Shown here piece after piece: positions 1 through 64,000 of a DNA stretch of 64,000 bases. The DNA is from Candidatus Poribacteria bacterium (GTDB taxonomy: Bacteria > Poribacteria > WGA-4E > PCPOR2b), in contig OZ244042.1 in assembly GCA_965215015.1 (NCBI GenBank), forward strand, positions 2,816,001 through 2,880,000, in the 5' to 3' direction. The notes below the pieces were generated by a model. That model saw nothing but the letters and a program-made list of their open reading frames with translations, had not been told where the DNA came from and did not search any database. The position numbers and the translations under genes were made by a program. Each line of letters starts with the position of its first letter. The first letter of the stretch is position 1.

Positions 1-16
1 ATATCACGAATCGGGC

Positions 17-1102
17 ATGTATGCCCTAAGCCCCACTGTGACACGTACGCCTTCTGGGAACCTGTTGGTAACATTCCAAAGAGCGACACATTTGGGGTAT
101 TCCCATCATGAACACCCGCTGTTCAATGTGCAGGCGTGCCGGTCCGAGGACGAGGGACAGACTTGGAGCGGCCCCCACCTCGTAACTGTTGACCCCCGCG
201 GAGGAGTCATGGATCGCGGCGTCCACACCCTGCCAGACGGGAGTATCTTTCTACACTCATCCTGCACCGAGTTGGTCCCCGCGGCGGATGCGGTAGAACA
301 TGGAGGGAGCTGGATTGTACAACATGGCAAACCTTTCTGGGTGCGGTCACGCGACGATGGGCATACTTGGAGTGCTCCCAAACGCTTTCCGCCTCTACCC
401 GACGCGGTTTGGGGACACCCCGCACAGCATTCAGGGGTCAGTCGGAGCGGCTTGCTTGTCCTGCCAGATGGACGCCTACTCATGCCGAGCAAGGCAACCG
501 ACCTCACCACCGGCGAGTTTCGTTACTTTGGCATGTTACGGGTGTCGAAGGACATGGGGGAGACGTGGGAATATGGCGGCCGGATTGCGGAAGATCCAGT
601 TGCCCACTTCAGTGAGCCAACGATCCACAGGACTCCTAGCGGCCGTATTTTGGTGCTGTTTCGCTGTCATCCGGGACGATTGGGACCCGACATCGTTCGA
701 GATCAAGGATTCAAGGGTCCCTTCACAGAAGATCCGCAGTTCGTTGGCCGTCTCATCGTACTAGTCTACTCTGACGACGACGGGGAGACATGGTCGCCAT
801 GGCGACCAACCATGGTTCACGGCAGTCCAGGGCACATGCTAGGGTTGAGGGATGGACGCATTTTTCTCACAATAGGCACTCGGTGGGAAGGACAGCGAGG
901 CTGCGTCGCTAGGGTGTTAGATCCGGAAGGAAGCGATTTAGATACCGCGCCTGAGTTTGTGATAGAGGACAACGCATTGAGCGCAGACTGTGGCTATCCT
1001 TGGTCGGTGGAGCTCAACGATGGACGGGTTCTGGTCGCCTATTGGCACCATTATCCGGACAATCACAGGGGCATCGAAGGTGCAATCCTCGAAGAGGTTT
1101 AG
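17..1102 (+). CDS. BNR/Asp-box sialidase-like glycoside hydrolase (beta-propeller); may extend 5' of the window
   Basis: Four Asp-box motifs (SEDEGQTW, SRDDGHTW, SKDMGETW, SDDDGETW), SEP motif, and C-terminal DCGYPWSVELNDGRVLVAYW. Confidence 0.85.
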   Translation: MYALSPTVTRTPSGNLLVTFQRATHLGYSHHEHPLFNVQACRSEDEGQTWSGPHLVTVDPRGGVMDRGVHTLPDGSIFLHSSCTELVPAADAVEHGGSWIVQHGKPFWVRSRDDGHTWSAPKRFPPLPDAVWGHPAQHSGVSRSGLLVLPDGRLLMPSKATDLTTGEFRYFGMLRVSKDMGETWEYGGRIAEDPVAHFSEPTIHRTPSGRILVLFRCHPGRLGPDIVRDQGFKGPFTEDPQFVGRLIVLVYSDDDGETWSPWRPTMVHGSPGHMLGLRDGRIFLTIGTRWEGQRGCVARVLDPEGSDLDTAPEFVIEDNALSADCGYPWSVELNDGRVLVAYWHHYPDNHRGIEGAILEEV

Positions 1103-1285
1103 TCAGCTGAGTCAAGTTATAATAACCAATGGTGGTAGTTTGCAACTGTTGATACGTTCCTAATTTAGTGCATTGGTTCATTACTGAACGAATGTACTAA
1201 TACCCATGAACTCAATATTCTCACCAGCTAGTACCAAAGGTTAATAAGAGAGGCATCAGCACCACGATAGGCAGAAGGAGTTGCT

Positions 1286-1721
1286 TCAAGGGTTGCCGCG
1301 TTTGACCCAGCAATGCAATGCTTGAAAATCTCTCTTCTCCTCAAATCCTAGCTTGCGGGCAAGGGCATTGAACGCAAAATTTTCCGGGCTACAGTGCCAC
1401 ACAGAGGTTACGCCTTTCGCAGCGCAGCTTGTCAATAAAAGCGGCGGTGACCAGCGTTGCGAAGCCGCGCTTACTGAATGCTTCTGCTGTTGTAACTGAA
1501 ATATCGCATATTCCATTGCCGGAAATGAGTGAACACCAAATACTAACGACTTTATCCTCCCGAGGGTGCTGGAGTAGCAAGATCGCTGCTCGGAAAAACT
1601 TTCCAACTGCCAGACTGGATGGCAAACCATCGCCTTGTTGGACCGATGCCAGCGAAACAGTGGCATGTTGACGGTAGGTCTGGATTTGAGCGACTAGGTC
1701 GGGCAATCTTGCCCAACCCAT
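1286..1721 (-). pseudogene. Frameshifted GNAT acetyltransferase remnant
   Basis: One frame gives CDISVTTAEAFSKRGFATLVTAAFID (motif A). It continues in another frame as SCAAKGVTSVWHCSPENFAFNALARKLGF (motif B). One extra base at about 1429-1430. Confidence 0.7.
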
Positions 1722-1725
1722 AGCC

Positions 1726-3213
1726 TCAAAGAGGTGAGAGGTGTGTTTGAGGTACTTCCTCGGCGGCGTTTACCCCAGCGATGCGCCCGAAAACTGTGCC
1801 AGCCATCATCCCTGCCCCGGATGGGTAATTTCCATGCCAAAGTCCGCCTACCATCTCGCCTGCAGCGTAGAGTCCGGGGATAGGGTAACCCATGGTGTGG
1901 ACCACCCGCGCTTCAGGCGTGACTCGTAGACCGCCAAAGGTAAACGTCATCCCACATACCACCGGAAAGCCCTCAAAGGGAGGCGTGTCTATAGGGAGTG
2001 CCCAGTTGCTTCGGGATGGGGTAATACCTATAGTCTTTTTTCCGTCCAACCGAAAGGGGTTAAATTCGCCCTGCTGGACAGCGGCGTTAAATTCGCTCAC
2101 AGTATGGATGAATGCCGCAATATTAGGGATGCCCAACTGTTGTGCTAGATTTTCTAGGGTGTTTGCCTTGAACCCGGTAGCTTTCTCGTATCCCCGGATG
2201 ACCTCTAACTGCCGATGCTTATGGTCAAAAATCTGGAACGCTATGCCTTGTGGTTGGGCGAGAATGGCTCTCCCAATCTTTGCATAGGTGAGCCCTCGCC
2301 AAGTTTCACCCTCGTCTATGAATCGATGCCCGTTAAGGTTGATCATAATCCCAAAGGGATAGGAATAACGACTCCAAAAATCTCCTCTGATATCAGGGCC
2401 CGGAACATCGAAGGGCGGACGATTCAGGTCTTGAGGTGAGGCATGGCAACTCGACCAACTCCCGTAGGGCAACGCCCCCCGCTCCACCGCCATAGCGAGC
2501 CCGTCACCGGTATTGTAGGGGACTCCCCGTAGCTTGACAGCTTCCCACTCAGGACCGAGGTGCCGGGCGCGCATTTCCGGGTTGGACTCGAAGCTGCCAC
2601 AAGCCAAGACCACCGCTCTGCCGTAGAAGTTACAGTAACCCTGAGACGTTTTTGTTCGCACCCCTGTTACCTTGCCCTGTAAATCCTGAAATAAGCCGAT
2701 TACGCTGGTGTTGTAGTGCACGGATACGCCTAGCTTCTCAACCGTTCTGAACCACTGTTCTTGGAGGCCATAGCCGCCACCGTTGAATGATACTGCGTTG
2801 GCAGAAACCGGGTTCGCGTAGGTCGGGATCCAGGTATGTCCGTGGGAACTCATCCACCGGACGGTTGGCGCAGCTTGAGTGACCAAAACCTCCGCGAGTT
2901 CCGGATTGCTCTTGCCTTCCGTCACGGTCATAATATCGTCATAGTAGTCAGCGGAGGTGTACCTACCGATCCTGTCAGCCATGCGACAGAGGTCCGCCGA
3001 GGGTGCACCGGACAGCAGCGGTGTCAACTCATCCATGCTGTCATAAGGAAACCGCATGTGCACGGTCAGCGCGCTGTTTCCGCCTCGGTGCTGACGTGTT
3101 GCCTTCTCTAGAACGACGACCTCCGCTCCACCCTCTCGTGCGGCTACCGCTGCTGAAAGAGCGGCGTTGCCAGCCCCAACGACGATGACCTGTGTCCACA
3201 CTTCTGCATCCAT
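1726..3213 (-). CDS. tcuA: FAD-dependent tricarballylate dehydrogenase TcuA/CobZ-like flavoprotein
   Basis: VVGAGNAA FAD motif, RGGNS, RGVPYNTGDG, TFTFGGL, IPGLYAAGEMVGG, NYPSGAG and VFGRIAG typical of the TcuA family. Confidence 0.7.
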   Translation of the reverse strand: MDAEVWTQVIVVGAGNAALSAAVAAREGGAEVVVLEKATRQHRGGNSALTVHMRFPYDSMDELTPLLSGAPSADLCRMADRIGRYTSADYYDDIMTVTEGKSNPELAEVLVTQAAPTVRWMSSHGHTWIPTYANPVSANAVSFNGGGYGLQEQWFRTVEKLGVSVHYNTSVIGLFQDLQGKVTGVRTKTSQGYCNFYGRAVVLACGSFESNPEMRARHLGPEWEAVKLRGVPYNTGDGLAMAVERGALPYGSWSSCHASPQDLNRPPFDVPGPDIRGDFWSRYSYPFGIMINLNGHRFIDEGETWRGLTYAKIGRAILAQPQGIAFQIFDHKHRQLEVIRGYEKATGFKANTLENLAQQLGIPNIAAFIHTVSEFNAAVQQGEFNPFRLDGKKTIGITPSRSNWALPIDTPPFEGFPVVCGMTFTFGGLRVTPEARVVHTMGYPIPGLYAAGEMVGGLWHGNYPSGAGMMAGTVFGRIAGVNAAEEVPQTHLSPL

Positions 3214-3237
3214 GATATCTTCCTTGGGAACGTTCCT

Positions 3238-3510
3238 GAAACGGGACCGATTTCATCACGCAGCCGCATGAGCTTGGCTGGCGTGTGAATGATGTCAAGG
3301 ATTTGCATCTCAAAGCACAATGTTACGCCGTGATCCGCAGCAATCTTCCCATGCTCTTTCCAGTACGGAATTAACCTTTTTTCCCACTGCCATTCCAGTG
3401 CTTCAGGAAAACCCTCCTTATCGGTGTTGACAATCCAGTTCGGAGACTTGTCCCCTTCCGCGCCCTCCGGCACCCCAGCGACTACGACCAAACGGGTGAC
3501 GCCAATCTTT
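3238..3510 (-). pseudogene. Internal fragment of a sugar-phosphate isomerase/epimerase (xylose-isomerase-like TIM barrel)
   Basis: KIGVTRLVVVAGVPEGAEGDKSPNW...LEWQWEKRLIPYWKEHGKIAADHGVTLCFEM...LRDEIGPV. No start codon; cut at 3510/3511 where the shared 3' tail of the giant-gene cassette begins. The family C-terminal half is missing. Confidence 0.7.
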
Positions 3511-3755
3511 TAAACTATGAAAATGTACAAAAGCTTTACGCTGTATATTTTTAATATCTCGGATGTTATCACAAATGCAGGTGGGACGCTATGAAAAACT
3601 TCAAGGACGATATGGCAGTGGGTTGTCACTGGTTTATCATTTGTACAAAAAAATAGCTGTTGAATGTCTCATTGGGAAGAGGCATTCAACAGCTATATCT
3701 AAGTCGGGAAGATGCCCCCCCTACGAATGGCTTGGTAGGAGAGGCATCAGCAGGG
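3511..3755. repeat. 3' flank of giant-protein cassette 1, homologous to 25055-25307 and partly to 62098-62227
   Basis: taaactatgaaaatgtacaaaagctttacg...ggtttatcat..gtacaaaaaaa is near-identical at 3511 and 25055. Confidence 0.9.
3647..3695 (-). terminator. Rho-independent terminator of giant gene 1
   Basis: Stem tagctgttgaatgtctc / gaggcattcaacagcta with an A7 run (U-tract on the minus strand). Confidence 0.85.
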
Positions 3756-6700
3756 TTACTTCAGAATCAGCATCTTACGGGTTGCCGAGAATTCTCCTGC
3801 ACTGAGGCTGTAGAAGTAGATGCCACTGGCAACCTGTTCACCGAAACGGTTTCGCCCGTCCCAGTAGATGGCTTTGGCTCTCGACTCATAGACAGCCGCT
3901 GTCTGATGCCCCATATCGAGGGTTCGCACTACCTGACCGGTGCTATCGTAGATGGTCAAGACGACGTCCGCATCTGATGCTAACCGATACGGTATCCACG
4001 TTTCGGGGTTGAATGGATTGGGATAGTTGCGCAGCAGCTCCGTCTCTGACGGAATCTCATAGGCGATGAGGTCTGCCAACTCAATCCGAGTGGCTTTCAC
4101 ATCGTCAACCGTAACGATATGACGCACCGGCTGGACACCGATTAACGGACTGGGTGAATCTGCTGAAATCTCCAGGACATCTCCAACCTGTGCCGCATGA
4201 CCCACCTTCAGGTCAACAAAGGTCATGTTGTAACCTGTTGCTGTCTCAGTAGAGGTCACCCGGTTGAGTGCGGCTTTGGTGGACAGATTCTTCACCTTGA
4301 CCCGGAATCCGTCCTGCACCACTCCGGTGGTCTCATCAACGACCGAACCGTTGACATCGAGGACGGGGGTTTGACCGGCAACCTGATGGCTAACCAACGC
4401 GATAGGGGCAGCCGCCGCCGTGTCGTGACTCCAACCTGTTCCGATAAGTGCAGCGGTTGCATCGGTGGTGGCTGTGACCAGATAGGCAGCATCGCCCATG
4501 ACCGGGCCATCGCCTGAATCGCCTGCCGCTGCAACGGACTTGTATCCATCCGCCGTTGAAACAACGACACTCGCGACAACGCCGGTAGCAAATAGCGCGG
4601 CAATGTCGCTGACATTGTTCAGTCTCGCATCATTAACGGGTAGACCAATGAGGTTAGAACCGGCGGTGAGATTGATGGTTGATGCACCGTCGTCCCACGC
4701 ATACCCTGTGAAAGTCACCGTCGCTTCAGCACTCATCGAAACGAGGATACCCAGGTCTGCGGTAATCGGCACATCGTCGCTACGACTATTCCATAAGTCG
4801 TTGGCACTATCATAGACGATGAGCAGATTGGCGTCGCTGCCGAGCATCTCTCGGAGGTCTCCTACCGTGTTGAGCCCCTCAACTGCCAACGGGATGTGGA
4901 ACAGGCTCGTACCCGCCGGTATCTGCGAGGTATAGGACAGTTTGTTGTCCAACGTAACCATCGCCGTGCCGCTGCCGCTGTTGCCTGCGGCGTCGATAGC
5001 GGTTACAGTGATGGTTTTGGCCCCGTTGAGGGTTGTGTTAGCTTCACTGACAACGACTGAGGCACTGTAAGCACCATCGGCCCCCATCGTCAGACTGATC
5101 ATATCGGTTTGAGTGGTGTCTAACATGGAGACATCCGCCATCACGGAGGTGATGCTGCTCGCGTCCGAGACGGTCGCAGAGATTACCACCGGCTCACCGT
5201 TGGCCACGGTCTCAGGAGACGCCATCGCCATCACGGTCGGCATTGTGCTATCAAGTGTCAACGCATTGGACACCATCGCACCTTGACCATTCAGACTGAC
5301 AGACACATCATACATCCCATCGGCGTGCTGATCTGCGACGACGGTAAACGACCCGCTGTAGGCACCGCTCGATACTTCTGCCATCGACCGGTCGGTGACA
5401 ATGGAACCGACGGAGAACATCACGGTTCGACCGGCTGTCCCCATCGCGCTAACGGTGACGGTATCGCCCGCCATAGCCAGTGCCGGTTCAATCGTGACGC
5501 TGCCTTCGGTAATGGCTATCACAGAGGTGGTGACCGTGACCGGATGGCTCGCCATCGTCAGTCCCGGTGCTGTTGCGGTAATCGTTGCGATACCGGGGGT
5601 CGCATCTTGATAGTAGACCATCGCTGAGACCTCGCCGCCTGCAACGGTCACGGTGATGCTCTCGGTTCCCGTCCCTTCAGCGAGCTCAGAGAAGGTGCCC
5701 GCGGAGCTGGAGGTCAGGGTGACCGACACATCGGAGCCCATCGCCACCTCATGCCCATCGGCATCTCTCAACCCGACGGTGATACCTAACGGCATCGCGC
5801 CGTCGTCGGCAGAAACCGTGCCGGCACTGCTCAGTATGAGTTGGGTCGGCGTCGAGTCTTGGACGCGCACCGACACATTGGAATCTACCGGTCGACCATC
5901 AAAAAGCATGACGAAGTTAGAGACCTCACGGTTGGCAGGGGCGTCGGCATTGTGGTAGTTGAAGCTGATTTCATCACCCGCTTCGACCTCAAGCCCGCCC
6001 AATTTCACACGCGCAACCATGTCTCGGGCGACCGGTGCCAGTTTCTCGACACTCACCGTCGTCGCAACTCCCATATGCCGGTGCACCACGGTGTAGGTTC
6101 CCTTATTTTCAGGGTCCATCGCCGCACTGCTCGGTGCCGTCCAACCGGCGGGCACCTGCACCCGGAATTCCCGCGGCGCGCTGATGATGCCGACGGCGGT
6201 GTAGGTAAAGGTCAGGTTCACACCCGTCGCCCCGGCGTCTACAATCCTCGGCGCAACCTCACCGGAACCGGCACCCTGTCTCGCCTCGCCGACGTCGACG
6301 GTCAGCATGGTCTCATCGCCGGAGACATTTGCAAACGAATCGGCTGCATCGCCCCCGTGCACTCCAACCGCAAAGGCGACACCGGTGCCCACGTTGGGCT
6401 GCACATCACCTGTATAGACAAAGGTCACGGTCCCGTTGGCACTCAAGTTGACCCCTTCGACGATAGCCATTTGACCACTAAAGGTGGGTGGGATTGCTGG
6501 TGTAATTTCCACCGTATCCGCCGTCGGTGCAGACCAATCGGCGGGAACCTCGAGCCGCACCTTGCCACCTATCATTTGACCGGCTGCCGTGTAGGTGACG
6601 GTCAGCTCCCTGCCGGTATCACCGGTATGAAGTGTACCCTCCCCATCGGTCACAGCAATGACGGCTTTGCCTTTACCACTGGCTTGTGGGTTGACTGTGA

Positions 6701-9700
6701 CGGTCGGCTGCGTTTGAATCGGTGCGAGGTTACCGCCTTCACCGCCCCGAACGGCAAACCGAAACGCATCCACCCCGGTCGTGGCAGCAGCGACCGCACG
6801 CCCTGCCTCGGTCGCACCGTAGGTAATCGTTATATCATTGGCTTTGTCAAGCGAAAAGATAGGAACGGTCACAGAGAATTTATCATCGTCCGTGACGCTG
6901 CCAAGTCCCACGCCCTCCACCTCGGTATACCCCGGTAGACTGACCTCTTCGACCTGCGGTTGACTCCAGCTCGACGGAACGGTGAATCTCAGCATACCAT
7001 CTTCAATCGTCTGACTCGGTTTGTAGGTAAACACCAATTTCACATCGTCGGACGCCGCACGGACTGAGGGGGTATCCAATGTAACCGTTCCCGTCCCGTC
7101 CAATGCGCTGGTCACTTTGACTTGTAAGATACCGGGGGCATCTTTATAAATCCTCTGGGTCTTGTCCGGGTTCTTTATCTTCTCCCGGCCGGTGTGTTCC
7201 AAGTCGCTGGTAAGGACGTCGAAAACGCCGTCGCCATCCCCATCGGATCTAATCACGAACTGGGCGGTGCCAACATTGTCCTGAACCTCTGCACCGACAG
7301 CGGCACCGGTGCCACCTCCATAGATAAATCGGAAACTCCCTCCTTTGGCAAGCGTATCGATGGTCGCTATCGCATAGCGATCGTTTATATCATCAGGATC
7401 CAAGGAGACCCCCGCGCCGCGCGTCGTCACATAATTCCGCTGGGTCGGGTCATTCTGCATCGACCCCCAACCGTCTGGAATTTCAAGGCTTACAGCACCA
7501 CCGTCCATCGTGCCGGCTGCGGTGAACACGACCTCAATCGCCCGATTGCTACTACCCGCCTCAATCGTCCCCGGCGATAGCACGGCTGCCCCCATACCGT
7601 CTTCGACGTTGCTCAGCGTGACGGTGGCGGTCCCAGCGGTCCGGGTGCTGGCACCCGATGACGTTCTAAAGGTGCCGGACACTTGGACTGCACCGGCGGC
7701 ATGATGTAAGACGGCTCGACTATCATCGGCAGCACCATACGTAATCGTGACGGAGCCCCCGACATCGAGCTGACCGATTGCAACGGTGATGGTGCGCCCG
7801 GAGATGGTTATCTGATCCGCACCAATCGCCCCGGCATTCCTGCTCTTTTGTGCCTCGCCGGAGACGGATACCTCACCGGCGGTCGCGTCTGCCTTGGTCG
7901 GAGGACTGCCCAAAGTGGACGGGATGGTCAACCGCACCTCGCCGTCCCGTATGGGGGTCGAATCCGCTATAAACTTGAAATTGATAGTCTGTTCACTTCC
8001 GGCGGAGAAAGTGGCCTCGCCGTCGACTTCAAATCGAACCGCATCGCCTGAGGTCTTCACAACCGAGAGGATGGAACGATCATCAATGTCGGTCGCCTGG
8101 CCCTCCTCAAGTGGCTTACCATCAACGTTCACCTCCCAGAGATACTCGTCGGCTTCTGCGAGGATATTGACCCTGCGGATTCTGGCGGTCACGGTTTTCC
8201 CTTTTTCAAGGTCGAGACTTGACCACTCAATCATATTTCCATCAGCATTTACCACTAACCCTTCAGAACCCGAAACATAACCATAGTCCGTCGAGGTATC
8301 GGTTTGGAGTTTCTGATCATCATCGATAACAATGCCATCCGGCTCAATCGTTATAGTTGCACCCTCAAGATCGGTGTAGGCGGTATACGTCAGGGTGATA
8401 TCCCTCCGTTGAGAACCCGCCTCTACAGACGATGGCTCCAAGTCCAACTTACCAGAACCCGCCTTAGCAACCCACTCCCCACCACTGACGTCGGCCTCGG
8501 GTATAGGGGCGGTCGTAGAACCGACAGTGGTCTCCGCGGTGATATCGGCATCAGCACTGTCACCAATCCCCTCCTCACGAGTATACGAAACAATAATTTG
8601 CTGACCCTTATCAAGCGTCTCAATGGGGATAGTTAGCTTCGCGGGGGTCGGGGGGTTCGCGGGATCCGGGGGGTCCGGGGCCATACCGGCCGTAACAGTC
8701 CAAGGAGTAGTGGGGTCTGTGGAGTAGTCTAATTTTGCCCCGCCCCTGGTGTCCACATTAAAATTCTCAGCCACGGGGGTGTTCTGTGGCCCTAAATGTG
8801 CCATATCTAGGCCTGGGGGGCCAAATGATAAATCTAGGGAACTACCGTGCATCGGCCCAGGGGCTGTGAAGGTGAGAGTGAATTCGGTATTTTCCTCACC
8901 CGAAAATACCCGCCCCGGTTCAATTGTCAGCTTTCTTTTGAGAGGGTCACGGTCGGTACCCCCTCCTATAATATTGCCAACTCTGACAGCGGGCCGATCG
9001 AACAGACCAAGCACATCGTTCCGGGTACTCTCACTGCATAGGAATTCATAGATCTCATACGGAGCACCCCGGTTGTCCGTATGAGACAGACGAGAAGGAA
9101 TCGGAGCCGTTACATCACCCAGTAGGATGAGGAGTTCTCTATCACGCCGCTGGGGACCCCACGCCGAATCGAAGGCGACGGTTATCCGCTTGTCCGCTTC
9201 AAAGTCCACCCTATCCGTATCACTATCTGCTAAGACGGTGCCAGCTCCATCCGTGCTGTATAACCCTATTACCGTACTATCATCACCCACCTCCCTCTCT
9301 ATGATCGATATAAACTTGTTAGACACCTTCCAACCGGATGGAAACGCTATCCGAAAGCGACCACCAGACAGGTTATCAGTCGTTGGTGTGTAGGTAAATT
9401 TCAGAACGTTCCGAAGACTGCCAGCAGCAAGCGGAAGCGTGTTGTCAGTAGCAACAGTAATATCTGGAAGCTCATCATCAGCCGCTTCTCGGAAACCCCA
9501 ACCTACCTCTACCTCTGCGGCTCCTTGGACGCGCAGATAAAAGTTGGCGTCGGACTCTGCTCTAGGCTCGTCGGCGGGTACTCCGGGGTCGCCTAATCGT
9601 TGTCTTCTGTTGTGAATACTTGGATCATGAGTAACTCCATAGAGTGGAGCTGGTAACAGTATTCCATGTCTGTCAAAATTAGGGGCTCCGTGACTTCCAT

Positions 9701-10685
9701 ATATGGGGCTCCTGTCATTCGGTACATGTACAGCCACCGCGTAAGCACTCCGAACGTCACCTGTAAGTACGTGGTGCAGGGGTCCAGTCAGGGTGTTGTC
9801 CGTTGTCCAGTACGCCATCGCCGGATAACCCCCACCGCTATGGAACTTTGACGGGAGATTACCGTATCCCGTTATGGAGAGGAGGCCGTCAGTGTTGCTG
9901 TTGGGGTCTACTGTTACGATGGATGTTGTGTCCATCTCCCTCCAATTGTCGCTTGATGTGTCGCCTGGGGCATTGACCCTGTACGTAAATTTATAGGTCT
10001 CGGCGGTGGATTTGGTAGGGAAACGTATTTGGCAGTAGAGTAGATAGGTAATTCTCACTACAGGTTCGTCGTTTCTATTTCTGGCCGCTAGGGGCGGGTC
10101 CATCGCTGCTCTATCGGCATCGTCCAAATCGTACAAATCGCTAGCTGATTGTCTGATTGTTATCTGATTCCCGTCATAGTATACACCCTTATCACCCCAA
10201 TTTCCTCCGCCTATACCCTCATGAAAATTCATCTTATGAGTAAAGGGGCTCTCGGTAAACGACGAATGATAGGGTGGATTGCGGAAAACCATTCCATCAG
10301 ACCTGAAGGGCCCGGCTATTGAGGTGCCTCGTATAAAACGGCTGCCTGGTATAAGAGCACGCACCCGGACGTGTATGGAACCAGGTATCAATTCGATCCC
10401 CTCTGGGATCGTCACCCGGAACCCCTCCTTATTATCGGTGTTGTGCGATGTATAGTAAACTCTCAGATTGTAAGCATTGCCATGCCGAATGTCCTTCATC
10501 GCAATAAGATCACCGGATCTAACAGCGTGTTGACTCCCATACGGGAGGATTTGGAAACCTACCAAGTCTGAAAATACCACGCCCTGCGGCGCGGCCTCGT
10601 TAATAAACAACCCCACAAACAAAATCAAACTGAGGATAAAAAACACACTTAATTTCCGAAAATTTACATTTTTTGGTTTAACCAT
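3756..10685 (-). CDS. Giant (2309 aa) exported repeat protein with about 8 degenerate beta-sandwich modules and a C-terminal FlgD-Ig/T9SS-type-A-like sorting domain; paralog 1
   Basis: Sec-type signal peptide (MVKPKNVNFRKLSVFFILSLILFVGLFINEAAP), recurring AG.....l.FtYta....GG.vrl.iP.gW modules, DGDGDG Ca-binding-like loop, C-terminal NYPNPFNPETWIPY...YWDGRNRFGEQVASGIYFY. Confidence 0.85.
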   Translation of the reverse strand: MVKPKNVNFRKLSVFFILSLILFVGLFINEAAPQGVVFSDLVGFQILPYGSQHAVRSGDLIAMKDIRHGNAYNLRVYYTSHNTDNKEGFRVTIPEGIELIPGSIHVRVRALIPGSRFIRGTSIAGPFRSDGMVFRNPPYHSSFTESPFTHKMNFHEGIGGGNWGDKGVYYDGNQITIRQSASDLYDLDDADRAAMDPPLAARNRNDEPVVRITYLLYCQIRFPTKSTAETYKFTYRVNAPGDTSSDNWREMDTTSIVTVDPNSNTDGLLSITGYGNLPSKFHSGGGYPAMAYWTTDNTLTGPLHHVLTGDVRSAYAVAVHVPNDRSPIYGSHGAPNFDRHGILLPAPLYGVTHDPSIHNRRQRLGDPGVPADEPRAESDANFYLRVQGAAEVEVGWGFREAADDELPDITVATDNTLPLAAGSLRNVLKFTYTPTTDNLSGGRFRIAFPSGWKVSNKFISIIEREVGDDSTVIGLYSTDGAGTVLADSDTDRVDFEADKRITVAFDSAWGPQRRDRELLILLGDVTAPIPSRLSHTDNRGAPYEIYEFLCSESTRNDVLGLFDRPAVRVGNIIGGGTDRDPLKRKLTIEPGRVFSGEENTEFTLTFTAPGPMHGSSLDLSFGPPGLDMAHLGPQNTPVAENFNVDTRGGAKLDYSTDPTTPWTVTAGMAPDPPDPANPPTPAKLTIPIETLDKGQQIIVSYTREEGIGDSADADITAETTVGSTTAPIPEADVSGGEWVAKAGSGKLDLEPSSVEAGSQRRDITLTYTAYTDLEGATITIEPDGIVIDDDQKLQTDTSTDYGYVSGSEGLVVNADGNMIEWSSLDLEKGKTVTARIRRVNILAEADEYLWEVNVDGKPLEEGQATDIDDRSILSVVKTSGDAVRFEVDGEATFSAGSEQTINFKFIADSTPIRDGEVRLTIPSTLGSPPTKADATAGEVSVSGEAQKSRNAGAIGADQITISGRTITVAIGQLDVGGSVTITYGAADDSRAVLHHAAGAVQVSGTFRTSSGASTRTAGTATVTLSNVEDGMGAAVLSPGTIEAGSSNRAIEVVFTAAGTMDGGAVSLEIPDGWGSMQNDPTQRNYVTTRGAGVSLDPDDINDRYAIATIDTLAKGGSFRFIYGGGTGAAVGAEVQDNVGTAQFVIRSDGDGDGVFDVLTSDLEHTGREKIKNPDKTQRIYKDAPGILQVKVTSALDGTGTVTLDTPSVRAASDDVKLVFTYKPSQTIEDGMLRFTVPSSWSQPQVEEVSLPGYTEVEGVGLGSVTDDDKFSVTVPIFSLDKANDITITYGATEAGRAVAAATTGVDAFRFAVRGGEGGNLAPIQTQPTVTVNPQASGKGKAVIAVTDGEGTLHTGDTGRELTVTYTAAGQMIGGKVRLEVPADWSAPTADTVEITPAIPPTFSGQMAIVEGVNLSANGTVTFVYTGDVQPNVGTGVAFAVGVHGGDAADSFANVSGDETMLTVDVGEARQGAGSGEVAPRIVDAGATGVNLTFTYTAVGIISAPREFRVQVPAGWTAPSSAAMDPENKGTYTVVHRHMGVATTVSVEKLAPVARDMVARVKLGGLEVEAGDEISFNYHNADAPANREVSNFVMLFDGRPVDSNVSVRVQDSTPTQLILSSAGTVSADDGAMPLGITVGLRDADGHEVAMGSDVSVTLTSSSAGTFSELAEGTGTESITVTVAGGEVSAMVYYQDATPGIATITATAPGLTMASHPVTVTTSVIAITEGSVTIEPALAMAGDTVTVSAMGTAGRTVMFSVGSIVTDRSMAEVSSGAYSGSFTVVADQHADGMYDVSVSLNGQGAMVSNALTLDSTMPTVMAMASPETVANGEPVVISATVSDASSITSVMADVSMLDTTQTDMISLTMGADGAYSASVVVSEANTTLNGAKTITVTAIDAAGNSGSGTAMVTLDNKLSYTSQIPAGTSLFHIPLAVEGLNTVGDLREMLGSDANLLIVYDSANDLWNSRSDDVPITADLGILVSMSAEATVTFTGYAWDDGASTINLTAGSNLIGLPVNDARLNNVSDIAALFATGVVASVVVSTADGYKSVAAAGDSGDGPVMGDAAYLVTATTDATAALIGTGWSHDTAAAAPIALVSHQVAGQTPVLDVNGSVVDETTGVVQDGFRVKVKNLSTKAALNRVTSTETATGYNMTFVDLKVGHAAQVGDVLEISADSPSPLIGVQPVRHIVTVDDVKATRIELADLIAYEIPSETELLRNYPNPFNPETWIPYRLASDADVVLTIYDSTGQVVRTLDMGHQTAAVYESRAKAIYWDGRNRFGEQVASGIYFYSLSAGEFSATRKMLILK

Positions 10686-10937
10686 AATAAAATCCTTTCG
10701 TGGGAAAATTTAATTTCAGATTAACTCAATAACAATAGTACCCTTTCCACGTCTTACAACCCCTACTGCAAAAGATAACGTTCTGCCTATTGCTCCTCTT
10801 GTCATTGATTAGGTCAATTATGCACCAAAACGTTGTTGAAAACAGAAAAAGCTAATGGTAAAGTAAAGGGTTTTGAATACACAGTTCTATAATACAATCG
10901 ATCAAATTATACAATCGATCGAAAGATTTGTCGATCG
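10686..10937 (-). promoter_or_regulatory. Conserved leader and sigma70-type promoter of giant gene 1 (TCGACA-N17-TATAAT at 10934-10906)
   Basis: Near-identical to 32232-32465. -35/-10 spacing is 17 nt and homology stops 3 nt beyond the -35 box. Confidence 0.75.
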
Positions 10938-10957
10938 CTTATTAGAATCTTCCGCTC

Positions 10958-11120
10958 TAAAACCCCGTCTTTTAAGACGGGTATACAGATTGGCAAAGGG
11001 TATTCAGTCAAACAACGGTTGAAATTGTCTGATTGTTAGGCTCTTGAATCCATCAGGCTATCAAGTCTCTAACAATCGCAAAATGGGGTCAATCGCAAAA
11101 TGGGGTATACCTGTTTTGTC
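10958..11120 (+). mobile_element. Probable left-end remnant of an IS200/IS605-family element
   Basis: Subterminal hairpin aaccccgtcttttaagacggg followed by gattgttagg...ctaacaa and aaatggggtatac..gt.ttgtc; same order as the TnpB-derived element at 35.6-35.97 kb. Confidence 0.5.
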
Positions 11121-11294
11121 TTTGGTGAGGGGTTTTCAGTCCGCAGGGAGCGTAAAGCACCGAAGTTGCTGCCCCCTAATTTTTTTTTCAAAAAATCTCG
11201 TCTTTTTCCATGTCTTAGCTGTCTATATGGTTAAACGGATCGAAATCATTATCCAACCTTCTTATCCAAATTACTAGCCAGTTTAGAGGTAAGC

Positions 11295-11885
11295 ATGGAA
11301 AAATCAGATGAGGCTTTGATGCACCAACTCCAGACAGGTGATTTGCGTTCGTTTGATACATTGGTCAAACGGTGGGAGACGCCGCTATTGAACTACTGCT
11401 ACCGAATGGTCAATGACATCGCGTTGGCGGAAGATCTGCGGCAGGAAGTTTTTCTCCGTATCTATCGTTCTGCCAAGACGTTTCGTGCAACGGCAAAATT
11501 CTCCACATGGATGTACCGAATTGCGACAAATCTCTGCATCAATACACTTGCTAAACCAGGGCACCGAAAAGAGATACCAATGGGGCCCGATCTGAAGTTA
11601 GAGGGTGAAGGTTTCGACGACAGGCTCATCGATCCATCGGACACGCCTGATGTCGTTGTAATAAAGAAAGAGCTCGAAAGCCGAGTACGCTCGGCATTGG
11701 TGTGTTTACCACAAAATCTGCGAGTCGTAGTCATTATGCGCCATTACCACGACATGAAATTTCGAGAGATTGCCCAAGTTTTGGAGTGTCCTATTAGTAC
11801 GGTTAAGTCACGGATGGCAGCTGGAATGACACGCCTCAGTCAAATGTTGTCGAAGCAAGAAAAATGTCTCAGCGTTCGCCGCTGA
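11295..11885 (+). CDS. ECF RNA polymerase sigma-70 factor
   Basis: Region 2 (AEDLRQEVFLRIYR, FSTWMYRIATNLC) and region 4 (FREIAQVLECPISTVKSR). Confidence 0.92.
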   Translation: MEKSDEALMHQLQTGDLRSFDTLVKRWETPLLNYCYRMVNDIALAEDLRQEVFLRIYRSAKTFRATAKFSTWMYRIATNLCINTLAKPGHRKEIPMGPDLKLEGEGFDDRLIDPSDTPDVVVIKKELESRVRSALVCLPQNLRVVVIMRHYHDMKFREIAQVLECPISTVKSRMAAGMTRLSQMLSKQEKCLSVRR

Positions 11886-11910
11886 TTCACCTACGAAGGA
11901 GGGATTTGCA

Positions 11911-12618
11911 TTGGATTGCAGATTGTTTAGAGAACAGATTGTGGTTGAGAGCTACAATGAATTGGACGCAGGGGCGAAAAAATCGCTGGAAGCCCACTTG
12001 CAAATTTGTCGGGCGTGTGAGCAATTTCAAGCCGCTCTAAACGAGACACGACAAGCCCTCGACCAATGGCAAGAGGTAGATTGTCCAATCGATATTGAGG
12101 CATTGCATGGGGCGATACAGCCTGAATCTTCGTCGTGGTGGTCCCAATTACCCGCATGGCGATGGTTCTCCTGGGGAATGGCGACCTGCTTGACTTTGGT
12201 CTTCGGTCTTTCTGCGCTCGCATGGGTCGGCGTTGACCTTAAGTGGGAGGACCGTGGTTTGACGCTTAGGATTGGAGCAGAGGCGGCCCCGGAGATTACA
12301 GAGCAGGAACTGGTACGATTGCTGCAGGCGGAACGTCACGCCACCCAAGTGGAGATTGTAAAACAGCTTCAAGGAGCGTTGGATGAATTCAGCGAACAAC
12401 TCCAAGTCCATCTGGATGAACGGCAGAAACAGGCGAATACACAACTGGCGTTAATCTACCAGGAATTGCAATCACAACGGGTACAGGATTTGGAACTCAT
12501 CCGTCAAGAGCTGCAGCACCTCGCCGGCGCGACTGAAGCCGAGTTTCTTGAGACGCAACGGGCCTTTGAGTTCATCCTTGCTTCGCATGTGTCTGGGATA
12601 CAAAAGAATCTGAAATGA
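11911..12618 (+). CDS. Zinc-finger (HxxxCxxC) transmembrane anti-sigma factor with a coiled-coil extracytoplasmic part
   Basis: MDC...HLQICRAC ZAS motif, single TM helix, follows the ECF sigma gene; TTG start after GGAGG. Confidence 0.85.
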   Translation: MDCRLFREQIVVESYNELDAGAKKSLEAHLQICRACEQFQAALNETRQALDQWQEVDCPIDIEALHGAIQPESSSWWSQLPAWRWFSWGMATCLTLVFGLSALAWVGVDLKWEDRGLTLRIGAEAAPEITEQELVRLLQAERHATQVEIVKQLQGALDEFSEQLQVHLDERQKQANTQLALIYQELQSQRVQDLELIRQELQHLAGATEAEFLETQRAFEFILASHVSGIQKNLK

Positions 12619-12698
12619 CATCGTATCGATTATCAACTGTGTGTTGCGTAAAACGTGAACACAAAACCGAAGAAGAGATATTAAAGGAGAAGACAATT

Positions 12699-13670
12699 AT
12701 GAGATGCTATATGAACCTTATCATAGCTATGCTTGGTGTCGGTTTGGTTGCCAGCACTGTATTTGCACAAGATGAAATTAACTATACCGAGATGGTCGAA
12801 GATCTTAAGGTAATGTGTCGAATCATTGATGAAACAATGGACGAGACATTTGAGAAGGATTATCTCAAGGGGGGATTTTTCCGTAGGGGCTGCCAACACC
12901 TATATCTCACAGGCTATGGCCCTGTGTTCCTGCTTGATGTACAATTTCCTGTTTCCGAGAAAGAGATGAGGGTTGTTAAGACCGAAAAGGAAACGAACCT
13001 GTGGGAAAAATATGAGCGAGAGGTTCGGCATCAAGGTCAACCGGAAGAGGCGGTATGGGTAGTCGGTAAAAACGAATCGTATAGTAGGGAGAAGGTTGAT
13101 AAACTCAAGGAGCAGCTCGCTTATCTCGCCGGTGAGTATGGCTCCCGTATCGGTCAATTGGGGTTTGATGATACAATCTCATTTGTGGTTTTTGGGTATT
13201 CTGATTACGCCGTTGACCTTGATGTAGGTTTGGATTTTGAAGTGCTTAATGAACACGTCAAAGTGCTTAATGAACACGTCAAAGCGAAGCGGGAGAGCCT
13301 TAAAAAGCTAAAAGAGACTGCGGAAAAATTGGGAGAAGAACTACAGGGAGAAGAACTGCAGGAGAAGATCGCAGCGCAGGAGGGCCGAGAGGCTGACAAA
13401 AAGGTTATCATCCAGCGGGATGAAACAATAATCATCGAGGAAGAGAAAGATGAAGAAATGGAAGATTCACAACCAAAAAAGGGCAAACAGCTTCGTGTGC
13501 TTATTCGTCCGACTCCACCAACCCCTCCGACTCCACCAAGCTTTCCCCACAGGTTCCATGGTAAGCCAGCAACGACGTTGATTCTGACCTTCAAACGGAG
13601 TCAGCTTGAGGGCAAAAAGGGAACGGATTGGGAAACTTTATTAGCAGCGGCAGAGGTTGTGGAGTATTGA
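12699..13670 (+). CDS. Exported hypothetical protein in the ECF operon
   Basis: RBS AAGGAG, signal peptide ending VFA-Q, 21-bp tandem duplication (VLNEHVK x2), PTPPTPPTPP stretch. Confidence 0.7.
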   Translation: MRCYMNLIIAMLGVGLVASTVFAQDEINYTEMVEDLKVMCRIIDETMDETFEKDYLKGGFFRRGCQHLYLTGYGPVFLLDVQFPVSEKEMRVVKTEKETNLWEKYEREVRHQGQPEEAVWVVGKNESYSREKVDKLKEQLAYLAGEYGSRIGQLGFDDTISFVVFGYSDYAVDLDVGLDFEVLNEHVKVLNEHVKAKRESLKKLKETAEKLGEELQGEELQEKIAAQEGREADKKVIIQRDETIIIEEEKDEEMEDSQPKKGKQLRVLIRPTPPTPPTPPSFPHRFHGKPATTLILTFKRSQLEGKKGTDWETLLAAAEVVEY

Positions 13671-13675
13671 ACCAT

Positions 13676-14245
13676 TCAACCAAAGACGGTAAATCCAACA
13701 TACATGAGCACCGAAATGAGATTTATAACGACCAAGGCACCCTTCATAAGCCGGGATGGTAGGCGGGGAAAGAGATAGACCGATGCCCCAATTGTGACCA
13801 ATATTTCGATAGCGGAAACAATCCTGCCGTGATGTCTAGGGTCCCAGTAGGAGATTGGGCTATAAAAGCGGAATTGGAGGAGGGGGAAGAAGTGCCTATG
13901 CCCGTCATCGTGGTGGAGGAAAAAATCGCCGGCAGCGTGTAACAGCAGGCTCAGGGAGCAAACAATGACAGCGTTGGATTGACGCCAGTAGCCAATTCCA
14001 AGGAGGAGGAGAAACAACGGGATGGAGTTGAAGATATCAAAGAGGTTTTGCCACTCCGGGAGGAAATACCGCTCCCCCCAGATGAGGCTTTGCGGGTGCT
14101 TAAGGATAAATGCCTCAACCAGAAAAAAGAAAAACATCGGTACGTCCGGCAATACAGCACCGATGAGCGCGTAACGGTGGAGGTGTGGCACTGCTTTCCG
14201 ACTCAGGAGTGCGACGTTAATAATGGCGTGGGTTTGGGTATTCAT
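13676..14245 (-). CDS. Membrane-bound metal-dependent hydrolase-like protein
   Basis: MNTQTH, GAVLPD, LLHAAGDFFLHHDDGHRHFFP, SPISYWDPRH; several TM helices. Confidence 0.65.
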   Translation of the reverse strand: MNTQTHAIINVALLSRKAVPHLHRYALIGAVLPDVPMFFFFLVEAFILKHPQSLIWGERYFLPEWQNLFDIFNSIPLFLLLLGIGYWRQSNAVIVCSLSLLLHAAGDFFLHHDDGHRHFFPLLQFRFYSPISYWDPRHHGRIVSAIEILVTIGASVYLFPRLPSRLMKGALVVINLISVLMYVGFTVFG

Positions 14246-14290
14246 CGGTTCATTAGTTCGCTAGCTCATTCATGAATCAGCACATCAATG

Positions 14291-14585
14291 AATTAACTGA
14301 GGGGCACTCATAATAATTGTCTAAATCACGGATTAAACAGATGACTCAGATAACACGGATTGAGAAACGATTGAACGTTCGGAAAAATTTATTAGCGCGT
14401 GTGAATAGCAGTTGGCGAAGATTCGCGTGGACTCATGGTTGAAAAATGCCTCTGCAAATCTCCGCCAATTGACACGAATGAAAAAAGTGTTGGGTCTCGG
14501 CTTTAGCGGAGGACGCGGATAGGGACAAACGCGCAATGAATTGCGCTACTACGAACAGGGTTATGTATTTGAGAAGTGCTCATTA
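14291..14585. repeat. MITE/REP-like element homologous to 44346-44470
   Basis: Shared core ggctttagcggaggac(g/a)cggatagggacaaacgcgcaatgaattgcgctactacgaacagggt, bounded by tgagg(a/g)g..ctca motifs. Confidence 0.75.
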
Positions 14586-14680
14586 TTCAATGCGTGTCAT
14601 CGCTCGCTTCGGCAAGATCGCTTTGGCCAATTGTAGGAGCTTGGTTCCCAAGGCCAACGGGTTGGGAGACCCAACCCCAT

Positions 14681-15196
14681 CCGTTGAGGGCTATCGAGAG
14701 GTATACACATTAGGTTCTATTTATGAGGACTCCTCAATTAACTGAGGGGTGCTTATAAGTCCAATGACCGAAATAGTAGTCAGATATGTTGTGTTTCTGA
14801 AAAGTTGTCAGCCTTGGAAAGTAAATGATGCGCGCTTCTCGGCAGACTTTCCTTGTCCTTTCGGTGTCAACTTGAGTCCCCTAATCCTTCAATCTGGGAA
14901 ATCCTGATTCAGACAAGAATAATGCACCCCCCCTCAACTAACTTAGGCTCCCCACCCGTTGAGGGCTATCGAGAGGTATACACATTAGGTTCTATTTATG
15001 AGGACTCCTCAATTAACTGAGGGGTGCTCATAAGTCCAATGACCGAAATAGTAATCAGATATGTTGTGTTTCTGAGAAGTTGTCAGCCTTGGAAAGTAAA
15101 TGATGCACGTTTCTCGGCGGCCCTTTCTTGTCCCTTCGGTGTCAACTTGAGTCCCCTAATCCTTCAATCTGGGAAATCCTGATTCAGACAAGAATA
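14681..15196. repeat. Two direct copies of a 241-bp non-coding unit (14681-14921 and 14956-15196; period 275 bp)
   Basis: ccgttgagggctatcgagaggtatacac...aatcctgattcagacaagaata repeated with only scattered substitutions. Confidence 0.95.
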
Positions 15197-16216
15197 TGGG
15201 CTCGTGTACCTGATTATTCCCTCCTCCAGCATGGTCAGCAGCGCAGAGTCGTCTACATCAAGCGGCAGGGTAATCTTCGCACGACGGCGGCTTGACTCGT
15301 AGGTCGAAAAGATGAGCTCTGTGGTCTGGATTGCCTTTCGGCCGCTGAGCTCTGGCTCGCGCCCCGTTTTGACGCAATCGATAAGGTCGAGCACGGAGAG
15401 GACGGTATCTCCGCCGGGCAGAACAATACCGTCAAGGTTTGGTGCTTCCCAATCAGCTCTCCCGTGTCGGAGGACGCGCACCGGTGGCTTATCTCGCCCG
15501 CCGACTTCAATGATGCCGTTTGTTCCGATGATACGATTCTGTACTCCAGCCAGCGCAGCCGCGCCTGTTGTGAGTAGACCTTCTACCCCGTTTTTATAGC
15601 GGATCCATGAGACGCCGCTCGTCTCTACCGGCACACCAAAAACGAGATGTTCTTCAACCACATCAATTTGACCCATCACCCATTCTGCCGGTTCGTCGTT
15701 GTTATAGAAGAAGAACATGTCGAACCAGTGCGTTCCCCAGTCAATCATATTGGGACAGGCTCCTTCAAAGCGGTAGACTTGACCGATTGTGCCATCGTTT
15801 GCCAACTCCTTCGCTTTGACAAAGCTCGCACCGAAGCGACGCTGGTGGCAGAAGCTAATCATCACATCGTTGTCCACACACGCTTGATAGAGTGCTTTGG
15901 CGTCGCCCCATGTCGGTGCCATCGGTTTCTCGGCGTGGATGGCTTTAATCCCACTATTCGCTGCTGCGATAACCATCTCTTTGTGCAGCCCAATCCACGT
16001 GCAGACGCTGACAAAGTCGAGCGATTCTTTATCTAGCATTTCGCGATAATCCTCATAAGTTTTCGCAACTCCGAACTGTTCCGCGAAATTCCCCCGCGCT
16101 TCTTCGACCGGATCCGCACATGCGATGATCTCTACCTCCGGCGATGCTTGATAACCTTCCGCATGACCCCGGCCGCGTCCACCACAACCGATGATACCTG
16201 CTTTGAATAATGCCAT
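15164..16216 (-). CDS. Gfo/Idh/MocA-family oxidoreductase
   Basis: GIIGCGGRG Rossmann motif, AEKPM, HQRRF, DWGTHWFD; the last codons come from the adjacent repeat. Confidence 0.9.
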   Translation of the reverse strand: MALFKAGIIGCGGRGRGHAEGYQASPEVEIIACADPVEEARGNFAEQFGVAKTYEDYREMLDKESLDFVSVCTWIGLHKEMVIAAANSGIKAIHAEKPMAPTWGDAKALYQACVDNDVMISFCHQRRFGASFVKAKELANDGTIGQVYRFEGACPNMIDWGTHWFDMFFFYNNDEPAEWVMGQIDVVEEHLVFGVPVETSGVSWIRYKNGVEGLLTTGAAALAGVQNRIIGTNGIIEVGGRDKPPVRVLRHGRADWEAPNLDGIVLPGGDTVLSVLDLIDCVKTGREPELSGRKAIQTTELIFSTYESSRRRAKITLPLDVDDSALLTMLEEGIIRYTSPYSCLNQDFPD

Positions 16217-16784
16217 AAAGTTCTCCTTCTCAGAATTAAAAATTGTATAAACTCAATAGGTCATACCCTGGCAGGAATACCTCCAACAAACAGCATTAAC
16301 ACCGTAATCTTACGTTTTACATAGGCTTCCGCGCCGTTATGATACCCGAGCCATCCGGCAACGTATCCCGCTTAAAGTCCACAAAAAATTTGAGAGTGTT
16401 GATTCGTTTTTACTTATTGTAGCATCAAGGCATCTATGTGTCAACGTAGGGGAATTGCATCCGTTATAGAAATTACGCAGCGGCGATCACAGGTTAGGCA
16501 CCCCCGATGAATCGAGGATAAGTTGCGGCGCAGCGGCAATCCTGATCCATTGGGGCTCTGTAGCGACGAGAGGGTACGCCCTCCCCCTGCCTACGTTCTT
16601 TCCCCACCGTTTGCGGGGGTAGGGGGGATTGGGCCACGATTGTAGTGTGACACTATTGTGTCGAGGTATGAATCTCGACCGACGAATTCTGTTGACTCTA
16701 ACGGAAATCCCATGGATATTCAACTAGCAACTTACCTTAAAATAGCCCAAGTTGCTAGGCATTGAAAGTTTATGCCCGCGATAA

Positions 16785-17426
16785 ATGAATAAATCAATTT
16801 CACATTTCATGTCTCACCTTTGTAGTCCTCAACTGAAGCATTGGATTAACCTAATTTTGATACTTTGTCTGATGGTAGCCTGCGGCTGCTCAGACAACCC
16901 AGAAATTGATTCCGCAACTGTCCAAAAAGAACACGACGAGGGCTGGGCAGCCTATCATAAAGGAGATTTTTCCACCGCACTGCTGCATTTTGAGCGCGTG
17001 ATTGAGTTGGACACAACCTTTGCCGACGCACACAACGGCTTAGGCTGGACCCATCTCAGTATTTCACATCAGCCCGCAACACGCCCTGAGACTCTCGCCA
17101 AGGCACAAAAGGCATTTGAGGCCGCCATCCGCTCGGACCCTTCCAATGCGGATGCGTGGGTCGGGTTAGCCAATACGCTCTTTCTCCGCCGTGAGGGTGC
17201 TGCGGATTTTCAAACCGCGCTCCGTGCTATCGACAACGCCTTGCAGGCGGATTCCCGCACCCTCTTTCGACATGACTATGAGTCGGTGGCAGCGCTCTAC
17301 GCGCTCCGTGCTGCCTGCTACTACTATGTTGGTCAAACGGAACTTGCTCTATCGATTCTTGAGGGGGCACTTCACCTGGAGCCCTCAAACCCGACTGTGT
17401 TATCACTGCAACAATTATTAAAATAA
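16785..17426 (+). CDS. TPR-repeat lipoprotein
   Basis: Lipobox-like VACGC; TPR motifs (ADAHNGLGWTHL, ADAWVGLANTL). Confidence 0.75.
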   Translation: MNKSISHFMSHLCSPQLKHWINLILILCLMVACGCSDNPEIDSATVQKEHDEGWAAYHKGDFSTALLHFERVIELDTTFADAHNGLGWTHLSISHQPATRPETLAKAQKAFEAAIRSDPSNADAWVGLANTLFLRREGAADFQTALRAIDNALQADSRTLFRHDYESVAALYALRAACYYYVGQTELALSILEGALHLEPSNPTVLSLQQLLK

Positions 17427-17468
17427 AGTCAATTCTTTCGTTTACCCCTTTGGTGAGGCTTCGTCCGA

Positions 17469-18911
17469 TTAAATAATAAACATCACCATAAATTCATTGA
17501 CCGGCGTGGCTTCCAGTCTCCCCCCATCCAAGCAAAGCTCCATAATTGCCTTCGCCTGCTTCATAGGAAAACGGGTCGCTAGATTATTGGCAAACTTTTC
17601 CTCCAGTAACGGGATACCTTCCGCACGACGACGCCGATGGCCAATCGGATATTCTACCTCAACCTTGTCAGTAGTTGAGCCATCCTTGAAACGAATTTGG
17701 AGCGCATTGGCGATTGAGCGTTTGTTTGGATCGAGGTAATCTTTGCTATACTGCGAATCTTCTACGACGGTCATCTTTTCGCGCAAGGTATCAATGCGCG
17801 GATCCGCCGCAACCTCATCCTCATAGTGGTCGGCGGTGAGTGTTCCGTAAATCAGTCCAATCGCCGCCATATATTGGAGGCAGTGATCGCGATCCGCGGG
17901 ATTGTATAACGGCCCTGTTTTTGAAATGATACGAATCGCGGATTCATGCGTCGTGATTGTAATTTCATCAATTTCATCTAATCGATCTTTCACCCTCCCA
18001 TGCAGCTCGAAAGCACATTCCACGGCTGTCTGGGCGTGAAATTCCGCCGGGAACGCAATCTTGAACAGAATATTTTCCATCACGTAAGTGCCATAAGGCT
18101 GCCGCCGGACGAATGACTTTCCTTTGAACAGTACATCGCAAAATCCCCACCCATCAGCGGAGAGTACCGACGGATAGCCCATTTCTCCCTTCATTGCCAT
18201 CAACGCTAGCCATACTGCCCGACTTGTCGCATCACCCGCCGCCCACGATTTCCGTGAACCGGTGTTCGGTGCTTGCCGATAGACCCGTAGACTGCCCCCA
18301 TCAGCAAAAGCGTTGGAAACGGCATCAATAATCTCTGCCTCACCGCCCCCTAGCATCCTTGCTATAACCGCAGTTGATGCAATTTTCACAAAGTGTACGT
18401 GGTCCAGGCCAACGCGATTCAAGCTGTTTTCCAGCGCGAGGACACCCTGAATCTCATGCGCTTTGATCATCGCAGTGAGGAGGTCACGTACCAAAAGTGG
18501 TGAATTGCCAGCTGCCAGATTCTTGCGGCTCAAGTGGTCTGCGGTCGCAAGGAGGCCGCCCAGATTATCGGACGGATGGCCCCACTCTGCCGCGAGCCAT
18601 GTGTCGTTGTAGTCCAGCCAGCGAATCAGACAGCCGATATTGTAGGCTGCCTGCACTGGATCTAGTTCAAACTGTGTCCCCGGAACGCGAGCACCATGGG
18701 GGACCTGCGTCCCCGGAACCGTTGGTCCCAGATGTTTCGTACATTCGGGATAACGCAATGCCAGCAACGCGCAGCCGATCGAGTCCATCAAGCAGTAGCG
18801 CGCTGTCTCATAAGCGAGATCGCTGTCAATAACGCTTTGTGACACGTACGCGGCAATGTCAGCAAGGATTGGGTCAGGATCAGGGCGAGTGTTCGAGATG
18901 TGTGATACCAT
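17469..18911 (-). CDS. prpD: 2-methylcitrate dehydratase
   Basis: [65 protein letters not shown]. Confidence 0.95.
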
Positions 18912-18960
18912 AAAAAACACCTTCTTTTTTATAGATTGGATTGGACATTTTTGTAGAATT

Positions 18961-20898
18961 TCAATACCATGTCCCCCCATTCAAATAGATCATATAGACC
19001 TGCTGATTTGTCAAAACACCGTAGACCATCCAGAGCCCACCTGTGATGAAATCCCCCAAAATCAAGCCGAAGAAGAACGGAATGGCGCGTTGATACCCCC
19101 TAACTTTGCCATACTTCAGGATAACCGCCTTGAATGCCCAACTGATAAAAAAGGTAAACCAGAAATAGTCGATTGAGGAACTGACAGCGAGCGGATAGCC
19201 GGCGGGGTGAAGGGGCCACCAAAAGAAACGCATTCGCAAGATGAACAGAATCAGAGTTAGCACCATCCCACCTCCCATAAACGCCATACGCAGCGAATCA
19301 ACGGGCATCGGATGATACATCCAGTTTTCCAATCGTCGGAATGCTGTATTAGCGACCCAAATCTTAAAGAATGATACCCGCGCAATTGCCCCGTCGCGGT
19401 ACATCATGTCTAGATTGGTCCACATCCCCACAATGAGTGCGACAACAGACCCAAGCATCATCGCCCAAACCAATCGACGGCTGTTGATGTGGGCGACCTC
19501 AGCCATCTTGAGGGGCTCAAACTGATTTGGATTGGCGTGCGAACGATAGCTCCGGTTAAACCACTGATAGAAGCTCATCACGGTTAAGTTACGTCCACCC
19601 CAAGCGAGTGTTCCAAAACAGGTTACCATTACGTCCATGGGATTATTGGATATCCTGTGGGGGGCACCAAATTCTGCCCGTAGACGGGTGATAACAATGG
19701 CAATAGCAAAATAGAGGGCGAAAAAGATTGGAATAGCGACGATTGACATGCCAGCTTGAGCGGAGAAAATAGCCATAAACAGAAATCCACCTGCCAATCC
19801 AATCAATGCGGTCCTATACCGCATCGGCTCATCCGCATCAGTCAATGAGGTTGCCGAAAATGCGGTACGAAACACAAAAGCCAAATGCTTCCGCGTTGCC
19901 CATATCGCAATAAAAAATAGACAGAACCAACCGCCGCCGGATTGTTCGTGAAAGTACGGGAAGCCGGGGAGATGTGTAAGTCCCAAATAAGTGACCAACA
20001 CACTAATTAGCCGCCGCAGCACATAGAAGAACCAACAGGTAAAGGAGAGATCGAGCGGCAGGAAAAATCCGAGTCCAATCATGAATGGATAGAAAGAGAG
20101 CCGTATGCCCGCCATCGCACTCCACGGCTTCTCGGCGAAATATTGACTGATAGAGGTCAACTTAAGGTGGAGATATGGAACGGATGGGAAAAGGACGTGT
20201 AAGCCGTTCATGAGATCCAAAGCGGCGGGGATAGCGAAACCGAGCCATAGAAAACCGTTCCGAAGGAAACGTGATGATTGCACCATCGCCACAGGCAATT
20301 GGATAATTGGAAACGCCAGTCGTTCGGTTTGTACCCACTGCCGACGCACGAGGGTGTTCATGCAGTGGAGCATAAATAGCAACACCAGGGTGAAGACTGT
20401 CCAGACCAATAGGGGTCTTATCCACGCGTTAAGATGCTTTGCTTTATAAAGCGTCGAATCTCCCTCGTAGTATTCGGCGAGTATATCATGGGGTGTATTA
20501 GCGGTGAACCAAGGGGGGATGTAATGAAAGAAAAGTTCCTGCCACTCATTTTCTGGCGAGGCGAATTGGTAGGGGTGAAGGAAGAACGCGAACAGATCTT
20601 GCAACATCCCATACGACGCAATTGAGGTCGAAATCACGAGCATGGAATAAATGGTAAGCAGTTCCCCAGCGGATAAACAAATCCGCTGCCACACCTTCGA
20701 TAGGCAGTTGTTGAAAACAACAAGGCAGAACAGAATAAAAATAGGGTAGATGAATATCGGCAAGGCGGTCGCCTCTGCACGGTACTTCATCTCTACAACT
20801 GTCACCCAATAGACGTTGACGGGGACTAATAACAGACCGATTTGTATTGCGCGCGCCGTTGCGCCGTTATATTTCCTGCGTTCGGGAGTCTCTTGCAA
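18961..20898 (-). CDS. Polytopic membrane protein, putative transporter (DUF6785/DUF6784-like)
   Basis: [49 protein letters not shown]; many TM helices. Confidence 0.7.
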
Positions 20899-21101
20899 TT
20901 AAGCACTCCATTATCCTCAAGCCAATTTGAGTTGGTGTTTCACTACTATACTTATGGTACTCCCCATTACTGAATGAGTGTAGCACCAAGCACATCTATT
21001 GTCAAGAGGGGTTGAAGGATTAAGCCAATCTATGGTACTATATCTTACACTTTGACCTGAAATTGACCTGAGAGATTGCGCTCAGAAAGTGAGGCAAAAA
21101 A

Positions 21102-22250
21102 ATGGCATCCGTCCAAAACAATCCCGGTTCTTATCTCACCGCAGCGCGTGAACTCGCAGCCCGTGTTGCCGCGGTCACCGATCATATCGATCGCGACCGG
21201 GAACTGCCTGAAGAACTTTTTACAGAGCTCGCGGACAAGGGGTTCTTCCGCCTCCTTGTACCTCGGTCCCTCGGCGGCGGGGAGATCGACTATCTGGAGC
21301 ATCTGTCCATCGTTCAGACCTTCGCTGAAGTCGACGCTAGCACCGCATGGTGTATCAACCAAAATAATGTCTTTGCAACCGTCTCTGCAAAGATGCCTGA
21401 GTCGTTAGCGCAAGAGATTTGGGGTGCTCCGCGAGCGGTAGTCGCAAATGGTCCCTCGACAAATGCCTCTGCCATTCCGGTTAGCGGTGGATACCGTCTC
21501 ACAGGGCGATGGAATTTTAGCAGTGGCTGCCGCCATGCCACTTGGATGGCAGCGGTTGCCCCCGTCACAAAGCCATCAAGAAACAAGGGGGAGGATCGGA
21601 TGCTGATCATGCCAAAAGAGCAGGTGACCCTCGTCGATGTGTGGCAGGTCAACGGGCTTCGGGGAACTGGAACTTTTAGCTTTGAGGTTAAGGAGACCTT
21701 CGTCCCCAGGGATCGGACGTTCAATCCGGCCGCTACTCCGCGTGAACAGGGAGCATTGTATGTGATGCCGATGTTGTTGCTGTTCGCTTCGGGATTTGCC
21801 TGTACTGCGCTCGGCGTAGCCCGTTCGGCGTTGGATGCTGCCATTGAGTTGGCGGGTGGTAAGCGTCCGCGCTTGGATCGAGATGTGTTGAGAGATAAAC
21901 CTATTGTCCAACGGGAAATCGGCAGAGCCGAGGCAATCTGGGGGGCGGCGCGTGCGTTTCTGCTTGAAACTGCAGCCACAGCGTGGGAGAGTGCCTGCAC
22001 GGTTCAGGTCCTGACGCTTGAGGAACGCATCCGACTACGATTGGCTTCAACGCACGCTATCCGCATGGCAGCGGCGGTGGTTGATATTGCTTATGAGGTG
22101 TGCGGTTCCGATGCCATTTTCGAGCACAAGCCAATTCAACGCCGGTTTCAGGACGCGCATGTTATCACGCAGCAGATACAGGGACGTATGGCGCATTATG
22201 ACACGGCAGGTCAGTTTTTCTTAGGTCTGGAGCCGGAGGGCATGTTCTAG
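21102..22250 (+). CDS. Acyl-CoA-dehydrogenase-fold flavin-dependent monooxygenase (HsaA-like)
   Basis: LVPRSLGGGE, GRWNFSSGC, WQVNGLRGTGT, IQRRFQDAH. Confidence 0.85.
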   Translation: MASVQNNPGSYLTAARELAARVAAVTDHIDRDRELPEELFTELADKGFFRLLVPRSLGGGEIDYLEHLSIVQTFAEVDASTAWCINQNNVFATVSAKMPESLAQEIWGAPRAVVANGPSTNASAIPVSGGYRLTGRWNFSSGCRHATWMAAVAPVTKPSRNKGEDRMLIMPKEQVTLVDVWQVNGLRGTGTFSFEVKETFVPRDRTFNPAATPREQGALYVMPMLLLFASGFACTALGVARSALDAAIELAGGKRPRLDRDVLRDKPIVQREIGRAEAIWGAARAFLLETAATAWESACTVQVLTLEERIRLRLASTHAIRMAAAVVDIAYEVCGSDAIFEHKPIQRRFQDAHVITQQIQGRMAHYDTAGQFFLGLEPEGMF

Positions 22251-22279
22251 CGGTTGCCTTTAGCGTTTTGCACTTTCTT

Positions 22280-23920
22280 TTAACACGGGCCGCTCACCTT
22301 TCCTCTCGCTTCTAAGACCTTTGAAACGACCATTTCGACGTCGGCTTCATCAACAAACGGGGATAGGATGAATGACTTTAATGCAACAATCGGTTCACCG
22401 TATTGAGTTCGCCGATAGCAATCTGTTAGAGAAATCATAACCCCTCTACCCTCCATCGCTTCTGAATGTACGTATTGCGAGATTTCTCGATTGTAGTCGT
22501 TGTGTGCAAGCAAACTATCGCGGTAGCTGGCATCCTCAAATTCATGTCTCTTGATTGAGAAGGTATCAACACCGATTGGATAAGCGCGGAAAAGTGTAAC
22601 CGTTCCGAAATTTTCTCGGTTCAGTAAGGTGGTGCCTTCGTGTCCTTCCAGATGTTCACGCAGGAGTTGTGTCATTTCAACGATGTGACCGAGGATGACT
22701 TGTAATCCCTGTTCTCCGAACAACCGAAAATTGGCGAGGGCAGCAAGGGGCCCTGTCCCGGCTCTCGAGGTTTCAAGCGTATACATCCCGGGACGATACT
22801 CTCCAAACTGATAGAGGTAGGGCATCTGCCCCGGGGGACGTTTTATCAGTTCCAAGTCCGCTTGATTTTTGACGAGAACGAGGCTGGAGATATAAGGCGT
22901 AAAGCCGGTTTTGTGAAAGTCAATGCCAACGGAATCTGCTAGGGATAAATGCTGGATGCGCCGGAATGCACCAGCCAAGGCACGGACGGTACGCGGGCGA
23001 AACCCAAGGGGGTTATTTTCAAAATCGTAGTCGTTGAACACAGACCAAGCCCACCCAATAGCTGCATCCGCGTGGATGTGTGGGCGATAGTCAAGTTGGA
23101 ATTCATCGACGAGTCTGTCTCGTAATGCCGCAATGCGCTCTAAATCGTCCAACCCAAACGCATCGGTGGTGCCTAACGTCGCAATGATGGTGGCAATTTT
23201 TTTTCCACACTCCAGTGTTGTCCGTGCTTCCTGCTCAAGTTGTACGAGATCTATTTCGTTTTCGGTTGTTGTTGGAATCATGATTAGATTGTTCGTTCCT
23301 ATTCCGAGCCAACCGACAATGTTAGCGGCACAGTAGTGTCCCGCGTCTGACACGAACACGACAGCATCTCCAGGCACACCGTTGTGTAGCGTCCCCGGAC
23401 AAGCCTTTTCAAGACCCAATTTCACCCCGTAGAGTGTCGTTGCGGTACCGCCAAAGGTAAACACACCACTCGCCTGTTCCGGATGGTATCCAATCAATTG
23501 TGATGCCATAGCGACTGCCTCGACCTCAGCCAACGCCACCAAGCGACTGTATTCATCCCAAGCCATATTTGGATTATACAGCGAAGCGAGGAGTACCCCA
23601 ATCAGACTTGGAATCGTGGGTGGAGGGACAACATTCTGTTGCGTCCGGGGATGCCCAAAGATGGTCATCCCTTGAAGATAACTCACCAGTTCAGCTGTGA
23701 CCTCCTCAACTGAAGCTATAGTATCCGGCAACGTCGCTTCTCTGGCTTTCTCGAAATCACCGATGACGATGGCACCGAGCATTGGTAGATGTGTTTTCAG
23801 GTCATCAACCTGATCCAAGGCGCGCATAATGGAATGCACAAAGTACGAGTCATGGATAGCATCGGATACAGGTTGGGGAAAGGCAAGTCGAATCTTTTCT
23901 AAGATGTCACGGTAAGCCAT
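22280..23920 (-). CDS. Group II PLP-dependent decarboxylase
   Basis: GVFTFGGT, ATLGTTDAFGLD, HIHADAAIG, ADSVGIDFHK (PLP lysine). Confidence 0.88.
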   Translation of the reverse strand: MAYRDILEKIRLAFPQPVSDAIHDSYFVHSIMRALDQVDDLKTHLPMLGAIVIGDFEKAREATLPDTIASVEEVTAELVSYLQGMTIFGHPRTQQNVVPPPTIPSLIGVLLASLYNPNMAWDEYSRLVALAEVEAVAMASQLIGYHPEQASGVFTFGGTATTLYGVKLGLEKACPGTLHNGVPGDAVVFVSDAGHYCAANIVGWLGIGTNNLIMIPTTTENEIDLVQLEQEARTTLECGKKIATIIATLGTTDAFGLDDLERIAALRDRLVDEFQLDYRPHIHADAAIGWAWSVFNDYDFENNPLGFRPRTVRALAGAFRRIQHLSLADSVGIDFHKTGFTPYISSLVLVKNQADLELIKRPPGQMPYLYQFGEYRPGMYTLETSRAGTGPLAALANFRLFGEQGLQVILGHIVEMTQLLREHLEGHEGTTLLNRENFGTVTLFRAYPIGVDTFSIKRHEFEDASYRDSLLAHNDYNREISQYVHSEAMEGRGVMISLTDCYRRTQYGEPIVALKSFILSPFVDEADVEMVVSKVLEARGKVSGPC

Positions 23921-23977
23921 GTTGTTTCTCCGATTCATGGTTGCTTGGCATCGGGAGGTTAATTAAAGTTACAAGTT

Positions 23978-25036
23978 TTACACGTGAAACACATACAAAT
24001 CCCGATTCTGCATCGGCAAGTCTACCCAGCGACCACCCTGCCGATGGCTCTCCGCCACGGCGATACACGCCGCTGTTATTGGGTGTGTCACCTCAATATT
24101 GCCCAGGGATGGGCGTCCCGACTCATACGCGTTTACCAAGTCCTCTAGGCAAGAGACCACTGTGCTGACCGACGTCTCTTCTGGAAATGATTCTCCTTCC
24201 CATTCTAGGGGCCAGCCATCAGTGTCATTCAGCCTCCGGTAAGTCACAGCTGCGCCATCCCACATCGATCGGATAGTCCCTTCCGTCCCGACTATCTCAT
24301 ACTCTCGTCCCCCATTCGGGATGGAGTACGCTTCGATTCCGTTGGCGAAAACAAGTTGAAAAATTGCCTGCGGGTCCTCCTCAAGGCGGTTGTCCTTAAC
24401 CTTTATATTTCTAGGCAGCAAATCCCCCCGGACCGCTGCGATCCCCGGGTCTCCCAGTAGGTAGGAAACGGTATCCATCCAGTGGATGTGCACGTGCATC
24501 AGGCTAGCAGCCCCATAGACCACAGCCGCTTGCGGTTCACCGATATCCCCTCGCGCAACCATCTGCCGTATCCGCTTGTACCGTTCACTGAACCGTCTTA
24601 ATACACCGGTATTGAACGCGGTGCCGTGTGTGCGGCAGGCTTCGAGCACTTCATCAGCCTTTTGCACAGAGCAAGAGATTGCCTTTTCGACAAAGAGCAT
24701 CGGCACACCAGCATTCGCCGCATAGATTGCCATATCTGCGTGTGCATCGTCCCGAAAGGCAGTTGATGGGGCGCGACTGCCCGGTTTGGGCAAACCGGTC
24801 GCTGTTGTACACACCGCTACTATATCGGGCTGTTCATTTTCGATCATCTCTTGATAATCTTCGTAAGCTGTTTCTATGCCCCATTTCTCTTGGAATGCTG
24901 TCCGCCGCTCTGGAATCGTCTCTGCCCCTGCCACTATTTGAAGCCGTTTACTCACATGGGAAGCCGACGCGATCGATTGGTCAAGTGTACTGCCCATACG
25001 CCCTAGTCCTACAATCGCCACCCGGTAGGTCTTCAT
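23978..25036 (-). CDS. Gfo/Idh/MocA-family oxidoreductase
   Basis: VAIVGLGRMG, VEKA, LRRF, HWMD; RBS GAAGGAG at 25041-25049. Confidence 0.85.
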   Translation of the reverse strand: MKTYRVAIVGLGRMGSTLDQSIASASHVSKRLQIVAGAETIPERRTAFQEKWGIETAYEDYQEMIENEQPDIVAVCTTATGLPKPGSRAPSTAFRDDAHADMAIYAANAGVPMLFVEKAISCSVQKADEVLEACRTHGTAFNTGVLRRFSERYKRIRQMVARGDIGEPQAAVVYGAASLMHVHIHWMDTVSYLLGDPGIAAVRGDLLPRNIKVKDNRLEEDPQAIFQLVFANGIEAYSIPNGGREYEIVGTEGTIRSMWDGAAVTYRRLNDTDGWPLEWEGESFPEETSVSTVVSCLEDLVNAYESGRPSLGNIEVTHPITAACIAVAESHRQGGRWVDLPMQNRDLYVFHV

Positions 25037-25054
25037 TGTATTCTCCTTCACATA

Positions 25055-25307
25055 TAAACTATGAAAATGTACAAAAGCTTTACGCGGTATATTTTTAATA
25101 TCTCGGATGTTATCACAAATGCAGGTAAGACGCTATGAAAAACTTCAGGGACGATATGGTAGTGGATTGTCACAGGTTTATCTAAAGGAGAAACCCCGTA
25201 GGTCAAGATTCATACAACGGGGTTTATCATTCGTACAAAAAAAAGCTGCTAAATGCCTCGGTGTGAGACATTTAGCAGCTATGTTAAGTGAATGTATAGC
25301 CCGGACG
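25055..25307. repeat. 3' flank of giant-protein cassette 2
   Basis: Homologous to 3511-3755; carries an extra 46-bp hairpin segment between ggtttatc direct repeats (25175, 25221). Confidence 0.9.
25237..25280 (-). terminator. Rho-independent terminator of giant gene 2
   Basis: Stem agctgctaaatgcctc / gagacatttagcagct plus A-run. Confidence 0.85.
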
Positions 25308-28300
25308 CTACTTCAGAATCAGCATCTTACGGGTTGCAGAGAAGTCTCCTGCACTCAGGCTGTAGAAGTAGATGCCACTGGCTACCTGTTCCCCGAAACG
25401 GTTTCGCCCGTCCCAGTAGATGGCTTTGGCTCTCGACTCATAGACCGCCGCGGTCTGATGCCCCATATCAAGGGTTCGCACCACCTGACCCGCGGTATCA
25501 TAAATCGTCAAGACGACATCCGCATCTGATGCCAACCGATACGGTATCCACGTCTCTGGGTTGAACGGATTCGGATAGTTTCGCAGCAGCTCCGTCTCTG
25601 ACGGAATCTCATAGGCGATGAGGTCTGCCAACTCAATACGAGTGGCTTTCACATCGTCAACCGTAACGATATGACGCACCGGCTGGACACCGATTAACGG
25701 ACTCGGTGAATCGGCTGAAATCTCCAGGACATCCCCAACCTGTGCCGCATGACCGATTTTCAGGTCAACAAAGGTCATGTTGTAGCCTGTTGCTGTCTCT
25801 GCGGAGGTCACCCGGTTGAGTGCGGCTTTGGTGGAGAGATTCTTCACCTTGACCCGGAATCCGTCCTGCGCCACTCCGGTGCTCTCATCAACGACTGAAC
25901 CGTTGACATCCAGGACGGGGGTTTGACCGGCAACCTGATGGCTAACCAACGCGATAGGTGCAGCCGCCGCAGTGTCGTTGCTCCAACCTGTTCCGATAAG
26001 TGCAGCGGTTGCATCGGTGGTCGCTGTGACCAGATAGGCAGCATCGCCCATGACCGGTCCATCATTTACATCGCCTGCTGCTGCAACGGACTTGTATCCA
26101 TCCGCCGTTGAAACAACGACACTGGCGACAACGCCGGTAGCAAAGAGCGCGGCAATGTCGCTGACATTGGTCAGTCTCGCATCGTTAACGGGTAGACCGA
26201 TGAGGTTAGAACCGGCGGTGAGATTAATGGTTGATGCGCCGTCGTCCCAGGCATAACCTGTGAAAGTCACCGTCGCTTCGGCACTCATAGAAACGAGGAT
26301 ACCCAGGTCTGCGGTAATCGGTACATCGTCGCTCCGGCTATTCCATAAATCGGTCGCCCTATCATAGACAATGAGCAGATTGGCGCCGCTGCCGAGCATC
26401 TCTCGGAGGTCGCCTACTGTGTTGAGCCCCTCAACAGCCAACGGGACGTGGAACAGGCTCGTACCCGCCGGTATCGTTGAGGTGTAGGACAGCATGTTGT
26501 CCAACGTAACCATCGCCGTGCCGCTGCCGCTGTTGCCGGCGGCGTCGATAGCGGTTACAGTGATGGTTTTGGACCCGTTAATGGCTGTGTTAGCTTCACT
26601 GACAACGACCGAGGCACTATACGAACCATCGGCACCCATCGTCAGAGCGACCCCATCGGTTTGGGTGGTGTCTAACGTAGAGACGTCCGCCGTCACGGAG
26701 ATAATGCTGCTCGCGTCGGAGACGGTCGCAGAGATTTCCACCGGCTCACCGTCGGCCACGGTCTCAGGAGACGCCATCGCCATCACGGTCGGCATGGTGC
26801 TGTCAAGTGTCAACGCATTGGACACCATCACACTTTGACCATTCAGACTGACAGAGACATCATACATACCATCGGCGTGCTGATCTGCCACGACGGTAAA
26901 CGAACCGCTGTAGGTGCCGCTCGCTACTTCTGTCATCGAGTGGTCGGTGACAATCGACCCGACGGAGAACATGACGGTTCGACCCGCCGTGCCCATGGCA
27001 CTGACGGTGACAGTCTCACCCGCCATCGCGAGTGCAGGTTCAATCGTGACGCTGCCTTCGGTAATGGCTATCACAGAGGTTGTGACCGTGACCGGCTGGC
27101 TCGCCATCGTCAGTCCCGGTGCTGTCGCGGTAATCGTTGCGATACCGGGGGTCGAATCCTGATAGTATACCATCGCTGAGACCTCGCCGCCTGCAACGGT
27201 TACGGTGATGCTTTCGGTTCCCGTCCCTTCAGCGAGCTCGGAGAACGTGCCTGCGGAGCTGGAGGTCAGGGTGACCGACACATCGGAGGCCATCGCCACC
27301 TCATGCCCATCGGCATCTCTCAACCCGACGGTGATACCTAACGGCATCGCCCCCTCGTCGGCTGAAACGGTGCCAGCACTGCTCAGTGTGAGTTGGCTCG
27401 GCGTCGAGTCTTGGACGCGCACCGAAACATTGGAGTCTACCCGTTGACCATCAAACAGCATGACGAATTCAGAGACCTCACGGTTGGCTGGGGCGTCGGC
27501 ATTTTGGTAGGTGAAGATAATTTCATCACCCGCTTCGACCTCAAGCCCACCTAATTTCACACGCGCCACCATGTCTCGACCGACCGGTGTCAGTTTCTCG
27601 ACACTCACCGTCGTCGCAACCCCCATCTGCCGGTGCACCACGGTGTAGGTTCCCTTATTTTCAGGGTCCATCGCCGCACTGCTCGGCGTAGTCCAACCGG
27701 GGGGCACCTGCACCCGGAATTCCCGTGGCGCGTTGACGAGGCCGACAGCAGTGTAGGTAAAGGTCAGGTTCACACCTGTCGCCCCGGCGTCTACAATCCT
27801 CGGGGCGACCTCACCGGAACCGGCACCCCGTCTCGCCTCGTCGACGTCGACGGTCAGCATGGTCTCATCGCCGGAGACATCGTCAAAATCATCGGCTGCA
27901 TCGCCCCCGTGGACTCCAACCGCAAAGGCGACACCGGTGCCCACGTTGGGCTGCACATCACCTGTATAGACAAAGGTCACCGTCCCGTTGGCACTCAAGT
28001 TGACCCCTTCGACGATAGCCATTTGACCACTAAAGGTGGGTGCGATTGCTGGTGTAATTTCCACCGTATCCGCCGTCGGTGCAGACCAACCGGCGGGTAC
28101 CTCGAGGCGGACCTTGCCACCTACCATTTGACCGGCTGCCGTGTAGGTCACGGTCAGCTCCCTGCCGGTATCACCGGTATGAAGCGACCCCTCCCCATCG
28201 GTCACGGCAATGACGGCTTTGCCTTTACCACTGGCTTGTGGGTTGACTGTGACGGTCGGCTGCGTTCGAATCGGTGCGAGATTACCGTCTTCACCGCCCC

Positions 28301-31300
28301 GAACGGCAAACCGAAACGCATCAACCCCTGTCGTGGCTGAAGCTACCGCGCGCCCTGCCTCGGTCGCACCGTAGGTAATCGTTATCCCATCGGCTTCTTT
28401 GTCAAGCGAGAAGATAGGCACGGTCACAGAGAATTTATCATCGTCCGTGACGCTGCCAAGCCCCACGCCATCCACCTCAGTATACCCCGGTAGACTGACC
28501 TCTTCCACCTGCGGTTGACTCCAGCTCGACGGGACGGTGAATTTCAGCTCCCCATCTTCAATCGTCTGACTCGGTTTGTAGGTAAACACCAATACCACAT
28601 CGTCGGACGCCGCACGGACCGAGGCGGTATCCAATGTAACCGTTCCTGTCCCGTCCAACGCGCTGGTCACTTTGATTTGTAAGACACCGGGGGCATCTTC
28701 ATAAATCCACTGCGTCTTGTCCGGGTTTCTTATCTTCTCCCGGCCGGTGTGTTCCAAGTCGCTGGTAAGGAAGTCGAAAACGCCGTCGCCATCCCCATCG
28801 GATTTAATCACGAACTGGGCGGTGCCAACATTGTCCTGAACCTCCGCACCGACGTCAGAATCAGAACCGGTGCCACCCCCGTAGATAAATCGGAAACTCC
28901 CCCCTTCGGCAAGCGTATCGATGGTTGCTATCGCGTGGCGATCGTTTATATCATCAGGAAGCAAGGAGACCCCTGCCCCTCTGACCGTCACATAATTCCG
29001 CTTGGTCGGATCCTCCTGCAGTGCCCCCCAACCGTCTGGAATTTCAAGGGTCACGGCACCGCCATCCATCGTGCCGGCTGCGGTGAACACCACCTCAATC
29101 GCCTGATTGCTACTCCCTGCCTCAATCGACCCCGGCGACAGCCGTGCTGTCCCCGTACCGTCTTCGACGTTGCTCAGCGTGACGGTGGCGGTCCCAGCGG
29201 TCCGGGTGCTGGCACCCGATGACGTTCTAAAGGTGCCGGACACTTCGACCGTACCGGCGACATGATGTAAGACTGCTTTACTATCAGCCTCAGCACCATA
29301 CGTAATCGTGACGGACTCCCCGACATCAAGCCGCCCGATTGCAACGGTGATGGTGCGCCCGGAGACGGTTATCTGATCCGCACCAATACCCCCGGCACCC
29401 CCGCTCTTTTTCGCATCGCCGGAGACGGACACCTCACCGGCGGTTGCGTCTGCCTTGGTCGGTGGACTGCCCAAAGTGGCCGGGATAGTCAACCGCACCT
29501 CACCGTCCCGTATGGGGGTCGAATCTGCTATAAACTTGAAATTGATAGTCGCTTTACTTCCGGCGCGGAAGGTGTCGGTGCCGTCGACTTCAAATCGAAC
29601 TGCATCGCCTGAGGTCTTCACAACCGAGAGGATGGGTTCCTCATTAATATCGGTGGTGGTAGGATCGTCTGTAAGTTCCTTAGCAGCATCCGCACCAATC
29701 GCCATCGTCACACCCCATTTATACTCGTCGGCTTCTGCGAGGATATTGACCCTACGGATTCTGGCGGTCACAGTTTTCCCTTTTTCAAGGTCGAGACTTG
29801 ACCACTCAAGGGTATCCCCGTCGTTTACCACTAACCCCTCAGAACCCGAAACATACCCGTAGTCCGTCGAGGTGTCGGTTTGGAGTTTCTGGGTATCATC
29901 GAGAACAATACCCTCCGGCTTAATCGTTAGCGTGGCATCCTCAAGATCGGTGTAGGCGGTATAGGTCAGGGCAATATCTCTCCGTTGAGAACCCGCCTCC
30001 ACAGACGCTGGCTCCAAGACCAACTTACCAGAACCCGCCACATCAACCCACTCCCCACCAGTGACTGCTACATCGGCAGGCATAGAAGAACCGACAGTGG
30101 TCTTCGCGGTGATACTCGGGGCGATAAAATCATCACCGGTACCCGTCCCGATACCAATCCCGTCCTCACGAGTATACGAAACAATAACTTGCTGACCCCT
30201 ATTAAGCGTCATAATGAGGATATGTAGCTTCGCGGGTTCCATGGCCGTACCGGGCGTAAAAACCCAACTAAGTGCGGCTGGCGCACCTGCGACTTTCCTA
30301 CCCGCCAGTTTCACCTTCCTCCCTAAAAAATCCTCACCCAAAAAATCCTCACCCACGAGGGCGTTCCGTGGACCTAAATGTGCCATATCTACGCCTGCGG
30401 GGCCAAATGATATATCTAGGGAACTGGAACTCCCGTATTGCCGTATTTCGGGGATGTATTTCGGGGAACTCCCGTATATCGGCCCAGGGGCCGTGAAGGT
30501 GAGAGTGAATTCGGTATCTGTCTCACCCGGAAATACCCGCCCCGGTTCAATTGTCAGCTTTCTTTCGAGAGGGTCACGGTCGGTACCCCCTCCTATGATA
30601 TTGCCAACCCTGACAACCGGATAACTGGATGGGGGTAACAGGCCAAGCACATCATTCCGGGTACTCTCACTACATAGGAATTCATCGGTAGCATACGCAA
30701 TATCATCATCGGCATCATCAGTAGTACCCCGGTTGTCCGTATTAGGCAGATGAGAAGGAATCGGAGCCGTTACATCACCCAATTGGATGATGAGGGCTCT
30801 ATTACCCCGCTGGGGCCCCCACGCTGAATCGAGAGCGACGGTTATCCGCTTGGCCGCTTCAAAGTCCACCCTATCCGTGGCAGTACCTGAGACGGTGCCA
30901 TCCTTATCCGTTTTGTATATTTCTGTGTCACCATCCATGACCGATAGAAACTTGTTAGACACCTCCCAACCGGCTGGAAACGCTATCCGAAAGCGACCAC
31001 CAGACATGTTATCAGCTGTTGGTCTGTAGGTAAATTTCAGAACGTTCCGAAGACTGCCAGCAGCAAGCGGAAGCGTGCTTCCAGTGATATTCACATCAGT
31101 AGCATCAACAATCTCTGGAGGCTCAGCATCAGCCTCTTCTCGGAAACCCCAACCTACTTGTACTACACTTGCACTGCCCGGAACTGTTACATAAAAGTGG
31201 TCGGGACTGTCGGTGCCTGTTTGTCTGTTGGTTTCAATATTTTGGTGAACACTAAGACCAGCGGGCAAGTTATCCCCGCCATGAGTTCCATAGACGGGCG

Positions 31301-32231
31301 CATGGGTCGGGGGCTGAAATATCGTGCGTCCCGGCGGGTTGCCTCGCTCGTTGCCTCCCGGTGTTGCAGTAACAACAGTAAAGCCGTCATCCTGGTGGCG
31401 CTGCGGGAGATCGCTTACTAATAGGGAATCCGTGTTCAGCCTCCTCCAGTTATCTGCGCCTGATTCTCCTGGGGCGTTGACCTCGTACTCGAATCTATAG
31501 GTAGACTCAATGGGCTTGACAGGGAAACGTACCCTACAGGTGATTAGGTAGTTAAGTCTTACTACCGGAGCATCCGCTTTATGTGCATCAGTTCTGCGCC
31601 TGTTCATTGGAACCACAGTTTCAAAATCGTCAGCTGAGTATCTGATTGTTATCCGATTTCCTTTAACGAATACACCTGTATCACCCCAAGATCCTTCAGA
31701 CCCCTCAGTAAAACTTATCGTATGTGGCGAGCCTGGATTGCCGTAAAACACCCCGTCGTTTTCTGCATACGGGGGACCGTCGGCGTGCCACCTGGCCAGG
31801 GTGTAGGTGGTGAGATTGGAAGTGTTGTTAACTCGCCAACCATCATCTGGATCTGCAGCATCGGGTACATGTGGAGCATCAGTTATACGTGTGCTATAAG
31901 CTGTGTGGAAAGCACGCAGCCGGATGTACATCAAGTCTCTCGGGTTCACCAACTCAAGCTCGGGTGGGATGTCCAACCGAAACCCTGCCTTCTTGTCTTT
32001 GTTGTGCGTTGTATAATAAGCTTTCAGTACGTAAGTGCGGCCAGGCTGAATATCGGCGAGTGGAGTCACCTCAACGGGATCGGCGGGCAGGTCAAAGCGG
32101 AAACTCATCAGGTCCGAAAATATCACGCCCTGCGGCGCGGCCTCGTTAATAAACACCCCCCCAGTAAACATCAAACTGAGGATAAAAAACACACTTAATT
32201 TCCGAAAATTTACATTTCTTGGCTTAACCAT
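25308..32231 (-). CDS. Giant (2307 aa) exported repeat protein with C-terminal FlgD-Ig/T9SS-like sorting domain; paralog 2
   Basis: Same signal peptide and architecture as 3756-10685. The C-terminal two thirds are highly similar and the N-terminal ~350 aa are strongly diverged. Confidence 0.85.
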   Translation of the reverse strand: MVKPRNVNFRKLSVFFILSLMFTGGVFINEAAPQGVIFSDLMSFRFDLPADPVEVTPLADIQPGRTYVLKAYYTTHNKDKKAGFRLDIPPELELVNPRDLMYIRLRAFHTAYSTRITDAPHVPDAADPDDGWRVNNTSNLTTYTLARWHADGPPYAENDGVFYGNPGSPHTISFTEGSEGSWGDTGVFVKGNRITIRYSADDFETVVPMNRRRTDAHKADAPVVRLNYLITCRVRFPVKPIESTYRFEYEVNAPGESGADNWRRLNTDSLLVSDLPQRHQDDGFTVVTATPGGNERGNPPGRTIFQPPTHAPVYGTHGGDNLPAGLSVHQNIETNRQTGTDSPDHFYVTVPGSASVVQVGWGFREEADAEPPEIVDATDVNITGSTLPLAAGSLRNVLKFTYRPTADNMSGGRFRIAFPAGWEVSNKFLSVMDGDTEIYKTDKDGTVSGTATDRVDFEAAKRITVALDSAWGPQRGNRALIIQLGDVTAPIPSHLPNTDNRGTTDDADDDIAYATDEFLCSESTRNDVLGLLPPSSYPVVRVGNIIGGGTDRDPLERKLTIEPGRVFPGETDTEFTLTFTAPGPIYGSSPKYIPEIRQYGSSSSLDISFGPAGVDMAHLGPRNALVGEDFLGEDFLGRKVKLAGRKVAGAPAALSWVFTPGTAMEPAKLHILIMTLNRGQQVIVSYTREDGIGIGTGTGDDFIAPSITAKTTVGSSMPADVAVTGGEWVDVAGSGKLVLEPASVEAGSQRRDIALTYTAYTDLEDATLTIKPEGIVLDDTQKLQTDTSTDYGYVSGSEGLVVNDGDTLEWSSLDLEKGKTVTARIRRVNILAEADEYKWGVTMAIGADAAKELTDDPTTTDINEEPILSVVKTSGDAVRFEVDGTDTFRAGSKATINFKFIADSTPIRDGEVRLTIPATLGSPPTKADATAGEVSVSGDAKKSGGAGGIGADQITVSGRTITVAIGRLDVGESVTITYGAEADSKAVLHHVAGTVEVSGTFRTSSGASTRTAGTATVTLSNVEDGTGTARLSPGSIEAGSSNQAIEVVFTAAGTMDGGAVTLEIPDGWGALQEDPTKRNYVTVRGAGVSLLPDDINDRHAIATIDTLAEGGSFRFIYGGGTGSDSDVGAEVQDNVGTAQFVIKSDGDGDGVFDFLTSDLEHTGREKIRNPDKTQWIYEDAPGVLQIKVTSALDGTGTVTLDTASVRAASDDVVLVFTYKPSQTIEDGELKFTVPSSWSQPQVEEVSLPGYTEVDGVGLGSVTDDDKFSVTVPIFSLDKEADGITITYGATEAGRAVASATTGVDAFRFAVRGGEDGNLAPIRTQPTVTVNPQASGKGKAVIAVTDGEGSLHTGDTGRELTVTYTAAGQMVGGKVRLEVPAGWSAPTADTVEITPAIAPTFSGQMAIVEGVNLSANGTVTFVYTGDVQPNVGTGVAFAVGVHGGDAADDFDDVSGDETMLTVDVDEARRGAGSGEVAPRIVDAGATGVNLTFTYTAVGLVNAPREFRVQVPPGWTTPSSAAMDPENKGTYTVVHRQMGVATTVSVEKLTPVGRDMVARVKLGGLEVEAGDEIIFTYQNADAPANREVSEFVMLFDGQRVDSNVSVRVQDSTPSQLTLSSAGTVSADEGAMPLGITVGLRDADGHEVAMASDVSVTLTSSSAGTFSELAEGTGTESITVTVAGGEVSAMVYYQDSTPGIATITATAPGLTMASQPVTVTTSVIAITEGSVTIEPALAMAGETVTVSAMGTAGRTVMFSVGSIVTDHSMTEVASGTYSGSFTVVADQHADGMYDVSVSLNGQSVMVSNALTLDSTMPTVMAMASPETVADGEPVEISATVSDASSIISVTADVSTLDTTQTDGVALTMGADGSYSASVVVSEANTAINGSKTITVTAIDAAGNSGSGTAMVTLDNMLSYTSTIPAGTSLFHVPLAVEGLNTVGDLREMLGSGANLLIVYDRATDLWNSRSDDVPITADLGILVSMSAEATVTFTGYAWDDGASTINLTAGSNLIGLPVNDARLTNVSDIAALFATGVVASVVVSTADGYKSVAAAGDVNDGPVMGDAAYLVTATTDATAALIGTGWSNDTAAAAPIALVSHQVAGQTPVLDVNGSVVDESTGVAQDGFRVKVKNLSTKAALNRVTSAETATGYNMTFVDLKIGHAAQVGDVLEISADSPSPLIGVQPVRHIVTVDDVKATRIELADLIAYEIPSETELLRNYPNPFNPETWIPYRLASDADVVLTIYDTAGQVVRTLDMGHQTAAVYESRAKAIYWDGRNRFGEQVASGIYFYSLSAGDFSATRKMLILK

Positions 32232-32465
32232 AATAAAATCCTTTCGTGGGAAAATTTAATTTCAGATTAACTCAATAACAATAGATCCTTTTCACGTCTT
32301 ACAACCCCTACTGCAAAAGATAACGTTCTGCCTATTGGCCCTCTTGTCATTCATTAGGTCAATTATGCACCAAAACGTTGTTGAAAACAGAAAAGGCTAA
32401 TGGTGAAATAAAAGGTTTTGAATACACAGTTCTATAATACAATCGATCGAAAGATTTGTCGATCG
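32232..32465 (-). promoter_or_regulatory. Conserved leader and promoter of giant gene 2 (TCGACA-N17-TATTAT at 32462-32434)
   Basis: Near-identical to 10686-10937 except that it lacks a 17-nt duplication. Confidence 0.75.
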
Positions 32466-32581
32466 AAATCGAAAGCAATTTTTGGCTTGACAAGAAAATC
32501 GTTTTCCTGTATTTTCTAAACTAGCACTCAAGATTTTAAGGGGCCTTACACGATAGAAAAAAGCATCTGGAGGTATACAGC

Positions 32582-33460
32582 ATGGTATTTGGTACAGGTA
32601 AATATAGATACACAGTCGCAGAAAATTGGGACAAAACGCCCGACGGTTGGAAGTGGGGCTGGATTCCGGCAGTGGCAACCGATTCACAAGATCGGGTCTT
32701 TGTTTACTCTCGTAGTGAAAATCCACTGGCGGTTTTCGATCGGGACGGTAATTTCTTGGAGACATGGGGCAGCGGCATTCTCCCTCCCGAAGCGGCGCAC
32801 GGCCTCTACATCGATGCTGAAGACAATGTGTATTGCACTGACAATAGCAACCACTGTGTCTTCAAATTCAATCGAAATGGGGAACTCACGATGACATTGG
32901 GCACGCCCGGCGAAGCTGCCCCGGCGGATGGTGATCCCTTCAATTCTCCGACCGATCTGGCAATTGCCTCCACCGGCGAGTTGTTCATCTCAGATGGCTA
33001 CGGCAATGCACGCGTCCACAAGTATTCGCCCAATGGCGAACTGCTGCTGTCGTGGGGTGAGCGCGGCACTGGACCTGGGCAATTTGCTTTGTCACATTGC
33101 GTCCGCATAGACAGAGAGGATCGGGTCTGGATCTGCGACCGTTCAAATAACCGCCTCCAAATTTTCGATACAGATGGAAATTACTTGACCGAATGGACTG
33201 ATGTCCCACAACCTAACACAATTTACTTTGATCCCAACGATGAGGTGGTTTATGTCGCTGGATTAGATCATGAGTTCCTCATCTATACGTTAGAGGGCGA
33301 ACTAATGACCCGATGGGGCGGTGCAGAATCGAGTGAAGTACCGGGCGAGTTTCTCGGTGGTGCTCACGGTCTCTGGATGGATTCGTACGGCGACCTCTAC
33401 ATGGGTGAAGTGATGTTGGGAGAGCACGCTCGGATGCAAAAGTTCATCCGTCAAACCTAA
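32582..33460 (+). CDS. NHL-repeat beta-propeller protein (peptidylglycine alpha-amidating lyase-like)
   Basis: FNSPTDLAIASTGELFISDGYGNARVHKY, GPGQFALSHCV, DRSNNRLQIFD. Confidence 0.85.
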   Translation: MVFGTGKYRYTVAENWDKTPDGWKWGWIPAVATDSQDRVFVYSRSENPLAVFDRDGNFLETWGSGILPPEAAHGLYIDAEDNVYCTDNSNHCVFKFNRNGELTMTLGTPGEAAPADGDPFNSPTDLAIASTGELFISDGYGNARVHKYSPNGELLLSWGERGTGPGQFALSHCVRIDREDRVWICDRSNNRLQIFDTDGNYLTEWTDVPQPNTIYFDPNDEVVYVAGLDHEFLIYTLEGELMTRWGGAESSEVPGEFLGGAHGLWMDSYGDLYMGEVMLGEHARMQKFIRQT

Positions 33461-33511
33461 AAGGTAACGAGCAATTGTTTGAGCATAGGCGGAATCGAGG
33501 GAGAAACGGCT

Positions 33512-34549
33512 ATGAATACAATGAAGGCAGCGATTTATACTGGCATCGAACAGATAGACCTCCAAGAAGTTGAGAAAAAGCCGCCTGAACCGGGGTATGT
33601 TACGATCGACACCAGGTGTACAGGCATCTGCGGTAGTGATCTCCATAGCTATTTTGGTCACTGGGGTCAATCCAATACCCTCGCTGCAGGTCACGAAACG
33701 TGCGGGATAGTTGTTGAACTTGGGGAAGGTGTTACGACACTCCAACCGGGCGATAAGGTCACTATCGAATGTTTCTCACACTGTAGGAATTGTGTCTACT
33801 GTCGGAAAGGCTACTATAACCACTGTCTGGAACGCCAATGGGTCTCGCACAACACACACGGTGGCTTTTCGGAGTATACTACCGCTCACGCTTCGGGCCT
33901 TTTCAAGCTGTCGGAGAGCATGAGTTTTGAGGAAGGGGCCTTGGTGGAGCCGCTCGCAGTCTCTTACCGTGCTGTCGGACAGGCGCGGGCGACCTATCAA
34001 GATCGCGTCGCAGTTATAGGTGGAGGAACAATCGGACAATACACCTTGGCAGCGGCGGTAGCAGCGGGTGTCAAAGAGACACTCATCACGGTCAAGTATG
34101 ATCAGCAAGCTGAACTTGCAAAGAAACTGGGGGCTGACCATGTGGTGCACATCGGCGAAACCGATCCCACGGAGTATGTGAAGGACATCACCGGTGGGCG
34201 TGGGATGGACGCTGTGATTGAAACCGTTGGTGGTGGGCACAACTTCGACGATGCAATGGCTATGGTCAGAAGCCGTGGGGTCGTTGTCCTTGTCGCAGGA
34301 TATTACGAACCGCTAAAGGTGAACTTGGGACGGATCGTTGGATCGGAGGCGGTTGTTACCGGCTCCAACTGTTACGGTTACACCGGCATGGACACCGACT
34401 TTGAGGCTGCCATCGAACTTATCGCGTCGGGTAGGGTTGATGCGACAGCACTGGTGACCCATCGGTTCCCACTGACGGAGGTTACTGAAGCTTTTAAGAT
34501 TTCTGCCGATAAGCGTTCCGGGGCAATTAAAGTGCACCTGTGCCAGTAA
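33512..34549 (+). CDS. Zn-dependent alcohol dehydrogenase (MDR family)
   Basis: GICGSDLH, GHE, CxxCxxCx7C, EPL, GGGTIG. Confidence 0.92.
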   Translation: MNTMKAAIYTGIEQIDLQEVEKKPPEPGYVTIDTRCTGICGSDLHSYFGHWGQSNTLAAGHETCGIVVELGEGVTTLQPGDKVTIECFSHCRNCVYCRKGYYNHCLERQWVSHNTHGGFSEYTTAHASGLFKLSESMSFEEGALVEPLAVSYRAVGQARATYQDRVAVIGGGTIGQYTLAAAVAAGVKETLITVKYDQQAELAKKLGADHVVHIGETDPTEYVKDITGGRGMDAVIETVGGGHNFDDAMAMVRSRGVVVLVAGYYEPLKVNLGRIVGSEAVVTGSNCYGYTGMDTDFEAAIELIASGRVDATALVTHRFPLTEVTEAFKISADKRSGAIKVHLCQ

Positions 34550-34648
34550 CGTGAAACGTGATTGGTTGATTGGCATTGGGTTTCCCTATCGTTTAACCCA
34601 ACCTACAGCACTCTGAGATTTCACGCATCAGTAAAGGAAACTCCAATA

Positions 34649-35494
34649 ATGCTTATCGAGCTCCTCCCGACGACAGTCCGTATGTCAGCACCATTGGCTT
34701 TGGCGGCACTCGGTGGTGTCTACTCGGAACGGTCTGGCGTGGTGAACATCGGACTCGAAGGCATGATGCTTATGGGCGCATTTGGCTATGTGATTGGGAC
34801 ACATGCGTCTGCTTCCCCGTGGATCGGATTAGTCATTGGCATCGGTCTCGGCGGCGGGATGGGGCTGCTCCACGCGCTCGCATCTATTACTTTCCGGGCG
34901 GACCAAATTGTCAGCGGGGTATCAATCAACTTGCTGGCAATTGGTATTACAGAATTTCTCGGACGCAGTGGGACCTCTCGGCGGGTGGAGGGCTTGAACC
35001 ATTGGGATTTGCCACTAATCGGATCGTATTCGTTCGTTGTATATCTGATACCTATCCTTGTGATTATCAGTCAGATTATCCTGTTCAGAACAGTGTTGGG
35101 GCTCCGCTTATGTGCAGCAGGTGAATCCACCGAAGTGCTGGATGCCCTTGGACTCAGTCGGTCAAGACAGCAATATCTCGGCGTACTGATCAGTGGTCTC
35201 CTCGCTGCGACCGGCGGGTGTCTTTTGGCGTCCGAAGCCCACTATTTCACCAAGGGAATGACTGCCGGGCGTGGATATGTCGCATTGGCAGCGGTCATTT
35301 TTGGCAAGTGGAAACCCCTCGGATCGGGTGCCGCCTGCCTGCTGTTCGGATTCGCGAGTGCTTTGGAACTAGCCAATCGCTGGCACATCCCCCCCCAGTT
35401 ACTCAACAGTCTTCCCTATCTACTCACCATGATTGTACTTGTGGGCGTAATCGGTAAAGCGAATCTACCAGCGAGTTTGGGCAAACACCATTGA
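34649..35494 (+). CDS. Nucleoside/sugar ABC transporter permease (no partner genes adjacent)
   Basis: SERSGVVNIGLEGMML, DQIVSG, GRGYVALAAVIFGKWKP, LPYLLT. Confidence 0.88.
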   Translation: MLIELLPTTVRMSAPLALAALGGVYSERSGVVNIGLEGMMLMGAFGYVIGTHASASPWIGLVIGIGLGGGMGLLHALASITFRADQIVSGVSINLLAIGITEFLGRSGTSRRVEGLNHWDLPLIGSYSFVVYLIPILVIISQIILFRTVLGLRLCAAGESTEVLDALGLSRSRQQYLGVLISGLLAATGGCLLASEAHYFTKGMTAGRGYVALAAVIFGKWKPLGSGAACLLFGFASALELANRWHIPPQLLNSLPYLLTMIVLVGVIGKANLPASLGKHH

Positions 35495-35627
35495 CCGTGG
35501 TACGGAACACACGGGCCTATTGTTTTTCCCGCCAGTCCATCTTTGCTAGAGCGTATGAATTCAAATATTTAAAATGTTTACGGGCAATTCGCTAATAATG
35601 TTTACCCGATAGGGGCTTTAGCTCGTA

Positions 35628-35967
35628 AAGCCCAAGCATTTATGCTTGGGATATAAGCAAGATTGTTAGGCAATGCCTAACAACCGGCTTTCGCTTTTTT
35701 TTAGATCGCCTGTGAAATGGGGTATACTTGTCTTGTCTTTCGTGGGAGATTTTCACCCCTATCGCACGATAGGATCTCCCACACCCTCGTGAAATAGGTA
35801 AGAAGGATAGAAGGACTCTCCGATGAAAACCTACAAGTTCAAGACGTATAGCCATCACGGCAACCGTGAATTGCAAAAAACGATTGAGACACACGCTGAC
35901 GTCTGGAATTCTAAGTCTAAAAGAATTAAGTAAGAATCCCAAGCCTTTAGGCTGGGAAGTATGTCAA
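35628..35967 (+). mobile_element. Internally deleted IS200/IS605 (tnpB) element
   Basis: Left hairpin aagcccaagcatttatgcttggg. TnpB-like N-terminus MKTYKFKTYSHHGNRELQKTIETHADVWN at 35823 is joined almost directly to the right end agaatcccaagcctttaggctgggaagtatgtcaa. Confidence 0.75.
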
Positions 35968-36175
35968 AAATACGGTCCAGGTTATGCAGCTTGGAACGGT
36001 AAATATCCTGACATGAGCTGGTATGGTGAGTTGACAGAAAGGCAAAACCGGATGCTGCAACCTCCACCGATTCGTGGCCATCTCGATGTCGTGAATGGGT
36101 GATGTTTAAGGACAAACAATCGTCAAACGTCCAAAAGTTGTTGAATCCGATCAAACAAAAAGGAAAGACAAACAT

Positions 36176-36994
36176 ATGAGTTCGCTGAAGAAAGTGCTGG
36201 TCACAGGTGCAACTGGGCAGATTGGCTACATGATATACAAGCGACTTCTTAAACAACCGGACAAATACGAGGCCTATGCCCTCGACTGCAAACGCGCGCC
36301 ATCTGTGCGAGTTCCCAAATCATGGACGCTCGAGATTCCCGACGATAAATTCCAGTTGTGCGACATCTCTAATTTTGATCAGGTCCGACAGGCTGTTGAA
36401 GGCATTGACATCGTTGTGCATCTCGCCGCCGATCCGGGCAGCGGAGACTGGGGGAGTCTACTGAACAATAACATCATCGGGACTTATAACGTCTTTGAAG
36501 CGTGCCGGGAGGCCGGGGTTCGGCAAATCGTCGCCGCCAGCAGTATTATGGTCTCCCAGGGACATCGTGAGAGCGAACCGTACAGGGCGATGATGGAACG
36601 GCGACACGCCGACATACCCGACGATGTTCAAATGATCACTCCAGACACACCCGCAGAGCCGAGAAGTTTGTATGGTTCGACCAAAGTTTGGACAGAGTCT
36701 TTGGCACGGACCTACGCACATCAGCATGAAATGTCGTGTATCTGCGTCCGTATCGGTCAAGTCGAACGCGACCGTCCCCGTCCACCGCAGGGCGCAGACA
36801 TCTACGTGAGCCAGCGGGACGTTGGCCAGATTATCGAGCGGTGTATCAATGCGGATGATAGCTTACGATTTGAGATTTTCTACGGTATGTCAAACAACGA
36901 TTTACGTTGGGTAGACATTGAAAACGCTCGTCGAAAGGTGGGATATGTGCCGCAAGACCGGGCAGAGGATAACCACGACTACGATGAGGATTAG
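36176..36994 (+). CDS. NAD-dependent epimerase/dehydrogenase (uronate dehydrogenase-like)
   Basis: VLVTGATGQIG, VVHLAA, YGSTK, CVRIG; paralog of 57790-58548. Confidence 0.85.
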   Translation: MSSLKKVLVTGATGQIGYMIYKRLLKQPDKYEAYALDCKRAPSVRVPKSWTLEIPDDKFQLCDISNFDQVRQAVEGIDIVVHLAADPGSGDWGSLLNNNIIGTYNVFEACREAGVRQIVAASSIMVSQGHRESEPYRAMMERRHADIPDDVQMITPDTPAEPRSLYGSTKVWTESLARTYAHQHEMSCICVRIGQVERDRPRPPQGADIYVSQRDVGQIIERCINADDSLRFEIFYGMSNNDLRWVDIENARRKVGYVPQDRAEDNHDYDED

Positions 36995-37024
36995 AAACGG
37001 TAGCATTACGTGAAGGATAATAAT

Positions 37025-37191
37025 ATGGACGCCCAAAAAGTCAGAATCGGAATCGTGGGCTGGCACGGCTTGCAACGCAGATGGCCTATTCCTTGCTGAC
37101 CTATATCAAAAACGAGGCGCGGATTTCCGAAGTCGAGTATCATGAGCTGACCCCACACTGCATCACCCGCATAAAATTTGTTGATGGCTGA
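37025..37191 (+). pseudogene. Chimeric remnant: Gfo/Idh/MocA start fused to an unrelated 3' fragment
   Basis: RBS plus MDAQKVRIGIVG, then an abrupt loss of similarity; another frame gives ARLATQMAYSLLTYIK...CITRIKFVDG*. Confidence 0.5.
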
Positions 37192-37193
37192 CT

Positions 37194-38636
37194 TCAGTGT
37201 GCTATAGACTTGCGCCCGCGGCTCAACCGATTGTGCAATGCCTGTCTTGACATCCCCAACAGCCGGGCGGCAATAGTCTGGTTTCCGTCGGAACGCTTGA
37301 GAGCCTCCATAATCAACGACTGTTCAGCATCTTTCAAGGTGGGTAATTGATCTAAAGTCGGTAGTAGATCTGTGAATGGAAGCGGATTTTCTCGACCATT
37401 GTCGGCTTCATCTGCTTGATTCACGAGATTTTGGCACCCAATTTTAGCTTCAAAGGATTTCATAGAAAGCACCCCGCGCTTATGTCTGCTGACTGCATCA
37501 AAAATCATGCTCTCCAGTTCTCGTATATTACCGGGGAAGTGATAAACCTCAAGCAGCGTAGAAAACTCTGCGGGGAGCGTTGGTTTATTTTTGCCAAACT
37601 GTTCCGCCGCTTTGTCCAGAAAGTGTTCGATCAGTAAGGGCAAATCTTCCCGTCGGTCACGAAGCGGCGGCAGGTGAATATGATGTGTTTGAAGTCGATA
37701 GTACAGGTCTCTGCGAAATGTTTCCGCTTTCGTTAACGCATCAATGTCCCGATTCGTTGCAACGATAATCCTCGCATCGGTCAATTTTGGCACATCCTCA
37801 CCCAGCGGATAGTACTTCCCTTCCTGTAAAAGGCGCAACAACTTGACCTGCGATTCTATGCTGAGATCTCCTATCTCATCCAGAAAGAGAGTCCCTCCGG
37901 AAGCTCGATCAACCAATCCGTTACGCGCTGCATCTGCCCCAGTAAAAGCCCCCTTTTTATGTCCGAAGAGGGTATCTGCGAACAGGTGGTCATCCAAACC
38001 TGCCACATTGACCGTAACTAATTCACCGGTTCGTCCACTGAGTCGGTGGAGGGCTTTGGCGACTAACTCTTTACCCACACCGGTTTCTCCAGTAATCAAC
38101 ACTGGTAGTGCATTTTCGGCGATAGCTTCGATATATTGGAAAGTAGATCGCATGACAGGATTTTGGGTGATAATTTCGGAAAAAAGATCAGGCTGCTCCA
38201 GCTTATTGGAAAGGAGATAATCCCTGAGACGTGTGTTCTCATCGCGTAACCCCCTGACCTCTATCGCCCGCCGGACCGTTGTTACCAGACGCACTTTGTC
38301 CACAGGTTTTACCAAGTAATCGAAAGTCCCTTCTTTCATACAGTCAACGGCTGTTTTGACTTCATTGACCGCCGTGATGATGATTACTGGGAGCTCTGGG
38401 AAATCTTTTACAACCATTGGAAGCAGATCCCAACCCGATAGATGGGGCATCAGCATATCCAACACAACGACAGAAAAGTCCCCTGCGGAAAGAATTGACA
38501 TAACATTACGGCTATCTTGGCATTGTATAACATTATCAATGCCTTCCGAATTCAGACTTAAGCTAGCACTGAAGAGGAACTGTGCCTCGTCATCTACTAG
38601 TAAAACAGGGAGAGCAGGAAAAGCGGTTGAATTCAT
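37194..38636 (-). CDS. Sigma-54-dependent response regulator (NtrC family)
   Basis: Receiver domain (LVDDE, LDMLMP, KP), GETGVGKE, GAFTGA, LFLDEIG, HTH C-terminus. Confidence 0.95.
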   Translation of the reverse strand: MNSTAFPALPVLLVDDEAQFLFSASLSLNSEGIDNVIQCQDSRNVMSILSAGDFSVVVLDMLMPHLSGWDLLPMVVKDFPELPVIIITAVNEVKTAVDCMKEGTFDYLVKPVDKVRLVTTVRRAIEVRGLRDENTRLRDYLLSNKLEQPDLFSEIITQNPVMRSTFQYIEAIAENALPVLITGETGVGKELVAKALHRLSGRTGELVTVNVAGLDDHLFADTLFGHKKGAFTGADAARNGLVDRASGGTLFLDEIGDLSIESQVKLLRLLQEGKYYPLGEDVPKLTDARIIVATNRDIDALTKAETFRRDLYYRLQTHHIHLPPLRDRREDLPLLIEHFLDKAAEQFGKNKPTLPAEFSTLLEVYHFPGNIRELESMIFDAVSRHKRGVLSMKSFEAKIGCQNLVNQADEADNGRENPLPFTDLLPTLDQLPTLKDAEQSLIMEALKRSDGNQTIAARLLGMSRQALHNRLSRGRKSIAH

Positions 38637-38744
38637 GCGCTCATCTCCATTCCAAAAGTGAGGGCACGACGTTCAGTCGTTGATTTTCTCATTGGATAAA
38701 GGAGCATGTTGTTACTACTGTTTTTCAGATAAAAAAATTAAAAC

Positions 38745-40796
38745 CTAATCCAGCATAATCCGCCGAGAAACGGGCAGCATGACAGTGGCAGTTGTGCCTT
38801 TGCCAAATCTTGAAGTGAAGTGTAGATGTCCCCCGTGGTTCTTCACGATATTATAAGAAACTGACAGACCTAACCCTGTGCCGCCGGTGTCCCGCTTGGT
38901 AGTGAAAAAGGGTTCGATGATGTGATTCAAATTTTCAGGGGGAATCCCTTCTCCCTCATCTCGCACTCTAATGGTAATCAGGTCCGACTTTTCGTTATAA
39001 GATGTTGAGACAAACAGGCTCTTTTGGGGGGATTGGAGTGCTTGGCACGAATTGGTTATCAAATTGATGATAACCTGTTCAAGCTGCTGTGAATTTCCCC
39101 GAATTTTGGGTAGATTTTCTTCCAATTCCACAAAGGGGTGATGGGTTGATTTTTTAATCAGATTGTTCACGATAACCATTGCGGATTCGACGACTGCGTT
39201 GGGGTCAACCGGCTGATCTAGATCGCCCGCATCCCGACGTGCAAGGCCGCCCAATGCCTCGACAATTTTCCCAATACGCGCGGCACCCTCTGATATTCCC
39301 GAAATCAATTGGCCGATTTTCTCGTGTGCCCGGGTGTAAGGCATTCCTGCTAACAGAAAATCGCCATTCTCTTCATAGTATTTTTGGAGGATGGGCATGA
39401 CATTCTGCCAAGCCATGGCGAGGATTTCTCCGTTAAGCATGATGAAGTTATTCGGGTTATTGATTTCATGTGCGACTCCGGAGACCAAAATACCGAGCGA
39501 TGCCATTTTGTCTGCCTGAATTAACTGTTGCTGCTGCGATTCAGCAAGCTCCTCCGCTCGTTTACGTTTGGTGATTTCCTGTGCGCTTCCCGCGCAGCGG
39601 TAAATTTTCCCCTCTTTGTTTCGGACCGGAAAAATATGCGCTTCAATCCAGCGAACCTCGCCATCAGGGCGCACGATCCGATACTCATACTCGACAAACT
39701 CCCCACGGCTCTGTTTCTCGAAGTTGGCCATGACCTCCTCCCGGTCCTCCGGGTGGACAGCATCTAACCAAGACTCCGGCTGCGCTATCAGACTCTCGCA
39801 GCTGCGACCCCAAATCTCCTCATACGCCGGATTAATAAAATAGATTTGGCTCCCATCAAGAGAAGTTAACCAGAAAACCTCTCGTAAATTTTCCGCCAGT
39901 TGGCGAAATCGCTGCTCGCTCTCATGGAGTGCCTTTTCTGCCTTCATCTGCTCGGTGATGTCGCGGATAATGCCTTGGTATCCTATCACCGTCCCGTCAG
40001 CTGCGCGCCTCACCGTTGAAGTCACTAGACAATCTATCTGCGTTCCATCCTTCCTCCGGAATTTCAATTCATAATCTCTCACCGATCCCTTTCGCTCAAT
40101 CTCCCGCTGAAACACACTCCGATCTTCGGGATGGACATATAACTTCCGAACGTTCATTCCGATTAATTCATCACGGGGGTAGCTAAGCAAATCTAACCCT
40201 GCTTGATTGACATCAAGGATTTTGCCTTCGCGGGTGTTCATATAAACAGCATCTCTCGATTCGCCAAAAAGGGTACGGTATCGCGTTTCGCTCCGCCGGA
40301 GTGCTGTCTCCGCCTGCTTATACCGGGTGATATCACGCCACACCGATCTGCCGTAAAGGACATTTCCTTCTTCATCACGAACCGATGAAACGTTCAAGCT
40401 CACATAAATTTTGCTCCCATCTTTTCGTTTTAATACAAGTTCAGCATCATGGACTTCACCTGTTTTCACAAAGGATTGGAACACCTTGTGTGCGTCTTTA
40501 ATACAATCTGGATGATACCTCTCGAAAATGGAATGACCGATAATCTCCTCTCTAGTATAGCCTAGCGTCTCGACCACCGTCTGATTGCACCGAATAATGT
40601 TAGCTGTCCTGGCATCCACGAAAACGAACATATCCGGTGCGTTATCGTAGAGATCGTAATAGGTCCTCCCCGACTGTTCCAAATTTTCCAAAGTGCCCTT
40701 ATACCGTGCTCCCGCCTGTTCTAACTCCGCAACACGCTGACGGATTTCCATCAGTTCATCAAACAGTTGTGCTCTCGCTTTATCTTCGTCTTTCAT
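38745..40796 (-). CDS. Multi-PAS sensor histidine kinase
   Basis: Three PAS/PAC domains, AHEINNP H-box, NLITN, DEGEGI, PFFTTK, GTGLGL. Confidence 0.95.
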   Translation of the reverse strand: MKDEDKARAQLFDELMEIRQRVAELEQAGARYKGTLENLEQSGRTYYDLYDNAPDMFVFVDARTANIIRCNQTVVETLGYTREEIIGHSIFERYHPDCIKDAHKVFQSFVKTGEVHDAELVLKRKDGSKIYVSLNVSSVRDEEGNVLYGRSVWRDITRYKQAETALRRSETRYRTLFGESRDAVYMNTREGKILDVNQAGLDLLSYPRDELIGMNVRKLYVHPEDRSVFQREIERKGSVRDYELKFRRKDGTQIDCLVTSTVRRAADGTVIGYQGIIRDITEQMKAEKALHESEQRFRQLAENLREVFWLTSLDGSQIYFINPAYEEIWGRSCESLIAQPESWLDAVHPEDREEVMANFEKQSRGEFVEYEYRIVRPDGEVRWIEAHIFPVRNKEGKIYRCAGSAQEITKRKRAEELAESQQQQLIQADKMASLGILVSGVAHEINNPNNFIMLNGEILAMAWQNVMPILQKYYEENGDFLLAGMPYTRAHEKIGQLISGISEGAARIGKIVEALGGLARRDAGDLDQPVDPNAVVESAMVIVNNLIKKSTHHPFVELEENLPKIRGNSQQLEQVIINLITNSCQALQSPQKSLFVSTSYNEKSDLITIRVRDEGEGIPPENLNHIIEPFFTTKRDTGGTGLGLSVSYNIVKNHGGHLHFTSRFGKGTTATVMLPVSRRIMLD

Positions 40797-40847
40797 TTTG
40801 GACTCCTCCTTGCTTTAGCCCCAGCAGGGCGAAAAATGTATTAGGTT

Positions 40848-41052
40848 TCACACAATCGCCGCCACCAACGCGCTTTCACTGTAAAGCAACGCACGGGCGA
40901 AAGTGCCCTCGCCACGAAAATTTGGCGCATTCCACTGTCGTGGTGCCCTGTAATATGCCGTTACGAGGCGATCTCCCAGTTTGACCGTGGAAGGATAGCC
41001 CAAGTCATTGTCGCCGAGGTCGTCACAAACAATCAGCCGCCGTCGCTTGGGA
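40848..41052 (-). pseudogene. 3' fragment of a BNR/sialidase-like gene (not in the ORF track)
   Basis: Minus frame RRLIVCDDLGDNDLGYPSTVKLGDRLVTAYYRAP...SALVAAIV*, matching the D.GYP..V.L.D...V.AY motif of ORF 17-1102; no start codon. Confidence 0.65.
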
Positions 41053-41081
41053 GTAAACCAAAATAGGGGTCAACAACAACG

Positions 41082-41858
41082 TCAATTGGGTTGAACGATT
41101 AATCGAGCCAATTCTTTGCCCCGCGAAGACAGCGTTTCATAAAGCGCACGTGGGATCGAGGGACGCAGATCTGGCAAACGGAACCAAGGTGCGAAATATC
41201 CAACGCTGGTCATCGGTCGAATTTCAACCGAATTATTGGCGGTGCCGCCATGCCAGCAGCGCACATCCCGGATGAGTGCCGTTCCGGCTGGGGCACAGAT
41301 AATTGACTGCTTCATACGGTCAGGTTCCTCTTCCATCGTCGGCACTGGCTGACGAGTCCGGTGGGTACCCGGTACAAATCGGATAGCACCGTTGATTTTT
41401 TTGAATTCAACCATCAGGAAATTTACAACGATATATGGTGTCGGTACATCGTGGATTGTCACTAGACCCAAGGGATCCTTAAAAACATCCCTGATATCGG
41501 CGTGCAGGTGTTGTTCTTTCGCGCCGGGGGTAGAGTAATCACCACCGCCGCCGGAACAGATGTAATCGGAACTCCCCCAAATTGCTTCCACTATTGGCAG
41601 AATGGTCGGTAGATCGATAAGCTGAACCCACTCCGGATGATGAAGTTGAGACCCAAAGGAGTAGCGAGCATACCCTCGGTTTGCGTCCTCAAGTGGAATG
41701 TCCCTCATTTGCTGGGCGATAACGCGGGCTGCGCCCGATTGGGCATACGCAAGCTGTTCGGGATTGAGCGCGTCTTTGATGGGGACAAACCCATCTCGTT
41801 GAAAGATAGCAGCTGCTTTTTCAATTTCGGTGGCATCGATAATTTCGACATCAAGCAT
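41082..41858 (-). CDS. PhyH-family Fe(II)/2-oxoglutarate dioxygenase
   Basis: FQRDGF, QHLHAD, NGAIRFVPGTH, WHGGTAN. Confidence 0.88.
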   Translation of the reverse strand: MLDVEIIDATEIEKAAAIFQRDGFVPIKDALNPEQLAYAQSGAARVIAQQMRDIPLEDANRGYARYSFGSQLHHPEWVQLIDLPTILPIVEAIWGSSDYICSGGGGDYSTPGAKEQHLHADIRDVFKDPLGLVTIHDVPTPYIVVNFLMVEFKKINGAIRFVPGTHRTRQPVPTMEEEPDRMKQSIICAPAGTALIRDVRCWHGGTANNSVEIRPMTSVGYFAPWFRLPDLRPSIPRALYETLSSRGKELARLIVQPN

Positions 41859-42014
41859 AGCGGGCGAATCCTTTCTCCAAAGCTCTTCACACAACAATAC
41901 CATCTCATCCGACGATTGAAACCCTTGTAGCGGTTGATTATACCTAATCCGATTTTTCGTTGCAAGTTTTTTTGGGAGCTGTTACGTACGAGAAAATGAA
42001 TTCATTAACATATC

Positions 42015-42491
42015 ATGAGTGATTGCTTACTTCGTATCAGTGAAGCGGTGACGGTCAACATCGAGAATATGACTGATAATGCGCTCAGCGTCCAGTCGAG
42101 TAAGACAGACCAGACAGGTGAAGGCGTGGTGCTGTATATCGGAGATCGGACAAGGGAGATGATAAGGCTCTACCGTGATAAGGCGGGTATTACCACTGGG
42201 GCATTATTCCGTCGTATTGTTCGGGGCGATCATATCCAATCCACGAGGTTCACGGTTAATGGGGCGCGCAACGCTATCAAACAATGGGCTTCCGTCGCTG
42301 GTATCGAAGGCTTTATCTCTGGGCACTCGCTTCGTGTCGGCTCTGCTGTCTCGCTTGCTCAGGCGGGGGCGTCTGTTGTTGAGATGCAAGAAGTGGGTCG
42401 GTGGAAAAGCCCACAGATGCCGGCGCACTATGCACGGGTCAAAGAAGCGGAAAAGGGGGCTGTGGCTCGGTATCGGTATAAAAAGGGGTAG
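42015..42491 (+). pseudogene. Cre-like tyrosine recombinase, catalytic domain only (5'-truncated)
   Basis: LLRISE, SKT, GHSLRVG, GRWKS, AHY catalytic motifs; no core-binding domain or RBS. Confidence 0.8.
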
Positions 42492-42579
42492 ATGGGTATA
42501 TTAAGGAAAAAAAACGCCGTACAGGTGCTTGCATCCCGACTTGTCGGGGGCAAATTAGGGGCTTATTGCGTCTTTTTTG

Positions 42580-42608
42580 TTGACACCGTCTTCAAAATCG
42601 TTTATAAT
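42580..42608 (+). promoter_or_regulatory. Perfect sigma70 consensus promoter
   Basis: TTGACA-N17-TATAAT. Confidence 0.85.
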
Positions 42609-42614
42609 GGTATA

Positions 42615-42862
42615 TGATTGGTAGGTTTTTGTCGGCTGCTGTCAGGCTAACAAACCCTGTCAATCGTTTCGTTTATGGGAGCCCCAAGCCTGATACTCGG
42701 AGCTCCCGAAACGATACGAGAGTCAGCCTCGAATCGCTCTTGATTGATTAGGCGTTGGTTCACCTAACAATCGCCAATAGTATAACCCTTTAAGCCATCC
42801 GTTTCTACCTAAAACAAAGGGCTGCGCGATTCGGGATTATCCCCATCTGTAGCCCTTTTTCT
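42615..42862 (+). ncRNA. Putative structured leader/ncRNA ending in an intrinsic terminator
   Basis: Hairpins gattggtagg..cctgtcaatc and atcgtttcg..gggagc..gctcccgaaacgat, then aaagggctgc..gtagcccttttt; no ORF of 60 aa or more. Confidence 0.5.
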
Positions 42863-42903
42863 GTTTGCAGAGAGAAACGATGATAACGCGGAAGGAGGTA
42901 AGG

Positions 42904-43332
42904 ATGAATATCCGAAGGTTTAGGATAGCAGTGGCTTCGGTTGTTATTCTCTTACTCATTGGAATTGGTGCGTATGTTGCCTACGATATGAATACGCCTG
43001 TCCAACAGGTAAGAGTTTATGAAGTGCCGGAGCCAGGCCCTCGTGCTGTCCTTGTGGCGGATGTTGCGCGGGGTGCCCCCGTGACAGCTTTATCGAATCA
43101 AGAACCTCAGATGTTAGATGACGACGCTAGTCCCTTGCTCATTGAAGAGTGTTGCCCTGATGATTTGTCGGAGCTTGTTGCACTCGATGACGGAAGAGTG
43201 CCTGACTCTAACCCCGTATCGCCTGAAGTTATAGAAGATGCAAGGCGGCTTAGGGAGTGGCAAGAGGCTTACGCTTTGTATAATGAGAAAATGGAGGCAC
43301 ATCACGCTGAACGCTCCGAGTTGTTAATGTGA
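42904..43332 (+). CDS. Membrane-anchored hypothetical protein, possibly 3'-truncated
   Basis: RBS GGAGG; N-terminal basic residues plus TM helix, acidic tail. Confidence 0.6.
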   Translation: MNIRRFRIAVASVVILLLIGIGAYVAYDMNTPVQQVRVYEVPEPGPRAVLVADVARGAPVTALSNQEPQMLDDDASPLLIEECCPDDLSELVALDDGRVPDSNPVSPEVIEDARRLREWQEAYALYNEKMEAHHAERSELLM

Positions 43333-43619
43333 CTGGAAAAACGCGTCCAATGACTAATCAAGAAAAAGTAAATATTGCTGCTTTTGCGGCAGCTGTCGTT
43401 TGGGCAAAACAGGTTGAAAATAATGCACGGAAAAAAGTAAACAGTAAGCAAAGAGACCTCGATAGATGTATCGAGCGAAACACCCGAAACTGTGGTAATG
43501 GATCGCGGTGTGAGATTGCTCATACTCGCAATGTAACTTCTTGTGATTGTGCGGGTAATACATGGAATTACGGTTCCTGCCCCTGCGGTCCTAGTTCTTC
43601 GTCACAAAACAACAACTGA
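43329..43619 (+). CDS. Small Cys/Asn-rich protein (7 Cys in the last ~50 aa)
   Basis: GTGA overlap with the upstream stop (alternative ATG at 43350); RCIERNTRNCGNGSRC...SCDC...SCPC. Confidence 0.5.
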   Translation: MTGKTRPMTNQEKVNIAAFAAAVVWAKQVENNARKKVNSKQRDLDRCIERNTRNCGNGSRCEIAHTRNVTSCDCAGNTWNYGSCPCGPSSSSQNNN

Positions 43620-43630
43620 AAGGAAGAGCT

Positions 43631-43894
43631 TTGGATATTGTTATCGTCGCATTGATAATCTGCGGCTTACTCAGCGGCTGTCTCTGGTTTACTCAGATTC
43701 GCCGCCACCTTAAAGGGCCCATACAATTAGCATTGACCTTTTTTTTAGGCTTAATGTTCGGCGGATTTCTAAAGGGGTCGAATAAATTGGAGATAGTTAT
43801 TTTTAGCACTCTAGTTGTTGTTTGCTTTTTAATTGTTTATCTTAATTTGATAGGTAGAGTTGTTAGGCTATTACGGCGTTTAGTCCGTGCGTAG
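43631..43894 (+). CDS. Small 3-TM membrane protein
   Basis: RBS AAGGA plus TTG start; three hydrophobic segments; AT-rich. Confidence 0.55.
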   Translation: MDIVIVALIICGLLSGCLWFTQIRRHLKGPIQLALTFFLGLMFGGFLKGSNKLEIVIFSTLVVVCFLIVYLNLIGRVVRLLRRLVRA

Positions 43895-43922
43895 CACTTT
43901 TAGATTAGCAAACGCAATTCAG

Positions 43923-43963
43923 AAAGGGGGTATCTTCGGAAGTCCGAGGATACCCCCTTTTTT
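43923..43963 (+). terminator. Rho-independent terminator, probably bidirectional
   Basis: aaagggggtatcttcgga agtccgaggataccccc followed by a T-run, between convergent genes. Confidence 0.85.
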
Positions 43964-44313
43964 TATGCCTCGTGAGTTCTTAGCTTCGTCAATAGTTTCC
44001 CGATGCGTTCCGTCAACGATGGGCGGGGCGGGGGTAATTGTGCTAACAGTTGGCTGTTCTGGCGGGTCTGTATGGCGAGGAGCTGGGTCAAGCGTTCATT
44101 CTGCTGGGAGAGCTGTTTAATCTGAGTGTCTTTCTCTGAAAGGATCTGTTGTATGTTGTCGTGTATGTTGTCGTTGTTGTTGTCGTTTGTGTCGTATGGG
44201 TCTATCTCATATTGATGTCCGACACGGCGGGCTTTGAGTTTACCCAGATGGATATAATGCCTGACTGTCTCTAGATTGATGCCATGTTTTCGTGCATAGG
44301 ATTCAACGGTCAT
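43963..44313 (-). CDS. Excisionase-like (HTH_17/MerR-like) DNA-binding protein with coiled coil
   Basis: MTVESYARKHGINLETVRHYIHLGKLKARRVGHQYEI followed by EKDTQIKQLSQQNERLTQLL. Confidence 0.75.
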   Translation of the reverse strand: MTVESYARKHGINLETVRHYIHLGKLKARRVGHQYEIDPYDTNDNNNDNIHDNIQQILSEKDTQIKQLSQQNERLTQLLAIQTRQNSQLLAQLPPPRPSLTERIGKLLTKLRTHEA

Positions 44314-44345
44314 AGGACCGTCCCTGCCTCTCTTGTTACCCCCCA

Positions 44346-44470
44346 TAGTTAGATGAGGAGTGCTCATAAGTATTGTCTGAATTGCGGCTTTAGCGGAGGA
44401 CACGGATAGGGACAAACGCGCAATGAATTGCGCTACTACGAACAGGGTGATTTATGTGAGGAGTGCTCAA
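44346..44470. repeat. MITE/REP-like element homologous to 14291-14585
   Basis: Same core, bounded by two tgaggagtgctca copies. Confidence 0.75.
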
Positions 44471-44641
44471 GTCAGATTACGCGTGGACGCCTGACCGACG
44501 GGTATGAAGATCAGTGGGGCGGTGGGGCAAGTTCGAGTTGAGAGTTTAATAGCAGTTGCGTGTTAGCCAAGCCATAGGCCATAACGGTTGTGGGGTTTGC
44601 GGCACACGGAATGTGCCTACTAATTTATGGGCACCCGTCAG

Positions 44642-44812
44642 TTAGATAGAGATCGCAACGCGGCAATCAATATCCATCGGGTGGGGCAGCTACCCTCTCA
44701 GGAGAGGTCGTCGCTCTCCGATAGAATCGGAGCTCACTTTGTTGATAGAGCAATTCAACATCTTAAAGGACGGATAAGAATCCCCACCCTTTAGGGTGTG
44801 GGAGTATGTCAA
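44642..44812 (+). mobile_element. 3' remnant of tnpB with IS200/IS605 right end
   Basis: Frame LDRDRNAAINIHRVG (TnpB RuvC-III motif) and end agaatccccaccctttagggtgtgggagtatgtcaa. Confidence 0.8.
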
Positions 44813-45144
44813 ATACAGCTTGATATCCTCTCGCTGTTCTAAGAGACTGTAGGATTTACACAGTTGAAGGCTCAAAGCCTTGTCGTTCGGCGATTTATCA
44901 CCCTTGGACGCTGTTGCCAACGCCCGATGAATCGGGCAACTACAGCGGTGGGGACAGGCACCATCTAAATGGAAGCAATGTACACCATTCCGTAGGAGAG
45001 TTTATTGGGGTCATGTTGATGCCTTTCATTGGTTCAGTATGGACCTCTCCAATGACTAAACGTAAACATTAATCCTTGGGGAGTCTTTTTAAAACAGGTT
45101 CTTAGCGTTTTGCATTTTCTTTTGATATGGGTGAATCTGGTATA

Positions 45145-45545
45145 TCACCGCAGTTTGTCGGCGTATCTAGGTGCCTTCAGTTGCATCTCCGGACGGTGTA
45201 GGTTATAAAGATCGATGGGTTCATAGGGATGTTCCAGCGCAGCGTCTTCGTTGAATTTGACGCCCAATCCCGGACGGTTTGGGATCTCGAGCCAGCCATC
45301 CTTGACGACCATCGGATTTATGCAAACGTCGAAGCGCCACGGTTCAGGCGGAAAGTGCTCCAATGTCAGGAAGTTGGGGACGCACGCGGCGAGTTGAACG
45401 GCAGCAGCGTAGGACACCTCCCCGTTAGGATTGTGCGGAGCGAATGCCGCATAGTGTGAATCTGCGATGGCGGCTATCTTCCGCGCCTCGAGCACTCCGC
45501 CGCAGTGCGACATATCCGGCTGAACAATGTCTGCACCGCAGCACA
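45145..45545 (-). pseudogene. 3' fragment of a mandelate racemase/galactonate dehydratase-family enzyme
   Basis: ADIVQPDMSHCGGVLEARKIAAIA...APHNP...PNFLTLE...PNRPGLGV; 5' two thirds replaced by the phage-like operon. Confidence 0.8.
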
Positions 45546-45570
45546 ACCTTGATTTTGAAAGGAAAACAGC

Positions 45571-45915
45571 ATGATTACGCAACATCAGATTAAGCAAGCC
45601 GCCGCTGCATTCGTGAAAGAAAGCAGTGTGGACGCGCTTGCAGACATTCTCATGATGACGCCCCGATCGGTCAGGCGCTTCGTGAAATCAGACGCATTCC
45701 AAGCCGAACTGGATGCGCTCAATTATGATGGTCCGAGAGATTTCACAGGCCGCAAGCGGGGACGCGCTCGGAAATACCATCATGCCCGCGATTTGTGGGA
45801 AAGCATAAGAGCATCCACGCCACGCCACAAGCAGAGCCAGATTATCAGTCAAGTCATCGGCGTGCATGTCGTCACTGCCAGAGCATGGCTGAAAGAGTGG
45901 AGGGACAACGCATGA
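45571..45915 (+). CDS. Hypothetical protein with two HTH-like segments
   Basis: RBS AAGGA; LADILMMTPRSVRRF and ISQVIGVHVVTARAW; ATGA overlap with the next gene. Confidence 0.6.
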   Translation: MITQHQIKQAAAAFVKESSVDALADILMMTPRSVRRFVKSDAFQAELDALNYDGPRDFTGRKRGRARKYHHARDLWESIRASTPRHKQSQIISQVIGVHVVTARAWLKEWRDNA

Positions 45916-46478
45916 GAAACGCCAAGCACATCACGCATGAGATCGCGTATCAGCAGATCCTCGCGGACGGCTGTCTACGACCGAAAGGCCGTGGATTTGG
46001 CAACGACTGGATAGCGGGTGATGATCGATACATCTTCCTTGCCGTGGGCAGCAAGTATAAATCGATTATGCCCGATGATCGGTATTCATTTGAGTTTGAT
46101 GCTCACACGCTGGTTGCACAAGGTGCCACGGTGGGTATTGCTCTCGGCGTGCACTACGATTTTATCATGCACGTTGCAGCCGCTGCCGTTTATGCAATGT
46201 TATTCCTAGAACGCATGTTTGGCATGGCTGAGGGGGTAATCGAAACCAACTACCACGATTTGCTATACGCTGCAACCGATCCCACAGATCAATCAGAAGC
46301 TGTCGAGCAAGTCCGGGAAATATTCCGATCGGATGTGAAGATGCTGCATCAAGCATATCGCACGCGCGGGCCGCGTGCGCTTGAGGTCTTGGAACACGGC
46401 GATGAGGATGTCGAAATCCTTGTCGATTGGAATCTCAGCCTTGACTTGTGCATAAAGCACGGAAAGGAGTCAAAATGA
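45912..46478 (+). CDS. Hypothetical phage-like protein
   Basis: ATGA overlaps at both ends; MRNAKHITH...ILADGCLRP...YIFL. Confidence 0.6.
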   Translation: MRNAKHITHEIAYQQILADGCLRPKGRGFGNDWIAGDDRYIFLAVGSKYKSIMPDDRYSFEFDAHTLVAQGATVGIALGVHYDFIMHVAAAAVYAMLFLERMFGMAEGVIETNYHDLLYAATDPTDQSEAVEQVREIFRSDVKMLHQAYRTRGPRALEVLEHGDEDVEILVDWNLSLDLCIKHGKESK

Positions 46479-47578
46479 ACAGACTCGACAGAGTTAGACA
46501 AATGCGCTCTCGCGCCCTGAGAGACGATGAAGCACGATCCGAGCTCAGGCAGAACAAGATGATTATCTGGGAGCATCTCAACTACCCAGTGACGCTTGAG
46601 ATAAAGCGTGCAAATTCAGGATGGGAAACCGCCTTTGTCGCTGAAAACCCTGCAGATATCGAGTTTCGGCATTCTGCTTATGCGTTTCCAAGCGACTTTG
46701 AGATGTCGAGATTGATCGAAGCAAACGGCATGATCTACGAGCAAACGAAGGCAGATCTTGACGATTTCAACAGCGTTCATCTGTCAAAAGCACAAAACGA
46801 TCTTGAGCCGCTCAACGCTTTCATCAAAGCAGCACCCGAGCGAGCCGCGGATATTGCTGACGAGCTGATCACCGCTGGCTTACGATCTCAGCATTTTGCG
46901 ATCCGCCCTCGCAGCGAGGTTTTGCTGAGTCATCCGAATCTGCATCACATCGCTTTGCATGAGTTTGATGATTGCGTCGTCTGTCGCATTCACACATCTA
47001 ATGCACCACCAGACGACACCGAGCCCGTAGTGACGATCTGGAAGCCAGCGATCGGATCGGTAATCAACTCACAGCCTCTCAATGCCCGATTTTCGTTTGC
47101 ACCCGTCGAAATCGACAGCGGCATCCAAGCGTTCTTGATTCTCTTGTGCGCTTCGATTGTCCGTGACTTTTGGGTGCTCGAGCAACGAGCACGGCAACAG
47201 GTGTATCAGAAACGCACCGACAAGCGCAGAGAACGCAAAGGCAAGGGTAAAGCACGGAAGATGGTGATCACGAAGGATTATACCTTCATTCCACGCTTTT
47301 CTTACAATCTGAGTGTATATCAGAATACCAAGAAGGTGCAGCATCAAGCCCGTGTGACCCTCAGCCCACATTTGGTATCTGGTCACATCCGTCGATTACC
47401 TGAAGGACATCAGGCAAGCGATGAAGCCACCCAGAACGCCCAAGAGTTTGGTATCCGTTTCAACGATGGCAAAACCTTCGTGAAGCCGCATGAGCGAGGA
47501 GAAATCGAACAACTCCGCAACTATCGGAGTCGCTCAGCGATGTTGCTTCTATTCGGCGATGGAAAGGAGAATCATTAA
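46475..47578 (+). CDS. Hypothetical phage-like protein with C-terminal PHLVSGHIRRL...TFVKPHERG motif
   Basis: RBS AAGGAG, ATGA overlap, basic His/Arg motif. Confidence 0.7.
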   Translation: MNRLDRVRQMRSRALRDDEARSELRQNKMIIWEHLNYPVTLEIKRANSGWETAFVAENPADIEFRHSAYAFPSDFEMSRLIEANGMIYEQTKADLDDFNSVHLSKAQNDLEPLNAFIKAAPERAADIADELITAGLRSQHFAIRPRSEVLLSHPNLHHIALHEFDDCVVCRIHTSNAPPDDTEPVVTIWKPAIGSVINSQPLNARFSFAPVEIDSGIQAFLILLCASIVRDFWVLEQRARQQVYQKRTDKRRERKGKGKARKMVITKDYTFIPRFSYNLSVYQNTKKVQHQARVTLSPHLVSGHIRRLPEGHQASDEATQNAQEFGIRFNDGKTFVKPHERGEIEQLRNYRSRSAMLLLFGDGKENH

Positions 47579-48091
47579 ATGTTGAGCGGCAAGAAATTTG
47601 ATAGAGATGAAAGCGAAGGTGGCATCAGCATCATAGAGGGGCTTTTCGTCGCGATAGCATTCTGCGGACTTTACGCGATTATCGTTTATGTGGTCGGCCC
47701 ACTACTTGGGTTTATCGATGCGGTCTGGGATTTTATCGTTGATGATATGGATGATATGCCTGAAAGGTATGCAGGACCCGTTTTCATGGGTTTTCCAGTT
47801 TTTATTAGTCTTTTTAGTGGTGTTTTGGGGGCTGTTTGTTTAATCATCCATGATGAATTGTGCAATAGAGATTCAATCGCAGCTACCATCATAGGGTGGC
47901 TTTGCATCATTCTGACACTCGGCACACTACTTTGGATTATTGACCCATGGCTTGATATTGATCGGGGGGACCTAATGAATATTGTTTTTTTTGGTGTTTG
48001 GTTTTACTTCTGCGGATATTGCGACGGTAGAGAAAGCGAAAACAAACGCATCAAACAACAACTTGATGAAATTCTGAGGAGGAACGCATGA
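47579..48091 (+). CDS. Hypothetical 4-TM membrane protein
   Basis: RBS AAGGAG, starts immediately after the previous stop; four hydrophobic segments. Confidence 0.65.
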   Translation: MLSGKKFDRDESEGGISIIEGLFVAIAFCGLYAIIVYVVGPLLGFIDAVWDFIVDDMDDMPERYAGPVFMGFPVFISLFSGVLGAVCLIIHDELCNRDSIAATIIGWLCIILTLGTLLWIIDPWLDIDRGDLMNIVFFGVWFYFCGYCDGRESENKRIKQQLDEILRRNA

Positions 48092-48579
48092 GTTTCAAAA
48101 TGACTTCTAACCTTCTGGTTGATAACCAGAAGGTTGAAAGTCTTGTATTCAGCATAATCACCGTTATTCTCATCATAGCAGGTTGTAGCCACGAACATGA
48201 ACTACTGCCACACGAGCATGAGTTACTACCTCATGACCACGAGCATGAGCATAACCACGAGCATCCGTTTCTCCCTGCGGAGATTGTTCGCATTTCAAGT
48301 GGCGTCATTGAGAAGCTATACAAATCCTACCCGTATGAAGGGCAAGTGATTATAGAGTTTTCCCAAGTGCCACGCCATACGCAAGTCAGCGCATGGATGG
48401 ACACAGGTGGGTATGAAGGGTATGAAGTCCGATGGGAACAAAACCATCGAACCGTGACCATTTATTTCCACTCGAGGCATCAACACAAAGAAGTCGGTGG
48501 CTTTATCCAGTGGGAAAGTGGACGCAAACACTTTGACATTCGCATCGATAAACGCATCGATAAGCAGAAGGGGAAATAA
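48088..48579 (+). CDS. Putative lipoprotein with His/Glu-rich N-terminal tract
   Basis: Lipobox IAGC followed by SHEHELLPHEHELLPHDHEHEHNHEH. Confidence 0.65.
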   Translation: MSFKMTSNLLVDNQKVESLVFSIITVILIIAGCSHEHELLPHEHELLPHDHEHEHNHEHPFLPAEIVRISSGVIEKLYKSYPYEGQVIIEFSQVPRHTQVSAWMDTGGYEGYEVRWEQNHRTVTIYFHSRHQHKEVGGFIQWESGRKHFDIRIDKRIDKQKGK

Positions 48580-48644
48580 GAGGATCTACCACATTTGATG
48601 TCCATATTCGCCCCTGGTGCGATTCTTTTGGTGAATATACCCAT

Positions 48645-49330
48645 CTACCCCTTTTTATACCGATACCGAGCCACAGCCCCTTTACTCGCTTCTTTTACCC
48701 GTGCATAATGAGCGGGCATCTGTGGAGATTTCCATCTGCCCGCTTGTTGCATCTCCACAACAGACGCCCCCGCTTGAGATAAAGACACCGCAGCCCCCAC
48801 ACGAAGCGAATGCCCCGAGATAAAGCCATCAATGCCAGCGACAGAAGCCCATTGTTTGATAGCGTAGCGAGCTCCATTGACTGTGAGCCTCGTGGATTGG
48901 ATATGATCACCCCGCACGATACGACGAAATAAAGTCCCTGTGGTTATGTTTGCTTCAGTGCAGTAGTGCCGTATCATCTGCCTTGTCCGATCCCCGATAT
49001 ACAACGCCACACCCTCACCTTGTTGATTCGTCTTACTCGACTGGACGATTAAGGCATTTTCTTGGCTATCCTCAAGGTTGACCGCCACCGCTTCACTGAT
49101 ACGAAGTAAGCAATCACTCATGAGACGGATAAGTGCAGAATCCCGATAGCCCTTGATGCTTTGTTCAGATTCAGCGAACCTGCACACGAAATCGACATCC
49201 GCCCATGACAGACCGTCGACTTGACCGTTGCCCCTGTTCTGAGTATCACGCTTGATAGTGAGCAGCCGCTTATCGGTGGTTGTCCACTTCTGTAGTGAAC
49301 GCATGATGTGCTTGAAATACCACTTGACCA
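48645..49330 (-). pseudogene. Cre-like tyrosine recombinase, 5'-truncated; inverted paralog of 42015-42491
   Basis: RDSALIRLMSDCLLRISE, SKT, GHSLRVG, GRWKS, AHY; 133/158 aa identical to the left copy by manual count. Confidence 0.8.
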
Positions 49331-49332
49331 AG

Positions 49333-49413
49333 GATCTATCACATTCATGTTTTTAACCGCTTGTTAGGGCAGGCTTGTTAGGGGCACCCTAACAAGTCCG
49401 AATGTGATAGATC
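49333..49413. mobile_element. 81-bp MITE-like element with 14-bp perfect terminal inverted repeats
   Basis: gatctatcacattc (49333-49346) ... gaatgtgatagatc (49400-49413) with an internal cttgttaggg..ccctaacaag hairpin. Confidence 0.6.
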
Positions 49414-49864
49414 TTTGCCTGTGCGGTTCAGAACCAGAAGGTGCATCAGGATTTTGAGGATTAGGGGTTCAAATGAACCTCCTAAATCCTCAAAATCATT
49501 TAATCCTGAGAATCCTGATTCAGACAAGCTTTCATCCTGATTATGATTCAGAAAAAGAACGCAATAGCAAGCGATTTCCACCACTGATTTTCATGCTATT
49601 TTTAGTTGGCGACAACACCGAAATGTAATATACTTATATAAAAAGAGACAGGAGGTGATTGCATTGTTGAAGAAAAAAAGTGGGTAACGACTTCCATCGT
49701 GATTGAAGAAAATCAAATGGACAAAATCACGGAAGCCGCTGCACTCTTTGATGTACCGAAAATCAAAATCATTCGAGAGTGCTTTCGAGCCGAACTGCCA
49801 CGCACATTCAAGCGATATGGGCGAAACGACAAAACGCGTGGACAAAAGAAAGGAAACTCAACAA

Positions 49865-50215
49865 ATGGACTTTGCAGGCTGGAGCCCAAGCCACCTGATA
49901 CTGGTGGTATTCGCCATCGTTGCGTTCATTGGGCATGAAGCGATTATGTTCTACCGCATTGGGCAAAACGATAAGAAGATAGAAAAACTGGGCGAGACAT
50001 TCTTTCATGCCCTTGAACGGCTTGAAGATCGGATGGACAAGCGGTTCGTTGAAGTCATCGGCACCATGAATCAGCGATTGGACGAAACGAACAAGCGCAT
50101 TGATGATACCAATCAACGGTTTACTGAGATGAATCAGCGCCTATCAGACATAGAAGCAAGCATCCGACAACTTAACCAGAACCACATCGATCACTTAACA
50201 CAACATGACCCTTGA
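49865..50215 (+). CDS. Small membrane-anchored coiled-coil protein
   Basis: RBS AAGGA; TM helix then heptads (MNQRLDETNKRIDDTNQRFTEMNQRL). Confidence 0.65.
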   Translation: MDFAGWSPSHLILVVFAIVAFIGHEAIMFYRIGQNDKKIEKLGETFFHALERLEDRMDKRFVEVIGTMNQRLDETNKRIDDTNQRFTEMNQRLSDIEASIRQLNQNHIDHLTQHDP

Positions 50216-50256
50216 GGATTTACAACCTCCCAAGGCATGATACCTTCGGATAGTTA

Positions 50257-51477
50257 TCAACTCTCCCAACTTGCGATAAATTCTTCGAGGCCGAAATTGA
50301 CAGGGATTTCATTAAAGCAGTAACGCATGGGTCCCGATTGGAAGCCGGGGAAAAAATGCTCTTCGTCCCTCTGAAGTTTGGCGTCAAGTGGCTTAAACCG
50401 TTTCCATAACCTCTCCGCCTCCTGCGGCGTAAAGCGATTCGCGAATTCGGGTCCCCAATTCAGCGTGGTCGGATGTGAACTCGTCCCTCGTCTACGAAGA
50501 TCTTCAGGTCCGTCCTCAAGATTCGGGTTCTGTCGCAGATTAATAAAGAAAGCCGCCTTGCACAAAAAGATAGTTGTCAGCATTTTGCCCTTTTCACCCC
50601 TTCCCGGATGTATCTCGTCCAGTGCAGCGTGGTAGGCAGGACCGTCTTTTTCAATCACGGCACGAAGTGCAGATTCGGTGTGGGCCTGCATCCGTTCGCT
50701 CCGTCTATCCCACCGTTTTAGTGTCGCTTGGGCTTCGGCGGATAGGTGTTTCGTGTAACTTAAGTCCTCATATTTCGTGAAGTTGCAAAAACCGCCGTGA
50801 ATGGTGCGCCGCAGCTTTGCACTGTAGTCGCTCCCCCAGTGGAGGATGGGGGTGATGTAGACCACACCATCGCCGGCATTGAGATATGTTTGGACGCCGC
50901 CGGGCAAAGGGACACGCGGATTTGCTAGCAACTGACGGTTCTCCTCTTCCGTGTTGATGCGTAAATGGCTGCCGGGCACGACCCACAATACATTATCATC
51001 GTAGAGCGGTATGTTCCACTGGACATATCTCGGTCCATTCTCTATGATGTCATCGATGTACCCCTGTAGTGGGGCGGTGTCAATGGGATGGATATCGCGG
51101 TGCCAGACAGCGGGACCCCGGTTGCGTACCGGGCTACACATCATCATCATTTCGGTAACGGCTGCATCCGGCTCTCCGATCAACTGGGTGCTGACACGCT
51201 GTGTGTTTTTGTGAAGCCAGATTTCTACTGTGTTCGCTGTCTGCCTATCGATCTGATCTAACAGGGGACGTTGATGTAATGCCAAGCGCGGTTGTGCTCC
51301 CGTCTCCCATACGCCGCCCGGCGGATCGTTTGGATTGCGGTCCCTTGCCCAAATCTCCCGCTGTCGATCGACCATTCGCTCATAACCGGCGCGTAAATCT
51401 TCCAACTCTACCGGTAGGATAACCTCACGTAGGATTAAATACCCATCTTCCATGAATTGTTCTCGATTGAATTGCAT
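50257..51477 (-). CDS. PhyH-family dioxygenase, long type (paralog of 59570-60772)
   Basis: FMEDGYL, WHRD, QWNIPLYDD, VVPGSH, LNAGDGVVY, LHWGS. Confidence 0.88.
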   Translation of the reverse strand: MQFNREQFMEDGYLILREVILPVELEDLRAGYERMVDRQREIWARDRNPNDPPGGVWETGAQPRLALHQRPLLDQIDRQTANTVEIWLHKNTQRVSTQLIGEPDAAVTEMMMMCSPVRNRGPAVWHRDIHPIDTAPLQGYIDDIIENGPRYVQWNIPLYDDNVLWVVPGSHLRINTEEENRQLLANPRVPLPGGVQTYLNAGDGVVYITPILHWGSDYSAKLRRTIHGGFCNFTKYEDLSYTKHLSAEAQATLKRWDRRSERMQAHTESALRAVIEKDGPAYHAALDEIHPGRGEKGKMLTTIFLCKAAFFINLRQNPNLEDGPEDLRRRGTSSHPTTLNWGPEFANRFTPQEAERLWKRFKPLDAKLQRDEEHFFPGFQSGPMRYCFNEIPVNFGLEEFIASWES

Positions 51478-51732
51478 TGGTGTGTCTCCTAATTGAAGGC
51501 GTTGAAAACGCTGGTCTCAGGTGTATAATTGCGAACGGGTTGCATATTACGTGAGAAAGAACCCTTCGTTACCCTCAGTCTACCGTGCATCAGTAGGTTG
51601 ATTTTCCAAAATCGAAACTACGGAGAACATTGCGCGATAGAATACCAGACACTATGGGACGACAATCCTGGCTCAATCGGCCCGGGGCATTACGCTATAG
51701 TCCGGATGTTTTGTCGAGATGTGAATCTTGAC

Positions 51733-52458
51733 CTACGAGCTACCTAGCAACCTGCGATAATATACCATCTCCATCCGCAAGCCTCGTTCATCAAACTCCG
51801 GTTCCTGCGGAATTGACGCGAGATTTTGTCCTCCCATTAGCCCGGTTACTGCGGCGGCCAGTGCATCAAGAATGTCGTCCCTCACTACATCCTTGCGCCT
51901 ATAGGTAGATAGTGTATGGGTGATAATATCAGCGGTCTGTGGATAAATTGAATGGAGGAGCTGCGTCCGTTCCGACAGTCCCTCACTCCGTTTTTTGGCG
52001 TGTAGCATCGGACTGCCCGCCAATCCCCAAAAGCAGAGTTCCGGATGGATTTCTCTGATGTGCGCTCTCGCGGAGGTATCGTCCGAAAGGAGGTAATCCG
52101 TCTCACGAATTTTTGGGATAATATTCCAGTTTTCAACGGACAACCGTTTGCCTGTCAACCGTTGGTTGATATCGCAAGCTTCCTGATATGATGATGTATA
52201 GATTGCCTGCCGGCACGGCGCAGGAAATACACTCGACCGCCTCGGTCCGAGCAGTTTTCGGGCTTCCGGGTCACACCGACGTTCAGCCCTGCCATCAGTC
52301 CTCAAGCCGATAGGAATGTCAATCAGTATCAAGGAGGCCCGTCGGTGATGATCCCAAAGACTATACATATCTGGAAAAATATTGACCTGCCAGCTAGCCT
52401 CCATTTCCAACCCGATGGCGAGCCAGCCCGCCCTGCAACCATCCACACCAACGAACAT
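51733..52458 (-). CDS. DUF429-family predicted RNase H-like nuclease
   Basis: GVDGCRAGW, IDIPIGL, RSSVFPAP, EIHPELCF, DDILDA. Confidence 0.85.
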   Translation of the reverse strand: MFVGVDGCRAGWLAIGLEMEASWQVNIFPDMYSLWDHHRRASLILIDIPIGLRTDGRAERRCDPEARKLLGPRRSSVFPAPCRQAIYTSSYQEACDINQRLTGKRLSVENWNIIPKIRETDYLLSDDTSARAHIREIHPELCFWGLAGSPMLHAKKRSEGLSERTQLLHSIYPQTADIITHTLSTYRRKDVVRDDILDALAAAVTGLMGGQNLASIPQEPEFDERGLRMEMVYYRRLLGSS

Positions 52459-52465
52459 CTCTACT

Positions 52466-53197
52466 CTACGCTCCTAGCTGACTTGCCAAATCATTGAAAT
52501 CGTTCACCACAACATCAAAGGAGGTATCGTGTTCTAAATCTCGGTTACGGTGCGGTCCGTATTCTTCGGGTCGAGGCACAAATCCGGTCTTAAACCCAAC
52601 AGCCGCCGAAGCGAGCAAATCGCCGGGGTGTGCGGCGACCATCATAATTTGGTTCGGTGGAAGGCCCAGCAAGTCGGCAGCGGTTTGATATACCTCCGGA
52701 TCTGGTTTGTAATGCTTTGCCAACTCCGAGGATAGAATACAGTCCCACGGCAGCCCGGCGTGTTTCGCCATGTTGGTAAGCAAGGCGATATTGCCGTTGG
52801 AAAGGGGTGCGACAATAAATCGCTCACGCAATCGCCGGAGGCCGCTGATGGCGTCGGGCCAGGGAACGAGGCGATGCCACACGCGATTCAGGTGGTCCTT
52901 CTCCGCTTCGCTCATCCCCCCAATCTTGAACTCGTCAAGTAGCTCGTCCAGAATCATACGGTGCAGAGCATCTATGTTCAGCCACGGTAGTTCGCCCTTA
53001 CGGACGCGATTCATCGAGGGACCATATCCCCCTCGCCATTTGTCTGCAAACTGTGCCCAATCCACGTCAAGTCCGTGAGTTGCCTCAAACGCTTTACCTT
53101 CACGGATAATACTGCCGCGCCAGTCCACAACTGTACCGAATACATCAAATGTCAGTGCCTTGATCTCAAGGATCTCTGTTTCTTTATTATTTTTCAT
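52466..53197 (-). CDS. Haloacid dehalogenase type II (HAD)
   Basis: FDVFGTVVDW, LSNGN, YKPDPEVY, MVAAH. Confidence 0.92.
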   Translation of the reverse strand: MKNNKETEILEIKALTFDVFGTVVDWRGSIIREGKAFEATHGLDVDWAQFADKWRGGYGPSMNRVRKGELPWLNIDALHRMILDELLDEFKIGGMSEAEKDHLNRVWHRLVPWPDAISGLRRLRERFIVAPLSNGNIALLTNMAKHAGLPWDCILSSELAKHYKPDPEVYQTAADLLGLPPNQIMMVAAHPGDLLASAAVGFKTGFVPRPEEYGPHRNRDLEHDTSFDVVVNDFNDLASQLGA

Positions 53198-53260
53198 AGA
53201 AACTTCTCCAGACAAACGAGGTTCGTTCGGTTGAGGCAGAGGTTTATCGAAAATTTACGT

Positions 53261-54262
53261 CTATCTAAGTGCTACCCCATCCGTTATGCCGCAACCGGCG
53301 AACAGTGTCCGCTGCACAGTCATATCATGCGCTAGGGTGTAATCCGGCTGTTTTTCCTCGCGAATGCAGGCGGCAAGTTCCCGCAGCAACGATCCAGAAC
53401 TTGACGACCGAGTGATGGTCACGTCCTGCGAACCAGCCGCATAGCCTTCGACCGCCGTTTCCAAACTGAGGTTGAGGTTATCCGATCCGATTGGCGTATG
53501 GATGGCGGTGCCCTTCGTGCCGTACACCTCAATACGGCGGGTTTTGCCGCTCTCGATGTGCATACCGGCGGTGTCGATCGTGCCGATTCCACTTTCAAAC
53601 TCATGGACGACGACTGCGTTATCCACCTCAGACCGACTGCCGTAGTGTCGTCCCAAGACGGGCTGCACCCCCTTTGGTTCTCCCATCATGATTACCATCA
53701 GGTCAGCCAGATGTCCTGCCATCTCGAAGTAAATCCCGCCGTGATAGACCTTGAACTCCTGGGCCAACTGTGGGTGCCACGATATCGGCTTAGGGATGTG
53801 TCCTCGATAGTAGAAAATATCGCCAAATGCCCCCGATTTAGCGAGCCGCAGCATTTCGTGAATGGCGGGATTGTAACGCCACATATACGCCATCTGAAGG
53901 CACAATCCCTTTCGCTCTGAGAGTTCGTGAATCCGCTGCAACTGTTCTATATTGACGCCCGCCGGTTTTTCGAGCAACACATGTTTTCCCGCTTCAAGTC
54001 CCTGCTCTGCATAGTCCAGATTCTGGTACACATGGCCTTCAACGATAACGGCCTGGGCGTCACTGTCCAACACCGCTTCAGTTGATGGAAAAATGGTTAG
54101 GTCAGGAAAGGATTCAGACCACTCCCCCTCTCTCCGCGCAACGACCTCCGGATCCGGGTCATAAAATCCAATGGGTTTGAATTCCTCCGGACGTTCTATT
54201 GCCTCGCGGATGTGCATACTGGCGTGGCTGTGCCATGCCCCCAAGTAAGCAAATTTTAACAT
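53261..54262 (-). CDS. Gfo/Idh/MocA-family oxidoreductase
   Basis: GKHVLLEKP, AYMWRYNP, GHLAD. Confidence 0.85.
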   Translation of the reverse strand: MLKFAYLGAWHSHASMHIREAIERPEEFKPIGFYDPDPEVVARREGEWSESFPDLTIFPSTEAVLDSDAQAVIVEGHVYQNLDYAEQGLEAGKHVLLEKPAGVNIEQLQRIHELSERKGLCLQMAYMWRYNPAIHEMLRLAKSGAFGDIFYYRGHIPKPISWHPQLAQEFKVYHGGIYFEMAGHLADLMVIMMGEPKGVQPVLGRHYGSRSEVDNAVVVHEFESGIGTIDTAGMHIESGKTRRIEVYGTKGTAIHTPIGSDNLNLSLETAVEGYAAGSQDVTITRSSSSGSLLRELAACIREEKQPDYTLAHDMTVQRTLFAGCGITDGVALR

Positions 54263-54438
54263 AGGTTATCTCCTCTCAGCGATGAACCTTCCGAGAAAAC
54301 TGCTAGCTAATTGTGCTTAGTTCAAAACCTTCGCACGGTTGAATACTTTTCACCGCAGAGATGCAGAGTTTCTTTTTGCATTTCTCTGCGCCTCTGTGGT
54401 TGGTTTTATCCCGTTTTCTGTCCTTCACATTTCACACA

Positions 54439-55764
54439 TTACGGCTTCGCCGGCTCGTATATTCGTGCCAGCACAGGATTGTCCGCAGGCTCCTTCCCAC
54501 CGTAGAACCACGTCAAGGGCAGCACCTTCAGCTTCTGATTGAAGCCCCCCTCCTTCTGACTGCTCAGAACCATCTCAGCGCGGGTCGGGTGTTCCTCATA
54601 AAACGAATAGGTGTGAGTGATGAGGACGCGGTCTTTCATCACAAACACAGACGGATACGACCAACGCCCGTGAAAATTGAAGGGGAGGATATGTTCTCGT
54701 TCTCGGTCTGGAGCAGGCAGCCCCGGGTCAAAGTTGTATTCCGCCGGACGAACAGGACGAATGGGTACTGGCTCAACCCGCGTTTCCTCGTGCATCGATT
54801 CCACATTTTGGAAAAACTCCCACACGCTGCCGCCATTACGGCTAATTGCAGCAGAGACCCGCGTCCGATTATAGCCCCGTTTAATTTCGTCTTCGCTCTC
54901 CTGGTTCCAGACCGCTAGGAGGTGTCCGTTGGGCAGCGTCCGGATTTGAGCGGGGGCTGTGGACGAAGCGAGGGAAGTCGGTTGTGGGCGTGTCCAGGTC
55001 TCCCCGTTGTCCTCCGACCACGCCTGAAAAACACGTCCCAGCCCATTCCGCATGAACATCAACAGTCGTCCCGGACTGACTTCCGTCACTGTTGGTTCGT
55101 TGGTATAGCTGAACGAGGCGTTCCAGTCCAGTAGGATAATCAGTTCCCCATCCCGATTGCACTGCCACGTCCGTCCATCGTCGTCCGAATAGTAAACGCA
55201 GGACGCGGAGAACCGGGGGTCGAAGAAGTGTGCAGCAGTGGACACCCATTGACCATTTACCAATTTCCCAGACGCAGGCGGTTTGACATCATTCGGTCCA
55301 GAGGCTTGCCCCAGTGAGATGTATACCGGCAGAACAATGCGTCCTGAGGAGGTGCGAAGTAGTACATCTTGATAGGCGTAGGTGGCGATTCCCGGCGGCG
55401 TTATGCGGACTGGTGGTTCCCAAGTCTCTCCTCCATCTTCTGATCGCCAGAAGATTAGATGGGTTTCCCGCCGCATATTCTCGGAAGAACCCTCAGAAGG
55501 TCTCCGCATGGCTGCCAGGCCGATGCCGCTACCGGACAACCGCACGAGCGAAGTTCCGCCGCCGCCCACCGGATTTCCCTCCGTATCGCCGCATGAGAAC
55601 GACCCAGACCATGTAATGCCGCCATCGTCGGATGTGTTGAATTTCATTCCAGCGGCATGCAGAATGCGCCCATCCTCCAGTCCCGTAAAGGTAGACGAAT
55701 GGAAGTATCTCGTTTCATGAATCGCCAATGCCTCTTCGGGGCGTGTCATCGGAACGTTGCTCAT
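54439..55764 (-). CDS. BNR/Asp-box sialidase-like protein
   Basis: SDDGGITW, SEDGGETW, SDDDGRTW, SEDNGETW, SRNGGSVW; NEP and SYP motifs. Confidence 0.88.
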   Translation of the reverse strand: MSNVPMTRPEEALAIHETRYFHSSTFTGLEDGRILHAAGMKFNTSDDGGITWSGSFSCGDTEGNPVGGGGTSLVRLSGSGIGLAAMRRPSEGSSENMRRETHLIFWRSEDGGETWEPPVRITPPGIATYAYQDVLLRTSSGRIVLPVYISLGQASGPNDVKPPASGKLVNGQWVSTAAHFFDPRFSASCVYYSDDDGRTWQCNRDGELIILLDWNASFSYTNEPTVTEVSPGRLLMFMRNGLGRVFQAWSEDNGETWTRPQPTSLASSTAPAQIRTLPNGHLLAVWNQESEDEIKRGYNRTRVSAAISRNGGSVWEFFQNVESMHEETRVEPVPIRPVRPAEYNFDPGLPAPDREREHILPFNFHGRWSYPSVFVMKDRVLITHTYSFYEEHPTRAEMVLSSQKEGGFNQKLKVLPLTWFYGGKEPADNPVLARIYEPAKP

Positions 55765-55865
55765 GGGTTTCTAACTCCTTTCTGTGGTTCTGTTGTGGTG
55801 TGCTGAGTACAGTGAAATTTCAAATTGTGGCCTATGGATATGATCTGTTTCCACCCTGTCTGCTT

Positions 55866-56663
55866 TCATGGTTTCGATCGCCGGAGGTACGGTGCCTCCA
55901 TTACTGCCCGCTGCTCCGGTGTCATATCCTCAATATAGTCAGGGTAGGTGATTTGATGCGCCCCTGCGCTGTATGCCTGAAATCCGGGACTGAATTTATA
56001 AAGCAGTGCCCGTCGCTGATGCTCAGCTTTCCACGGTAAAGTCCCATGGGTCAAAGTTTCACTGAAGATAATGGCATCGCCTGCTTCCGCATTGACTTCG
56101 AGCACATGCTCCTGATGTTTCTCCCACAACCTCATACTTTGGGGACAGGGAAGGTTTGCTTTATGACTACCCGGAACGACCGCTAATCCGCCATTTCCCG
56201 GACCTTCGTCCGCGAGCATATATTCGACGACCGTGAGTCCGGTGTAGATACGTCCATCTTTGAAGAAATAGGCTTCGGAAAAGTTCGGACGCTCAATGCC
56301 CCCGCCGTGCAACGTACCGCCCTCTGCCCCTCTGTCCATTGCAATCATCCCCGGTCCGTGATCCAACCGGTAGCCTTCCCCTAATATGCCGTCGAGATAG
56401 GGTTTGATCCGCGGGTGAATGAGAAATTGACGAAAAGGTTCGCACCACGGGTGTTCCCACGCCAGCATCCCGCCCAAATCCTTACGGCGGGATGCCCCTG
56501 ACAACGTTTTTGAACCGCCAGCCAGCGACCTGTCCATCTCTCTAAGTTGGTCAATGTGGTGGTCAATCGCTGCGTTACAACGCTCAATCTCTTTAGAAGT
56601 GAGCACGTCTTTAACAACAAGATAGCCTGTCAGATCAAATAGATAGCGTTCATCTTCGGTCAT
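55866..56663 (-). CDS. PhyH-family dioxygenase
   Basis: FDLTGYLV, LHGG, GGLAVVPGSHK, AGDAIIFSETLTHGT. Confidence 0.88.
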   Translation of the reverse strand: MTEDERYLFDLTGYLVVKDVLTSKEIERCNAAIDHHIDQLREMDRSLAGGSKTLSGASRRKDLGGMLAWEHPWCEPFRQFLIHPRIKPYLDGILGEGYRLDHGPGMIAMDRGAEGGTLHGGGIERPNFSEAYFFKDGRIYTGLTVVEYMLADEGPGNGGLAVVPGSHKANLPCPQSMRLWEKHQEHVLEVNAEAGDAIIFSETLTHGTLPWKAEHQRRALLYKFSPGFQAYSAGAHQITYPDYIEDMTPEQRAVMEAPYLRRSKP

Positions 56664-56836
56664 CGTATGCCAACCTCCCTTGCTTATTACCAGGATTAAA
56701 GGGATTGAGCAGGATACAGCCCTTTAATCCCGGTCAACTCTCGATGTTGTTGGATCGCGCCAATCCTTACAACATTGCGGATTCACGATTCCGTAAGCGT
56801 TAGAGCAACACAACGGAATCGGAACCCTCTTGAAGC

Positions 56837-57481
56837 TTAACTATCTGCCGCCCATTGAACACCCTGGCCCATCAGTTTCTGCATGGCAGGTTGCTCAAAG
56901 GTGGCGGGACCGTGTCCCAGCGATGTGTAAAATACCCGTCCATCGCCATAGGATTTTGCCCATGCCATCGGGTGTTGTTTTTCCGCCCATTCCGCGGACG
57001 CGAGGATGTGGAGATAGGGGTCATAAGCGGACATATAAATCTCGTCCTCGACCTCAAAGTCCCCAACGCCCTGTGTAATCGGATGATTTGAATCGTCGAT
57101 ATTCACTGTGAAAGTCCCCCCCGGTGGATGCCAGTTGGCATGTCCACCGATAAGGTCAACGGCACGCCCTCCAATCCACCACGCCGTTCCGTGAATGCCG
57201 ACCAGTCCCTTTCCACCACTGATGAATTGAAAGAGACCGTCCTCCTGCTCAGTCGTGAGGTCTGGCTCCCGCTTGGGAGTGCCATCAGGTTGACTGACTG
57301 TACGAGTGAACCCGGTGCCGAATACACAGACATCAAATTCGTCCAGTTGAGACGATGCCAAGACCTCTTTATCATCCGTAAGTTCTACCGACATATCGCC
57401 TCGTGCCGCAAGGAAATCGTGGATGACGGACGCACTATCTGCAAACCGATGATTTGGGCCTGATAAAACCAAAACTTTCAA
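56837..57481 (-). CDS. ThuA-like (class I glutamine amidotransferase-like) domain protein
   Basis: GGKGLVGIH, HPITQG, DEIY, GRVFYTSLGH; TTG start after GGAGG. Confidence 0.85.
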   Translation of the reverse strand: MKVLVLSGPNHRFADSASVIHDFLAARGDMSVELTDDKEVLASSQLDEFDVCVFGTGFTRTVSQPDGTPKREPDLTTEQEDGLFQFISGGKGLVGIHGTAWWIGGRAVDLIGGHANWHPPGGTFTVNIDDSNHPITQGVGDFEVEDEIYMSAYDPYLHILASAEWAEKQHPMAWAKSYGDGRVFYTSLGHGPATFEQPAMQKLMGQGVQWAADS

Positions 57482-57727
57482 TGTGGGTGCCTCCTCTATT
57501 CCTTCTGTTTGTTGTTACGTTTCTGCGCATATTTGTAAGGCGCAGCTATGTTAAGCCTGTTGTCAGTATAGAAGAAAATAGAAGCCCTGTCAAGACAATT
57601 TTAGCTGCTTGTTTAGTACAGGAATCACAGGTTAGCAAAGCTGTGGCTACGAAGAGGTTGCCATTGTCGTATGCCAAAGTCTTACACAATTTTATATGTG
57701 GTTGCTTTGCTTCTATAAGAAGGAATA

Positions 57728-57756
57728 TTGATAACTTACGGCGTGTGTTGTATAAT
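57728..57756 (+). promoter_or_regulatory. Sigma70-type promoter
   Basis: TTGATA-N17-TATAAT upstream of 57790. Confidence 0.7.
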
Positions 57757-57789
57757 ACGCAAATATAACGATGTATAAAGGAGGCAAAC

Positions 57790-58548
57790 ATGGCACAAAA
57801 GAAAATACTGATTACCGGTATGAGCGGATTAATCGGTGGCATCGTGCGGGAGCACTTAGAGGAAACCTATGCTTTGAGCGCACTCAATCGCCGCTCAGTA
57901 GATGGAATCGAATGCCATCAGGCGGATATCGCTGACCTCGATGCGATACAACCCGCCTTCGAGGGAGTTGATGTGGTCGTGCATTTAGCAGCAAATGCAC
58001 GGGGCGGTGCGACGTGGGAAGATCTCTTGAGTCCCAATATCATTGGAACCTACAATGTTTTTGAAGCGTCCCGCCGGGCGGGCGTTAAGCGGGTTATCTA
58101 CGCTAGCAGCGGCTCAACGGTTAGCAATTGGGAGCGGGAGTTTCCTTACGATGCGCTTGCTGAAGGACGTTACGATGAGGTCCCCGAAACGTGGAAAAAG
58201 CTGGACCACAATTCGCTGACACGACCAAGCGGGCTTTATGGATGTACCAAGGTATTCGGCGAAGCGTTAGCTAGACATTTTACGGACGCTTGCGACATCT
58301 CAATAATCTGTTTGCGCATCGGTGCAGTCACTCGTGAAAACCGTCCAATGCACCCGCGTATGTTTTCCGTCTGGTGTAGCCATCGAGACATCGCACAGAT
58401 GGTCGAAAGGTGCATCGAGGCACCTGACAGCGTGGAGTTCGATATTTTCTTCGCCGTATCGGATAACAAATGGAGTTATCGCGACTTTTCACATGCCCGT
58501 GAGGTGGTTGGATTTGAGCCACAGGATGCAGCAGAGGCCCACCGTTAA
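57790..58548 (+). CDS. NAD-dependent epimerase/dehydrogenase (uronate dehydrogenase-like)
   Basis: ILITGMSGLIG, VVHLAA, YASS, YGCTK, CLRIG. Confidence 0.88.
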   Translation: MAQKKILITGMSGLIGGIVREHLEETYALSALNRRSVDGIECHQADIADLDAIQPAFEGVDVVVHLAANARGGATWEDLLSPNIIGTYNVFEASRRAGVKRVIYASSGSTVSNWEREFPYDALAEGRYDEVPETWKKLDHNSLTRPSGLYGCTKVFGEALARHFTDACDISIICLRIGAVTRENRPMHPRMFSVWCSHRDIAQMVERCIEAPDSVEFDIFFAVSDNKWSYRDFSHAREVVGFEPQDAAEAHR

Positions 58549-58571
58549 CCATGACTCGGAGGACAATTTTG

Positions 58572-59459
58572 ATGAACCAATCTATTGCTATCACCGAGGA
58601 ACAACGACAACAGTTTGATGAGGATGGGTTTATTCTAATTGAAGATGCCCTCAGTCCCACAGAGGTTGAGACGTTAATTGAAATAGTGGATGAGTTAAAT
58701 GGGCGGTATCGGAACGAAAAAGGAATTGGACCGGATGAACCGTTCCAGATTCGGAACGCCCTCGCGCACCATGAGGAATTGTTGCACTTGATCGATCACC
58801 CGATTTTGCTGCCGCTTGTAGTAGATGTTCTCGGCGTCAATATCCAGATTCGCACGTCACACCTCGATGTTCGTCCCCCCTGTCCGCCCGAATATGCAAC
58901 TCAGAAGCTGGGGGCAAAGGATAGCTTCTTCCCTTGGCACTCGGACGGCCCGAATTTTGGGTATCCGATGACCAACGGACAGGTGCCGTTTGTGGAGGTC
59001 AAGGTCGGTTACTATCTGACAGATCTGACGGAACACAACAGCGGCGCAATTTGTGTGGTGCGGGGCAGCCATAAGCTATCCCCGGCACTGATACATAAGG
59101 AGGGCTACGAGATCGATTCCGACCGAATCGTAGAGGTAAACGTCCGTCCCGGTACGGCGATGCTTTGGCGCACCGCGCTCTGGCACTGCGTCACCCCGAA
59201 TCTATCAAACTACGCTCGAAAGTGTTTGTACTACGGTTATCACTATCGTTGGATTCGTCCCGCCGACTACCTCCACCAAGCCCCGGACCTAATCGCTCGC
59301 TGTACACCGATTCAGCGGCAGCTACTCGGAGAATTGGGCGATGGCAAAGGGAACTACATGGGAGATGACCCTCAAGTGCATCCGATTTCCAGACATTGGC
59401 GTCCGGACGCTGATGATATTCCACTTCAAGCTTGGGCGGAAGCACAGATGAGTCAATAG
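58572..59459 (+). CDS. PhyH-family dioxygenase
   Basis: FDEDGFI, WHSD, VVRGSH, LWHCV. Confidence 0.88.
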   Translation: MNQSIAITEEQRQQFDEDGFILIEDALSPTEVETLIEIVDELNGRYRNEKGIGPDEPFQIRNALAHHEELLHLIDHPILLPLVVDVLGVNIQIRTSHLDVRPPCPPEYATQKLGAKDSFFPWHSDGPNFGYPMTNGQVPFVEVKVGYYLTDLTEHNSGAICVVRGSHKLSPALIHKEGYEIDSDRIVEVNVRPGTAMLWRTALWHCVTPNLSNYARKCLYYGYHYRWIRPADYLHQAPDLIARCTPIQRQLLGELGDGKGNYMGDDPQVHPISRHWRPDADDIPLQAWAEAQMSQ

Positions 59460-59480
59460 CCCGTTTCGCTCCCGCGACTG

Positions 59481-59509
59481 TTGACAAATGTGGATGGTAC
59501 GCGTATAAT
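59481..59509 (+). promoter_or_regulatory. Perfect sigma70 consensus promoter
   Basis: TTGACA-N17-TATAAT upstream of 59570. Confidence 0.8.
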
Positions 59510-59569
59510 CTCGCGTGAAACCGTTGAGTTTTTTCTTACGAAACCCAAAACTTCCGATAAGGCACTATC

Positions 59570-60772
59570 ATGCAAGTCAGCCGGCAACAACTTATGGACG
59601 AGGGCTACAACATCTTGAGTAACGTGGTTCCTCCGGATCAGCTTCAACCGCTGCGCAATAGTATTGAGCACATGGTCAATCGGAGAAAGGAACTCTCTGT
59701 TCAGCGGCGTACTCCCGACCAACCACCGGGGGGTGAATGGGCGGCGAGTGGTCAACCACGATTGAGATTTTCCACAGATTGCGACAGCGAATCTGCCAAC
59801 GTCATCGAATTCTTGCTTCACGAAAATACCTTGGGTGTTGCCCAACAACTGATGGATACGGAAGATGTCGTACCACACAATCTTGCTTGCATCTGTAGTG
59901 CGACCGCCGGTGAGACCGGCCCGGCGAAGTGGCACCGCGATGTTGGTCCGGGAGAACCCGCCCCGTTGCGTGGCATGATTTCCAATATGCGGCACCACGG
60001 TCCCAGCTACCTCCAATGGAACATTGCCCTCTATGACGACAGCGTATTTTGGATTGTCCCCGGCAGTCACCGCCGAGTCAACACCGATGAAGAAGATTGG
60101 CAATTGACTGAAAACGCGTCGGTCCCGCTGCCCGGCAGTATGCCTGTTGAACTCAACGCCGGCGATGGGGTTGTGTACACCCACCTATTGCTGCACTGGG
60201 GAAGTTACTACAGTAGCAAAATGCGACGGACACTGCATCCCGGTTACCGTCCTTTGCGCTTCTCCTCCTTTCCCAACGTTCACTGGCGACATTGGGAACC
60301 GGGTTTTTATCACTATCTTCCGGACACTATAAGGACACAATTTGAGGTGTGGGACGCGCTCTTCTTTGCAGAGTTTGATCTGGTTGCAAAGATCTTCCAT
60401 GCAATCATAAACAAAGATGTTGGCGCATTTGAAGCGGGGCTAGACCAACTGCATCCATCGCCATACGACCGAATAGTCTGCGTCGTTATGCTCTCAAAAT
60501 TGAGTCGGACGTTGTATCGACTTAAACACACGGATACCCCACCTGATTCACTCTGGAGTAACGGTCGAGACATCGTCTACCTCGGAACCCACTTCACCAC
60601 TGAACAAACGGAAATCCTGTGGAAGCGGTTTGGTACACTTGATAAAAAATTGAAGAACTCCGATCAGGAAGCCCACCCTGGTTTCCAGCGGAGTATGTCA
60701 ATATACAATTCCGACAACATGCCTGCGGCTTTAGAGGTTGCAGACTTTATCAATAGTTGGAATAACGCCTAA
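59570..60772 (+). CDS. PhyH-family dioxygenase, long type
   Basis: WHRD, QWNIALYDD, IVPGSH, LNAGDGVVY, LHWGS. Confidence 0.88.
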   Translation: MQVSRQQLMDEGYNILSNVVPPDQLQPLRNSIEHMVNRRKELSVQRRTPDQPPGGEWAASGQPRLRFSTDCDSESANVIEFLLHENTLGVAQQLMDTEDVVPHNLACICSATAGETGPAKWHRDVGPGEPAPLRGMISNMRHHGPSYLQWNIALYDDSVFWIVPGSHRRVNTDEEDWQLTENASVPLPGSMPVELNAGDGVVYTHLLLHWGSYYSSKMRRTLHPGYRPLRFSSFPNVHWRHWEPGFYHYLPDTIRTQFEVWDALFFAEFDLVAKIFHAIINKDVGAFEAGLDQLHPSPYDRIVCVVMLSKLSRTLYRLKHTDTPPDSLWSNGRDIVYLGTHFTTEQTEILWKRFGTLDKKLKNSDQEAHPGFQRSMSIYNSDNMPAALEVADFINSWNNA

Positions 60773-60815
60773 TCTACAAACGAGTATTCACATTCTACCT
60801 CAAAGGAGGCACCCT

Positions 60816-61619
60816 ATGCCGAAGTTCCGCCTCACTCCAGAACAACTCCGTTTTATGGATACATTCGGGTATCTCCATTTCCCCGGATTTCTCGATGACT
60901 GCGTCGATCAGATTATTGAGGCTTTTGAACAGGTCTGGGTTGACCTGAACGTAGATCACCCCGAAACGAAACGCACATTCATCGTACCGTTCATCGGTCA
61001 AAGCGAATACCTCAGTTCCCTCCTCGACGATGACCGGATTGATGGAATCTTCGCTAGTCTATTGGGCGAGGATTACACCTATCTCGGCAGCGATGGCAAT
61101 TTCTACAGTGGGGATACCGGTTGGCATTCCGACGGCGGTTGGCCTCGTCCTGTCCGATATTATAAGATGGCGTTTTACCTTGACCCACTGACCGCGGGCA
61201 CCGGGGCAGTGCGTTTCATTCCCGGCAGCCACAGATATGGAGATTTATATGCCGAGACAGTCCAACAAAACATCACCAGTTTGGAAGAAATCTACGCGCT
61301 CGATGGACCTTCAGTCCCTGCGGTCGCTCTCGAATCGAACCCGGGGGACCTAGTCATTTTCAATCAAGGTTTAAAGCATAGCTCATGGGGTGGTGGCACA
61401 CAACGACGCATGTTCACGATTAACTGCGGGTATCGATACAAAGAAGATGAGATAGACCTTCTACGCAAAGAACTTGACCTTGTATCGCGTTTCGGGGAGG
61501 GCAAGGTCTATGGGGACAAGATGATCGCAACGGCGGGAGCTGATCGGATGGTACATCTTGAACAGGCTTTGGTGCTCGCCCCAAATGGTGTCTGGACTGT
61601 CTCGGAAATGACAGGGTAG
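60816..61619 (+). CDS. PhyH-family dioxygenase
   Basis: RBS GGAGG; MDTFGYL, WHSD, FIPGSH, PGDLVIFN..LKH. Confidence 0.88.
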   Translation: MPKFRLTPEQLRFMDTFGYLHFPGFLDDCVDQIIEAFEQVWVDLNVDHPETKRTFIVPFIGQSEYLSSLLDDDRIDGIFASLLGEDYTYLGSDGNFYSGDTGWHSDGGWPRPVRYYKMAFYLDPLTAGTGAVRFIPGSHRYGDLYAETVQQNITSLEEIYALDGPSVPAVALESNPGDLVIFNQGLKHSSWGGGTQRRMFTINCGYRYKEDEIDLLRKELDLVSRFGEGKVYGDKMIATAGADRMVHLEQALVLAPNGVWTVSEMTG

Positions 61620-61717
61620 GGAGGTCAAGAAAAGGGTTAGGGTCGATTGTAACTTGGGTTCAATAATACAAAATTGCTATAAATGCTTGACCCCGCGTGA
61701 GATAGTCTATACCCTCT

Positions 61718-62071
61718 ATGGCAATGATAGATTCATCCCTCCCAAAAGTAGAGCAGCAGCGGGTCGAAGGTGTCACCGTTAAATCCCTCCTCATCGCCTC
61801 TCTTCTCATCCCAATTAACTGCTACTGGGTCATTGAGATGGAGGTTATCCGGTACTCTGGTCATCCGGTCACCATCTCCCTCTTCTTCAATGTCGTTTTC
61901 AGTCTTTTTGTAGTTATCGGTGTCAACCCGTTTCTTAAGTGGTTTTCGCCCCGTTCTACACTGAATCAGGGAGAACTTATCATCGTCTACCTGATGCTGT
62001 CTATTGCGTCTGGCATCACGGGGCACGACATGCTCGAAATCCTCGTGCCGATGTTTTTGACATGGCTATGA
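61718..62071 (+). pseudogene. 5' fragment of a DUF6785-like membrane protein (paralog of 18961-20898)
   Basis: LLIPINCYWVIEME...GELIIVYLMLSIAS matches the first ~110 aa of the 645-aa paralog, then stops next to the 3' flank of giant gene 3. Confidence 0.75.
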
Positions 62072-62120
62072 TTTCAAAAGAAACTTCATAATTACAAACA
62101 ACGGGGTTTATCATTGGTAC

Positions 62121-62164
62121 AAAAAAAACTGCTAAATGCCTCGTTGCGAGGAGGCATTTAGCAG
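62121..62164 (-). terminator. Rho-independent terminator of giant gene 3
   Basis: Stem ctgctaaatgcctc / gaggcatttagcag plus A8. Confidence 0.85.
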
Positions 62165-62227
62165 CTATATCTAAGTCAGGCAGATGCCCCCCCCTACGAA
62201 TGACTTGGTAGGAGAGGCCTCACCAGG

Positions 62228-64000
62228 TTATTTCAGAATCAGCATCTTACGGGTTGCCGAGAATTCTCCTGCACTGAGGCTGTAGAAGTAGATGCCACTG
62301 GCAACCTGTTCACCGAAACGGTTTCGCCCGTCCCAGTAGATGGCTTTGGCTCTCGACTCATAGACCGCCGCGGTCTGATGCCCCATATCAAGGGTTCGCA
62401 CCACCTGACCCGCGGTATCATAAATCGTCAAGACCACATCCGCATCCGATGCCAACCGATACGGTATCCAGGTCTCTGGGTTGAACGGATTCGGATAGTT
62501 CCGAAGTAGCTCCGTCTCTGACGGAATCTCATAGGCGATGAGGTCTGCCAACTCAATCCGAGTGGCTTTCACATCGTCAACCGTAACGATATGCCGCACG
62601 GGTTGGACACCGATTAACGGACTTGGGGAATCTGCCGAAATCTCGAGGACATCGCCCACCTGTGCCGCATGACCGACCTTCAGGTCAACAAAGGTCATGT
62701 TGTAACCTGTTGCTGTCTCAGCAGAGGTCACCCGGTTGAGTGCGGCTTTGGTGGACAGATTCTTCACCTTGACCCGGAATCCGTCCTGCACGACTCCGGT
62801 GGTCTCATCAACGACCGAACCGTTGACATCAAGGACGGGGGTTTGACCGGCAACCTGATGGGTAACCAAGCCGCTAGGGGCAGCCCCCGTTGTGTCCTGA
62901 CTCCAACCTGTTCCGAGAAGGATAGCCGTTGCATCGGTGGTCGCTGTGACCAGATAGGCAGCATCGCCCATGACCGGTTCATCGTTTACATCCTCGACCA
63001 GTCCATCATTTACATCCGCTGCCGCTGCAACGGACTTGTATCCCTCCGCGGTTAAAACAACGACACTGACGACAACGCCGCGCGCAAAGAGCCCTGCAAT
63101 GTCGCTGACATTGTTCAGTCTCGCATCGTTAACGGGTAGGCCGATGAAGTTAGAACCGGCGGTGAGATTAAGGGTTGATGCGCCGTCGTCCCAGGCATAC
63201 CCGGTGAAAGTCACCGTCGCTTCAGCACTCATTGAAAGGAGGATACCCAGGTCTGCGGTAATCGGTACATCGTCGCTGCGACTATTCCATAAATCGGTCG
63301 CCCTATCATAGACAATGAGCAGATTGGCGTTGCTGCCAAGCATCTCGCGGAGGTCGCCTACCGTGTCGAGCCCCTCAACTGCCAACGGGACGTGGAACAG
63401 ACTGATCCCTGCCGGTATCTGTGAGGTATAGGACAGTTTGTTATCCAACGTAACCATCGCCGTGCCGCTGCCGCTGTTGCCTGCGGCGTCGATCGCGGTT
63501 ATGGTGATGGTTTTGGCCCCGTTGAGGGCTGTGTTAGCTTCACTGACAACGACTGAGGCACTATACGAACCATCGGCCCCCATCGTCAGAGCGACCGCAT
63601 CGGTTTGGGTGGTATCTAACATGGAGACATCCGCCATCACGGAGGTGATGCTGCTCGCGTCGGAGACGGTCGCAGAGATTTCCACCGACTCACCGTCGGC
63701 AACGGTCTCAGGAGACGCCATCGCCATCACGGTCGGCATCGTGCTGTCAAGTGTCAACGCATTGGACACCATCGCACTTTGACCATTCAGACTGACAGAC
63801 ACATCATACATACCATCGGGGTGCTGAACGACATCGGCGTGCGGATCAGCGACGACGGTAAACGACCCGCTGTAGGCACCGCTCGATACTTCTGCCATCG
63901 ACCGGTCGGTGACAATCGAACCGACGGAGAACATCACGGTTCGGCCTGCCGTGCCCATCGCACTGACGGTGACGGTATCACCCGCCCTCGCGAGTGCCGG
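62228..64000 (-). CDS. Giant exported repeat protein paralog 3 (partial; runs off the window end)
   Basis: Frame is open to 64000 (..ALARAGDTVTVSAMGTAGR..) and closely matches the C-terminal ~580 aa of paralogs 1 and 2. Confidence 0.85.
   Translation of the reverse strand, partial: PALARAGDTVTVSAMGTAGRTVMFSVGSIVTDRSMAEVSSGAYSGSFTVVADPHADVVQHPDGMYDVSVSLNGQSAMVSNALTLDSTMPTVMAMASPETVADGESVEISATVSDASSITSVMADVSMLDTTQTDAVALTMGADGSYSASVVVSEANTALNGAKTITITAIDAAGNSGSGTAMVTLDNKLSYTSQIPAGISLFHVPLAVEGLDTVGDLREMLGSNANLLIVYDRATDLWNSRSDDVPITADLGILLSMSAEATVTFTGYAWDDGASTLNLTAGSNFIGLPVNDARLNNVSDIAGLFARGVVVSVVVLTAEGYKSVAAAADVNDGLVEDVNDEPVMGDAAYLVTATTDATAILLGTGWSQDTTGAAPSGLVTHQVAGQTPVLDVNGSVVDETTGVVQDGFRVKVKNLSTKAALNRVTSAETATGYNMTFVDLKVGHAAQVGDVLEISADSPSPLIGVQPVRHIVTVDDVKATRIELADLIAYEIPSETELLRNYPNPFNPETWIPYRLASDADVVLTIYDTAGQVVRTLDMGHQTAAVYESRAKAIYWDGRNRFGEQVASGIYFYSLSAGEFSATRKMLILK

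Follow-up and report, generated by a model that had tools for sequence, protein, structure and literature searches.

The DNA analysed here (hereafter, the window) comprises 64,000 nt from Candidatus Poribacteria bacterium (GTDB lineage Bacteria; Poribacteria; WGA-4E; PCPOR2b), corresponding to positions 2,816,001-2,880,000 of the forward strand of contig OZ244042.1 in assembly GCA_965215015.1, a genome that we designate G000. As the initial annotation had reported, the window contains three minus-strand paralogs of a giant surface-protein gene (w1, w2 and w3, for copies 1, 2 and 3), with the following coding features:

3756..10685, minus strand: w1 ORF, 2309 aa, with signal peptide, variable tip, tandem Ig-like stalk and T9SS type-A sorting domain
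10587..10685, minus strand: predicted w1 signal peptide (aa 1-33), with a hydrophobic core and an AAP cleavage-like motif read from the sequence
9486..10586, minus strand: w1 variable tip domain (aa 34-400), a predicted beta-sandwich with long variable loops and signs of positive selection
3765..4025, minus strand: w1 C-terminal sorting domain (TIGR04183, 30.6 bits, cut-off 23; PF13860)
25308..32231, minus strand: w2 ORF, 2307 aa
31137..32132, minus strand: w2 variable tip domain of 332 aa, sharing about 40% identity with that of w1
62228..64000, minus strand: 3' part of w3; the full gene (2311 aa) extends beyond the window to its start at genome position 2885163

The DNAs of w1 and w2 align over 3511-8645/25055-30236 (88.8% identity), 3757-9512/25309-31163 (87.3%) and 10553-10924/32099-32468 (91.7%), and the tip region between the aligned blocks is scarcely alignable. 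A whole-genome copy count, called for in the initial annotation, revealed a family larger than reported: G000 contains nine intact, dispersed copies of about 2,300 aa, all of them in-frame ORFs of about 7 kb with their own promoter-like site and terminator, and a sister genome, G003, contains ten copies with the same architecture. The tip domain was present in 2 of the 151 genomes searched, G000 and G003, which are exactly the two with the expansion. Mis-assembly of long repeats, a possibility raised from the outset, can hardly be credited with these copies, given that they differ widely and each has a distinct tip, that G003 shows the same architecture, that the w1 tip and flanks were recovered in contigs of other runs, one of them spanning the 3511 junction, and that the summed depth of the stalk is several times that of the flanks, depth not being equal to copy number.

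Each protein is predicted to begin with a signal peptide and a variable beta-sandwich tip at the N-terminal end, to continue as a stalk of tandem Ig domains and to finish with a T9SS type-A sorting domain. A basic N-region, a hydrophobic core and the AAP motif were seen by eye in all nine G000 copies. At the C-terminus, TIGR04183 scores of 30.6 and 31.0 bits exceed the cut-off of 23 for a type-A cargo domain and FlgD_ig (PF13860) also matches, confirming the FlgD-Ig/T9SS-type-A-like sorting domain proposed earlier; PF18962 scores at or just under its cut-off. The tip structure was predicted with moderate confidence (pLDDT 72), its fold being barely tested, and the protein family shows BslA Pfam matches. 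For the stalk, the best Foldseek match to Ig-repeat adhesin/pilin structures had an E of 4e-15, and the first stalk domain gave a Z of about 10 against adhesin/pilin Ig domains. The S-layer proteins 7ptp and 4aq1 were likewise among the fold matches. The models suggest that the Ig fold of Gram-positive adhesins and pilins is common to the protein, a likeness of fold and not of function: Ig-repeat adhesins and pilins (PrgB 8beg, SdrD, antigen I/II, RrgB, YweA/BslA fold) also have a tandem beta-sandwich stalk and an N-terminal head, although structural matches reach only 7-15% identity and TM-scores up to 0.3 over the Poribacteria models. The protein would be exported by Sec and then passed to the surface by a T9SS-like route, to form a rod of some 15-20 Ig domains that carries the tip at its outer end. 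G000 contains a PorV/PorQ-family gene (95.4 bits, cut-off 90) and a weakly matching SprA-like frame of 2161 aa (71.5 bits, below the cut-off of 200). Searches for tip relatives returned just two G000 proteins from 5.8 billion proteins, none from 1.84 billion representatives, none at 0.9 or above in the ESM Atlas and none in metagenome and viral contig scans, blanks that do not prove absence.

Identity of the other copies to w1 is 95-98% at the C-terminus, 84-95% in the proximal stalk, 66-74% in the distal stalk and 34-75% in the tip. In the five closest G000 tip pairs, picked as such and three of them sharing members, dN/dS was 1.63-3.32 (NG86), 1.19-2.76 (LWL85) and 1.70-4.24 (YN00), with bootstrap shares for dN>dS of 0.99, 1.00, 1.00, 0.76 and 1.00; stalk values were 0.15-0.27. 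Pairwise dN/dS can be biased by recombination; the mean over all 28 pairs was 0.89, because of saturation, and G003 tip pairs gave weaker values (0.62-1.82), one pair being clearly below 1. Differences at codon positions 1/2/3 numbered 136/125/62 in the tip and 83/75/351 in the stalk, and tip identity is lower in the loops and helices (0.32) than in the strands (0.50) of the predicted model. The diversification at the distal tip that had been proposed from the window was thus borne out by dN/dS above 1 in the five close pairs and by the codon-position excess, which suggests positive selection on a probably surface-exposed domain. The excess of tip changes at codon positions 1 and 2, with adenine involved in 59% of tip differences versus 39% in the stalk, might evoke a diversity-generating retroelement or another targeted mutator, an origin that is highly improbable and mostly ruled out by the substitution spectrum (all six types are common, and 41% of tip differences do not involve adenine), by the lack of any reverse transcriptase match in this 98%-complete genome (the control was positive in 3 of 14 genomes) and by the absence of a non-coding tip template copy from the genome.

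Each window copy is part of a transcription unit, with these predicted signals:

10906..10934, minus strand: w1 sigma-70-like promoter with a 17-nt spacer, overlapped by an inverted repeat and with a second -10 box formed by a short duplication
10686..10905, minus strand: w1 5' leader, about 200 nt, mosaic among copies
3644..3695, minus strand: w1 intrinsic terminator-like hairpin and T-run (-23.4 kcal/mol)
32434..32462, minus strand: w2 promoter, counterpart of that of w1
25232..25281, minus strand: w2 terminator-like hairpin (-25.8 kcal/mol)
62116..62167, minus strand: w3 terminator-like hairpin

The w1 promoter, with 11 of 12 matches to the sigma-70-like pattern, is the best among 13 sites (10934-10906). 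Promoters are similar across the nine G000 copies, the -35 box of the dispersed copies being one base off consensus, and a strong hairpin with a T-run, unlisted by a simple scanner, follows the stop codon in all nine. These nine copies support the proposal of repeated copying of an entire expression unit, from promoter to terminator, that encodes an exported protein resembling an adhesin or S-layer protein. An Rfam scan of the window gave no matches, and a structured leader RNA is not supported because none of 35 predicted pairs shows compensatory changes.

The surroundings of these units contain pieces of other genes and repeats:

3240..3511, minus strand: segment from within a PF01261 (xylose-isomerase-like) gene, broken off at 3511
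3511..3638, minus strand: captured flank downstream of w1, a copy of DNA upstream of the oxidoreductase gene neighbouring w2, and no cassette end
25055..25214, minus strand: DNA native to the upstream side of the GFO oxidoreductase gene (23978-25051), previously counted as cassette tail
61676..62053, plus strand: 5' fragment of a DUF6785 gene that the w3 insertion interrupts
10936..11050, minus strand: hairpin MITE-like repeat of about 110 bp abutting the w1 promoter, with 24 BLAST hits in the genome including itself

Of ten relatives lacking a cassette there, four have part of the w2 'tail' (to +94 to +164) as native oxidoreductase upstream DNA. On the 5' side of w2, relatives match the upstream DNA of the neighbouring gene up to -245 to -249 in eight of nine loci, and therefore the unit inserted at w2 starts at the promoter. 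The 5' end of the PF01261 gene beside w1 was found upstream of the copy at 2.60 Mb, and the rest of the DUF6785 gene, whole in 3/3 outgroups, lies upstream of w3. Inspection of relatives for empty sites, advised in the initial annotation, identified them for three of the nine copies, each in 3/3 outgroups, so the copies are true insertions rather than long-standing syntenic paralogs. For w1 and w2 no empty site was found, because in relatives their left and right flanks are far apart. Six flanks pair up across copies, as swapped flanks, which points to recombination between copies; no partner was found for the flanks upstream of w1, w2 and c3629 or downstream of w2, c2599 and c5429.

The copy at 5.63 Mb, whose empty site exists in relatives, lies between directly repeated IS remnants with one 9-bp target duplication at their outer ends. 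This resembles a known class of architecture, the IS composite transposon or IS26-type translocatable unit, but both IS copies are internally deleted and only one of the nine family members is so arranged, the structure not being seen at the three window copies. Hence the earlier statement that there is no target duplication holds for the window copies and fails at 5.63 Mb, and that of unrelated flanks is true only in part, since several copies share IS or MITE remnants, with which cassette edges coincide. No transposase gene lies within the window units, as had been noted. G000 contains nine full-length copies of one IS, some with swapped target duplications; three of nine gene starts are at most 600 bp from an IS piece (BLAST), versus 0.8% of random positions, and a count from short IS-end motifs read by eye places six of nine copies next to an IS. 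GC skew was uninformative.

In its strong form, the initial annotation implied a precise, self-contained mobile cassette with fixed ends, which would need a dedicated recombinase acting in trans. Its 5' edge near the -35 box in several copies, and one G003 copy inserted exactly, with target neither lost nor duplicated, would agree with this. The reading is nevertheless very unlikely and largely refuted: w1 and w2 do share promoter, leader, ORF and terminator, but the common 3' end (3511/25055) is captured native DNA and not a unit boundary; shared flanks have a different length in every pair of copies, ending from about -240 to about -1260 on the 5' side and from +93 to +253 on the 3' side; the scars left at insertion sites are not alike (a 9-bp duplication, losses of about 215 bp and about 360 bp, and a blunt junction); and no common att-like end was seen.

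The stalks are mosaic via gene conversion, with tracts in 11 of 28 pairs at p<0.01, six of them at the permutation floor. Four-gamete incompatibility climbs with distance from 0.35 to about 0.6, and two copies are identical through residue 2108 and then show 32 differing sites. A quick stalk tree has one clade per genome, and the tip tree, which excluded three short-tip G003 copies and all tipless rows, interleaves G000 and G003. G003 j3520 and G000 c2599 have a common downstream flank and different tip types. Contigs of three runs, from three studies, carry an identical w1 tip; there is therefore no fast turnover of the tip.

In G003, a 10-nt repeat directly follows the start codon in seven of the ten copies, only one of these seven being in frame, and the 77 matches to the triple decamer found genus-wide all lie at these seven gene starts. 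By analogy with Neisseria opa, the decamer probably switches these copies. The tract has no match in G000, where all nine copies are in frame and no switching device was found; together with the identical w1 tip across runs, this indicates slow, evolutionary variation in G000, not rapid variation.

Most relatives contain the ancestral form, a single tipless gene for about 2,050 aa at a conserved locus, upstream of a gene for a second giant sorting-domain protein; in G000 the PorV/PorQ-family gene comes after this two-gene arrangement. The ancestral slot is filled in G003 and other relatives, and in G000 it retains only a promoter whose -35 box is consensus, a signal peptide like that of tip-bearing copies, a stop and a terminator, the part for the mature protein being cleanly gone. 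These retained signals, the occupied slot elsewhere and the different tips at the orthologous j3520 and c2599 loci might suggest that the slot is an expression site, refilled from an archive of nine weakly expressed copies. We find this improbable, as the dispersed copies are full-length genes with promoter, leader and terminator and not promoterless or truncated donors of the vls, pilE/pilS or msp2 type, hardly any microhomology and no recombinase site is seen at the slot junction, and G003 uses per-gene repeat switching even though its slot is filled. A search of metagenome contigs for this junction gave no match, which carries no weight either way.

Neutral or dosage amplification in an IS-rich, rearranging genome, yielding more S-layer-like protein whose tip drifts under relaxed constraint, is also unlikely. 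It would accommodate the abundant IS with swapped duplications, the cassette edges at IS or MITE remnants and the likeness of the ancestral two-gene arrangement to Tannerella TfsA/TfsB as described in PMC10202324. Drift, however, would bring dN/dS near 1, versus the 2-4 with low dS seen; all nine ORFs of about 7 kb are intact; expansion and tip co-occur in only those two genomes; and most G003 copies are out of frame, the opposite of dosage.

The best explanation, with a probability of about 0.7, is that the copies form a scattered multigene family encoding exported Ig-repeat proteins of the cell surface, with a distal tip under diversifying selection. Its starting point was the tipless single gene, to which the N-terminal beta-sandwich tip was added in the lineage of G000 and G003. 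The whole transcription unit was then copied to 9-10 sites per genome in opportunistic events whose ends varied: one insertion is IS-bounded, another is blunt and exact, and others lie in genes with small deletions. Inter-copy recombination homogenises stalks per genome, swaps tips between loci and shuffles chromosomal flanks, and in new tip alleles amino-acid changes outpace silent ones. G003 probably gates seven of its ten copies with the decamer, and G000 keeps all nine in frame and has lost the ancestral mature part. Selection would be exerted by some agent recognising the tip: phage is the somewhat favoured candidate, sponge phagocytic or innate receptors are a possible but weaker one, and diversified binding to host matrix ligands is slightly less probable again. 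The sponge host is not known to have adaptive immunity.

A full antigenic-variation system of giant T9SS-type Ig rods, driven by phage or sponge receptors and displaying one or few tips per cell, appears doubtful taken jointly with its two parts, in which G003 would switch by decamer slippage and G000 would refill the emptied slot or change promoters through IS/MITE fusion or inter-copy recombination. The diversified tips and the G003 signal-peptide repeat agree with the antigenic-variation-like repertoire first proposed, but no switch was found in G000, where variation is slow. Such inter-copy recombination would also rearrange the chromosome. If the system were real, the tip would be a candidate phage receptor or host-recognition antigen, the first for Poribacteria.

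Poribacteria were reported in PMC3909097 to have TIGR04183 domains but no Por secretion genes, a point, as given in that source, on which the PorV-family and SprA-like genes bear. No description of the family was found in the literature searched, mostly non-subscription papers.

Opa proteins are small outer-membrane beta-barrels. Neisseria has about 11 complete opa copies, not silent donors, whose hypervariable exposed regions are reshuffled by recombination and whose expression is turned ON/OFF by frameshift at a 5-nt tandem repeat in the signal-peptide coding sequence, as described in PMC4534519. The Poribacteria family likewise has several complete copies scattered over the genome, each with expression signals of its own (9/9 in G000), a hypervariable, presumably exposed region with recombination and positive selection and, in G003, a signal-peptide-region repeat tract with a 10-nt unit. 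Unlike Opa, its proteins are Ig rods of about 2,300 aa with a T9SS-type tail and no homology to Opa, and the repeat tract is absent from G000. Surface-protein loci are also dispersed in another symbiont, Bacteroides thetaiotaomicron, where BT1927 and seven homologs form eight individually switched, phase-variable S-layer loci, one shown to confer phage resistance (10.1101/521070). Those, according to the same source, are lipoproteins expressed from invertible promoters, with tyrosine recombinases encoded alongside, whereas the window units neither contain nor adjoin a recombinase gene and no promoter of the invertible type was observed. Tannerella forsythia TfsA and TfsB are two large S-layer proteins secreted by T9SS (PMC10202324); the ancestral Poribacteria locus similarly has two giant sorting-domain genes in a row, in G000 with the PorV/PorQ-family gene next, but the dispersed, diversified copies have no counterpart in what that source describes, and the resemblance to S-layers is of fold only. 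In all, variable surface-protein repertoires that are shaped by gene conversion and positive selection and switched by repeats have been described chiefly in antibody-facing pathogens and phage-facing gut Bacteroides. Their counterpart in an uncultured but widespread symbiont of sponges points to an intense arms race, so far unrecognised, at the bacterial surface, for which the giant protein is a named molecule to test. The birth of such a system can be traced here, from a tipless single-copy ancestor through tip gain and expansion to a switch in one of two sister genomes.

The three gene copies that the initial annotation placed in the window are real, as indicated by both the window ORFs and alignments:

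Window 3756-10685, minus strand: copy w1
Window 25308-32231, minus strand: copy w2
Window 62228 onwards, minus strand: copy w3

Genome-wide, the 5.94-Mb single contig of this bacterium (G000; window at 2,816,001-2,880,000) holds nine intact copies of 2,292-2,331 aa, free of internal stops, two on the plus and seven on the minus strand. Upstream of every copy, at a distance of about 220-240 nt, is a promoter-like site, and every copy also has a hairpin resembling a terminator (-23 to -30 kcal/mol); three show tandem promoter duplications, and small in-frame indels at the start also occur. An inverted repeat lies over the -35 box and spacer of the w1 and w2 promoters (window 10913-10937 and 32441-32465), and could be the operator for a common regulator. 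At window 10936-11050 there is a MITE-like hairpin repeat of ~110 bp, with 24 BLAST hits, which may resemble an IS200/IS605 end.

The encoded proteins consist, in this order, of a signal peptide, a variable N-terminal domain of about 330-370 aa (the tip), a tandem Ig-like stalk and a sorting domain scoring above the TIGR04183 cut-off; stalk homologs carry the name 'T9SS type A sorting domain-containing protein [Candidatus Poribacteria bacterium]'. The predicted fold of a 601-residue stalk segment comprises tandem beta-sandwiches (pLDDT 89), which most resemble Ig domains of adhesins and pilins, plus two S-layer proteins, at 8-15% identity. Modelling of the tip with the first stalk domain also yielded beta-sandwiches, with long loops (pLDDT 72); the tip fold is barely probed by this model, because its structural matches fall mostly on the stalk domain (Z about 10). 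Tip and stalk repeats have a short strand motif in common, which suggests that the tip may be a decorated copy of the stalk repeat. Together with a PorV-family gene, a 2,161-aa SprA-like frame (G000 1,372,690-1,376,415), with four collinear weak matches below the cut-off, suggests that Poribacteria may have a minimal T9SS-like exporter. We infer both the export route of the copy proteins and their display at the surface.

The C-terminal 914 aa retrieved some match in all 41 genomes examined, but long, high-scoring matches were scarce in each of them apart from G000, with 9, and a sister genome, G003, with about 10. The gene is located upstream of a second giant protein in six relatives (G002, G008, G009, G012, G015 and G022) and, likewise, at one G003 locus. 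The tip was absent from all nine genes fetched outside G000 and G003, and its profile matched only these two among 151 genomes of the class. Among the 120 stalk homologs listed, 15 matched the tip profile, 14 of them from G000 and G003; the remaining one, from another assembly, has a stalk 90-98% identical and a new tip allele. The conserved locus of the single-copy, tipless ancestor gene has been emptied in G000 (2,299,125-2,299,226). All that remains is a consensus promoter, a signal-peptide ORF of 32 codons fused to the gene's final codons, and a terminator; downstream come a 2,472-aa Ig/sorting-domain partner, a gene of the PorV/PorQ family and a LysM gene. G000 also contains a divergent tipless paralog at 0.32 Mb (321,983-327,545), which is frameshifted; its G003 counterpart at this locus is intact. 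In G003 (L002:6016-19900, L003), two copies stand in tandem with only a leader in between, the downstream member having two successive short-type tip domains.

Copies have inserted into new sites. The sites of w3 and of the copies at 1.27 Mb and 5.63 Mb are each empty in three of three outgroups, and w3 interrupts a DUF6785 gene with the loss of about 360 bp. Additionally, three pairs of flanks that are adjacent in the outgroups are now split between different G000 copies, including four dispersed outside the window (c2599, c3629, c3905 and c5429):

Downstream flank of w1 with upstream flank of c2599
Downstream flank of c3905 with upstream flank of c5429
Downstream flank of c3629 with upstream flank of c3905, 7.6-11 kb apart in the outgroups

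The first pair comes from opposite ends of a single PF01261 gene that is intact in G002; in G000 this gene is about 215 bp short and its ends are about 210 kb apart. We read these swapped flanks as probable insertion followed by recombination between copies. G000 also contains nine full-length copies of an active 1.34-kb IS (2,232,624-2,233,961 and eight other sites), whose DDE transposase belongs to PF01609 and is closest to IS4 models, with scores under their cut-offs. In some of them the target duplications have been exchanged between copies, which marks past rearrangements and shows that repeat-mediated rearrangement is active in G000. The 5.63-Mb copy has an IS-gene-IS structure flanked by a 9-bp duplication, and the relative G007 has this target once. 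In G003, one copy was inserted exactly, as 7.2 kb of DNA with neither duplication nor loss.

The initial annotation had proposed a self-contained cassette with fixed ends. This did not hold: the length of the shared flank varies from pair to pair of copies, and the common 3' end of w1 and w2 is native DNA of the gene neighbouring w2, carried along into w1. The unit is therefore mobile in effect without being a fixed-end cassette. Elsewhere in the window, two phage-integrase-family genes, 82% identical, face each other around several unknown ORFs (42013-49331), probably forming a small integrative element. The window also contains a tandem duplication of 275-bp period (14675-15196), a REP-like repeat at 14498-14582 and 44385-44469, and six PhyH-family dioxygenase genes (41082-61619), four of them inside 55.9-61.6 kb.

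Gene conversion has occurred among the copies. The nearest neighbour of a copy shifts along the gene, and 11 of the 28 pairs among eight unique copies contain identical tracts longer than expected from site permutation (p<0.01, uncorrected), six of them at the permutation floor of 0.001. For the same copies, four-gamete incompatibility is 0.35 for sites within 30 nt of each other and climbs to 0.56-0.61 at larger distances. Two copies separated by 2.6 Mb show no difference as far as residue 2108, with 32 differing sites after it. The stalk tree shows one clade per genome; in the tip tree G000 and G003 are interleaved, and well-supported branches require two label changes. Tip identity within G000 is 34-41%, except for one pair at 75%, and equals that of long tips between genomes (33-44%).

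In the five closest G000 pairs, which were picked and are non-independent, tip dN/dS was 1.2-4.2 by three methods after removing codons near gaps, with dS of only 0.05-0.14 and stalk dN/dS of 0.15-0.27; pairwise values can be biased by recombination. Tip values were 0.6-1.8 for G003 pairs, and the mean across all pairs was 0.89, attributed to saturation. A diversity-generating retroelement (DGR) was rejected as the source of tip variation. Since differences concentrate at codon positions 1 and 2, all substitution types are present and no reverse transcriptase was found in G000, tip variation is best read as selection, and we infer a selecting agent acting on the tip.

In G003, seven of the ten tip-bearing copies contain 3-19 units of a 10-nt repeat right behind the start codon, and just one of these, which has 10 units, stays in frame when read from that start; the frame of two of the seven was judged directly from the loci, and not by start motif. 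Genus-wide, all 77 matches to the three-unit decamer fall at those seven starts, with none in 19 other genomes, including G000, whose copies lack such a tract. This is the classic layout of slipped-strand phase variation described for Opa (PMC4534519), and would make the tract a candidate phase switch.

Contigs from four runs of four studies, any of which may be the source sample, were aligned to window 1000-20900. Three of the runs yielded fragments of the w1 tip that match the window exactly, a contig spans the 3511 junction without differences, and summed depth in run X7, which does not equal copy number, was about 21 in the flanks, 160-310 in the stalk and about 46 in the tip bin. Together, these results argue against rapid tip turnover and against an assembly artefact.

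In all, the family is genuine and confined to one lineage, a repertoire of variable, presumably surface-displayed proteins. It would work in a manner like that of Neisseria opa, but lies outside the opa family; likewise, it would be similar in its working to the S-layer loci of B. thetaiotaomicron (10.1101/521070), without being a member of that family.
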